Shown here in pieces: positions 1 to 64,000 of a stretch of 64,000 nt of DNA. This DNA comes from Candidatus Stammera capleta (GTDB taxonomy: Bacteria; Pseudomonadota; Gammaproteobacteria; Enterobacterales; Enterobacteriaceae), in the NCBI GenBank assembly GCA_015134075.1, contig CP062308.1, positions 13,439-77,438 of the forward strand, read 5' to 3'. Under the pieces are notes generated by a model. The model was not told the origin of the DNA. It made no database searches and saw only the letters and a list, made by a program, of their open reading frames with translations. The first letter of the stretch is position 1. The number at the start of each line of letters is the position of its first letter. Position numbers and translations under genes: made by a program.

Positions 1-675
1 GATTTAATATATAAAACTGGAAATATAAAAAATTTAAATTATAATATTTATAAAAAAATAATAAATATATTAAAAATTAAAAAAAATTTTTTAATATTAG
101 GAGGAGATCACTATATTACTTTACCAATAATACGAGCATGTAAAAAAAAATATAAAAAAATATCTTTAATACATTTTGATGCACACACAGATACATATTA
201 TGAAAAAAATATATTTGATCATGGATCAATTTTTTATCAAATAAAAAAAGAAAAATTAATATCTAAATCAAATATAATACAAATAGGAATAAGAACATAT
301 ATAAAAAAAAATCATCCATTTAAAATAATAACTTCTGAAGAAGTAAATAATTCATCACATAAAAATATTTTAAAAAAAATAAAAAAAATTATTAAAAAAA
401 ATCCAACATATATAAGTTTTGATATAGATTGTTTAGATCCATCATATGCTCCAGGAACAGGAACTCCAGTAATAAATGGAATTAATATAGATAAAATATT
501 AAAAATAATAAGAAATTTAAAAAATATAAATATAATAGGAATTGATATAGTTGAAGTATCACCAATATATGATCCATCTAATATAACATCATTAACAGCA
601 GCAACAATAGCAAATGAATTTTTACATATACAAACAAAATATATTTTAAAAAAAAAAAAATGAAAAAAAAAATAG
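1..675 (+). CDS. speB: agmatinase (ureohydrolase family), 5' end outside window
   Basis: Frame 1 is open from base 1. Translation contains [37 protein letters not shown] and DIVEVSP, the metal-binding blocks of arginase/agmatinase, and is collinear with my memory of E. coli SpeB. In-frame TGA 661-663 is read as Trp; TAG stop at 673-675. Absent from the ORF track because it has no in-window start. Confidence 0.85.
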
Positions 676-1892
676 ATAAAATATTTAAATTAATAAATTT
701 AGAAAAAAAAAGACAAAAAAATAATATTAATTTAATAGCTTCAGAAAATTATGTAAGTAAAAACGTAATGAAAGCACAAGGATCAATATTAACCAATAAA
801 TATGCAGAAGGATATTGTAAAAAAAGATATTATGAAGGATGTCAATATATAGATAAAATAGAAAAAATAGCAATAAATAGAGCAAAAAAATTATTCAAAG
901 CAAATTATGTAAATGTACAACCACATTCTGGATCACAAGCTAATTTTGCAGTATATAATGCTATATTAAAACCAGGAGAAACAATAATAGGAATGAAATT
1001 AGATCACGGAGGACATTTAACACATGGATCTAAAATAAATTTTTCAGGAAAAATATATAATTCAATATTATATGGATTAAATAAAAATGAAACAATAGAT
1101 TTTAATGAAATTGAATATCTAGTTAAAAAAAATAAACCAAAATTAATAATAGGAGGTTTTTCTTCATATTCAAAAATATGTAATTGAAAAATATTTAAAG
1201 AAATAGCAAAAAAATATAACTGTTTATTTATGGTAGATATGTCACATATAGCAGGATTAGTTGCAGCAAATTTATATCCAAATCCATTAAATTATGCTGA
1301 TATAGTTACTACAACAACACATAAAACTTTAGGAGGACCAAGAGGAGGAATTATTCTAGCTAAAGGAGATAATAAAAAACTATATAAAAAAATAAATTCA
1401 TCTGTATTTCCCGGAATACAAGGTGGCCCTTTAATGCATATTATAGCAGCAAAAGCTATATCTTTTAAAGAAGCATTAACTAAAAAATTTATAAAATATC
1501 AAAAAAACACAATAAAAAATGCAAAAATCATGTCAAAAGAAATAATAAAAAAAAAATTTAAGATAATTTCAAATGGAACAGAAACACATTTATTTGTAAT
1601 AAATTTAGAAAATAAAAATATAACAGGTATAAAAGCAGAAAAAAATTTATCTCTTGCAAATATAATAGTTAATAAAAATTGCATACCTAATGATAAAAAA
1701 AATCCACTAATAACTTCAGGTATAAGAATAGGAACATCTTGTATAAGCAAAAGAAAAATTAATAAAAAAATATCCCTATATATATCAAAATTAATATGTA
1801 AAATATTAAATAATATAAATAATTATAATATAATAAAAAATATTAAAAAAAAAGTAATAAAAATATGTAAAAAATATCCAATAGTTAACTAA
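660..1892 (+). CDS. glyA: serine hydroxymethyltransferase
   Basis: Track ORFs 660..1187 and 1230..1892 are in the same frame, joined through TGA 1185-1187 (..[32 protein letters not shown]..). Full-length SHMT, 410 aa. Confidence 0.95.
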
Positions 1893-3018
1893 AATAATTA
1901 AAAAATTTTTTAATATTATCAAAAAAATTTTTACATTTAGGATTATTTCTATTATTAGACGATGATATACTAACACCAAAATCATATAATAATTTTTTTT
2001 GATACTTATTTAAATTAACAGGAGTTTCAATAAATACTTTACATAATAAATCACCATAAATATTACTGTTATATGATTTTATACCTTTATTTTTTATACG
2101 AAATATTTTACCAGTTTGTGTTTCTGGAGGAATTCTTATTTTTATACTATTTTCTAAAGTAGGTATTTCTATTACACCACCTAAAGCAGCCATTGAAAAA
2201 TTTATAGGAACTTCACAATAAAGATCATTTTTATCTCTACTAAATATATGATGTTTTTTAATTTTAATTTTTATATATAAATCACCAGGTATAGAATCTA
2301 TACCACCATAATTACCTTTACCTACAATTCTTATTTGATCATTATTTTTAACTCCACATGGAATTTTAACAAAAAAATTCTTTGAAACTTTTTCAGTTCC
2401 AGATCCTCTACATATATAACAAATATTTTTAATTATATAACATTCACCATTACAACTAGGACAAGTTTGTTGTATTGTAAAAAATCCCTGACTTGTTTTT
2501 ATATTACCATTACCATTACAAACATTACATAATTTACGATTAGTTCCAGGTCTACAACCATTACCTTTGCAAATACTACATTTTTGCATTACAAAAACTT
2601 TAATTTTTTTAGAAATACCTTTTAAAACCTCTTCTAAAGTTAAATCTACATTACAATAAATATCACTTCCAACATTCTTTTTAGATTTAGATTTTCTAGA
2701 TCCAAATATATCACCAAAAACATCACCAAAAATATCACCAAAATCCGCTGAAGAACTAAAACCAGAAGTAAAATCATTATATCCATTATTTTGATTAAAA
2801 TCAGTATGACCATACTGATCATACATAGATCTTTTTTTTTTATCACTTAAAACTTCATAAGCTTCTTTAATTTTTTTAAATTTTTCTTCACAAGATTTAT
2901 CACCCTTATTTCTATCAGGGTGATATCTCATAGCAAGACGTTTATATGCTTTTTTTATATCTATATTATTAGCAGACTTAGAAATACCTAATATTTCATA
3001 ATAATCTTTTTTATTCAT
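1885..3018 (-). CDS. dnaJ: chaperone DnaJ
   Basis: J domain with HPD, a G/F-rich linker and four CxxCxGxG zinc-finger repeats; directly downstream of dnaK. Confidence 0.95.
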
Positions 3019-3045
3019 TTATAAACCTTATATAAAATATAAATA

Positions 3046-4950
3046 TTATTTATTTTTATCTTTAATTTCTTCACATTCAGCATCTACAACTTCACTTTCT
3101 TTATTACTTTTCTTAAAATTATTATTTTTATTTATATTATTATTACTATATTTAGCCATATTACTAGATAATTGTATTAATTCTTGAATATTTTTATCTA
3201 TAGATAATTTATTTTCCTCTTTACAAGATTTTTCTAAATTATTTAAAGATAATTCTATTTTATTTTTTTCTTCAACAGGAATTTTATCTCCTAATTCATT
3301 TAACTGTTTTCTAGTAGTATGTATTAAATGATCAGCTTGATTACGAGATTGAATTAATTCTTCAAATTTACGATCAGATTCAGCATTTAATTCAGCATCT
3401 CTTACCATTCTACTTATTTCATCTTCATTTAAACCAGAAGAAGCTTTAATTACTATTTTTTGTTCTTTACCTGTATTTTTATCTTTAGCGGATACATGCA
3501 ATATTCCATCCGCATCTATATCAAAAGTTACTTCTATTTGAGGTATTCCTCTAGGTGCTGGTTGTATACCATCTAAATTAAATTGACCTAAAGATTTATT
3601 ATTTATAGATTTTTTTCTTTCACCTTGTAATACATGAACAGTAACAGCTGATTGATTATCTTCTGCAGTAGAAAAAACTTGACTATGTTTTGTAGGAATA
3701 GTAGTATTTTTTTTTATCAAAGTAGTCATTACACCACCCATTGTTTCTATACCAAGTGATAAAGGAGTAACATCTAATAATAAAACATCCTTTACAGATC
3801 CTGATAAAACACCACCTTGTATAGCAGCACCTATAGCAACAGCTTCATCTGGATTAACATCTTTTCTAGGTTTTTTTTTAAAAAATTCTGCAACTTTCTT
3901 TTGAACCATAGGCATTCTAGTTTGACCACCTACAAGTATAACATCATTTATTTTATCTATATTAATATCAGCATCTTTTAATGCTATTTTAACAGGTTCT
4001 ATTGATTTTAAAATCAAATTTTCAACTAAAGATTCTAATTTAGCTCTAGTTAATTTAATATTTAAATGTTTAGGTCCAGTTGAATCCGCTGTAATATATG
4101 GTAAATTTATTTCAGTTTGTTTAGAAGATGATAATTCAATTTTAGCTTTTTCAGCAGAATCTTTTAATCTCTGCATAGAAAGAGGATCATTGGATAAATC
4201 AATATTATAGTCTTTTTTAAATTCAGAAACTAAAAAATTAATAATTTTACTATCAAAATCTTCTCCACCTAAATGAGTATCTCCATTAGTAGATAAAACT
4301 TCAAAAGTTTTTTCTCCATCTATATTATCTATTTCAATAATAGAAATATCAAAAGTACCACCACCTAAATCATAAACAGCTATTATATTATTATTTCTAG
4401 ATTTATCTAAACCATAAGCTAATGCAGCGGCTGTTGGTTCATTAATTATTCTTTTAACATCTAATCCAGCAATACGTCCAGCATCTTTAGTAGCTTGTCT
4501 CTGTGCATCATTAAAATAAGCTGGAACAGTAATAACAGCTTCAGATATCTTTTCACCAATATAATCTTCTGCTGTTTTTTTCATTTTTTTTAAAATCTCA
4601 GCAGAAATTTGCGGAGGAGAAATTTTTTTATTATTAACTTCTACCCATGCATCACCATTATTAGCAGAAACTATATTATAAGGCATTATATTAACATCAC
4701 GTTGAACTTCATTATCACTAAATTTACGTCCTATTAATCTTTTAATAGCAAAAAATGTATTTTTAGGATTTGTTATAGCTTGTCTTTTTGCTGACTTTCC
4801 AACTAAAACCTCATTATTTTTAGTATAAGCTATTATAGAAGGAGTAGTACGATCACCCTCAGAATTTTCTATTACTTTAGATTTTCCAACATCCATAATA
4901 GCTACACAAGAATTAGTAGTCCCTAAATCTATACCAATTATTCTACTCAT
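3046..4950 (-). CDS. dnaK: chaperone DnaK (Hsp70)
   Basis: 634-aa ORF with a canonical Hsp70 N terminus ([21 protein letters not shown]). A GGAG Shine-Dalgarno lies on the minus strand at 4958-4961. Confidence 0.97.
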
Positions 4951-5127
4951 AATAAATCTCCATATTAATTTTAAATTAATACTATATATAAATCATATAT
5001 GTGTACATACATAAAAATATCAACTAAAATATATAAATATTTTTAAAACAAATTAAATATATAATTTAATATTTTATAAAAAAAAATTATAATAATAATA
5101 AACTAAATTTTTATTTTAAATAATTTA

Positions 5128-7908
5128 ATGAATATGAATAAAAAAAATATAAATCATAAATATGATATAAATTTACCAAAAATTAACTTTCCAATGAAAG
5201 CAAATTTAAATATAAAAGAACCACAAATAATAAAAAAATGAGAAGAAAAAAATATATACAAAAAAATAAAAAATAACAAAAAAAAAAAAAATAAATTTAT
5301 AATCCATGATGGACCCCCATATGCTAATGGAGAAATACATATAGGTCATGCTTTTAATAAAATACTAAAAGATATAATACTAAAATATAAAAATTTAATG
5401 AATTATAATATACAATATATACCAGGATGAGATTGTCATGGATTACCAATAGAATTAGAAATACAAAAAAAAACAAATTTTAAAAATAAAATAAATGAAT
5501 TTAAAAAAAAATGTTTTAAATATGCAAATATACAAATAAATAAACAAAAAAAAGATTTTATAAGATTAGGAATATTAGCGGATTGAAAAAATTATTATAA
5601 AACAATGAATACTACAACTATTATTAATACAATAGAAGTATTCAAAAAAATACTAAAACTTAATCTAATAAAATATAAAAATAAACCAATAAATTGATGT
5701 ATAAATTGTAAATCATCTTTATCTGATGCAGAAATAGAATATTTTAAAAAAAAATCAAAATCAATATATGTATGTTTTACAATAAAAAATATAAAAAAAT
5801 ATAATATATTTAAAGAAATAAAAAATAAAAAAATAAATTTAATAATATGAACAACCACACCATGAACAATACCTGGAAATTGTGCTATATCAATACATCC
5901 AGACTACTTATATTCAATAATAAAATTCAATAAAAAAATATATATAATTATAAAAAATAATATAAAAAATATATTTAATAAAAAAAAAATAAAAATAATT
6001 AAAGAAATAAATGGAAAAAAATTAAATAATATTTTAGTAAACCATCCTATATCAAATAAAAAAATACCAATAATTTTAAATAAAAAAATAAAAATTAATA
6101 CTGGAACAGGAATAGTACATATAGCATCAGAACATGGAGAAGAAGATTATTTAATATCTAAAAAAAATAAATTAAAAGGAATTAATGTAATAAATGAAAA
6201 AGGAAATTATATAAAATATGATTTTATAAAAAAAATATATAACTGTAATATATATGAATCAGAAAAAATAATAATAGAAGAATTAAAAAAAAAAAATAAA
6301 ATAATTCTAGAAAAAAAAATAATACATAAATATCCTCATTGTTGAAGACATAAAACACCCATAATAATAAGATCAACTCCTCAATTATTTATAAAAATAG
6401 ATAAAAAATTAAAAAAAAAAATACTTAAATCAATAAAAAATGTAAAATGAAATCCATCATGAGGATATAAAAAAATAAAAGAAATGATAATAAAAAGACC
6501 AGATTGATGTATATCTAGACAAAGAAAATGAGGTACTCCAATAATATTATTTATAAATAAAAAAAATAAAAAAATACACCCAAACAGTATAAATATAATA
6601 AATAAAATAATTAAAAAAATAAAAAAAAATGGAACAAATTATTGGTTTAATACATCAACTAAAAAAATATTAAAAAAAAAATATAATAAATATCATAAAA
6701 TAACTGATATTTTAGATATATGATTTGATTCTGGTGCTACATGTTTTTCAATAATAAATCCAAAATTTAAAAAAAAAAATATAAGTGATTTATATTTAGA
6801 AGGATCAGATCAATATAGAGGATGATTTATGTCATCATTAATTATAAATGTAGCAATTAACAATTGTGCTCCATTTAAACAAATAATATCACATGGATTT
6901 ATAGTTGATAAAAATGGAAAAAAAATGTCTAAATCGTTAAAAAATACAATAAATCCAAAAAATATTATAAATAAATTTGGAGCTGATATATTAAGATTAT
7001 GAGTAGCATCTACAAAATTTAATAAAGAAATACATATTTCTAATGAAATAATATTAAGAACTGTAGAATTATATAGAAAAATAAGAAATACAATAAAATT
7101 TTTAGTATCAAATTTAGATGAATTTAATCCAAAAAAAAAAATAATAAAAAAAAAACAAATGCTATTAATAGACAAATGAATAATACATAAAACAAAAAAA
7201 ACTCAAAATAAAATAATAAACTTATTTAATAAATTTAAATTTAATAAAATAATAAAAAAAATAAATATTTTTTGTACAAAATATTTAAGCTCTTTATATA
7301 TAGATATAATAAAAGATAGAAAATACACAATAAAAAAAAATACTATACCTTATTATAGTGTACAAATAACAATATGAATGATTTTAGAATCAATAACTAA
7401 ATGAATAACACCAATAATATCATTTACAGCTGAAGAAATTTGAAATTATCTACCTAGAAAAAAAGATAAAAATCTATATAATGAAACATGATTTAATAAA
7501 TTATTTTTTTTACATAAAAATAATAAAATAAATGAAAAAATATGAGAAAAATTAATTTTAATTAAAAATAAACTAAATAAAATAATAGAAAAAAAAAAAA
7601 TAAATAAAAAAATAAATTCTTCATTAGAAACAGAAATTATTTTATATACAAAAAAAAGTTTTTTTGAAAAAATTAAAAAAATAAAAAAAGAATTAAAATA
7701 TTTTTTTTTAACTTCAAAAACAAAATTAAAAAAATTTAAAAAAAAATATGAAAAAAATTTTTTTAAAATAATATGTAAAAAAATTAAAGGAATAAAATGT
7801 AATAGATGTTGACATTATGTAAAAAAAAATAAATTTAAAAATAAAAATATATGTAATAGATGTATTAAAAATACAATCGGATCAGGAGAAAAAAGAAAAT
7901 TTATATAA
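5128..7908 (+). CDS. ileS: isoleucyl-tRNA synthetase
   Basis: No ORF in the track. Hand translation of frame 1 is open for 926 codons, with 21 in-frame TGA and no TAA/TAG. HIGH motif ([12 protein letters not shown], about 5310-5350), KMSKS (6922-6936), and PGW-DCHGLP, W-TTTPW-T, DIW-FDSG, GSDQYRGW-F and a C-terminal CNRCW-HY zinc knuckle, all with W encoded by TGA. An alternative start is ATG 5134. Confidence 0.95.
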
Positions 7909-7924
7909 ATTAATTAATTAAAAT

Positions 7925-8734
7925 TTATAATTTAAGCATAAATAAACTATATAATAATTTAACAAAAATATAAAATACAGATTGACGTTGTAAATTCCAA
8001 AAAATATTAAATGACATTAATAAAATAATAATATATAAATAAACAAATTTTTTTTTATCTAAAAAAATATAATAAGAATCAAAATTATTAAACATATATC
8101 AATTATATAACATAAATATATTCATAAACATTAAAAATATTAAAATATATAAATAAATATTAAAAATATAACTATTAGGTATATTAATTGCAACTCCAGA
8201 AAATACCCCTGGTATTATACATAATATTGCCCAAACAGATATACTAATAAAATTAGGAATAACAATATCATTAAAAGGTATTAATAACATTCCAGATACA
8301 AATAATAGAAAAGATTTTAAAGGACCTAAAAATTTACCTAATAACATAAATAAAAATGTATTTTTTTTAAAATATGAAAATATATATTTAATAAACGCAT
8401 TCTTATTAATAACTTTTTTTTCAAAAATAATAAAACTATCTCTAAAAAAAATACCTAAAATATAAGAAATTAAATCTCCTAAAAAACATCCTAAAATTAC
8501 TAAAAAATATGTAATATAAAAATTAATAACTTTTTTTCCTATCATAAAACCTAAAAATAACATAATAAAACTACTTGGTATACATAAACCAATAAAAACT
8601 AATGATTCAATAAAAGAAATTAAAAATATAAATATATATGTATATAATATATATTTATGTATTAAATATTGATAACAAAAACTTAAAAAAAAATTGTTTT
8701 TACTAAAAAAATAATTAAAAATTTTCATTAACAT
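7925..8734 (-). CDS. DedA-family inner membrane protein (C-terminal tail through a TGA codon)
   Basis: Track ORF 8099..8734 (211 aa) is polytopic and carries a DedA-like GDxxxYxxG ... GKFLGPLKSFLLFVSG segment. It ends in TGA (8099-8101). Reading TGA as Trp extends it 58 codons to TAA 7925-7927. Confidence 0.6.
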
Positions 8735-8758
8735 ATAAATAAAACTTTATAAAAAATA

Positions 8759-8777
8759 TTCCTAATAATATTAGGAA
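8759..8777. other. 19-nt palindrome TTCCTAATA-A-TATTAGGAA in the dedA-like/rsmA divergent intergenic region
   Basis: Perfect 9-nt inverted arms around a single central base. It holds the only G/C cluster in about 250 bp of A/T. Function unknown. Confidence 0.4.
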
Positions 8778-8981
8778 ATTAAATTTAACAACGAAATAAA
8801 AATAAAAGAAATATAAAAAAAAATTTTAAAAAAAAATATAAAAAAACAAAAATAAAAACACCAATACTATAAAATAAAAATTTAAAAATTTTTTTCATAA
8901 AATTATAATATAAATTAAATATATAATAATAAATTTATTATAAATAAAATATAAACTTTAAAAACTTAATATAATAATAAC

Positions 8982-9737
8982 ATGATTATTGCATATAAAG
9001 ATATAGGTCAAAACTTTATAAAAAATAAAAAAATAATAAAAAAAATAATAAAATATATAAAACCATCTAAAAAAGAATATTATTTAGAAATTGGATGCGG
9101 AAATGGAGAATTAACTAAAGAAATAATAAAATATACAAAAAATTTTATTGGAATAGAAATAGACGAAATATTAATAAAAAAAATAAAAAAAAAAATAAAA
9201 AATATAAATATATTAAATATAAACATATTAAATTTTAATTTTTCTATATATAAAAAAAAAATAAATATAATAGGTAATATACCTTATTATATATCACATA
9301 AAATATTATTTAAATTAACAAAAAATCAATCAAAAATAAAAAATATATATATAATGATTCAAAAAGAATTATATGAAAATATAAAAATAAATAAAAAAAA
9401 TACAAAATACTCAAAAACAAATATATTAATAAATGCTTTTTTTAATATAAAATTATTTAAAATAATAAAAAAAAAAAATTTTAAACCAATACCAAAAGTT
9501 GATTCTGTTTTTTTAAGATTAAAATCAAATAATAATAAGTATAAAATAAAAAATATAAAATTATTTATAAATATACTAAATAATATTTTTTTTAAAAAAA
9601 ATAAAAAAATAATAAATAGTATAAAAAAATTTATAAAAAAAAAAGAATATAAAAATAAAAAAATACTAAATAAAAGAATAAATAATATATCTATAAAAAA
9701 TATATATAAAATAATTAATTTTATAATAAATAATTAA
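8982..9737 (+). CDS. rsmA: 16S rRNA (adenine1518/1519-N6)-dimethyltransferase
   Basis: GQNFIKN, EIGCGNGELT (SAM-binding) and GNIPYYIS motifs of KsgA/RsmA; 251 aa. Confidence 0.85.
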   Translation: MIIAYKDIGQNFIKNKKIIKKIIKYIKPSKKEYYLEIGCGNGELTKEIIKYTKNFIGIEIDEILIKKIKKKIKNINILNINILNFNFSIYKKKINIIGNIPYYISHKILFKLTKNQSKIKNIYIMIQKELYENIKINKKNTKYSKTNILINAFFNIKLFKIIKKKNFKPIPKVDSVFLRLKSNNNKYKIKNIKLFINILNNIFFKKNKKIINSIKKFIKKKEYKNKKILNKRINNISIKNIYKIINFIINN

Positions 9738-9994
9738 TTAATATTATTAATTAATTTAATCAAATTAGATTTATATCTAGAAACTTTATTTAAAGATAAT
9801 ATATTTCTAGAAGCTAATCTATCAGATATAGATTGAAAAATACAAAAATTAACTAAAGATTTTTTTTTATCTTTATTTTTTATTGATAAAATTACTTTTT
9901 TAAAATAAGTTTTAAAAATAGATTTCTTAATAGAATTAATTTTTTTTCAAAATCTATTTATTAATACTCTTTTTTTTGAAGATTTTATAGACAT
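9734..9994 (-). CDS. rpsT: 30S ribosomal protein S20
   Basis: Not in the track (below 60 aa between TGAs). Hand translation gives MSIKSSKKRVLINRFW KKINSIKKSIFKTYFKKV...SRYKSNLIKLINNIN, which resembles E. coli S20 (MANIKSAKKRA..). One in-frame TGA at 9947-9949. Confidence 0.8.
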
Positions 9995-10011
9995 AATATA
10001 TACCAATTAAA

Positions 10012-11670
10012 TTAAGAATTTTTATTAAAATATTTTATTAAATTATATGTAGAACTATCAAAATAAATTTTTTTTTGAATATAATTTTTATATTTTAAAC
10101 ATGGATAAATATAATTAAATAATTTTTTTCCTAATTCAACTCCCCATTGATCAAAACTAGATATATTTAAAATAACACCATGAGTAAAAACTTTATGTTC
10201 ATACATAGATATTATTGCTCCAATTGAATATGGATCAATTTTTTTTATCAAAAAAACATTATTAGGTCTATTACCTTTAAATTTAACAAATCTAAAAAGA
10301 TTAGAATTATTCAAAAAAACATTATCTTTTCTATTTTTAAAAACTCTATCTCCAAAAGCTAAAGACTGAGATTGAGATAATAAATTTGAAGCTAATTTTA
10401 AATTAGAATTATTTATATTATTAGAATTATTATTAACTTCTATAAAAAAATCACAAGGTATTATATAAGTTCCTTGATGTAACAATTGATAAAAAGAATG
10501 CTGAGAAACAGTACCTGTTCCACCAAAAATAATTGGAGATGTATAATAGTTATTAATATAATTACCATTATAATCAACATATTTACCATTAGATTCCATA
10601 AATAACTGTTGTAAATATAATGGCAAAAGAGATAAATTTTCATTATATACTAATATAGCTTCATTAGAAAAATTAAAAAAATTACTATATCAAATTGTTA
10701 AAATAGATAATATAATAGGAATATTAAATTTATAATCAGAATTAAAAAAATGAATATCCATATCATTAGCTCCATGTAACATTTTTCTAAAATTATCAAA
10801 CCCTATAGATATAGCTATAGGTAAACCAAAAGCTGAACAAAAAGAATAACGACCACCAACTCAATCATCTACAATAAATATATTATTAGAATTAACACCA
10901 AACTTTATAGCTTCACTAAAATTACTAGAAACTAAAATAAAATGATTATTTAAACAATCTTTTTTGTTACCAAAAAAATCTAAAACTCATTTTTTAGCAA
11001 TATTAGCGTTAAACAATGTCTCTAAAGTAGTAAAACTTTTTGAACATATTATAAAAATAGTATCTTCTGGAGAAATTTTATTTAAAATATTAATTATATC
11101 TGTAGAATCTATATTAGAAACAAAAAAATTTTTCTGAAATTTATTATATTTATATAAAGAAAGAGATTTAATAATCATTCTAGATCCAAGATCTGATCCT
11201 CCTATACCAATATTAACTATATTTTTTATTTTTTTTTTAGAAAATCCTAACCAAGAATAATTATTAATTTTATCTACAAAAAATTTAATTTTATTTAAAT
11301 TAGTATCAATATCTTTTTTAATATCAAAAAAAGAAGAATTGTTTTTAACAAAAATATTATTAATATCTCTTAATAAAAAATTTAATACAAACTTATTTTC
11401 TGTAAAATTAATTTTTTCTCCATTTAACATAGAAACAACATAATCTTTAAAATTAATTTCATTTAATAAATCAATAAATAAATCAATTGTTTTATCTATA
11501 ATTCTATTTTTAGAATAATCAAATAAAATATTATTATTAAAATTTAAAGAAAAATCTTTAAATCTATTTTTATTTTTTTTAAATAAATCTATCATTTTAA
11601 TATTTTTAATTAATTTAAAATGATCTAATAAATTAGCTCAACTTTTTGTTCTAATAGGATTTTTAAACAT
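10012..11670 (-). CDS. pgi: glucose-6-phosphate isomerase
   Basis: Track fragments 10012..10626 and 10987..11595 are in the same frame. The 120 codons between them and the 25 upstream codons (MFKNPIRTKSW ANLLDHF..) are open apart from TGA. 552 aa, against 549 aa in E. coli. Confidence 0.93.
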
Positions 11671-11796
11671 ATATATTCCTAATACATTTATAAATAATTT
11701 TATTATATGTAAAATAATCTTTACATAAAAAAATATTATGTTTATTATTATTAATAAATTTATTTATACTAAATAATTAATAATTTATAATTTAAC

Positions 11797-13581
11797 ATGT
11801 ATTTATTAAATAATAAAAAAAAAATATTCTTAAATAGACTTAAAATAATATTTTTAATATTATCAGGATTTTTAATATATTTAATATACAATTTATATAT
11901 ATTACAAATAGTTAAAAACAAATATTATAATATATTAGCAAAAAATAATTATATTAAAATAATACCAATTATACCACATAGAGGATGAATTTTCGATAAA
12001 AATGAAATACCAATAACATATAATAAAAAAACATATTTTCTAAAAATAAAAACAAAAAATATAAAAAATATAGAAGAAGAAATAAAAAAAATAAAAAAAA
12101 TATTTCCACTTAAAAAAAAAATAATAGAAGATATAATAATTAAATTTAAAAATAAAAAAAAATATAAAAATATAAAAATAAATAAAGAATTAAAACCTAA
12201 AGAAATAAATATTTTCTATAAATATAAAAATTTATTTCCAAATATAAAAATAATAAGTGAATATAATAGATATTATCCTTACAAAAATATTTTATCTCAT
12301 GTAATAGGTTATGTAATAAAAAAAAATAAAAAATATTACATAGGAAAAACAGGAATAGAAAAATATTATCAAAATATATTATATGGAGAAAATGGATATA
12401 AAGAAAAAATAGTAGATGGAAAAAATAAAACTATAAAAAAAAAATATATAAAATTAGAAAAAGCTGGTAAAAATATTACTTTATCAATAGATTTAAATTT
12501 ACAAAAATTTATATATAATTTATTAAAAAAAAACCAATGTTCAGTAATAATAAGTAATTGTAGAAATGGAGATATTTTATCTTTAATTTCAATACCTAGT
12601 TATAATCCAAATATTTTTATAAAAAAAAAAAATAACAAAAAATATAAAAAAATATTAGAAAATGAAAATAAACCATTAATAAACAAAACAATACAATCAA
12701 TATATCCTCCCGCTTCTACAATAAAACCATATATAGCTATATTAGCATTAAAAGAAAAAATAATAAAAAAAAACTCAAAAATATTTGATCCAGGATGATG
12801 AAAAATACCAAAGTCAAAAAAAATATTCTATGATTGAAATAAATGAGGACATGGTTCAGTAAATATAATTAAATCAATAGAAGAATCATCAGATATATTT
12901 TATTATCAATTATCTTATCGTCTAGGAATAGAAAAAATAACAAAATGAATAAAATTATTTGGATATGGTGAAAAAACTAATATTGATTTACCTAATGAAA
13001 AAAAAAATTTTTTACCTAATAAAAAATGAAAAAATAAAATTTTTAAAGAAAAATGATATATAGGAGATACAATATCTATTGGAATAGGACAAGGATATTT
13101 AAATGCTACTCCTATTCAAATGAATAAAGCTTTAGTTACATTAATAAATAATGGAAAATCAATAAAACCACATATAATTAAAAAAATTGATAATAAAAAA
13201 ATAAATTATTTATTTGAAAAAAAAATAAATAATATAGATAAAAAATATTGAGATATAATTAAAAAAGCAATGTATGGAGTAATTCATAAAAAAAATGGAA
13301 CTGCATATATATATTTTATAGGAACAAAATATAAAATAGCAGCTAAATCAGGAACAGCACAAATAATATCAATAAAAAATAATGAAAGATATAATAATAA
13401 AAATAAAATTAAAAAAAAATTTGAAGATCATATTTTAATGAATGCTTTTCTACCATATGAAAATCCAAAATTTGCAATAACAATAATATTAGATCATGGA
13501 GGTAATAAAAAACAAAAAATAGGATCAATTATGAAAAATATAACTGATTATATAATGAAAAATATTAATAAATATGATTAA
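11797..13581 (+). CDS. mrdA: peptidoglycan D,D-transpeptidase PBP2
   Basis: Frame 1 is open over 594 codons with TGA as Trp. SxxK (PPASTIKP, about 12706-12729), KSGTA, and the FDPGWW block with tandem TGA TGA at 12796-12801. Followed by rodA. Confidence 0.92.
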
Positions 13582-14641
13582 GAATATATTTAATAAATTA
13601 GATATAACTATATCAATATGTATATTAACACTATTATTATATAGCACTATATTATTATATAGTGCTAATAATCAAAATATAAATATTGTATTTAAAAGAA
13701 TATTTCATATAATAATAAGTATAATTACAATGATTATTATAAAACAATTTGATATAGAATTTTATAAAAAAAATATAAAAATATTTTATTTTATAAATAT
13801 AATTTTATTAGTAATAATTTTAATAAATGGATATATAATAAAAGGCGCTCAAAGATGAATAAATATAGGATTAATACAATTTCAACCATCAGAAATAACT
13901 AAAATTATTATACCAATAATTATAAATAAAATAACTAGCAAAATTCATTCATTTACAATATATAATATAATATATCCTATTATAATAACATTAATTCCTA
14001 GCTATTTAATATATTTACAACCAGATTTAGGAACATCAATATTAATAATATTTAATTTAATAATAATATTCTTTTTAAACGGGATAAATAAAAAAATAAT
14101 TTTATTTTCTTTTATAATATTTATATTATTTATACCAATATCATGAAAATTTTTATTACATAATTATCAAAAAAAAAGAATATTAACATTAATAAAATAT
14201 AATAAAAAAAACATAAAAAATAGTGGATATCATACACATCAATCAAAAATTGCAATAGGTTCTGGAGGAAAATATGGAAAAGGATTATTTAAAGGAACTC
14301 AATCACAATTAAAATTTATACCAGAAAATAAAACAGATTTTATATTTACTATAATAGCAGAAGAACATGGATTTATAGGAATATGTTTTTTAATAATGAT
14401 ATATATTGTATTAATCTCAAAACTAATCTTAATATCAATAAAAAATAATAATATATATGATTCAATATTAATATCAAATTTTACAATAAATTTAGCAATA
14501 CAAATATTAATAAATATTGGTATGATTATTGAATTACTACCTGTTGTAGGAATACCATTACCATTAATTAGTTATGGTGGAACTTCATTAATAAGTAATA
14601 TGTCAATATTTGGAATAATTATGTCAACAAAAAAAAAATAA
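13574..14641 (+). CDS. mrdB: SEDS peptidoglycan polymerase RodA
   Basis: Track fragments 13574..13858 and 14396..14641 are in the same frame and the middle is open apart from TGA. Polytopic, with the conserved ..HQSKIAIGSGGKYGKG..FIPENKTDFIFTIIAEEHGF.. block. Confidence 0.9.
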
Positions 14642-14642
14642 T

Positions 14643-15839
14643 ATGAAAAAAATAAAAAAAATTATTTTAATAATATCATTATTATTATTAAATATATCAA
14701 TACCAAAAAGCAAAAATATCAAAATAAATCCTGAATCATATATACTTGTAGATTTTTATTCTAATAAAATACTAGCAAAAAAAAATCCTGATTTAAAATT
14801 AGCTCCAGCTAGTTTAACTAAAATAATGACAAATTATATTGTTTCTGATTATATAAAAAAAAAAAAAATAAATAAAAAAGATTTAGTTTTAATAAAAGAA
14901 AATTCATGATATAAAAATCCTATATTTAAAAATTCATCATTAATGTTTATAAAAAAAAATCAAAAAATTAAAATAGATAAATTAAATAAAGGAATGATAA
15001 TAACATCAGGTAATGATGCATGTATAGCAATCACAAATTATATATCAGATAATGAAGAAAAATTTACAAATTTAATGAATAAATATTCTAAAATAATAAA
15101 TTTAAAAAATACAAATTTTAAAAATTCACATGGATTAGATAATATAAATCAATATACAACATCAAGAGATATAGCTAAACTAAGTATTAAATTAATTAAA
15201 AATTTTCCTAAAGAATATAAAATATATAAAAAAAAATTTTTTATATTTAATAATATAAAACAAAAAAATAGAAATGATTTATTATGATATAAAAAAATAA
15301 ATATAGATGGAATAAAAACAGGACATACAGATTTAGCAAAATATAATATAGTTGTATCAGCAAAAAAAAAAAAAACAAGATTAATAGCTGTAATCTTAGG
15401 AGCTGAATCAATAAAAGATAGAAATATATATTCAAAAAAATTATTAAAATGAGGTTTTAATAACTTTAAAACTAAAAAAATATTTTCAAAAAATAAAACA
15501 ATAAGATATGAAAATATATGATTAGGAAAAGAAAATAAAATTAAAGTAGGATTAAATAAAAATATATATATAACATTTAAAAAAAATAAAAAACAAAAAA
15601 ATAAAATACATTATAAAATATTTAATATATTAAAAGCTCCTATATATAAAAATCAAATAATAGGGAAAATATGTTTATTAAAAAAAAATAAATTTCAAAA
15701 ATGTTTTTTATTAAAATCATTAACAGATATTGAAACAAAAAATAAAATACAATATATATTCGAATATATATACATGAATATATATATATTTATATCAAAT
15801 ATATTTAACAAATTAATTAAAATAATAAAAAATGAATAA
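14643..15839 (+). CDS. dacA: D-alanyl-D-alanine carboxypeptidase (PBP5/6 class)
   Basis: Signal-peptide-like N terminus, SxxK (ASLTK), SGN (TSGND) and KTG (IKTGHT). Fragments 14643..14909 and 14943..15287 plus the tail are joined in frame through TGA. The position after mrdA-rodA matches E. coli dacA. Confidence 0.88.
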
Positions 15840-16962
15840 AAATATAACTATAATATATACAATAATAGTTGCTTTATCAGGAGGAGTAGATTCTTCAGTT
15901 TCAGTATGAATATTAAAACAATTAGGATACAAAATAAAATGCGTATTTATTAAATGTTGACAAGAAAAAAATATTAAAAATAAAATATGTAATTATAAAA
16001 AAGATTATGAAGATTGTAAAAATATATGTAAATTATTTAATATAAAATTATATTTAATAGATTTTACATATGAATATTGAAATATAGTTTTTTGTGAATT
16101 TATTAAAAAATTAAAAAAAAATATATTAATAAATCCAGATGTATTATGTAATAAAATAATTAAATTTAATTTATTTATAAAATTTAGTATAAATATTTTA
16201 AAAGCTGATTTTATAGCTACAGGACATTATGTAAGAAAATATAAAAAAAAAAATACTTTTTTTTTATTAAAAGGAATAGATAATAAAAAAGATCAAACTT
16301 ATTTTTTATATACACTAAATCAAAAACAATTAAAAAAATGTATTTTTCCAATAGGAAATTATTATAAAAAAAAAATTAGACATATAGCAAAAAATTTAAA
16401 TTTAATAAATTATAAAAAAAAAGATTCATATGGAATATGTTTTATAGGAAAAAAAAATTTTTTTAAATTTATTAAAAAATATATAAAAGAAAAACCAGGA
16501 ATAATAATAAATTCAAAAAATAAAATTTTAGGTATACATAAAGGACTTCATTTTTATACAATAGGCCAAAGAAAAAATCTAAATTTAAATATAAAACAAA
16601 AAAAAGCATATTACGTAATTAAAAAAAAAATTAAAAAAAATAAATTAATAGTATCATCTAAAAAAAAAAAATTATTATATAAAGGATTATATATAAAAAA
16701 AATACATTTTATAAATAAAATAAAAAAAAAAAAAAAAATAAAATGTTATATAAAAATAAGATCACAACAATATATAAATATACAATGTTTAATATTTTTT
16801 TCAAAAATAAATAAAATAATATTTAAAAAACCTATATTATCAATATGTCCTGGACAATCAGCAGTATTTTATAAAAAAAAAATATGTATAGGAGGAGGAA
16901 TAATAATAAAGGGAATTACATTAAAAACTAAAAATAATAAGAAAAATCAGAAAATTTTTTAA
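15832..16962 (+). CDS. mnmA: tRNA-specific 2-thiouridylase
   Basis: No track ORF. Frame 1 is open over 376 codons with TGA as Trp. N-terminal PP-loop ALSGGVDSSVSVW ILKQLGY, as in E. coli MnmA. Confidence 0.9.
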
Positions 16963-19024
16963 AAATAATTTTATATTGATTTAATAATCAATATCTATTA
17001 TTTTTTATATCTGTATTTTTAATATTTACTTTAACATTATCTAAAAATTTTTCTATTTTTTTTATAGAACCATATAAATATCTAAAAAATAAATTATAAT
17101 TATGTAAAATAAAAAATTTATTTATTTTACTTTTAATAAAAATTAAATAATTATAAATATTAATTTCATAAAAATTAACAAGAAAATATTTATTAAAAAT
17201 AATTTTTTTATTAAAATTAAATTTTAATAAAATATTATTTATTCTTTTAAAAATAGAAATAAGTTTAATAAAAATTTTTTTATATTTATTTTTTTGAATA
17301 AAAATTAATTTAATTTTAAAATCAAAAATATCAAAATTTCTTATTTTTAAAACAGACATTATTTCATTCTTAGAATGACCAAATTTTAAAAAAAATACAA
17401 AACACCTTTTTAATAAAAATTTAATAATAATATTAAAATATTTACTAACAAAAATAAAATTTTTATATAATAAAAGAGAATATTTAATTAAAAAAATTAT
17501 ATTTAAATAAATTTTATTTAATAAAACAAGATTTATTATCTTATCAGATATTTTTTTTAAACCATAAGGATCATTTTGTTTTTTAAAAAAAAATAAATCA
17601 TTTTTTAATATAAAAATTCCAACAAATGTATCTATATTATCAACTAAAGAAATTAAAATACTATATTTATAGTAAATATTATTTAAATCAATATTTTTTC
17701 TATTAAAATAATGATTTTTAATAATATAAGATATTTCCTTTTTATTATTACTTAAATTAGAATAATGCATTCCAATTATTCCTTTTAATAAAGGATATTC
17801 TTTATAAACACAAGTAACTAAATCACACTTAGATAATAAAATAGCTTTATTTAATAAAATATAATTAATATTTAAATTTGTTTTTTTTAATATATATTTA
17901 CATATATACAAAATTCTTCTAACTTTATCTAAATAAGTTCCAATATTTCTATGAATAAATATTTTTTTTAATTTAAATAAATAAAATATAAAATTATATT
18001 TAATATCTTTTATATATAATCTTTTTAATCCATTTAATTCAGAATTTATAATATTTTCATAATTATTTTTTAAAAAAATATAATTTTCAATTTTTATATT
18101 TAAAACTACTACAAAATAATTATTTAAATAATTAAATAAATCATAAGAAACAAAAAAATAATGTTTTTCTAAAATATAAATTATAAATTCTTTAGGTAAA
18201 AATAAAAATTTTTTTTTAAATTTACATAATAATAATACTGGTCATTCATACATAAATATTATTCTTCTAAAAAATGAAAGATTAAATTTAAAAAAAATTT
18301 TTTTTAAATAAAATATTTTTTTAAAAAAAGAAATAATTTTTTTTACTCTATCTTTGCAAGATAAGATAACTTTTCCATAATTTAACAAAAAATTAATATA
18401 ATTTTTTGAATTATCTAAAAAAAAATTTTTATTTAATAAAAATTTATTACATAAAAGTTTATTTCCTGATTTAATACCAAAAATATAAAAATCTAATATT
18501 TTATTATTAAACATAGAAATTATATTAATAATAGGTCTTAAAAATAAAAAATTTTCATTACCCCATTTAATTCCACAATAATTTACATTAAGTTTAGTTA
18601 AAACATTATTAACAATATTTTTAATAAATAAATCTATTCCCATAGATTTATTTTTTTTTTTAAAAAAAAAACATTTAAAATTATTTTTTATTTTAAATAA
18701 AATATTATTCTTTTTTATATTATATTTATTTATTCAACCTAATATTTCTTTATTTTTTAAAAAATTACTACAATTATCTATATGTAATTTAGGACCATTA
18801 ATTATTCTATAATTAAATTTAAATTTTTGATAAAAACAAAAATCATATAATAAACAAGATAATCTTCTAGAAGTAATATAAATTTTTTTATATTTATAAA
18901 TAAAATTAAATTTATTAAATTCATATTTTAAATATTTAGAAAATTTAAATCTTAAAAAAATTAATTCATTTATAGGTAATTCTTGAACACCTACTTCAAT
19001 TAATAAAACACCATTCAAAGACAT
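16928..19024 (-). CDS. glyS: glycyl-tRNA synthetase beta subunit
   Basis: Track fragments 16988..17911, 18242..18643 and 18734..19024 share one frame and the gaps are open apart from TGA. The N terminus LLIEVGVQELP matches GlyS. The tail after TGA 16988-16990 (..NNRYW LLNQYKIIFKKFSDFSYYF) resembles the E. coli C terminus (..NRL..L..LF..ADIS..). Confidence 0.9.
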
Positions 19025-19041
19025 ATTATTCCTAAATAAAA

Positions 19042-19899
19042 TTAATATTTTAAATAAACTTTAGCTATATTATTAAATAAATTTCTTATACGTAAAATAA
19101 AACTTTTTCTTTCTAAATAAGAAAAATATCCTTTAGCATCTAATAAATTAAAATAATTAACAACCTTTACAGCAAATTCATAAGAAGAAATTATTAATGG
19201 TTTTTTTAATGAAATTAATTTTAAACATTGATTTTCATAATTAATTATAGAATTAATTAAAAATTTAGTATTAGAATAATATAAATTATAAAAATTTTTT
19301 TCCTTTTCATTAAAAAAAACTACATCATTATATTTTATAATACCTAAAATGTTATTATCTCATATTAAATCTTTTATATTATATACATTTTGTAAATGCA
19401 TTAAAATACGTTCTAAACCATAAGTAATTTCAACAACAGAAGGTATACATTCAAAACCAGCCATTTGTTTTAAATAAGTAAATTGAGTTATTTCTATTCC
19501 ATTTAATCAAACTTCTCAACCAATACCATAAGCTCCTAAAGTTGGATTTTCTCAATTATCATCAATAAAACTAATATCATTATTTTTTAAATCAATACCT
19601 AAAAATTTTAAAGAATCTATATATAAATTCTGCAAATTATTATTAGATGGTTTTACTATAACTTGAAATTGATAATATTGTTGAAATTTATTAAAAATTT
19701 TACCATATTTACTATCACTAGGTCTTCTACATAATTGCAAATAACAAAAAAATATATTATTTTTATTAATAGAATTAAAAAAAGTAATTGGATGAAAAGT
19801 AGCTGCTCCAATTTCAATATCAAAAGATTGAATTATACTACTTCCTAAAGTAGATCAAAATTTAAATAATAATGAAACTATTTTTTGAAATGTAAACAT
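19042..19899 (-). CDS. glyQ: glycyl-tRNA synthetase alpha subunit
   Basis: Hand translation gives [37 protein letters not shown]..., and the track fragment reads [28 protein letters not shown]. The [22 protein letters not shown] block has its W residues as TGA. Confidence 0.93.
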
Positions 19900-19903
19900 T
19901 TTA

Positions 19904-20998
19904 CTAATATTTATACTCAAATTTTACTCTTTTATTATTTATAGAACACATTAAATTATAACTAATCGTATTAGCTAATTTAGCCACATAATCTATATAA
20001 ATATTTTCACCTCATAATTCAACAATATCACCAATATTTATATATTTATTATCTAATAAATCTATAATTAACATATCCATAGATATAAATCCTACTATTT
20101 TAGCTTTAAAAATATTATTTACTAAAACAAAAGATTTATTAGACAATTGTCTAGGATAACCATCAGCATAACCACAACATACTATACCTAAAATAGTAGA
20201 TTTTTTAAAAAAATAACTATTATTATAACCAACAAAACATCCAGTTTTAACCTTTCTTATACTTATAATTCTACTATTAAAAGTAATAACAGGTTTAAAA
20301 CCATATTTTTTTATATCATTAAAATTTCCAGTAGGAGATCCTCCATATAATAATATTCCAATTCTAACAGAATTTGTAAAAACATTATTTAAATGTCATA
20401 TTAAACCAGAAGAACTAAAAATAGATATATCATTAAAATATAAATTTAAACTCATTATTTTATTATAATTAATAATATAATTTTTTTTAGAATCATATTT
20501 ACCAGATTTAGATAAATGAAAAATTAAACTAATACTACTTATAATATTTATATTTTTCAACAAAAAATAAACTCTTTTAATATAATCTAAATTAAAACCT
20601 AATCTATTTAAATCATTATTAAATTTCAAATAAACATCTATTTTTTTTGAAATAAATTTTATTTTTTTTAAAATATTTATCTGTCAAATACTATGAATAA
20701 CAATAATAAAATCAAATTTTAAACATAAATAAACTTCCTCAATATCAAAAAATCCTTCTAATAATAAAATATATCCTTTAAAACCTAAATTACGTAACAA
20801 AATTGCTTCATCAATACTAACAACAGCAAAACCATATACTTTATTATATAAAAATTTATATATATTTTTTATACCATGACCATAAGCATCAGCTTTTATA
20901 ACAATTCATAATTTTTTATTATAAGAAAATTTATTAATTAAAAAAAAATTATTATTAAAATTTTTAATATTAAAAGTTTTAAATATAGGTCTAACCAT
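19904..20998 (-). CDS. alr: alanine racemase
   Basis: The N-terminal PLP-lysine motif VIKADAYGHG (after an in-frame TGA). The track fragment has ..KFNNDLNRLGF.. (KxDTGMxRLGF-like). 364 codons open apart from TGA; TAG stop at 19904-19906. Confidence 0.85.
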
Positions 20999-21092
20999 AA
21001 TTTAATTATACTACTAATTAATTATATTTAAAATTATTTAATATTTATAAATTTATAAAATAATAAAATACTTTATTTATTTAAATAAAATA

Positions 21093-21446
21093 TTATTTAA
21101 TAATCTCTATATACGCCATAGAAGATTTATCCCCATTACGAAAACAACACTTTATTATTCTTGTATATCCACCTGATCTATTAATAAATCTAGGAGCTAT
21201 AAAATTAATTAATTTATCAACATTACTTTTATTTCTTATATTATTAAATAACATACGTTTACTAAATAAATTATTATTTTTTGCTATATTTATATAATAT
21301 TCTATATACCTTCTTAATTCTTTAGCTTTAAATAAAGTAGTCTTAATAATTTCAAATTTTATTAAAGAATTAGACATATTAATAAACATAGATTTCCTAT
21401 GACTACTATTTCTATTTAATTTTCTACCAATTTTTTTATGACGCAT
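21093..21446 (-). CDS. rplQ: 50S ribosomal protein L17
   Basis: MRHKKIGRKLNRNSSHRKSMF.. is the L17 N terminus; last gene of the alpha operon. Confidence 0.95.
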   Translation of the reverse strand: MRHKKIGRKLNRNSSHRKSMFINMSNSLIKFEIIKTTLFKAKELRRYIEYYINIAKNNNLFSKRMLFNNIRNKSNVDKLINFIAPRFINRSGGYTRIIKCCFRNGDKSSMAYIEIIK

Positions 21447-21452
21447 ACAAAT

Positions 21453-22469
21453 TTAATCCTTTATATTATTTTTTTTTAATAATTCTACTGGAGGTCAATT
21501 ATTTATCTTTGTTCCTAATTTTAATCCTTTATTATATAAAATATTTTTTATTTCAGTTAAAGATTTTTTTCCTAAATTAGGAGTTTTTAATAAATCACTT
21601 TCAGTTTTTTGAATTAAATCACCTATATAAATTATAGATTCATTTTTTAGACAATTAGCAGATCTAACAGTTAATTCTAAATCATCAACTGATTTTAATA
21701 ATATAGAATCAAATGATGACTTATTTTTTTTTCTACAAAACTCATTATCTTCATTTAAATTAACAAATGAATTTAATTGATTAATTAATATAAAAGCAGC
21801 TTTTTTTAAAGCAATTATAGGTTTTATAGTTCCATTAGTTTCAATATTTATAACTAATCTATCTAAATCATCTTTTTCTTTTAAAGAGATTTTTTCAACT
21901 TTATAAGAAACACGTTTTATAGGAGAATAAATAGAATCAACAAATATTTTACCTATAAATAAATTATTTAAATCTTTTTTTTTATAACTATTTATTTTTA
22001 AATTTGACGAAGAATAACCTCTACCTAATTCAACTTTAATTTCCATATCAATAAAAGATTTTTTAGAAGTTAAATTACATATAATATAATTTGGATTTGG
22101 AAGAAAAAAATCTACATCTGATGTAATATCAGAAGCATATACTGTACATATACCTTTTTTTTTTAAAAAAAATACTCCTTCAATTACATCATTTTTTAAA
22201 AAAATAGATAATTTTTTTAAATTTAAAACAACATCCATAATATCTTCTAATAAACCATCCTTTATACTATATTCATGTAATACTCCCTTAATTTTAACTT
22301 CAGTTACAGCAAAACCTGGTATAGATGATAGTAAAATTCTTCTAAAAACATTTCCAAAAGTATAACCAAAACCTCTTTCTAAAGGTTCTAATATAATTTC
22401 AGAACAAACATTAGATATTTTTTTAATTTTAGTTAATTTAGGTTTTAAAAATTCAAGAAAAGAAAACAT
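21453..22469 (-). CDS. rpoA: DNA-directed RNA polymerase alpha subunit
   Basis: The 324-aa track ORF ends in TGA 21495-21497. Read-through gives ..[18 protein letters not shown], matching the E. coli tail ..ENWPPASIADE. AAGGA Shine-Dalgarno upstream. Confidence 0.95.
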
Positions 22470-22486
22470 AATTTATCCTTAATAAA

Positions 22487-23104
22487 TTATTTAGAATAAA
22501 ATTCTAAAATTAAATTTTCACTAATATCATATAAAAAATCTTTTCTAGAAGGATTATTTTTAAAAATACCTTCCATTTTTTTAACATTAACATTTATTCA
22601 AGAAGGAACTTCTCTTTTTTCAAACAATTTTAAAGAATATTTTATTCTTTCCTGATTAATACACTTTGATCTAACTTTTATAACATCACCACATGATACT
22701 AAATAAGAAGGAATATTTACTATAGAATTATTAACAACAATAGATTTATGATTAACTAATTGTCTAGATTCAAATCTAGTACTACCAAATCCCATTCTAT
22801 ATACAACATTATCTAATCTTCTTTCTAAAAAAATTAATAAAAATTCCCCAGTATTTCCTTTAAAAATTAAAGATTTTTTATAATAATTAAAAAATTGTTT
22901 TTCTGAAATACCATAAATTCTACGAACTTTTTGTTTTTCTCTAAGTTGAATACCATAATCAGATAATCTAACTTTTCTATAAGAATGTTGACCAGGAATT
23001 TTATCTATTTTACATTTTGATTCTATATTCTTTAATCCAGATTTAAGAAATAAATCTGAACCTTCTCTTCTACTTAATCTTAATTTAGGACCAATATATT
23101 TCAT
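22487..23104 (-). CDS. rpsD: 30S ribosomal protein S4
   Basis: Track ORF plus a 37-codon extension through TGA 22598-22600. The extension ends ..LILEFYSK, like E. coli ..IVEFYSK-type S4 C termini. Confidence 0.95.
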
Positions 23105-23128
23105 ATATACTCCTTGTAAATTATTTAT

Positions 23129-23515
23129 TTATACACGTCTTTTTTTAGGAGATCTACATCCATTATGAGGTATAGGAGTAATATCGCTTATACTTATAAT
23201 ATTAAATCCAGAATTATATAATGCTCTAATACTTGATTCTCTTCCAGGACCTGGTCCATTAACCATAACTTCTAAATTTTTAATACCATAAACTTTAACT
23301 ATATCAGAACATTTTTCAACAGCTATTTGAGCAGCAAAAGGAGTTGATTTTCTAGATCCTCTAAAACCAGAACCTCCAGAAGTAGTTCAACCTAAAACAT
23401 TACCCAAAGTATCAGTAATACTAATTATAGTATTATTAAAAGAAGCATGTATATAAGCTATACCATTAATAATTTTTTTTTTATTTTTAATATTTATTTT
23501 TTTTTTTTTAAACAT
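23129..23515 (-). CDS. rpsK: 30S ribosomal protein S11
   Basis: Not in the track. Hand translation gives ..[58 protein letters not shown]. Confidence 0.95.
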
Positions 23516-23527
23516 AATTAACCTATA

Positions 23528-23881
23528 TTATTTTCTATATATATTTAATTTTCTACAAGTCTTAGCATTTGTTCTTGTTCTTTGACCTCTAACAGGTAAT
23601 TTCTTTTTATATCTTATCCCTCTATAACAATTTAAATCAACTAATCTTTTTATATTTAACATAACTTCTCTTCTTAAATCACCTTCTAAAACAAAATTAA
23701 ATAAAAATTTTCTAATTAATTCTATATGTTTTTCATTTAAATCTTTTACTTTTGTTAAATAATTTATTTTAACAGAATCACAAACTAATTTAGCTCTAGA
23801 TTTACCTATTCCATATATTAACATTAAACCAAATAAAATAGATTTATTATCTGGTATATTAACTCCAAATATTCTAATCAT
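23528..23881 (-). CDS. rpsM: 30S ribosomal protein S13
   Basis: MIRIFGVNIPDNKSILFGLMLIYGIGKSRA..; position in the operon. Confidence 0.95.
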   Translation of the reverse strand: MIRIFGVNIPDNKSILFGLMLIYGIGKSRAKLVCDSVKINYLTKVKDLNEKHIELIRKFLFNFVLEGDLRREVMLNIKRLVDLNCYRGIRYKKKLPVRGQRTRTNAKTCRKLNIYRK

Positions 23882-23901
23882 AATTTTTATAAATTAACCA
23901 A

Positions 23902-24018
23902 TTACCCCTGACGTTGTTTATGTTTTGGATTTTTTTTACAAATAACACGTAAAACACCACATCTCTTAATTACTTTACAAAAAAAACAAAATTTTTTAAC
24001 AGACGCTCTCACTTTCAT
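23902..24018 (-). CDS. rpmJ: 50S ribosomal protein L36
   Basis: 38-aa [41 protein letters not shown] between secY and rpsM. Confidence 0.93.
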
Positions 24019-24022
24019 ATAT

Positions 24023-25333
24023 TTAATATTTTTTTTTTATAATAGAAAAATACTTATTAGACATAACTAAAGATTGAATTTGAGAAATAAATTCCATAAT
24101 AACTACAACAACTATTAATAAAGATGTTCCACTAAAATAAATAGGAATATTTAAAATACTATAAATAAAATCTGGAGCTAAACATATAATAGATATATAT
24201 AAAGAACCAAATAAAGTTATACGTAATATAATTTTATTTAAAAAAATAGATGTACTTTTACCAGGTCTTATTCCAGGAATATATGCTCCAGTTTTTCTTA
24301 AATTATTTGATATATCATCAGAATTATACATTAATAATGTATAAAAAAAAGAAAAAAATATTATAAAAAAAACACTAAATATTGAATTAAATATATATTT
24401 AGGTAAAAATAAAACAGCTAAATAATCAAAAAAATTATAATTAAAAAAACGATTAATTCAAAAAATAAAAAATGGAGTAAAAGATAAAATACTAGAAGAA
24501 AAAATAACTGGAATTACACCAGACATATTAACTTTAAAAGGTAAAAATGTATCTGTAGAAAAAAAATATTTATTCTGAATATATCTTCTAGATGCATAAT
24601 AAACTAATATTTTTCTTTGAGCCATTTCAACAAAAACAATAAAAAAAATAGTACAAAATATAAAAAAAATAATAAAAATAAACTTAACTAAATAAATATA
24701 ATTAATATTAAAATTTCTTAAAAAATAAAATAAAAAATTTGGTAAATTAGAAACAATACCTATAAAAATAATTACAGAAACACCATTACCTAAACCTCTT
24801 TCAGAAATTTGATCTCCTAATCACATTAAAAACATAGTACCTGTAACTAAACTAAGTATTGATAAAAAATAAGTACTAAAATTATTATCTATAATAATAT
24901 TACTAAAATTATTAAAATTAAGTATTGCTGTGGAAATACATATAGATTGAAAAATAGATAAAAATAAAGTTAAATATTTAGTATACATACTAATTTTATA
25001 TCTTCCTAAAACACCTTCTTTTTTAGTATTCAAATATTTAGGAAATAAAATAGTAAATAATTGAATTATTATAGAAGAAGATATATAAGGTATAATACCT
25101 AAAGCAAATATAGAAGAATGAATTAAAGATCCCCCAGAAAACATATTAAATACATCTCAAAATGTATTATGATTATCTATAAACAAATTATTAAATATAT
25201 TAGTATTAATACCTGGTATTGGTATAAAAACTCCTATACGAAAAATAAAAACAAACAAAAATAAAAAAAATAATCTATTTTTTAATTCTTGTAATCCATT
25301 TATAATGGTATTTATATAAACATTTTTAATCAT
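24023..25333 (-). CDS. secY: preprotein translocase subunit SecY
   Basis: Track fragments 24023..24331 and 24821..25144 are in the same frame; the rest is open apart from TGA. N terminus ..[26 protein letters not shown]..; 436 aa. Confidence 0.93.
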
Positions 25334-25362
25334 AAAATACCTATAATTAATTTATAAACAAG

Positions 25363-25785
25363 TTATTTTATTTTTTTTAAAACTCCAGAAGATACCCTAA
25401 TATTCTTATCTAAAATAATTAATTTTTTTTTAAAAAATTTTCCACCCAAAATTATTTTAATAAACTTAATTTTCTTATTAATTATATTATAATTTTTTAA
25501 TAATTTTAAATTAATAATATCATTATTTTTAAAAATATTTAATTTACATAAACATAATTCTTTAAATTTATTATTTTTTTTTTTTTTAAAACCAAATTTT
25601 GGTATACGACGATAAAAAGGAGTTTGCCCTCCTTCAAAAAATCTATTAATTTTATAACCAGATCTAGATTTTTGTCCTTTATGTCCTTTTCCACTAGTTT
25701 TACCAAAACCAGATCCTATACCTCTACCTAATCTTTTAGATTTTTTATTAGCAAAAACATTAAATAATCTATTTAACAATAACAT
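25363..25785 (-). CDS. rplO: 50S ribosomal protein L15
   Basis: ..[27 protein letters not shown].. The start is taken at the second ATG (MLLLNRL); the track ORF starts 12 nt upstream at 25797. Confidence 0.9.
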
Positions 25786-25821
25786 AATATTTACCACAAA
25801 TAAATTAATTAATTATATAAA

Positions 25822-26322
25822 TTAAAATAATATTTCTTTTAAAAATTTACCTCTTTTACATGCAATATAATAAGGTGATTTTATCAAAGATAAAGCTTTT
25901 ATTGTAGCTTTTACTATATTTATAGGATTATTAGATCCATAAATCTTAGCTAAAATATCTTTAATACCAACTGCCTTAAAAACAGCCATCATAGATTTAC
26001 TTGCTATTATACCAGTACCTGAAGAAGCTGGTTTCATAAAAACAATAGTACTAATATATTTAGCTTTTATTTCATGTTTTATAGTTCTATTTTTATTCAT
26101 TAAAACATCAATCATGTTTCTTTTTGATTTATCTAAAGATTTTTGTATAGCTAAAGGAACTTCTTTTGCTTTTCCATAACCATAACCAACTTTACCTTTT
26201 TTATTACCAACTACAGTTAAAGCAGAAAAAGAAAATACTCTACCACCTTTAACTGTTTTAGATATCCTATTAACAAAAACTAACTTTTCATAAAAATCAT
26301 TACTAAAAATATTTTTTTTCAT
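25822..26322 (-). CDS. rpsE: 30S ribosomal protein S5
   Basis: S5 dsRBD and C-terminal domain sequence (..[24 protein letters not shown]..). Confidence 0.95.
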
Positions 26323-26336
26323 ATAAAAACCATATA

Positions 26337-26687
26337 TTAAAATAATAAACCATATTTTCTAGCATATTCAGCTAAAATTTTTATACGACCATGATATTTA
26401 AATCCAGATCTATCAAAAACAACCTTTTTAATTCCTGCTTTAATAGAACGAATAGCAATATTTTTACCAACAATACTAGCAGAAATTTTTTTATTTACAT
26501 TAATATTTTTCTTTTCTAAAGTAGATGCTGATGCTAAAACATAAGAATTATTATTTTTAAATAATATAATTTGAGAATAAATATGTTTAGAAGTTCTATA
26601 AACAACTAAACGTAATTTATTATATTTTTTAGCAAAAAAACGTAATTTTTTACATCTACGTAAACGAGACTGTTTTTTATTAAACAT
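26337..26687 (-). CDS. rplR: 50S ribosomal protein L18
   Basis: Operon position and the ..[27 protein letters not shown] terminus. Confidence 0.93.
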
Positions 26688-26695
26688 AATTTTAT

Positions 26696-27238
26696 TTATT
26701 TAATTTTTTTTTTACTTTCTTTTATTTTAACAAATTCATTTTTATATCTTATTCCTTTTCCAGATTTATAACATTCAGGTTTCTTAAAAGATCTTATTTC
26801 TGACGCTATCTGTCCAACTAATTGTTTATCATAACCTTTTATAATTATATTATTGAAATCAATACATTTAATTGAAACACTTAAAGGAATTTTATATTTA
26901 ATAGTATAAGAAAAACCTAAATTTAAAAATAAAATATTATTTTCTATATAAGCTTTATAACCAATACCAACTAAAACCAATTTTTTAGAAAAACCATTAA
27001 TTAATCCAATTATATAATTATTAATTATAGATCTAGTTGTTCCAGCATACATCCAGGAATTAAAATATTTTTTATTAACATTAAAAAATATTTTATTATC
27101 TGTAATAGATAAAATAACAGATGGATGAATAACACATTTTATTTTTAATTTATCTTTAATTAAAAATAAAACGTTTTTATTAAAAAAAAATTTAATAGAA
27201 CTTGGAATTATAACAGGATTTTTAGCAATACGTGACAT
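26696..27238 (-). CDS. rplF: 50S ribosomal protein L6
   Basis: [17 protein letters not shown].. and ..[18 protein letters not shown]. Confidence 0.93.
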
Positions 27239-27252
27239 ATAATTTACACCTA

Positions 27253-27651
27253 TTAATATATACTACAAATAATTTCTCCACCTATATTTAATAAACGAGC
27301 CTGTTTATCTGTCATAACACCTTTATTAGTAGATACTATAATAACACCTAAACCTGATTTTAAAATAGGTATCTTTTTACAAGACATATATATACGTAAA
27401 CTAGGACGACTAATTTGAACTAGTTCATAGATAACAGGAACATTAGAAAAATATTTTAAATATACTAAAATTTTTTTTTTATTATTATTTAATATAATAA
27501 TTTTAATTTTTCTTATAAAACCTTCTTTTAAAAATATATCTAAAATAGATTTTTTAAACTTAGAATAATAAATTTCAACAATATTTTTTTTAGATAATTG
27601 AGAATTTCTTATACAAGTTAACATATTTCCAATAGGATCTTGCATACTCAT
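27253..27651 (-). CDS. rpsH: 30S ribosomal protein S8
   Basis: The start is taken at MSMQDPIGNMLTCIRNS (identical start to E. coli MSMQDPIADMLTRIRN). The track ORF begins 27 nt further upstream. Confidence 0.93.
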   Translation of the reverse strand: MSMQDPIGNMLTCIRNSQLSKKNIVEIYYSKFKKSILDIFLKEGFIRKIKIIILNNNKKKILVYLKYFSNVPVIYELVQISRPSLRIYMSCKKIPILKSGLGVIIVSTNKGVMTDKQARLLNIGGEIICSIY

Positions 27652-27671
27652 ATTTTTACCCAGCAAAATAA

Positions 27672-27977
27672 TTATCAACTAGATTTTTTTAATCCAGGAA
27701 TATCACCATTTACAGCAAATTCACGAAACTTAATTCTACTTAAACCAAATTTTCTTAAAAAACCATGAGATCTACCAGTTTGTCTACATCTATTACGTTG
27801 TCTAATAATACTAGAATCTCTTGGTAAAGATTGTAATTTAATAACTGCTTTCCATCTATCTTTATTAGAAATATTAATATTAGAAATAATTTTTTTTAAT
27901 TTCATTCTTATTAAATAAAATTTTTTTGCTAAAATTTTTCTTTTTTTTTCACGAGCTAATATAGATTTTTTTGTCAT
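27672..27977 (-). CDS. rpsN: 30S ribosomal protein S14
   Basis: The track ORF ends ..[10 protein letters not shown] followed by TGA 27675-27677 and then TAA 27672-27674. E. coli S14 ends ..GEIPGLKKASW, so the TGA encodes the conserved terminal Trp. Confidence 0.96.
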
Positions 27978-27979
27978 AA

Positions 27980-28525
27980 TTAATTAAATAGTTTAAATGG
28001 AAAATAAAAATATTTTAATAATTTAAATGATTCATTAATTCCATTATTTTTAATAATAATAGATATATTTAAACCATGATTACAAATAATTTTTTCATAA
28101 TTTATTTCTGGAAAAATATTATGTTCCTTTATCCCAATATTTAAATTTCCATTTTTATCAAAAGATTTTTTAGAAAAACCTCTAAAATCTCTTATTCTAG
28201 GAATAACTATAAATATTAATTTATCTAAAAAATTTCACATATTATCTTTTCTTAAAGTAACTTTACAACCAATAATAAAATTTTTTCTAATTTTAAAATT
28301 AGATATAGACTTTTTTGATCTAGTAAAAATAGGTTTTTGACCAGAAATAAGTTTTAAATTTAAAAAAACATCATTAATTTTCTTTTTCTCTAAAAATTCT
28401 GAATTTAATGAAACATTTAAAACAATTTTAACTAATTTAGGAACCTGCATAACAGAAATATAATTAAATTTCTTAATTAATTTTTTTTTAACAACATTAT
28501 TATATAAATCAAATAATTTACTCAT
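27980..28525 (-). CDS. rplE: 50S ribosomal protein L5
   Basis: Track fragment 28235..28525 plus 85 codons after TGA 28235-28237 (..[28 protein letters not shown]..); 181 aa. Confidence 0.93.
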
Positions 28526-28526
28526 A

Positions 28527-28850
28527 TTATTTAATAATCATATTATTATATTTTAAATAACGTTTTTTTTTATTTTTTATATATATAAAACCAATTCTAG
28601 AAACAAAAATTTTTCCAGAAATAATACAAAAATGACTAATATTAGAAATATCTACTCAAGATTCTTTCTTATAAATACCTCCAACTATGTTACTAGATGG
28701 AATAGATTTTTTATGTTTAAAAACTAAATTTAAACCATCTAATAATACTTTATTATTTTTTAAAGAAATTTTTTTAATTATACCTTCTTTACCTTTATCT
28801 TTTCCAGTAATAATAAAAACTTTATCGTTTAAATGAAATTTACATGCCAT
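28527..28850 (-). CDS. rplX: 50S ribosomal protein L24
   Basis: MACKFHLNDKVFIITGKDKGKEG.. (KOW motif), continued through TGA 28656-28658 to TAA 28527-28529. Confidence 0.9.
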
Positions 28851-28865
28851 AATAAATACCAAAAA

Positions 28866-29237
28866 TTAAACAACTTCAGGAGCTAAAGATATAATTTTAA
28901 TAAATCTATCTGATCTAATTTCTCTAGCTACAGGACCAAATATTCTAGTACCAAAAGGTTGATAATTAGTACTATTTAATATTACACAAGAATTATTATC
29001 AAATCTAACAAAAGATCCATCAGATCTAGATACTCCATATTTTGAACGAATTATAACAGCTCTTAAAACATCACCTTTTTTAATTTTACTATAAGAAATA
29101 ACTTCTTTAGCCACTACTTTAATTATATCACCAATATTTGCATATTTTCTTTTACTACCACCTAAAATTCTAATACACATTACTATTTTAATACCTGAAT
29201 TATCAGCAACCTTTAACAATGATCTTTCTTGAATCAT
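28866..29237 (-). CDS. rplN: 50S ribosomal protein L14
   Basis: [28 protein letters not shown]..; 123 aa. Confidence 0.96.
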
Positions 29238-29248
29238 AATATATCCAA

Positions 29249-29491
29249 TTATTTTTTACTAATAAATTTATTTAAAATTCAACATTTTTTTTTAGATAAA
29301 GGACGAGATGAAATTACTTCAACAAAATCTCCTTTTTTACATTTATTTAATTCATCATGAACATATAATTTAATATTTTTTTTAATATATTTACCATAAA
29401 CTTTATTTTTTCTATATTTAGAAACTTTAACAATAATAGTTTTATTCATTTTATTACTTATTACTAAACCACAAATTTTTTTAATAACCAT
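29249..29491 (-). CDS. rpsQ: 30S ribosomal protein S17
   Basis: The track ORF ends ..RPLSKKKC followed by TGA (29279-29281). E. coli has ..RPLSKTKSW at this point. Read-through adds 9 codons to TAA 29249-29251. Confidence 0.93.
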
Positions 29492-29688
29492 TATTTTTCC
29501 TTCAAAAAATTACATAAAAATGTTCTTAATTTAGCTATTTTTTTTTTACATAATTTAATTAAATGAGTTTTTTTTAAATTACCAGATAATTTATATATTT
29601 TTAAATTAAACTTTTCTTTTAATAAATTATTTAATTCTAATTTTAATTCTTTTATTTTTTTATTTTTTAAAAATTTATTGTTTGACAT
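29491..29688 (-). CDS. rpmC: 50S ribosomal protein L29
   Basis: 65-aa basic coiled ORF in the L16-L29-S17 position. Confidence 0.85.
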
Positions 29689-30098
29689 AATAAATTATTT
29701 CTAATAACAAAAATAGTTTTAACAGATAATTTTGCACTAGCTAATTTAAAAGCTTTCTTAGCTAAATTTTCATTAACACCAGACAATTCATATAATATTT
29801 TCCCAGGTTTTATAACAGAAACTCAATATTCAACATTACCTTTACCTTTACCCATTCTTACTTCTAAAGGTTTTTTAGTCATAGGTTTATCTGGAAAAAT
29901 TCTTATTCATATATAACCTTGCTTTTTTAAAACACGAGTAATAACTCTTCTAGCAGATTCAATTTGTTTAGAAGATATAAACCCTCTAGTAATAGCTTTT
30001 AAACCAAATTTCCCAAAAATAATATTAATATCATTAGATATTCCTTTATTACGACCTTTTTGCATTTTTTTATATTTAGTTTTTTTAGGACATAACAT
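29667..30098 (-). CDS. rplP: 50S ribosomal protein L16
   Basis: [19 protein letters not shown].. continues as ..[43 protein letters not shown].., with both conserved Trp residues as TGA (29907-29909, 29823-29825). The tail overlaps the rpmC start by 22 nt. Confidence 0.93.
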
Positions 30099-30099
30099 A

Positions 30100-30822
30100 T
30101 TAATACCTTTTTCTTTTACTTATTAATTTTTTTCTATAAATTTTTTTAGAATTAAAAATATTTTTATTATATATTTTAATAGAATGATATTTATCAAAAA
30201 TTTCATTTTTAAAAATTCAAACTTTAATTCCAATAACTCCATAAGCAGTAATAGCTTTAGATACACAATAATCTATATCTGCTCTTAATGTATGTAATGG
30301 AATTCTTCCTTCTCTATATCATTCTCTTCTAGCTATTTCAGTTCCACCTAATCTACCACTAATTTCTACTTTTATCCCTTTAACACCTAAACGAATAGCA
30401 TTATTAATAGATCTTTTCATAACTCTTCTAAACATCATTCTTTTTTCTAATTGAAAAGATATATTATCAGCAATTAATTTAGCATCAATTTCTATTTTTT
30501 TTATTTCATATATATTTATTTGACATGGAACATTAGAAATTAAAGAAACTTTTTTTTTTAATTTTTCAATATCTTCTCCTTTTTTTCCTATAACAACACC
30601 AGGTCTAGCAGTATATATAGTTATTTTAATACTTTTATTAGCAGGTCTTTCAATTAATATTTTAGATATTAACGCTTTATATAATTTTTTATTTAAATAA
30701 GATCTAACTTTAAAATCATTTTCTAAATTATTTGCAAAATCTTTTTTAGTAGCAAATCAAGTAGAATTTCACATCTTTGTAATACCAAAACGAATTACAT
30801 TAGGATTAACTTTTTGACCCAT
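30100..30822 (-). CDS. rpsC: 30S ribosomal protein S3
   Basis: Not in the track. Hand translation gives [24 protein letters not shown]...[40 protein letters not shown]..; 240 aa, with 5 in-frame TGA. Confidence 0.95.
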
Positions 30823-30840
30823 ATAATACCTTTAATAAAA

Positions 30841-31170
30841 TTAAGAAATAATTATTGTAATATGACTTGTTTTTTTTAAAATATAATTTATTCTTCCTTT
30901 ATTTCTATATAAAATACGTTTATAAAAAACAGCTTTATCTATATATATTTGACTTATTATTAAAGAATTACTTTTAATTCCATTATTATGTTTTGCATTA
31001 GATAAAGCAGAATATAAAGTTTTTCTAATTAAAATAGCAGCTTTTTTTTTCATAAAAAATAAAACATTTAAAGATCAATTAACCTTTTTACCTCTAATAA
31101 AATTAGCTACTATTCTTAATTTTCTATCCGATATATTAACATAACGATTTTTTGCTATTATATTTACCAT
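30841..31170 (-). CDS. rplV: 50S ribosomal protein L22
   Basis: The track fragment (..RILYRNKGRINYILKKTSHITIIIS) plus 39 upstream codons MVNIIAKNRYVNISDRKLRIVANFIRGKKVNW.. through TGA. Confidence 0.92.
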
Positions 31171-31189
31171 AAATATATTTCCTAACAAA

Positions 31190-31471
31190 TTATTCTTTTT
31201 TTATTTTTTTCGTATTAGATAAATGTCCTCTATAAGTTCTTGTTGGAGAAAATTCTCCTAATTTATGACCAATCATTTCTTCAGTAATATATACTGGTAT
31301 ATGAATTTTACCATTATGAACCAAAATTGTTAATCCAACCATATTAGGTATTATTGTAGATCTTCTTGATCAAGTTTTTATAGGAGTTTTATTTTTACTT
31401 AATAAAGCTTTTTCTATTTTTTTAAATAAATGAAAATCAATAAATGGACCTTTTTTAAAAGAACGAGACAT
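31190..31471 (-). CDS. rpsS: 30S ribosomal protein S19
   Basis: Not in the track. [71 protein letters not shown].. Confidence 0.95.
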
Positions 31472-31490
31472 TTTACTTAACCTTTATAAA

Positions 31491-32312
<822 letters not shown>

Positions 32313-32321
32313 AATTATACC

Positions 32322-32630
32322 TTATACCGAAAATATATCATTTAATTTAATTTTTTGATCCTTTTTTAAAATAACATAAACTTTTTTTCAAATTTTAGTA
32401 TAACCTATTTTTTTTTTATTTATTTTTTTTTTTCTTTTAACTAACAATGTTCTTATTTTTTTAATTTTTACACCAAAAACTTTAGATATACAATTAAATA
32501 TATCTAATTTATTTATATTTTTATTAAATTTAAAAACTAAAGTATTATTATTTTTCTTAAAAAAAGATGTTTTACTTGAAAAACAAATTTTTTTAATACA
32601 ATCAAAACAATTATAAATTTTATTATGCAT
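32322..32630 (-). CDS. rplW: 50S ribosomal protein L23
   Basis: The track ORF ends ..IGYTKI followed by TGA. Read-through gives W KKVYVILKKDQKI.., against E. coli ..SDWKKAYVTLKEGQ. The start is taken at MHNKIYN; the upstream ATG at 32648 is an alternative. Confidence 0.88.
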
Positions 32631-33234
32631 TAATACATTTATCCTCAAACTTCTTTATAGATTTTAAAGTAAAAACAACATTTCTGCATTTAATTAAATC
32701 TAATACATTTATATTATTAATATTAATAATTTTAACACTAAATAAATTTCTAGTAGATAAATATAAAAATCTATCAAAACTATCATTTATTATTAACAAC
32801 TTTCTAATATCTAAAAAATTAAATTTTTCTAAAAATTTCTTAGTTTTTGGTTTATCAATTTTAATTTTATTAAAAACATAAAATCTAGATGATCTATATA
32901 ATTCAGACAAAACAATTTTTAAAGAATTTAAATAAACCTTTTTATTTATTTTTGAATAATATTTTTTAGGTTTAGATGCAAAAGTAACACCTCCAGATCT
33001 TCATATAGGACTTTTAATAGATCCAGACCTAGCTCTACCAGTACCTTTTTGTTTTCAAGGTTTTTTATTAGATCCTCTTACTTCAGACCTAGATTTTTGA
33101 GAAACACTACCTTGACGACAATTATGTCTAAAAGAAACTACAACTTGATGTATTAAAGACATATTAAAAGGAACATTAAAAATATTATCTAACAATGTAA
33201 TATTACTATTAGTATCTTTTAAAATTATATCCAT
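32623..33234 (-). CDS. rplD: 50S ribosomal protein L4
   Basis: Track fragment plus an N-terminal half containing ..SQKSRSEVRGSNKKPW KQKGTGRARSGSIKSPIW RSGGVTF..; 203 aa. Confidence 0.93.
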
Positions 33235-33252
33235 AAAAATCTCTTAAATTAT

Positions 33253-33867
33253 TTACTTAGATTTAACAATAACATAACTATTATTAAAACCAGGTACACA
33301 TCCTTTAACAATAAGTAAATTTTTTTCTAAATATATATTAACAACATCAAGATTTTTTTTAGTAACTTTAAAATTACCTAAATGACCAGACATTTTTTTA
33401 CCTTTAAAAACTTTTCCAGGACTTTGATTTTGACCAATAGAACCAGGAACTCTATGTGATAAAGAATTACCATGACTTTTATCTTGAGTTTTAAAATTTC
33501 ATCTTTTAATAGTACCAGAAAAACCTTTTCCTTTAGAAATACCAGTTACATTAACTTTATTTATATTATTAAATATACTAACATCTAAATTTTTACCAAT
33601 TTCAGTATGTAAATTTTTAATATACGGAACTTCATATAAATATAATCCAGGCTTTACATTTATTTTTTTAAAAAAAATTTTTCTAGATCTATTAAGTTTT
33701 TTAAAATTAACTTTACCAGTAGTTATTTGAACTTTTTTTTTATTACTACTTTTATTTATAGAAGTAATAATATTATTACTAAATTCTATTATAGTAACAG
33801 GTATAAACAAATTATTTAAATCAAGTATTTGTGTCATACCAATTTTTTTTCCCATTAAAACAATCAT
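33253..33867 (-). CDS. rplC: 50S ribosomal protein L3
   Basis: [15 protein letters not shown].. plus a tail after TGA 33499-33501 (..[41 protein letters not shown]..). Confidence 0.95.
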
Positions 33868-33890
33868 ATTTTTTATAATAATAAATATTA

Positions 33891-34202
33891 TTATCCTAAA
33901 CTTATTTGAACATCAACACCAGAAGCTAAATTTAACCTCATTAAAGCATCAACAGTTTTATCTGTAGATTCTACTATATCTATTAAACGTTTATGTATTC
34001 TAATTTCATATTGATCTCTAGCATCTTTATCAACATGAGGAGAAGTTAAAACAGTAAAACGTTCAATAGAAGTAGGTAATGGTATAGGACCACAAACTCT
34101 AGCTCCAGTTTTTCTAGCAGTTTCTATTATATCTAAAGTAGATATATCTATTAAACGATGATCAAAAGATTTTAATTTTATTCTCATTCTTTGATTTTTC
34201 AT
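33891..34202 (-). CDS. rpsJ: 30S ribosomal protein S10
   Basis: [22 protein letters not shown]...; 103 aa. Confidence 0.96.
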
Positions 34203-34217
34203 AAAAATTTCAAATAA

Positions 34218-35402
34218 TTAAACAATAATTTTACTAACTATTCCAGCACCAACAGTACGACCTCCTTCTCTAATAGCAAAACGTAAACCTTCATCCATAG
34301 CTATAGGATTAAATAATTTAACAAAAATTTTAACATTATCTCCAGGCATAATCATATCAACACCTTTAGGTAATTCTATTGTACCAGTAACATCAGTAGT
34401 TCTAAAATAAAATTGAGGACGATAACCATTTAAGAATGGAGTATGTCTTCCTCCTTCTTCTTTTGATAATACATAAACTTCAGATTCAAAATAAGTATGA
34501 GGATTAATAGTACCAGGTTTTGATAAAACTTGACCTCTTTCTATATCTTCTCTTTTAATACCTCTTAATAAAATACCAACATTTTCTCCAGCTCTTCCTT
34601 CATCAAGAAATTTACGAAACATTTCAATACCAGTACAAATAGATTTTTGAGTATTTCTTATACCAACTATTTCAACTTCATCACCTATTTTAATAATACC
34701 TTTTTCTATTCTTCCAGTTACAACTGTACCTCTTCCAGATATAGAAAAAATATCCTCTATTGGTAATAAAAATGATTTATCAATATCTCTTTTAGGATCA
34801 GGAATATAACTATCTAAAACATTAGATAAATCAAAAATTTTTTTTTCTCATTTATTTATACCATCTAATGCTTTTAAAGCTGATCCTCTAATAATTGGAG
34901 TTTTATCTCCAGGAAAATTATATTGATTTAATATATCTCTTACTTCCATTTCCACTAATTCTAATAACTCTTCATCATCAACCATGTCACATTTATTTAA
35001 AAAAACAACAATATAAGGTACACCAACTTGTCTAGCTAATAAAATATGTTCTCTTGTTTGAGGCATAGGACCATCAGTTGCAGCAACAACTAAAATAGCA
35101 CCATCCATTTGAGCAGCACCAGTAATCATATTTTTTATATAATCAGCATGACCTGGACAATCAACATGAGCATAATGTCTTAATTTAGTATCATATTCAA
35201 CATGAGAAGTATTAATAGTTATACCTCTTTCTTTTTCTTCAGGAGCATTATCTATTTGATCAAAAGCACATGGTTTTCCACCATATTTTTTTGCCAAAAT
35301 TGTTGTAATTGCTGAAGTTAAAGTAGTCTTACCATGATCAACATGACCTATAGTTCCTACATTAATATGTATTTTAGAACGATTAAATTTTTCTTTTGAC
35401 AT
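34218..35402 (-). CDS. tuf: elongation factor Tu
   Basis: Track fragments 34218..34622 and 34848..35402 are in the same frame. TGA 34848-34850 aligns with the single Trp of E. coli EF-Tu (..AEWEAKI.., here ..INKW EKKI..). 394 aa. Confidence 0.98.
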
Positions 35403-35421
35403 AAATATCCTATATTTATTA

Positions 35422-37551
35422 TTAATAATTACGTAATTTTACTATTTTTTCACAAATATATCCAGGAGTAACTTTATATCTATAAAATTCCATAGAATAT
35501 AAAGCTCTTCCTTGAGTTTGAGATCTTAAATCAGTAGCATAACCAAACATTTCTGATAATGGAACATAAGATTTAATTAATTTACCTAAATTAATATCAT
35601 TTATTTCATCTATAATTGCTCTACGACGATTTAAATCACTTATTACATTACCCATATAATATTCTGGAGTTTCAACATCAACTTTCATAATTGGTTCTAA
35701 TAAAATAGGCTTAGCCTTTAAAAAAGCTTTTTTAAAAGCAATTGAAGCAGCTATTTTAAATGCTATCTCAGAAGAATCAACATCATGATATGATCCAAAA
35801 AATAATCTCACTTTTATATTTACTACTGGATACCCAGCTAAGGGACCACATCTTAATTGTTCTTGTATTCCTTTATCTATAGATTGTATATATTCATTTG
35901 GAATAACACCACCTTTTATATCATTAATAAATAAATAACCATTTTTAGATTTAGATATCTCTGATTCCAATAAAGGAGATAAATCAATAACAACATGTCC
36001 ATATTGACCCCTTCCTCCAGTTTGTTTTATATATTTACCTTCAACGTTTTTAATACTATTCAATATAGTTTCTCTATAAGCAACTTCAGGTTTACCAATA
36101 CTACAATTTACATTAAATTCTCTTTTCATCCTATCAACTATAATTTCCAAATGTAATTCACCCATACCAGATATTATTGTTTGATTAGATTCTTTATTAA
36201 AAAAACTCTTAAATGTAGGATCTTCTTTTGTTAAACGAGATAAAGCAATACCCATTTTTTCTTGATCTAATTTAGTTTTAGGTTCAATAGAAACTGAAAT
36301 TACAGGATTTGGAAATTTTATCTTTTCTAATAAAATAGGATTATTAATATCACATAAAGTATCACCAGTAACAACATCTTTTAATCCTATAGCAGCTGCT
36401 ATATCTCCAGCAAAAACTTCTTTAATTTCTTCTTTTTTATTAGCATGCATTTGAACTATACGACCAATTCTTTCCTTTTTATTAGTAGTAGAATTTAAAA
36501 CAGTATTTCCAGATTTAATAAATCCTGAATAAATTCTTAAAAAAGTTAAATTTCCAACAAATGGATCATTAGTAACTTTAAAAGCTAAAGAAGAAAAAGG
36601 TTCTGATTCAGAAGATAAACGACAAATATTATCATTATTTTTAATATTCAAACCACATATTTTACCTATATCTTTAGGAGAAGGTAAATAATCAATTATA
36701 CAATCTAATAAACATTGAATTCCTTTGTTTTTAAAAGCAGATCCACATGTAACTAATAAAATATCATTATTTAAAACTTTTTTTCTTAAAACTAATTTAA
36801 TTTCTTTTTCACTAAAATTTTCACCATTTAAATATCTATTTGTGTATTCATCAGAATAATCAGCAACTAATTCAATAATTTTATTTCTTCAAAAAATAAA
36901 AGAATCGTAAAAACTATTTTTTTTACTAATATTATTAGTAATATAATTTAATCCAAAATTATCATTTTTTCAAATAATAAATTTTTCTTTAATTAAATCA
37001 ATAATTCCAGAAAAATTATCTTCTGAACCTATAGGTAATTGAATTGGTAAAACAGAAACATTAAACTTATCTTTTAAATCATCTAATACATTAAAAAAAT
37101 TAGATCCAACACGATCCATTTTATTTACAAAAGCAATACGAGGAACATTATATTTATTAACTTGTTTTCAAACAGTTTCAGATTGAGGCTGAACTCCACC
37201 AACAGAACAATATACCATAACAGCTCCATCTAATACTCTCATTGATCTTTCTACTTCAACAGTAAAATCTACATGACCTGGAGTATCTATAATATTTATC
37301 CTATATGGATTAACATATTGTTTGAACATACCTGATCAAAATGTAGTAGTAGAAGCAGAAGTTATAGTAATACCTCTTTCTTGTTCTTGTTCCATTCAAT
37401 CCATTGTAGCTGTTCCATCATGAACTTCACCTAATTTATAATTAACACCAGTATAAAATAAAATTCGCTCAGTTAAAGTAGTTTTTCCAGCATCAATATG
37501 AGCACTAATACCAATATTACGATAATTTAATATAGATGTAATACGAGACAT
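35422..37551 (-). CDS. fusA: elongation factor G
   Basis: Track fragment 35422..36651 plus 300 upstream codons that are open apart from TGA. N terminus [55 protein letters not shown]. Confidence 0.97.
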
Positions 37552-37578
37552 ATAAATTCCTCAATATAAAAATTAAAA

Positions 37579-38049
37579 TTATCATCTATAATGAGCAAAA
37601 GCTTTATTAGATTCAGCAATACGATGAATTTCATCACGTTTTTTAATTGATAAACCTTTTTTATTTATTGCATCTAATAATTCATCAGCTAAATTTAAAA
37701 ACATTTTTTTATTAGATCTTTTTCTAGCAGAAAAAATAATTCAACGTATAGCTAAAGTATAACCTCTTGACGGTCTAACCTCTACTGGAATTCTATAAGT
37801 AGTACCACCAACTCTTCTAGATTTAACTTCAACTATAGGTTTAACATTATTTAATGCTAATTTTAATAATTCTAAACCACTTTTCTTAACTTTTTTAGAA
37901 ATTATATTTAAAGATTTATATAAAATATTTGCAGCAATTGATTTTTTTCCATCATACATTAATATATTTATAAATTTAGAAACTAATTCAGAATTATATA
38001 TATAATCAGAAACAATTTTCCTATTATTAAAAACAACACGACGAGACAT
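37579..38049 (-). CDS. rpsG: 30S ribosomal protein S7
   Basis: The start is taken at [12 protein letters not shown].. The gene ends ..NKAFAHYR followed by TGA (37582-37584) and then TAA. E. coli S7 ends ..NKAFAHYRW. There is also an internal TGA at 37741-37743 (..LAIRW I..). Confidence 0.95.
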
Positions 38050-38080
38050 TAAATAATCCTCATAATAAATAAACATCCAT

Positions 38081-38449
38081 TTAATTTTTTTTAACTCCAT
38101 ATTTTGATCTAGATCTTTTTCTATCTTTTACACCACTACAATCTAAAGAACCTCTAATTACATGATAACGAACTCCTGGAAGATCCTTTACTCTTCCACC
38201 TCTAATTAATACAATAGAATGTTCTTGTAAATTATGACCCTCTCCAGGTATATAAGCTGTAACTTCTAAATTATTAGTTAAACGAACTCTACAAACTTTT
38301 CTAAGAGCAGAATTTGGTTTCTTAGGAGTAGTAGTATAAACTTTTATACATACACCTCTTTTTTGAGGACAACTATTTAAAGCAGGAACATTATTTTTAA
38401 TAATTTTTCTTAAACGAGATTTACGTAATAATTGATTTATTGTAGACAT
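38081..38449 (-). CDS. rpsL: 30S ribosomal protein S12
   Basis: [32 protein letters not shown]..; 122 aa. Confidence 0.97.
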
Positions 38450-38620
38450 AAAATTATAAATAAAATATTAAATATAAATAATATTTAAATTAAATAAAAT
38501 AATAATACAAATTAACACAATATATATTTTACTATATTTTATATATTTATACTAATTTTAAAAAATTAAATTTTATTTTTATACAAATATATTATATAAT
38601 ATATATTTAATATTTTATAT

Positions 38621-38692
38621 AGCGTGTTGGCAGACAGGTAATGCACTGGATTGCAAATCCATATAATCCCGGTTCAATTCCGGGACACGCTT
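38621..38692 (+). tRNA. tRNA-Cys (anticodon GCA at 38653-38655)
   Basis: G+C-rich island. 7-bp acceptor stem AGCGTGT/ACACGCT, T-arm GGTTCAATTCC.., anticodon loop TTGCAAA, discriminator U. No encoded CCA. Confidence 0.85.
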
Positions 38693-38709
38693 AATACAAA
38701 TTATATTAA

Positions 38710-38794
38710 GCCCAAGTGGTGGAAAGGTAGACACAAGGGACTTAAAATCCCTCAGTTACATAAAACTGTGCGGGTTCGAATCCCGCCTTGGGTA
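38710..38794 (+). tRNA. tRNA-Leu (anticodon TAA at 38743-38745), class II with long variable arm
   Basis: Acceptor GCCCAAG/CTTGGGT, anticodon stem AGGGA/TCCCT with loop CTTAAAA, a variable-arm hairpin CAGTT..AACTG, and T-loop GGTTCGAATCC. Discriminator A. Adjacent to tRNA-Cys, as cysT-leuZ are in E. coli. Confidence 0.88.
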
Positions 38795-38810
38795 ATAAAA
38801 TAATAATAAT

Positions 38811-39263
38811 ATGTCAATATTAAAAATAATTACATACCCAAATAAAATATTAAGAAAAAAAAGTAAAATAGTTACTTTATTTAATAAAGAATTAAAAAAA
38901 AATATATCAGATATGTTTGATACCATGTATTACAATAATGGTATTGGATTAGCAGCAATACAAGTAAATATAAATAAATCAATAATTATAATAGATGTTT
39001 TTAAAAAAAAATTTAGTAAATTAATATTTATTAATCCAAAAATAATAAAAAAAAAAAAAGTAATTATTTCAAAAGAAAGTTGTCTATCAATAAAAAATTT
39101 TAGTTCATATATAAAAAGACATAAAAAAATAATAATAGAAGCATATAATATATATGGAAAAAAAATAAAATTCAAATGTAAAAATATATTATCTATATGT
39201 ATTCAACATGAAATAGATCACACTAAAGGAATATTATTTATAGATCATATAAATAAATATTAA
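38811..39263 (+). CDS. def: peptide deformylase
   Basis: GIGLAAIQV, ESCLS and QHEIDH motifs; upstream of fmt. Confidence 0.93.
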   Translation: MSILKIITYPNKILRKKSKIVTLFNKELKKNISDMFDTMYYNNGIGLAAIQVNINKSIIIIDVFKKKFSKLIFINPKIIKKKKVIISKESCLSIKNFSSYIKRHKKIIIEAYNIYGKKIKFKCKNILSICIQHEIDHTKGILFIDHINKY

Positions 39264-39274
39264 ACAAAATAAAT

Positions 39275-40198
39275 ATGAAAAAAAAAATAAATATCATATT
39301 TGCAGGAAATAATAAATTTTCAATAAATCATTTAAAATATTTATTAAAATGTAAAGAATTTAATATTAAATATATAATAACTAAAAAAAAAAAAAAAATA
39401 AAAAAAATATTAAATAAAAAAAAAATAAAAATATTTGAAACAAAAACAATTGAAGAATTAAAAAATATAAAAAATAAAATTAAAAAAAATAATATAGACA
39501 TAGGAATATTAATTTCTTATGGATACAAAATCCCTGAATCAATAATAAATATACCTAAAAATGGATTTATAAATATACATGCATCATTATTACCAAGATG
39601 AAGGGGATCATCACCAATACAAAATAGTATATTATCAGGAGATAAAAAAACAGGAGTTACATTTATAAAAATAAATAAATATATAGATCAAGGAAAAATA
39701 ATATATCAAAAAAAATGTAAAATAAAAAATCATGATAACTATTTATCATTACTAAATAGAATACAAATAATTAGTATAAGATTAATTAAAAAAATAATAA
39801 TAAATTTTTATTTTAAAAAATATATATATAAAAAACAAAATAAAAAATATATTACATATGCAAAAAAAATAAAAAAAAAAGATGGACTAATAAAATGAAA
39901 AAAAAATAATGCTATAACTATATATAAAAAAATAAAAGCATTTTTTTTATGACCAAAAACATATTTTTATCACAAAAAAAAAATAATATTTATATGATCA
40001 ATAAAAATAATAAATAAAAAAAAAAAGGATAAACCAGGAAAAATATTAACTTATAACAAAAAAAAATTAATAATAAATACAATAACATATCCTATAGAAA
40101 TAAAAAAAATACAAATAAATAATAAAAAAATATTAAATATAATAGATTTTATTAATTCAAAAAAAAATTTTTTTAAAAAAGGAGAAATATTAAAATAA
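39275..40198 (+). CDS. fmt: methionyl-tRNA formyltransferase
   Basis: Track fragment 39275..39601 ends ..INIHASLLPR followed by TGA. It continues W RGSSPIQNSILSGDKKTGVTF.. (the HASLLPRWRG motif). Frame open to TAA 40196-40198. Confidence 0.92.
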
Positions 40199-40936
40199 TT
40201 TTTTTTGTCTTAATATTTCAAAAATAGAAATACCACATGCAACAGATAAATTTAAAGAATTTATATTTTTAATAGGTATATTAACTAATATATCGCATTT
40301 TTTTTTAATAGATTTTTTAATACCTTTATCTTCAGATCCTAATATTAATACTAAAGAATTAATTTTAGAAAAATTATAATTAAATATACAATTGTACTTC
40401 TCAATAGTTGTTCCAATAACAAAATATTTTTTATTTTTAAATATATTTATTATATTTGATATATTAGAATATTGAAATATAAAAGTTTTATATATTGAAC
40501 CAGAAGATGTTTTATGAACAATACTATTTTCTATAGAAACTGTATTATTTTTACTCACTATAATACCACTTATTCCTGAAGCTACTGCTGTTCTTATACA
40601 AGCTCCTAAATTATAAGGATTCATTATATTATTTAATATTAAAAAAAAACTATTCTTTTTTTTTATTCTATTTAAAAAATCATTTAATCTAAAATTAAAT
40701 ATATTTTTCTTAATAAAAACAATAACTCCTTGATGAGAAATATTTAATTTATTAAATTTCTTTTTAAAAATTTCAGGAGAAAAAACAATTAAATTAATTT
40801 TTTTATATAAAATTATTTTTTTTAAATTCATTAATTTAATATTTTTCTTCCTTAAACATAAAAAAACTTTTTCTATATAAGTATATTTATATTTTAATAA
40901 ATTTTTTACTGTATTAATACCATAAAATATATTCAT
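40190..40936 (-). CDS. rlmB: 23S rRNA 2'-O-methyltransferase, SpoU/TrmH family (RlmB-like)
   Basis: N-terminal IYGINTVKNLL.. (L30e-like domain), SpoU motifs ..NIMNPYNLGACIRTAVASG.. and ..LILGSEDKGI..NLSVACGISIFE; 248 aa. Confidence 0.8.
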   Translation of the reverse strand: MNIFYGINTVKNLLKYKYTYIEKVFLCLRKKNIKLMNLKKIILYKKINLIVFSPEIFKKKFNKLNISHQGVIVFIKKNIFNFRLNDFLNRIKKKNSFFLILNNIMNPYNLGACIRTAVASGISGIIVSKNNTVSIENSIVHKTSSGSIYKTFIFQYSNISNIINIFKNKKYFVIGTTIEKYNCIFNYNFSKINSLVLILGSEDKGIKKSIKKKCDILVNIPIKNINSLNLSVACGISIFEILRQKKLF

Positions 40937-40942
40937 AATTAT

Positions 40943-42205
40943 TTATAAATTAATAATAATATTAGGATATTTTTTTAAAAAAAAATAAAATTCATTTTTT
41001 GTTAAAAAAATTTTTAAAGTATAATATTTTTTAAAATTATTTCATTTTATATCACTAATTCTTTTTTTATATTCAGAATCATTAAATATATTAAATAAAT
41101 TTAAAGGAACAAATAAACTATATTTAGTAAATTTATTAAAAATATAATAATCAATAACTTTTTTAATAAAAATTATGCCTAATTCATTTTTAGCAGAAAT
41201 TCATACTTTTATAGGTTTATTATTAATATTAAATTCAATATTTTCTTTTAAACCATATATTTTATCTATTTTATTCATTACCAAAACAATAGGTATATTA
41301 TTAATATTTAAATCAGATAAAATTAAATTTACTATATTAATATAATTATTAAAATAAATATCAGAAATATCAACAATATGCAAAATAAGATCAGAATTTT
41401 TAATTTCTTGTAATGTACTTTTAAAAGCATTATATATAACAGGAGGTAAATTTCTAATAAAACCTATAGTATCTGATATTAAAACATTACAAAAAAATTT
41501 AAATTTAATTATCTTCTTAATATAAGTATCTAATGTAGTAAAAAAAGAATCCTTACTTTCTAAATTATATTTAGTAAGATAATTAAATAAAGTTGATTTT
41601 CCTGAATTAGTATATCCGACTAAAGATACTAAAGGTATTTTATTTTTATTTCTTAAAAATTTTTCTTTATTTTTATTTAAAATATTTTTATTTATTTTAT
41701 TTAAAACAAAATTAATTTTTTTTTTTATTATTCTTCTATCTATTTCAATTTGTTTTTCACCAGGACCAGAAATATATTTTGTTCCACCTTTTTGTCTTTC
41801 TAAATGAGTTCATTTTTTAATTAATCTAGTACTTAAATAATTTAAATATGCTAATTCCACTTGTAATTTACTATAAGTATCAATAGCTCTTTTTTTAAAT
41901 ATATTTAATATAATATTTATTCTATTTAATAAATTACAATTTAAAAATTTTTTTAAATTATATTCTTGTATACTTTTTAAAACAATATTTATCAATAATT
42001 GATTATATTTTTTTTTTTTAATAAGAAAAAAAATTTCATTTAATTTTCCAATACCAAAAAAATATTTTTTATTAATTTTTCTTATACGAATATAAATAAA
42101 TTTATTAATTAACATATCAGATGACTTAATAAGTTTAATAAACTCATTTTTTTCTATAAAATTAATTTTTTTAAAATAAATATAAATAACTAAATTTTTA
42201 ATCAT
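40943..42205 (-). CDS. hflX: GTPase HflX
   Basis: Track fragments 41201..41383 and 41810..42205 are in the same frame and the rest is open apart from TGA. ..LAYLNYLSTRLIKKW THLERQKGG..GPGEKQIEIDRR.. and G1 VGYTNSGKSTLFN. Confidence 0.9.
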
Positions 42206-43156
42206 TTAATAATTTTTTAACACACATTTTTTAATAAATTTATAAATTTTATTTATACAACTATTATAATTATTTAAATATATAACTTTAGAAAATTTTA
42301 ATCATTTTTTTAATCAAGTAATTTGTTTTTTAACCAAAAAATTAGTATTTTTTATACTTAAACTAATCATTTGTTTATAACTTATTTTTTTATCAAAATA
42401 TAATCACATTTGATTATAACCAATACGTTTCATAGAAGACATATTAATATTTAAATCTTTTCTATTATATAAACTTTTAACTTCTTCTTCAAAACCAATA
42501 TTTAACATATTTAAAAATCTATTTTTTATATTTAAAAATAATTTATTTTTATCTTTATTTAAAATTATTATTTTATAAATATTAAAATTTGCAAAAATCT
42601 TATTTTTTTTATAAAAAGACATATTTTTATTAGTAGAAAAATAAACTTCTAAATTTCTAATAATTCTATATTTATCATTAAAATGAATATTTTTAGCAGA
42701 ATTGTAATCTATTTTTCTAAAAAATTTATAAATACTTTTACAATCATATTTTTTAAATAAATTAGTAACATAATTACGAATATTATTATTTATATTTGGA
42801 ATATCATATAATCCATTAAATAAAACATTATAATACATCATTGTTCCACCAACAAGAATTGGTATTTTTTTATTTAAAAATGCACAATATATTTCTTTAT
42901 TAACATCATAAAAAAAATCACTAACAGAATATGATTTTTTAGGATCTAAAATATTAACTAATTTATGAGGATAAATAGATAACTCTTTCAAAGAAGGTTT
43001 AGCTGTACCTATATTCATTTCTTTATAAATTAAACCAGAATCAACACTAATTATTTCTATAGGAAAAGGTAATAAATTATATAATTCCATAATCATTAAA
43101 GTTTTACCAATTCCAGTAGGACCTAATATACAAAAAACTTTAATATCATTATTCAT
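42206..43156 (-). CDS. miaA: tRNA dimethylallyltransferase
   Basis: P-loop ILGPTGIGKT.. The track ORF ends at TGA 42404-42406 and the frame continues to TAA 42206-42208. 316 aa, as in E. coli. The stop abuts the hflX ATG. Confidence 0.9.
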
Positions 43157-43393
43157 AAAATATATAAATAAATATAAAATATTAAAATTTAAATATACAC
43201 TATATATATTTAATTATAGAAATACAAATAAATAAAATATTTTTTTAAAAATTAATCATATAATTTAATTATAATTTAAAATAAAAAATAAAATTAAAAT
43301 ATTTAATAAAATTAATTTAAACATTATTTGTTTAAAAATTAAAATAATTTAAAATTAATATTATTTTAAATATTTATTTAAAAATAAAATCTA

Positions 43394-43852
43394 TTAAAAA
43401 TTACTTAAATATTTTTTATATAAATAATTATAATAATTTACAATTATAATACGTTTATCTAATTTTAAATAACTAAATTTTAAATAAAAAGTAGGTTTAG
43501 GTAAATAGTTAATAAATTTATCAGGTCATTCAACTAAACAAATATTATCGTTATTAAAATATGAATAAATATCTATATCAAATAATTCATTAAAAGATAA
43601 TAATCTATAAAAATCAAAATGAAAAACATTAAAAAACTTAAGATTATATATATTTACTAAAGAATAAGTTGGACTTTTTATAATACCTTTATAACCTAAT
43701 TTTTTAACTAAAAAATTACAAAAAAAAGATTTACCACAACCTAAAGGACCACTTAAATATAAAAAATTACCTTTATTTAAAAAAAAAGAAAACTTTTCAG
43801 ATATAAAACGCATTTTTTTTATATTATTTATATATATAATTTTACTAAACAT
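43394..43852 (-). CDS. tsaE: tRNA t6A37 biosynthesis ATPase TsaE
   Basis: LSGPLGCGKSFF.., SPTYSLVNIY, HFDFYRL, and ..CLVE followed by TGA then PDK (the conserved EWP). 152 aa. Confidence 0.85.
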
Positions 43853-43854
43853 AA

Positions 43855-43927
43855 AGCGGAAAACGAGACTCGAACTCGCGACCTTAACCTTGGCAAGGTT
43901 ACACTCTACCAGCTGAGCTATTTCCGC
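43855..43927 (-). tRNA. tRNA-Gly (anticodon GCC; plus-strand ggc at 43892-43894)
   Basis: The reverse complement reads GCGGAAATAGCTCAGCTGGTAGAGTGTAACCTTGCCAAGGTTAAGGTCGCGAGTTCGAGTCTCGTTTTCCGC+U, a standard cloverleaf. No encoded CCA. Confidence 0.9.
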
Positions 43928-44474
43928 AATTAAAATTAAAAATTTTTTTTTTATAAAAAATTAATTCTTTAATAGATTCTTTAACATCAAAAAAAGCCAT
44001 ATGAGTATTTTTTTTTTTAAAATTATATAAAATAGAAGGATTTCATCTAATAACTAATTCTCTTATAGTACTAACATCTATATACCTATAATGAAAATAA
44101 CTTTCTAATTTAGGCATATAATTAAATAAAAACCTTCTATCTTGAGCTATTGTACTACCACATATTGGAGAACAACCTTTAGGTACTAATTTTTTTAAAA
44201 ATTCTATAGTAATAAATTCTGCTTTTTTTTCATTTAAAAAACTATTTTTTACTCTATTTATAAGACCAGTTTTATTATGAATATTTAAATTTCATTTATT
44301 CATATTAGAAAGATATATATTTTTTTGATATATAGCAATATTTGGACCTTCTTTTAAAATATTTAAATTAAAATCTGTAACTAAAGTAAAAATTTCTAAA
44401 ATTCTATCTTTTTCAGGATTTAAACCTGTCATTTCTAAATCAATTCAAATTAAATTATTTTTATTATATAGCAT
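43899..44474 (-). CDS. orn: oligoribonuclease (reading frame runs into tRNA-Gly)
   Basis: Hand translation gives [34 protein letters not shown]...[45 protein letters not shown].., collinear with E. coli Orn. As given, there is no stop before TAA 43899-43901, which lies inside the tRNA-Gly gene. Confidence 0.88.
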
Positions 44475-44497
44475 TTTTTTTAAAAAAAATAAATATA

Positions 44498-44571
44498 CGG
44501 TACGAACGGGGCTCGAACCCGTGACCTCCAGCGTGACAGGCTGATATTCTAACCAACTGAACTACCGTACC
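44498..44571 (-). tRNA. tRNA-Asp (anticodon GTC; plus-strand gac at 44535-44537)
   Basis: The reverse complement reads GGTACGGTAGTTCAGTTGGTTAGAATATCAGCCTGTCACGCTGGAGGTCACGGGTTCGAGCCCCGTTCGTACC+G, close to E. coli tRNA-Asp. It lies distal to the 5S rRNA. Confidence 0.9.
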
Positions 44572-44575
44572 AAAA

Positions 44576-44688
44576 ATTTCTGGCAGTGTCTTACTCTCGC
44601 ATAAATACACTACCATTAGCGCTATAACATTTCACTTCTGAGTTCGGAATGGTTTCAGGTGGTTCTATTATGCTATTACCGCCAGAAA
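44576..44688 (-). rRNA. rrf: 5S rRNA
   Basis: The reverse complement reads TTTCTGGCGG...CCGAACTCAGAAGTGAAA...ATGCGAGAGTAAGACACTGCCAGAAAT, which aligns end to end with E. coli 5S, with a shortened internal helix. Confidence 0.9.
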
Positions 44689-44711
44689 ATATAAAACATT
44701 TTTAGGTTGCG

Positions 44712-47633
<2,922 letters not shown>

Positions 47634-47662
47634 CGCAACCTAAAAATGTCTTGAATACAAAA

Positions 47663-47678
47663 TTTTAAAAGAACAAAA
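47663..47678 (-). promoter_or_regulatory. boxA-like antitermination element in the spacer upstream of 23S
   Basis: The minus strand reads TTTTGTTCTTTTAAAA, identical to the 16-mer at 49437-49452. The core TGTTCTTTTAAAA matches E. coli boxA TGCTCTTTAACAA at 10 of 13 positions. It lies between tRNA-Glu and the 23S stem, as in E. coli. Confidence 0.55.
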
Positions 47679-47679
47679 A

Positions 47680-47751
47680 CGTCCTCTAGGGGACTCGAAC
47701 CCCTGTTATCGCCGTGAAAGAGCGATGTCCTATCCTTTAGACGAAGAAGAC
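47680..47751 (-). tRNA. tRNA-Glu (anticodon TTC; plus-strand gaa at 47716-47718) in the 16S-23S spacer
   Basis: The reverse complement reads GTCTTCTTCGTCTAAAGGATAGGACATCGCTCTTTCACGGCGATAACAGGGGTTCGAGTCCCCTAGAGGAC+G, very close to E. coli tRNA-Glu. Confidence 0.9.
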
Positions 47752-47794
47752 ACAATAAAATAAATATATGAAACGCCTGCAAAATATTATTTAA

Positions 47795-49346
<1,552 letters not shown>

Positions 49347-49436
49347 AAAACTACAACCTATTTTTTAAATAAACATCATTTAAAAAATAAGAAAATTCTT
49401 ATTAATTATTTTGCAAGCGCTCATATAAACTATTTA

Positions 49437-49452
49437 TTTTAAAAGAACAAAA
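49437..49452 (-). promoter_or_regulatory. boxA-like antitermination element in the rRNA leader
   Basis: The same 16-mer as 47663-47678, about 90 nt upstream of the 16S 5' end and just upstream of the 16S processing-stem strand. Confidence 0.55.
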
Positions 49453-49594
49453 TACACTTATAACTTATAAAACAAATATATTAATAAATATAACAAGAAA
49501 AAAAAAATAAAACAAGTAAAAAAAAATAAAATATTTAAATTAATTTTAAATAACTAAAATATAAATATTAAATAAATAAATATAATATATTAAA

Positions 49595-50053
49595 CTAATT
49601 ATTTAATGATACAATATTTAAAATAAAATTAATTGTATATTTTTTATATAAAGAAATATTTACAATATATTCACCTAAATATTTTATTTTTCCTCCCATT
49701 ATAGATACACATTTTCTAGATATTTTATAATTTATATTTTTAGAAATTATATTACATATATCTAATGAATTTAAAGAACCAAATAATTTACCATTATCAC
49801 TACATCTAAAACTTAATTTTAATGGAGATAATTTCAATATCTTATTATATATTTTTTTATATTCTTTATTTTTTTTATCTATATTATCTTTATTTAATAA
49901 ATTTTCTTTACTAAATTTATTTAAATTATATTTACAAGCATATAAAACATAACCATAAGGAATAAGATAATTTCTTGCATAACCAGATTTAACTTTTATA
50001 ATATCACCAATATTACCTAACAAAAATTTTTTTAAAATTATAACTTTAATCAT
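49595..50053 (-). CDS. rplI: 50S ribosomal protein L9
   Basis: [36 protein letters not shown]..; TAG stop. Confidence 0.92.
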   Translation of the reverse strand: MIKVIILKKFLLGNIGDIIKVKSGYARNYLIPYGYVLYACKYNLNKFSKENLLNKDNIDKKNKEYKKIYNKILKLSPLKLSFRCSDNGKLFGSLNSLDICNIISKNINYKISRKCVSIMGGKIKYLGEYIVNISLYKKYTINFILNIVSLNN

Positions 50054-50054
50054 A

Positions 50055-50294
50055 TTAAACCTTTAAATTAGAATGCAAATCAGTATAAGGAAGTAAAGCT
50101 AAATATCTAGCTCTTTTAATAGCTATTGATAATTTTCTTTGATATTTAGAAGAAATTCCTGTTATTCTAGAAGGTATTATTTTATTACATTCACTAATAA
50201 AATCTTTTAATAAATTAATATCTTTATAATCTATATATTTCATTTTTTTAAAAACAAAACGAGAATATTTTTTATTTCTATAAAAATTAAACAT
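50055..50294 (-). CDS. rpsR: 30S ribosomal protein S18
   Basis: ..[52 protein letters not shown].. Confidence 0.95.
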
Positions 50295-50310
50295 AATTAA
50301 ACCTTTTAAA

Positions 50311-50631
50311 TTATTTTTTTTTTAATATCATTATTGATGGATTTTTTTCTATATTTTTTTTTCTTAAAACCATAAATCTTAATATATTATTATTAACTTT
50401 CAAATCCTTAATAATAGAATCAATAAAATTTTTATTTATAGATATATTCATTAAAATATAATAAGCTTTGCAATAATTCTTAATATTATAAGATAAATAT
50501 CTTAAACCCCAATTTTCTAATCTATCAATTTTACCATTACTATTAATAATATTTGAATAATATTTAATAATATCATCTACTAAAGATCCTTTATCAGGAT
50601 ATATCATAAAAACAATTTCATAATGAAACAT
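50311..50631 (-). CDS. rpsF: 30S ribosomal protein S6
   Basis: [13 protein letters not shown].. and ..[12 protein letters not shown]..; upstream of rpsR. Confidence 0.9.
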
Positions 50632-50732
50632 CTATATTCCTAAACTTAAATTTAATAAAATTAAACATATATTTATTATATATAATATAATTAATATTAT
50701 TTAAAAATTAAAATCTTAACAAAATAAAATTT

Positions 50733-51116
50733 TTAACGTTTTGAATACTGAGGTCTACAACGAGATTTACGAAAACCATATTTTTTTCTCTCAACAGACC
50801 TAGAATCACGTGTCAAAAAACCACAAATTTTTAATTTACTTCTTAAAGATAAATCATATTTTAAAATAACTCTACTAATACCATGTCTTACAGCAACAGC
50901 TTGTCCATAAATACCTCCACCTTTAACAGTAATATAAAAATCAAATTTATTTAAAAAATTATCAATAACAAAAAATGGTTGTAAAATAATCTTTTGCATA
51001 ATAATAAAAAAAAAATACTTTTTAAAATCAATTTTATTTATAATAATATTACCATTACCTTCTTTCATAAAAACTCTAGCAGAAGAAGTTTTACGACGAC
51101 CAGTACTATATAACAT
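50733..51116 (-). CDS. rpsI: 30S ribosomal protein S9
   Basis: ..[17 protein letters not shown].. with the C terminus ..[12 protein letters not shown]. Confidence 0.95.
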
Positions 51117-51128
51117 AAATAATTATCC

Positions 51129-51536
51129 TTAAATTTTAACTAAAACTGGTTTATGAGAATTATATATATGATTAGAATAATTAAAAACTCTTAATCTTTT
51201 TAAAAAACATCTACCTAAAGTATTTTTAGGTAACATACCATAAACTGATTTTCTTATAATATATTCAGGAGATTTTTTAAACATATTTTCAAAAGAAATA
51301 CTCTTTAAATTTCCAACATAACCACTATGACGATAATAAATTTTTTTTTTAAATTTTTTTCCAGTAACAACAATTTTATTAATATTTATTAAAATTACAA
51401 AATTTCCACCATCTTTATAAGGTAAATAATTAGATTTATTTTTACCCATAAGATAATAAACAACTCTAGTAATTAATCTACCTAAAACTTTATTACTAGA
51501 ATCAATTAAATATCATTTTCTAAAAGAAATATTCAT
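51129..51536 (-). CDS. rplM: 50S ribosomal protein L13
   Basis: Track fragment plus 29 upstream codons MNISFRKW YLIDSSNKVLGRLITRVVYYL.. (E. coli ..RDWYVVDATGKTLGRLA..). Confidence 0.93.
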
Positions 51537-51557
51537 ATATATACCATTAATATATAA

Positions 51558-53009
51558 TTAATTTATACCACCAACAATCATAGAACTTATTTTTAAAGAA
51601 GGTTGACCTATACCAACAGGAATATTTTGATTATCTTTACCACAAGTTCCAGATCCATAATCAAATTTTAAATCATTTGCAACCATAGTTATATTATTCA
51701 TAACATTAATACCAGATCCTATTAAAGTAACATTTTTAATAGGTTTAGAAATTAATCCATTTTTAATTAAATAACCTTCTAAAACAGTAAATACAAATTT
51801 ACCAGATGTAATATCAACCTGACCACCTAATAAACTAACAATATATAAACCATAATCAATACTATTAATTAAATCATTAAAATTATTTTTACCAGATAAT
51901 AAATATGTATTAGTCATTCTTGGTAAAGGTAAATGAGCATAAGATTCTCTTCTAGAATTTCCTGTACTATTAAAACCTAATAATTTAGAATTCAATTTAT
52001 CAAACATAAAAGATTTCAAAATACCATTCTCAATAAGAATATTTTTTTTAGATAAAACACCTTCATCATCTATATTCAATGAACCTCTTAAACCATATAC
52101 AGTACCATCATCAACTACAGTACATAAACTTGAAGCAACTTTTTTATTTAAAAGTTCTGAATAAATAGAAGATTTTTTCCTAATAAAATCACCCTCTAAA
52201 CCATGACCAACAGCTTCATGAAATAAAACTCCTGGAGATCCAGAACCTAAAACTACAGGCATAGATCCAGCAGAAGGAACTATAGCATTTAAATTATTTT
52301 CAGCTATTCTTAAAGATTCACTTGCTAAATATTCTACAAAAGAAACTCCATTTACAATTTTATTTAATAAATTTTCATATGAATAACGACCACCTCCACT
52401 ACATATACCAATTCCTTTATTATAATTTTTTTCAACTTGAACTTTAAAAAAAATATTAACCAAAGGTCTTACATCACCAATAAAAATATCATCACTAGAA
52501 ACAATTAAAATAATCTCATAACTATTTACTAAATTTATACCAACATAATTAACAAATAAATTTTTTTTTCTAATAAAATTATCTAAATATAACAATAAAT
52601 CTATTTTTGATTTATTTAAATTAAAATTAATAGAAGAAAAATTTTCATAATTATTAAATAAATAATTATAAAAATTTAAATTTATTTTTTTATTAATAAT
52701 TTTATTTAAACAAAATAACTTTACCTTATTTACACATTTTATTAAAGAATTTAAACTTATTTCATTAGAATAAGAAAAATAAGTTTTTTCATGATCAACA
52801 ATACGAACACTTAAACCACTAATATTTTTCAAAAAATTATTTTTCAATATTCTATTTTCTAAATAAAAATTTTCTAAAACTAAATTTTGAAAATAAATTT
52901 CACTATATATATTATTATTAAAATATAAATCAGATAAAATATCAAATAAATTATTTTCAGAAATTTTATTCTTAAATAGAATACTTTCATAAATTATATT
53001 TTTCAACAT
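51558..53009 (-). CDS. tldD: TldD-family metalloprotease
   Basis: 483 aa with the HEAVGHGLEGD zinc motif. The length and C-terminal ..GQPSLKISSMIVGG match TldD. Confidence 0.85.
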   Translation of the reverse strand: MLKNIIYESILFKNKISENNLFDILSDLYFNNNIYSEIYFQNLVLENFYLENRILKNNFLKNISGLSVRIVDHEKTYFSYSNEISLNSLIKCVNKVKLFCLNKIINKKINLNFYNYLFNNYENFSSINFNLNKSKIDLLLYLDNFIRKKNLFVNYVGINLVNSYEIILIVSSDDIFIGDVRPLVNIFFKVQVEKNYNKGIGICSGGGRYSYENLLNKIVNGVSFVEYLASESLRIAENNLNAIVPSAGSMPVVLGSGSPGVLFHEAVGHGLEGDFIRKKSSIYSELLNKKVASSLCTVVDDGTVYGLRGSLNIDDEGVLSKKNILIENGILKSFMFDKLNSKLLGFNSTGNSRRESYAHLPLPRMTNTYLLSGKNNFNDLINSIDYGLYIVSLLGGQVDITSGKFVFTVLEGYLIKNGLISKPIKNVTLIGSGINVMNNITMVANDLKFDYGSGTCGKDNQNIPVGIGQPSLKISSMIVGGIN

Positions 53010-53017
53010 AAAACCTC

Positions 53018-53524
53018 TTATTTAGTAATAATCTTATAAAATTTATTACTAAATAATAACTTAATTATAAAAAACCATAAAAGAGTATCTAATAAAACAT
53101 TAAAAATAAAATATAAATTAAATTTATAATTTAATAAAAAACAATCAAAAATTAAAGAAAAAAAATTTAAAAAAAAATTAAAAAATAAAACAATAAAAAA
53201 AATTTCTATATTTAAAAAATAAAAAAAATTAAATCTAATATACGAAATTATATAAGAAGATAATAAATATATTAAAATATTCTTACCTAATATGCATCCA
53301 AATAATATATCAACTAAAAAACCAAATAAAAAATTAAAAAAAAAATATTTAATATCTTTAATATAAAAAAATATAATGTAAATATAAAAAATATTTAAAA
53401 AAGAAGGATATATATTTATTTTTTTTATAAAAAAATTAATAAAATTAAAAAAAATACACAAAATAAATAAAAAAAACAAAAAACAATAAATATTATATTT
53501 ACTATATATAGAATTTAAAAACAT
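53018..53524 (-). CDS. mreD: rod shape-determining protein MreD (by position and topology)
   Basis: 168-aa polytopic hydrophobic ORF immediately downstream of mreC. The sequence is too divergent for a motif-level call. Confidence 0.55.
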   Translation of the reverse strand: MFLNSIYSKYNIYCFLFFLFILCIFFNFINFFIKKINIYPSFLNIFYIYIIFFYIKDIKYFFFNFLFGFLVDILFGCILGKNILIYLLSSYIISYIRFNFFYFLNIEIFFIVLFFNFFLNFFSLIFDCFLLNYKFNLYFIFNVLLDTLLWFFIIKLLFSNKFYKIITK

Positions 53525-53563
53525 TTTTTTTTTTTATTTTAAATTATATTTTATATAACTAAT

Positions 53564-54352
53564 TTAAATTAAAACTCCAAATTCTAACTTATTATATCTA
53601 ATAAAAGATTTAACATTAGCTCTCATACAACCACAATTCTTATCTAAATAAATATTCTTCACTATTCCTATAGGATAATTAACAAAAACATTAGAATTTA
53701 AAGAATAAATAACAATAATATCTCCTTTTTTAATATCAAAATTAAAAGGAATATCATATATTTTCATATCATTTAAACAACCAAAACCTAATACAATAAC
53801 TTCTTCATTATTTCTAAAAATTTTACCAAAAATACCACTATTTTTATGACATATTAACTCTAATTCAGCTACATTTTTATTAAATCCAATAACTTTCCCT
53901 AATATACCTATTCCATTAAAAAATAAATTACCATAATTAATATAACTATTATTAATAGAACTAACAAATAATTTATCATTATCACCTAATTTAAAAGAAA
54001 TTAACTTAACAATAGTGAAATTTTTTCTTTTCAAAACATATGTATCTAAAATACTACTTAATTTATTTTTTTCTTCTATAAAATTATTTAACATATGTAA
54101 TTTATTTTTTAAAACTATATTCTCTTTATTAAGAGAAATATTTTTATAAATTAAATTATTAATATTATTTAAATACTTTTTTTTATCATTAATATAAATA
54201 CTAAATTTATTAAAAAAATCATAAAAAATAAAATTAACTTTTCTAAAACAAAATTTAATACCATTTAAACAATTAAAATGTAAATCACATAAAATTAATA
54301 AAAAAGATAAAAAAACAAAAAATAAAAAATTATAGTTTTTATTTGAAAACAT
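53564..54352 (-). CDS. mreC: rod shape-determining protein MreC
   Basis: N-terminal TM segment, a coiled-coil stretch (..NKENIVLKNKLHMLNNFIEEKNKL..) and a beta-rich C-terminal domain (..GIGILGKVIG..PIGIV..); between mreB and mreD. Confidence 0.72.
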   Translation of the reverse strand: MFSNKNYNFLFFVFLSFLLILCDLHFNCLNGIKFCFRKVNFIFYDFFNKFSIYINDKKKYLNNINNLIYKNISLNKENIVLKNKLHMLNNFIEEKNKLSSILDTYVLKRKNFTIVKLISFKLGDNDKLFVSSINNSYINYGNLFFNGIGILGKVIGFNKNVAELELICHKNSGIFGKIFRNNEEVIVLGFGCLNDMKIYDIPFNFDIKKGDIIVIYSLNSNVFVNYPIGIVKNIYLDKNCGCMRANVKSFIRYNKLEFGVLI

Positions 54353-54384
54353 AAAATAATTCTTCTAAAAATTAAATAATATTA

Positions 54385-55434
<1,050 letters not shown>

Positions 55435-55698
55435 TTACCTAATTAAACATAATTATAAATAAATAATTATAAATATAAAATTAATAAAAATTAAAAAACA
55501 AACTATCTTTAATAAATATTTAATATTAAAATGAATATACAATTAATATTGTTTTGAAAAATAATAAAACACTTTTAAATTATTTTTTTTACTTTAAAAA
55601 AAATATAATATATATATTTAATTATATCAAAATATTAATTTAATTTATTAGCATTTTGAATAATAATATATATAAATTAATTCAAATGGTATATTAAA

Positions 55699-56028
55699 AT
55701 GTATGCAATAATTAGAATAGGATCTAAACAATATAAAATAAGAGAAAAAAGTAAAATAATTATAGATAAAATAAATAAAAAAATAGGAAAACAAATAAAA
55801 TTTAAATATAAAGAAATTATTTTAATATATAAAAATAACAAAATATATTTTTTAAAAAAAGATTTAATAAATTTTAAAATAACAGCAAAAATTATATCAC
55901 ATATAAAAAATAAAAAAATAAAAATATTAAAATTTAAAAGAAGAAAACATCATAAAAAAAAAATAGGTCATAGACAAAAATATACTAAAATAGAAATAAA
56001 AAAAATAGGAAAAAAAAATGGCACATAA
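55699..56028 (+). CDS. rplU: 50S ribosomal protein L21
   Basis: [18 protein letters not shown]..; overlaps the rpmA start by 11 nt. Confidence 0.9.
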
Positions 56029-56284
56029 AAAAGCTGGTGGAGCAACTAGAAATGGTAGAGATTCACATTCAAAAAGATTAGGAATAAAACATTTTGGAGG
56101 AGAATACATAAAATCAGGCAGTATAATTATAAAACAAAGAGGAACAAAATTTCATGCTGGATATAATGTAAAATGTGGAAAAGATCATACATTATATGCA
56201 ATAAAACCAGGAATTATTTTTTTCTCCAAAAAAGGAAAAAATAAAAAAAAATTTATAAATATAAAATATAATAAAATAAAATAA
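56018..56284 (+). CDS. rpmA: 50S ribosomal protein L27
   Basis: [29 protein letters not shown].. Confidence 0.96.
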
Positions 56285-56294
56285 AAGGAATAAA

Positions 56295-56768
56295 ATGAAA
56301 AAAATAATAATGACAATAGAAGGAAAAAAAAAACTAGAAAAAAAATTAAAAATATTAAAAGAAAAAAAAAGACCAAAAATAATAAAATCAATATCAAAAG
56401 CAATAGAATTTGGAGATCTAAAAGAAAATTCTGAATATCATTCAGCTAAAGAAGAACAAATTATATGTGAAAAAAAAATAAAAGAAATAGAAGAAAAACT
56501 AATAAATGCATATGTTATAAATACAAATAAAATAAAAAACTATGATAAAATCATTTTTGGAGTAAAAATAAAATTAATAAATTTAAATAACAAAAAAAAA
56601 ATAACTTATAAAATAGTAGGTGAAGATGAATCAAATATAAAAAAAAAACTAATATCAATTAATTCTCCATTAATAAAAAAATTAATAGGAAAAAAAAAAA
56701 AAGACATAATTACTATTAATACACAAAAAGGAAAAATAAAATATAAAGTAATAGATATATATAAATAA
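56295..56768 (+). CDS. greA: transcription elongation factor GreA
   Basis: ..AIEFGDLKENSEYHSAKEEQ.. in the coiled-coil finger, then an FKBP-like C-terminal domain; 157 aa. Confidence 0.9.
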   Translation: MKKIIMTIEGKKKLEKKLKILKEKKRPKIIKSISKAIEFGDLKENSEYHSAKEEQIICEKKIKEIEEKLINAYVINTNKIKNYDKIIFGVKIKLINLNNKKKITYKIVGEDESNIKKKLISINSPLIKKLIGKKKKDIITINTQKGKIKYKVIDIYK

Positions 56769-56788
56769 ATTTTTAAAAATTTTTATAA

Positions 56789-57406
56789 ATGAAAAAAAAA
56801 AAATGAATAAAATTAAATTTAAAAAATAAATTTACAATATTAACTAAAAAAAAAAAGTTAAGATCAAGATCTTGATTTAAAATATATGAAATACAAAAAA
56901 AAATAAAATTAATTAAAAAAAATGATAATGTTATTGATTTAGGATCATCTCCAGGTAGTTGATCAAAATTTATAAGAAAAAAAATAGGAATAAATGGCAA
57001 AATATTTAGTTGCGATATAATTACAATGAAAAAAATTAAAAATGTAATTTTTATAAAAGGAGATATTTGTAAAAAAAAAACAAAAAAAAAAATAATAAAT
57101 ATTACAAAAAATGATAAAATTAACCTAATTACTTCAGATATATCACCAAATATCTCAGGAATAAAAGAAATAGATTATCCTAAATTCAAAAATATAATTA
57201 ATCATATTATAAATCTATGTAAAAAAAAATTAATTAATAAAGGAAATTTATTAATAAAAATATTTTTAGGAAAAAATTTTTCATACATATTAAAAAAAAT
57301 AAAAAATATGTTTAAACATATAAAAATTTATAAACCGCAATCTTCTTATACTTTTTCAAAAGAAACATATATAATTGCTTTAAATTATAATAAAATTAAT
57401 TATTAA
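56789..57406 (+). CDS. rlmE: 23S rRNA U2552 2'-O-methyltransferase
   Basis: Track fragment 57026..57406 is extended upstream in frame: MKKKKW IKLNLKNKF..LRSRSW FKIYEIQKK..VIDLGSSPGSW SKF.. (E. coli ..LRSRAWFKLDEIQ..VVDLGAAPGGWSQY). Confidence 0.9.
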
Positions 57407-57417
57407 AATTAAATTAT

Positions 57418-59202
57418 ATGATAAAAAATTTATTTTTTTGACTAATAATAACTCTTATAACTACATCTATATTTCAAAATATAATACAAAAAAACAATTA
57501 CACAAAAATAAGTTATTCTACATTTTTATCAGATATAAAAAAAAATAAAATAAAAGAAATTCAAATAAATGGTAAAAAAATAAATGTAACAAAAAAAAAT
57601 AAAAAACAATATATAACATATTTACCAATAAACGATCCATATTTATTAAAAAATATAATAAATAAAAAAATACAATTATCAAGCGTACCAATAGAAGAAC
57701 CTAATTTTATAATATCATTATTAATATCATGATCTCCTATAATAATAATAACACTATTATGAATATTTTTTATTAAACAAATATATAATAATAGTAAAGG
57801 AGTGTTTTTTTTTGGAAGAAGTAAAGCTAAAATGTTAGGAAAAAATAATATTAAAATAACATTTAAAGATGTTGCAGGATGTGATGAAGCAAAAGAAGAA
57901 GTAAAAGAATTAATAGATTATTTAAAAAAACCAAATAAATTCAAAAAACTTGGTGGAAAAATTCCAAAAGGAATTCTAATGATAGGTCCGCCAGGAACAG
58001 GAAAAACATTATTAGCTAAAGCAATAGCTGGAGAAGCGAAAGTTCCATTTTATAGCATATCTGGATCAGATTTTATAGAAATGTTTGTAGGAGTTGGAGC
58101 ATCAAGAGTAAGAGATATGTTTAATCAAGCTAAAAAAAATTCTCCATGCATTATATTTATAGATGAAATAGACTCAATAGGAAGACAAAGAGGAATAAAT
58201 TTTACAAGTGGACATGATGAAAGAGAACAAACATTAAATCAAATGTTAGTAGAAATGGATGGATTTGATAGCAATAAAGGAATAATAATAATAGCCGCTA
58301 CTAATAGACCAGATATACTTGATCCAGCATTAATGAGACCAGGAAGATTTGATAGAAGAGTAATGATAGATTTTCCAGATATTAAAGGAAGAGAACAAAT
58401 ACTAAAAATACATACAAAAAATATACCTTTAAATAAAGATGTAAATATAAATATAATATCAAAAAGCACTCCAGGATTCTCAGGAGCTGATTTAGCAAAT
58501 TTAACAAATGAAGCTGCATTATTTGCAGCAAAATATAATAATAAAAATGTTTCAATGAAAGATTTTGAAAAAGCTAAAGATAAAATAATAATGGGTGCAG
58601 AAAGAAAATCATTAATAATGACAAAACATCAAAAAGAATTATCTGCTTATCATGAAGCAGGTCATACAATAGTTAGTGAATTAGTTCCTAATCATGATCC
58701 AGTACATAAAGTAACAATAATACCAAGAGGTAAATCTTTAGGATCTACATTTTTTTTACCTGAAAATGATGATTTAAACATAAATTTAGAAAAATTAAAT
58801 AGTAAAATATCAACATTATATGGTGGAAGATTAGCAGAAGAAATAATATATGGAAAAAAAAATATATCTATAGGATCTAGTAACGATATAAAAATGGCTA
58901 CTATAATAGCAAAAAATATGGTTACAAAATGAGGATTTTCTGAAAAAATAGGACCTTTATTATATGACGATGATGAAAATTTTACAAATGAAAAATATTT
59001 AGAAAAACAAAAATTATCAAATTATATAGGAAAAATAATAGATAAAGAAATAAAAAAAATTATAGATAAAAACTATATAAGAGCAAAAAAAATTCTTTTA
59101 AAAAATATAGATTTATTACATGAAATAAAAAATAAATTAATAAAATATGAAACTTTAAATAATGAACAAATTAAAAAAATAATGATGAAAAAATATAAAT
59201 AA
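57418..59202 (+). CDS. ftsH: ATP-dependent zinc metalloprotease FtsH
   Basis: N-terminal TM region (with TGA codons), Walker [12 protein letters not shown] and HEAGH. The C-terminal part after TGA 58930-58932 (..[14 protein letters not shown]..) runs to TAA 59200-59202. Confidence 0.96.
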
Positions 59203-59252
59203 ATATATAATTATAATAACAAATAATATAATATTAATTATTAAGGAAAAAT

Positions 59253-59591
59253 ATGTATTTATTCTTTTCGATATTATTTGTATTAATATGTATATCATTA
59301 ATAATTTTAGTAATATTAACTCCTAGTAAAAATAATATTATAAATACATATACAGATACAACAAATACAAATAATATAGTAATTACACAAAATTTTTTAA
59401 AAAACACATTAAATTATATAATTACAATTTTTGCAATAACATTTTATACTATAGCTATAGTATTGAATATATTAAATAATACAATAAAATATAAAAACTA
59501 TTATATTGAAAAAAAACAACAAAAAATTAAAATAAATAATAATAATAAAAGCCGGGATGGTGAAACTGGTAAACACGCTACTTTGAGGTAG
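59253..59591 (+). CDS. secG: preprotein translocase subunit SecG (frame runs into tRNA-Leu)
   Basis: N terminus MYLFFSILFVLICISLIILVIL.. resembles E. coli SecG MYEALLVVFLIVAIGLVGLIML.. There is a second hydrophobic segment. It lies directly upstream of tRNA-Leu(GAG), as secG-leuU does in E. coli. The first in-frame stop is TAG 59589-59591, inside the tRNA gene. Confidence 0.68.
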   Translation: MYLFFSILFVLICISLIILVILTPSKNNIINTYTDTTNTNNIVITQNFLKNTLNYIITIFAITFYTIAIVLNILNNTIKYKNYYIEKKQQKIKINNNNKSRDGETGKHATLR

Positions 59592-59625
59592 TAGTAATAT
59601 ACGGGTTCGAATCCCGTTCCCGGTA
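59551..59625 (+). tRNA. tRNA-Leu-like (anticodon GAG at 59585-59587) with a short variable region
   Basis: GCCGGGA TG GTG AAACTGGTAAA CAC G CTACT TTGAGGT AGTAG TAATAT ACGGG TTCGAAT CCCGT TCCCGGT A. It aligns with E. coli leuU except that the roughly 15-nt variable arm is replaced by about 6 nt. Discriminator A73. Confidence 0.8.
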
Positions 59626-59765
59626 TTTCTCAATTTAAAATTTTATATTTTAAAATTAAATAATATAATATTTTAATGAACAAATTTAAATATAAAAAAT
59701 CAATATTTTAAAATAAAATAAATATATTTAAATTTATTAAATAATTTAAATTGAGGCATGCTAGG

Positions 59766-60815
59766 ATGAACAAAGAAATTTTAGCAGTTGCAGAATCTGT
59801 ATCTAATGAAAAATCTATACCTAAAGAAACTATATTTAAACTATTAGAAATTTCATTAACATCAGCTATAAAAAAAAAATATAAAAAAAAAATTGATATT
59901 ATAATAAAAATAAATAGAAATAATGGAGAATTTAATACATATAAAAGATTAATAGTAGTTAAAAAAGTAACAAATCCAAAAAAACAAATAAATATAAAAA
60001 AAGCTATTAACAAAAATAAAAATATAAAAATAGGAGATTATATAGAAAATAAAATAAAAAAAATATATTTTGATAGAATAACTACACAAACAGCAAAAAA
60101 AATAATAATTAAAAAAATAATAGAAGAAAAAAAAAATATAAATATAAAAAAAATAAAAAAAAAAAAATGACAAATAATAACTGGATTTATAAAAAAAATA
60201 TATAAAAACTATATATTAATAGATATAGGATATAATACAGAAGCAAAAATATTAAAAAAAGATATGATTAAAAAAGAAAAATTTAAAATTGGAAAAAAAA
60301 TAAAAAGTATAATATATGATATAAAAAAAAAAAATAATAATTATGAAATTTTATTAAGTAGATCAAAAAAAATAATGTTAATAGAATTATTAAAAATAGA
60401 AATACCAGAAATAAAAAAAAAAATAATTAAAATAAAAGCAATATCTAGAAATCCAGGTTTTAGATCAAAAATAGCAGTAAAAAGTAATGATAAAAAAATA
60501 GATCCAATAGGATCTTGCGTAGGAATAAAAGGATCAAGAATAAAATGAATATCACATGAATTATCAGGAGAAAAAATAGATATAATTTTATGAAATAAAA
60601 ATATAAAAAAATTTATAAAAAATATAATTTCACCAGCAAAAATAAATAATATATTTATAAATAAAAAAAAAAAAATTATTAATATAAATGTAGAAATATC
60701 AAAATTAGCACAAATAATAGGAAAAAATGGACAAAATATAAAATTATCATCTAAATTAATAGGATGAGATATAAATATATTAAATAACAAACAATATAAA
60801 AAAAATAAAAATTAA
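59766..60815 (+). CDS. nusA: transcription termination/antitermination factor NusA (no AR1/AR2 tail)
   Basis: The start is taken at MNKEILAVAESVSNEKSIPKE (E. coli MNKEILAVVEAVSNEKALPRE). Fragments are joined through TGA. S1, KH1 and KH2 blocks are present (..IDPIGSCVGIKGSRIKW IS.., ..IIGKNGQNIKLSSKLIGW DI..). 349 aa. Confidence 0.93.
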
Positions 60816-60819
60816 ATAT

Positions 60820-62619
60820 ATGCAAAAAAAAAATATAAAAAACAAAAAATATAAAAAAAATAAATTTATAAATATAAAAAAAAAACAAAAAACAAATAAA
60901 AATAAAATAAAAAATAAAAAATATATATATAATAAAAAAATAAAAAATATAAAAAAAAAAAATAAAAATAAAAAAAAAAAAATAACAAAAAAAAATAAAA
61001 CAATAAAAAAAAAAAAAATAATAAAAAAAAATAAAATTAATGAAATAAAAAATAATATAGAACATTTAGAATTAAAAAAAAAAAATATACTAAAAAAAAT
61101 AAAAAATAAAAAAAAAATAATATATAAAAGACCACCAATAATAACAATAATGGGTCATGTTAATCATGGAAAAACTTCATTAATAGAAATTATAAAAAAA
61201 ATTAATTTAAAAAAAAATGAAAAAGGAAATATTACACAATATATAAAAGGATATTATATAAAAAATAAAAATATAGAAATGACTATATTAGATACTCCAG
61301 GCCATGAAATCTTTTTTAAAATGAGAAAAAGAAGTATAAATATAACAGATATAATATTATTAATAATATCTATAGATGATGGAATTAAACCCCAAACTAA
61401 AGAAATAATAAAATATATAAAAAAAAATAAAATACCAGTAATTATAATAATAAATAAAATAGATAAAAAAAACTATTTAAATAATATAAAAAAAATAAAA
61501 GAATATATATATAAAAAAAAACTCGTAAATGAAAAAATAAATAATATAATTGAAATATCAATAAAAAAAAAAATAAATATAGATAAACTAATAAAAAAAA
61601 TAAAAAAAATATCAAAATATTTAAAATTAAATACAAATATAAATAAACCATCCGAAGGAATAATATTAGAATCTAAAATAAACAAAAAAAAAGGAATAAT
61701 TATAAATGTAATAATAAAAAATGGTAAAATGAAAAAAGGAGATATAATTATATGTAAAAATATAATAGGAAAAGTTAAATCAATTTATAATGATAATAAA
61801 AAAGAAATAAAATATGCATTACCTTCTATGCCAATAGAAATATTAGGTTTTAAAAAAGTAATATCACCTGGAAATAAAATAATTTCAATAAACAACTTTA
61901 AAATAGCCAAAAAAATAATAGAAATAAAAAATAAACAATATTCTATAATAAAAAAAAATAAAAAATATAAAAAAAAAGAAATATTTTCATTTGAAAATAA
62001 AAATAATAAAAAAAATATAATAATAAAAACAGATGTGTATGGATCAATAGATGCAATAAAATCATGAATAAAAAAAAAAACATTTAATAATATAAATATA
62101 ATTTATTATAATATTGGAAATATAAATGAAACAGATTTAATGCTAGCTAAAACTAGTAAATCAATAATATTATCCTTTAATGTAAATATAAATAATTTAG
62201 CAAAAAAAAAAAATATAAAATTAAATATAAAAATTTATTATTTTGAAATAATATATAAACTTTTTGATAAATTAAAAAAAATAAATAAAATTAAAACAAA
62301 TGAAAAAAAAATACATAAAATAATAGGAAAAGCAATAATAAAAAATATATTTAATTTAAAAAAAAATAATTATATAATTGGATGTAAAGTAATAAGTGGA
62401 ATAATAAAAAAAAAAAATTATATACAAATAATTAGAAATAATGAAATTATTTATTATGGAAAAATAAAATCATTAAAAAAATATAAAAAAGACATTGAAG
62501 AAACTAAAAAAAATACTGAATGTGGAATTAAAATAAAAACTAATAAATATATAAAAATAAAAGATATTTTACAATGTATTGAAAATATAAAAAAAAATGA
62601 AGAAAATTATAAAATATAA
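60820..62619 (+). CDS. infB: translation initiation factor IF-2
   Basis: Track fragments 60820..62067 and 62140..62619 are in the same frame, joined through TGA. The G domain RPPIITIMGHVNHGKTSL.., DTPGHE and NKID follows a Lys-rich N-terminal segment of about 105 aa. Confidence 0.93.
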
Positions 62620-62956
62620 TAAAACTTCAAAAGAAATACAAAAAAAAATAACAGAAATAATTTATAAAAATTTTAATTATATAAATAATAAAAATAATTT
62701 ATTATCTATAAATAATATAAAAATTTCTAAAAATCTTAAATATATATATATATATATATATATAATAAATTTAAAAAAAAAAAAAAAAATAAAAAATATA
62801 ATTAATTTCTTTGAAAAAAAAAAAATATATATAAAAAATATTTTAAAAAAAACAATAAATTTTAAATTTATATCAAATATATATTTTAAATTTGATAATT
62901 TTATAGAAAAAGAAAAAAAAATAGATTATTTAATTAAAAAAGCTAATAATAAATAA
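62597..62956 (+). CDS. rbfA: ribosome-binding factor A
   Basis: Position after infB. N terminus ..SKEIQKKITEIIYKNF.. against E. coli ..AQEMQKEIALILQREI; 119 aa. Overlaps the infB end by 23 nt. Confidence 0.68.
   Translation: MKKIIKYNKTSKEIQKKITEIIYKNFNYINNKNNLLSINNIKISKNLKYIYIYIYIINLKKKKKIKNIINFFEKKKIYIKNILKKTINFKFISNIYFKFDNFIEKEKKIDYLIKKANNK
62741..62764. repeat. (TA)12 dinucleotide microsatellite inside rbfA
   Basis: A tatatata... run read directly from the sequence; it encodes YIYIYIYI. Confidence 0.9.
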
Positions 62957-63043
62957 ACTAAAATTAAATAAAATAATTTAAAATATTAAATATATTAAAA
63001 ACTTTAAAAATATCTAACAACACAAAAAGGAAAAAAAAAAAAA

Positions 63044-63736
63044 ATGAAAAAAATAGTTTTAATAAGACATGGTGAAAGTGTATGAAATAAAGAAAATATA
63101 TTTACTGGATGAACAGATGTAAAACTTTCATCTAAAGGAATAAATGAAGCAAAAAAAGCAGGAAAAATATTAAAAAAACATAATTTTGATTTTGATTATG
63201 CTTATACATCTTATTTAAAAAGAGCTATACATACATTATGAGAGGTACTATATAAATTAGATTTACTTTGAATAAAAATAAAAAAAACATGAAAATTAAA
63301 TGAAAGACATTATGGATCATTACAAGGATATAATAAAGAAAAAACTTCAAAAATATATGGAGAAAAAAAAGTATTTTTATGAAGAAGAAGTTATAAAATT
63401 TCTCCTCCAAAAATAAAAAAAAATGATAAAAGATATCCAGGTAAAGAAAAAAAATATTCTAATTTAACATCACACGAAATACCATTAGGAGAAAGTTTAT
63501 TAGATACATTTAATAGAGTAATTCCATATTGAAAAAATGAAATATTTAAAAAAATAAAAAATAACAAATCAATAATAATTGTTGCTCATGGTAATTCATT
63601 AAGAGCGCTAATAAAATATCTAGATAAAATATCAGATGATAAAATTTGTGATATAAACATTCCAACAGGAATACCATTGATATATGAATTTAAAAAAAAT
63701 TTTAAAATAAAAAAAAAATATTATTTAAATATTTAA
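63044..63736 (+). CDS. gpmA: 2,3-bisphosphoglycerate-dependent phosphoglycerate mutase
   Basis: No track ORF. Hand translation gives [32 protein letters not shown].. (RHGESxWN catalytic motif) ..[27 protein letters not shown]..; 9 in-frame TGA. TAA stop at 63734-63736. Confidence 0.92.
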
Positions 63737-63782
63737 AAATTAATTATCTAATTATTTAATTATTTAATTATTTAATATTAAA

Positions 63783-63854
63783 TGGCCCCTATTGGATTCG
63801 AACCAACGACCAAGCGATTATGAGTCGCCTGCTCTACCTCTGAGCTAAAGGGCC
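63783..63854 (-). tRNA. tRNA with CAT anticodon, body resembling tRNA-Ile2 (lysidine type, ileX-like)
   Basis: The reverse complement reads GGCCCTTTAGCTCAGAGGTAGAGCAGGCGACTCATAATCGCTTGGTCGTTGGTTCGAATCCAATAGGGGCC+A. The anticodon arm GGCGA-CTCATAA-TCGCT and the acceptor resemble my memory of E. coli ileX more than elongator or initiator tRNA-Met. The amino-acid identity is not certain. Confidence 0.8.
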
Positions 63855-63914
63855 AATATTTAAAATATAACTTTATCAATAAAATAAATAATTTTCAAGT
63901 ATAATTTTAAACAA

Positions 63915-64000
63915 TTATTTTTTATATTTTAATACTTTAACCATAGCTGGACGTAATAATCTACTATTTAATATATATCCATCTTGTAATATATCTATAA
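63915..64000 (-). CDS. grpE: nucleotide exchange factor GrpE, 3' end only
   Basis: The minus-strand frame reads ..LQDGYILNSRLLRPAMVKVLKYKK* (TAA 63915-63917). The E. coli GrpE tail is ..[23 protein letters not shown]. The rest lies outside the window. Confidence 0.75.
   Translation of the reverse strand, partial: IDILQDGYILNSRLLRPAMVKVLKYKK

Follow-up and report, generated by a model that had tools for sequence, protein, structure and literature searches.

The window, by which we mean the whole 64-kb stretch of DNA analysed, almost certainly belongs to the chromosome of Candidatus Stammera capleta, and its sequence indicates that it is read with genetic code 4, in which UGA would serve as an ordinary Trp codon and only UAA and UAG would terminate translation. 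The reassignment is already known for Stammera, and the public record of the genome is already translated with table 4. Ca. Stammera capleta lives extracellularly in the foregut of tortoise beetles (Cassidinae) as a symbiont with a tiny genome. Pectinases are its hallmark symbiotic function, and no pectinase gene lies in the 64-kb window.

As a code-neutral test of decoding, every TGA was masked to X before 65 window genes were aligned to their E. coli K-12 orthologues. Across these orthologue-backed genes, E. coli carries Trp opposite 104 of the 123 in-frame TGA codons, against a Trp background of 0.89% in the comparison (binomial P = 2.5e-196), and the C-terminal Trp residues of S14 and S7 account for two more, placing 106/123 (86%) at E. 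coli Trp positions. The other 17 all fall in variable regions and would most simply represent new Trp residues. Viewed from the E. coli side, 153 Trp positions correspond to TGA in 104 cases and TGG in 8, and in most of the rest to codons for Phe, Tyr, Leu or Cys. A per-codon table of the 65 genes assigns TGA to Trp in 88% of cases and returns the standard meaning for all other codons. A preliminary description of this DNA had read TGA as Trp throughout, and the masked tabulation bears this out (106/123 versus a 0.9% background). Usage is correspondingly one-sided, with 123 in-frame TGA versus 9 TGG codons, such that TGA has displaced UGG to a share of about 93% of Trp codons and occurs at least once in 41/65 genes (63%). 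Identity to E. coli is 48.2% upstream versus 46.4% downstream of the first TGA. The base following TGA shows no bias in these genes (p = 0.88), and retention of TGG in highly expressed genes is not significant (5/39 versus 4/93, p = 0.12).

Individual genes illustrate the pattern. On the forward strand, ileS (5128–7908) contains 21 TGA codons, of which 20 align with E. coli Trp and one with Tyr, together with one TGG (6643–6645); the TGA of its PGW-DCHGLP motif lies at 5428–5430. mrdA, encoding PBP2 (11797–13581, forward strand), contains 9 TGA codons, including a tandem TGA TGA (12796–12801) opposite E. coli DPGWW. On the reverse strand, the sole Trp of tufA (34218–35402) is TGA 34848–34850, and rpoA (21453–22469) carries TGA 21495–21497 opposite the Trp of E. 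coli NW-PP. The last sense codon of rpsN (S14; 27672–27977, reverse strand) is TGA 27675–27677, which precedes TAA and corresponds to the Trp at the C-terminus of S14 in E. coli; rpsG (S7; 37579–38049, reverse strand) likewise ends in AFAHYRW, with the W encoded by TGA 37582–37584, then TAA. Reverse-strand hflX (40943–42205) contains three TGA codons, and its table-4 translation equals the public protein P0121, with W at all three; dnaK (3046–4950, reverse strand) is TGA-free and identical to the public protein P0002. Every coordinate given in the preliminary description is correct, the TGA sites it named in L16, Fmt, TsaE and GpmA are all opposite E. coli Trp, and the residual TGG codons it reported are present in rplF (27053), rpsN (27852) and pgi (10144, 11251).

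Open reading frames and gene ends point the same way. Counting TGA as sense raises the number of ORFs of at least 300 amino acids from 9 to 24; counting TAG as sense leaves the ORF set unchanged. In-frame TAA and TAG, not seen in the breaks first inspected by hand, are at zero across all 65 genes, compared with 392–1857 in either of the two alternative frames. Genes end at TAA in 62 cases and TAG in 3 (n = 65; about 95% TAA), and all 65 stop within a few residues of the orthologue end or with a comparable unaligned tail. Except where two former stops are read through, no extension hints at a missed TGA stop. Among 72 table-4 ORFs, three were rejected as spurious, two within rRNA genes and one antisense of rplU. 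Composition-corrected tblastn overlooked diverged small proteins; Pfam recognised rplU, mreD, secG, rbfA and a DedA/VTT protein.

The two former stops count as fossil stops. At the speB/glyA junction (660–675, forward strand), the speB-frame TGA 661–663 overlaps the glyA ATG 660–662 as ATGA; past this old TGA, speB continues as W-K-K-K and then meets TAG 673–675. In a code-11 Stammera genome, unlike in the window, speB ends at the TGA of the ATGA overlap. Similarly, orn (43899–44474, reverse strand) contains three Trp-TGA codons and terminates at TAA; the TGA stop located 14 nt before tRNA-Gly in a code-11 relative is lost in the window, where the orn ORF extends 29 nt into tRNA-Gly (43855–43927). 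Comparison within the clade reveals a graded series. At shared Trp sites, the ratio of TGA to TGG is 0/61 in CP144777, in which 2/15 genes have a TGA stop, 13/53 in CP144790, which represents an intermediate state, and 59/4 in the window, corresponding to TGA shares of 0%, about 20% and about 94% within Stammera.

The rrnC-type rRNA operon of the window (44497–49346, reverse strand) comprises 16S, tRNA-Glu, 23S, 5S and tRNA-Asp (aspT), without the tRNA-Trp gene (trpT) that comes next after aspT in E. coli rrnC. Neither the window nor any of 9 Stammera loci yielded a tRNA-Trp in searches that included ARAGORN, relaxed ARAGORN, Rfam and nhmmer with E. coli trpT. Deep-branching Stammera genomes also lack trpT after aspT, all having the order aspT-orn-tRNAGly, indicating that relocation of trpT predates the code change. 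No prfB gene is present in the 64-kb window, where it is not expected, or in the compared Stammera loci. One published tabulation lists Stammera without prfB, with a trnW reading UGG (CCA anticodon) and with UGA in 62% of coding sequences (PMC10540940 Table 2). A survey of 49 Stammera genomes reports tRNA-Trp with a CCA but not a UCA anticodon, prfB in 15/49, UAA as 88–97% of stops, GC of 13.9–20.4%, sizes of 0.22–0.34 Mb, and neither tRNA-Sec nor selB (PMC13462651 Table 2), and code 11 is assigned to only 5 Stammera assemblies (PMC13462651 Table 2; gTranslate preprint). The anticodon stem of Stammera tRNA-Trp(CCA) is a normal 5 bp (PMC13092985). As prfB occurs in 15/49 assemblies, loss of RF2 cannot be assumed for the window strain. 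The preliminary description had also held that an intact prfB alongside a CCA-only tRNA-Trp would refute reassignment; this argument fails in Stammera, for which surveys report that tRNA-Trp(UCA) is never present and that prfB is found in 15/49 assemblies, with code 11 in only 5.

The same prfB annotations, set against code 11 in only 5 assemblies (PMC13462651; gTranslate preprint), and the intermediate CP144790 with 13 TGA versus 53 TGG would fit an incomplete reassignment, in which RF2 is kept and UGA terminates some genes but is read through elsewhere, a situation proposed for the leech symbiont Providencia siddallii. We consider such a dual meaning unlikely for the window, however, as 0/65 genes require a TGA stop and TAA or TAG stands at the expected places, TGA already makes up 93% of Trp codons and has no context signature, and old TGA stops have visibly been replaced or read through.

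Several lines of evidence place the window within Stammera. EF-G matches Ca. Stammera capleta CP043985.1 best, at 77%, and all others at no more than 65%, and the 23S rRNA is 92.4% identical to Stammera versus 81.9% to E. coli. In a neighbour-joining tree of DnaK, the window is nested among about 42 NCBI genomes, which measure 212–326 kb. DnaK and HflX match the NCBI proteins P0002 and P0121, both from one contig of 283,359 bp, with 100% identity, and this contig size and the 19.7% GC of the 64-kb window lie within published Stammera ranges (PMC13462651). Amino-acid identity of the strain is 92% to CP144808.1 and 62–73% to other Stammera lineages; we used protein identities instead of blastn identities, which are inflated between AT-rich loci by spurious HSPs. 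The gammaproteobacterial gene order recognised in the preliminary description stands, with Enterobacterales-like synteny to E. coli. The order rplI / rrn / aspT-orn-tRNAGly-tsaE-miaA-hflX-rlmB / fmt-def / tRNALeu-tRNACys / rpsL onward is common to Stammera loci L013 and L100–L102, except that orn is missing from L013, and the dacA-to-glyA side of the window (660–15839) is collinear with Stammera locus L093. L013, L093 and the window have common junctions that are not present in E. coli. At the syntenic site, the window strain has mrdA, mrdB and dacA, whereas Stammera CP024013.1 lacks all three.

An independent, undescribed reassignment in an Enterobacterales symbiont outside Stammera might be suspected from the 77% EF-G match to a named Stammera genome and from an exact scan with a 16S V3 32-mer, which found no match in GTDB representative genomes (according to the literature, GTDB quality control rejects most Stammera genomes). 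Against this very improbable origin, Stammera lineages are mutually as divergent (62–73% mean amino-acid identity), the window is nested inside the clade and has derived gene junctions in common with Stammera loci, and it matches exactly a public NCBI genome, the protein set including GCA_036689315.1, which is Ca. S. capleta in the literature. The idea of pseudogenes in a decaying genome, truncated by true TGA stops, draws on the breakage of most long genes under table 11 and the known accumulation of pseudogenes in tiny symbiont genomes, but has a negligible probability and is refuted by the alignments: breaks are only TGA and never TAA or TAG, 86% of TGA codons fall on conserved Trp positions, frame and E. 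coli similarity are unchanged past TGA, the essential genes hit include tufA, fusA, rpoA, secY and ribosomal protein genes, and the pattern is seen again in independent Stammera genomes. Just as negligible is decoding of TGA as another residue, whether Gly (code 25), Cys or selenocysteine. Gracilibacteria and Absconditabacteria do read UGA as Gly, and UGA is the Sec codon, but E. coli has W opposite 104 TGA codons, G opposite one and C opposite none, surveys found Stammera to lack both tRNA-Sec and selB (PMC13462651 Table 2), and 123 sites in 41 genes are far too numerous for selenocysteine.

Reassignment of UGA to Trp in Stammera is credited to Salem et al. 2017 by PMC10540940, PMC8629427 and PMC13462651 and by the preprints 10.1101/2023.12.12.571295 and 10.64898/2026.05.24.727570, and has been taken up again in papers from 2021–2026. 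Codetta inferred UGA -> W (PMC8629427), and 50 genomes were annotated with code 4 (preprint 10.1101/2023.12.12.571295). The preliminary description had supposed a less familiar setting for the code change; because the reassignment is established in Stammera, going by these later citations of Salem et al. 2017, the setting is not unfamiliar. As a discovery the observation has no significance, being textbook knowledge for Stammera. A table-11 pipeline run on this DNA would break up 63% of genes, and the code change is recognisable to a careful reader from raw sequence alone. The scientific issue touched is how UGA is decoded by a normal-looking tRNA-Trp(CCA), and whether RF2 coexists with this decoding in some Stammera strains.

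We propose that extreme AT mutational pressure would first have made UGA stops rare, and that RF2 would next have been lost or disabled. Freed of RF2 competition, tRNA-Trp(CCA) could then read UGA as a near-cognate codon through a C34-A wobble mismatch; TGG-to-TGA mutations would afterwards have drifted to fixation, and old TGA stops may have been swapped for TAA or else translated as far as the next TAA or TAG. Stammera is the sole code-4 lineage reported without either a UCA anticodon or a shortened tRNA-Trp stem, and an undescribed UGA-reading feature may therefore exist. Such a feature in the window strain might be a D-arm change of the Hirsh type (G24A or A9C), an uncommon modification of C34 or A37, or a ribosomal change, possibly alongside a retained prfB, an idea that we regard as a long shot. 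If true, the series of 0%, about 20% and about 94% TGA and the fossil stops would allow the UGA-reading mechanism to be dated. Beside the A37-modification candidate, we note that miaA (42206–43156, reverse strand), encoding the tRNA A37 isopentenyltransferase, is retained; from E. coli genetics, we presume that it could help tRNA-Trp to read UGA.

Compared with known code-4 systems, the window is alike to Ca. Stammera capleta in gene order, UGA-containing genes (about 63%), TAA stops (about 95%), GC and genome size, with no essential difference. Ca. Zinderia insecticola, a betaproteobacterial spittlebug symbiont and thus in a different class, resembles Stammera in reading UGA as Trp with prfB lost (as reported for most Stammera genomes), a CCA-only tRNA-Trp and extremely low GC, but the anticodon stem of its tRNA-Trp is shortened to 4 bp, which promotes reading of UGA, whereas the stem reported for Stammera is 5 bp (PMC13092985). 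Ca. Hodgkinia cicadicola and Ca. Nasuia deltocephalinicola, as well as Mycoplasmatales, read UGA as Trp genome-wide, like Stammera, and have lost RF2, like most Stammera genomes as reported, but possess a cognate tRNA-Trp(UCA) that is reportedly never present in Stammera (PMC10540940; gTranslate preprint). The leech symbiont Ca. Providencia siddallii PSAC is likewise a member of the Enterobacterales with tRNA-Trp(CCA) and UGA at Trp positions. PSAC represents an early stage, with UGA in about 20% of genes, prfB present and some UGA stops apparently needed (PMC10540940); by contrast, the window represents a late stage, with UGA in 63% of genes and zero UGA stops.

Reading TGA as a sense codon restores the long open reading frames (ORFs) of the window, whose G+C content is 19.7%. 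The window then has 24 rather than 9 ORFs of at least 300 amino acids, and maximum ORF length rises from 648 to 933 amino acids, confirming the observation in the preliminary description that long genes are broken by TGA; setting TAG to sense leaves the ORF counts unchanged. With TAA and TAG as the sole stops, 72 ORFs were called in the window, and the 65 with clear E. coli K-12 orthologues in the E. coli regions compared formed the set for all codon tests. Five further ORFs were identified as rplU, mreD, secG, rbfA and a DedA/VTT membrane protein, and three entries in the ORF list were rejected as artefacts, two lying within rRNA genes and one on the strand opposite rplU.

To avoid circularity, in-frame TGA was translated as X before alignment with E. 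coli orthologues. Across the 65 genes, 104 of 123 in-frame TGA codons fall opposite an E. coli Trp (binomial P of about 2.5 × 10−196, against a background of 0.89% Trp among aligned E. coli residues), and two of the five TGA codons scored as gaps correspond to the final Trp of S14 and of S7, which local alignment had clipped. This tabulation of the residue opposite each TGA, which the preliminary description had proposed as a check, supports its reading of TGA as Trp; its coordinates were likewise all correct, including 21 TGA and a single TGG (6643–6645) in ileS, the tandem TGA TGA at 12796–12801, TGA at 5428–5430, 34848–34850 and 21495–21497, and surviving TGG in rplF, rpsN and pgi. Conversely, the 153 E. 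coli Trp positions are encoded by TGA in 104 cases and TGG in 8, the others being mostly Phe, Tyr, Leu or Cys codons. A per-codon table of the same genes gives 88% agreement for TGA as Trp, on par with any canonical assignment, and reveals no deviation from the standard code in any codon besides TGA.

The base 3′ of TGA is distributed as after any other codon (p = 0.88), the behaviour of a normal sense codon and not of a context-dependent read-through site. Pseudogenisation is excluded by the match of TGA to Trp, by the complete absence of in-frame TAA and TAG (compared with 392–1857 in either other frame) and by steady identity to E. coli around the first TGA of each gene, which is 48.2% upstream and 46.4% downstream and thus does not decay past the supposed stop. 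UGA-to-Gly reassignment and selenocysteine are excluded by the alignment and codon data. The genes end in 62 TAA and 3 TAG codons, and all 65 ends lie at the end of the orthologue or within a comparable unaligned tail, so that a TGA terminator is needed nowhere in the window. Together, the comparisons made here show that UGA is read as Trp and goes unused for termination throughout the window.

Searches with window proteins place this chromosome among known Stammera genomes. Among GTDB species, each represented by one genome, EF-G is closest to that of Candidatus Stammera capleta isolate 1 (CP043985.1, 245 kb), with which it shares 77% identity; all others are at or below 65%. The 23S rRNA is 92.4% identical to that of isolate 1 and 81.9% to that of E. 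coli. From rplO to tsaE, across the S10 and str operons, the isolate 1 locus (L013) has the gene order of the window, including the rlmB/fmt–def/tRNA-Leu–tRNA-Cys/rpsL junctions absent from E. coli, and it too contains in-frame TGA. DnaK matches a public NCBI protein (P0002) on a 283,359-bp contig at every residue and is 94% identical to that of CP144808.1 (GCA_036689375.1, 282,761 bp), whose dnaK neighbourhood is collinear with window 660–15839. About 40 further DnaK relatives (78–85% identity) lie on NCBI contigs of 212–326 kb, and a neighbour-joining tree nests the window well inside this set, which includes isolate 1, CP024013.1 (271,175 bp) and GCA_036689315.1, which the gTranslate preprint names as Ca. 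S. capleta, and stands apart from Buchnera, Purcelliella, Dasytiphilus, Erwinia and Pantoea. In the DnaK search an ENA protein (P0001, 919 aa, 16.4-kb contig), for which no identity was reported, outscored the identical match (1541 versus 1357 bits) and may result from fusion or duplication of the DnaK call.

The reassignment is already known in this organism and is not new. The 283,359-bp contig also encodes a public protein (P0121) that matches HflX of the window exactly and has Trp at each of the three in-frame TGA codons of hflX; the deposited annotation of this genome is therefore already on table 4. Several papers credit UGA-to-Trp in Stammera capleta to Salem et al. 2017, Codetta infers UGA as Trp for Stammera (PMC8629427), and a comparative study annotated 50 Stammera genomes with code 4 (10.1101/2023.12.12.571295). 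What the preliminary description suggested would be a less familiar setting has thus been described for this very organism and built into public annotation. Stammera is reported to lack prfB, to read UGG with a CCA-anticodon tRNA-Trp and to have a GC content of 15.4%, with UGA in 159 of 255 coding sequences, or 62% (PMC10540940), compared with 63% of genes in the window. Among 49 Stammera genomes of 0.22–0.34 Mb and 13.9–20.4% GC, tRNA-Trp(CCA) is present and tRNA-Trp(UCA) absent, prfB is found in 15, and UAA accounts for 88–97% of stops (PMC13462651 Table 2). A basal lineage of five genomes is still on code 11 and has kept prfB (gTranslate preprint).

We compared Trp codons at E. coli-defined Trp positions in two regions, dnaK–ileS–pgi and hflX–fusA–rplB. 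Counts of TGA and TGG are 0 and 61 in CP144777.1 (312 kb), an intermediate 13 and 53 in CP144790.1 (GCA_036689315.1), 51 and 8 in CP144853.1 and 59 and 4 in the window; for one region only, they are 24 and 2 in CP024013.1, 18 and 3 in isolate 1 and 35 and 4 in CP144808.1, sister of the window. In CP144777.1, 2 of the 15 genes called at the dnaK locus end in TGA, and this genome therefore uses code 11. The gradient of 0/61, 13/53 and 59/4 matches the reported code-11 basal lineage and early-stage code-4 genome, placing the window at the advanced end and independently reproducing the published picture.

The fate of former TGA stops was traced by comparing genes that use them in the code-11 genome with their window counterparts. 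Both glyA and rplD end in TAA in the window. The speB-frame TGA is kept at 661–663, overlapping the glyA start (660–662) as ATGA, and is read through for four codons (W-K-K-K) to TAG at 673–675; speB of the code-11 genome still stops at that TGA with the same 4-nt overlap, marking the window codon, as judged from this comparison, as a fossil stop. In the code-11 relative, orn stops at a TGA 14 nt upstream of tRNA-Gly (5948–5965 of locus L100); the window has lost this stop, and its orn overlaps the tRNA-Gly gene by 29 nt up to a TAA (43899–43927). Similarly, the secG ORF (59253–59591) overlaps tRNA-Leu (59551–59625) by 41 nt and closes with TAG.

Several small genes of E. coli operons are lost. 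The rpsE–rplO (36 bp; 25785–25822), rpsF–rpsR (50294–50311) and miaA–hflX (42205–42206) intervals are too short for rpmD (L30), priB and hfq, respectively. The tsaE–miaA interval (43156–43394) lacks amiB and mutL, and an amidase gene and mutL are still present there in three deep-branching Stammera loci (L100–L102). An apaH-like metallophosphatase gene between rpsT and rsmA in deep-branching loci (L095–L097) is absent from the window (8734–8982); the DedA/VTT gene (7925–8734) occurs in the window, its sister genome and L097. Between pgi and mnmA (11797–15839) the window carries mrdA, mrdB (rodA) and dacA, and it also has mreBCD at 53018–55428. In CP024013.1 (271 kb; L098 2574–5542) mnmA directly adjoins pgi, so that this site lacks the elongasome genes; Stammera lineages thus differ in their cell-wall genes. 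GC skew changes from about −0.4 to +0.13 at about 55500–56000, exactly where gene orientation flips from minus (mreB) to plus (rplU–rpmA); synteny with CP144808.1 puts the annotated origin roughly 10 kb past the right end of the window, and the flip probably reflects gene strand rather than the origin.

tRNA and RNA-family searches found no tRNA-Trp within the 64-kb window. The one rRNA operon of the window is arranged like rrnC of E. coli (16S, tRNA-Glu, 23S, 5S, tRNA-Asp), except that trpT, which E. coli has next after aspT, is missing there (44475–44572), as in all Stammera loci examined (L013, L100, L101 and L102), where orn or tRNA-Gly takes its position. Because these include the code-11 genome, the relocation predates, and is unrelated to, the code change. 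Isopentenylation of A37 boosts UGA reading by E. coli tRNA-Trp, and the retention of miaA (42206–43156) offers a lead, by analogy, to a possible helper of UGA reading. AT pressure may have depleted UGA stops at the outset; subsequent loss or inactivation of RF2 would have let near-cognate tRNA-Trp(CCA) read UGA without competition, and TGG-to-TGA mutations could have drifted towards fixation. In the clade, tRNA-Trp combines its CCA anticodon with a normal anticodon stem of 5 bp, in contrast to the 4-bp stem of Zinderia; tRNAs with 4-bp stems have been assayed in E. coli with a UGA reporter (PMC13092985). RF2 is missing in most genomes of the clade (PMC13462651).
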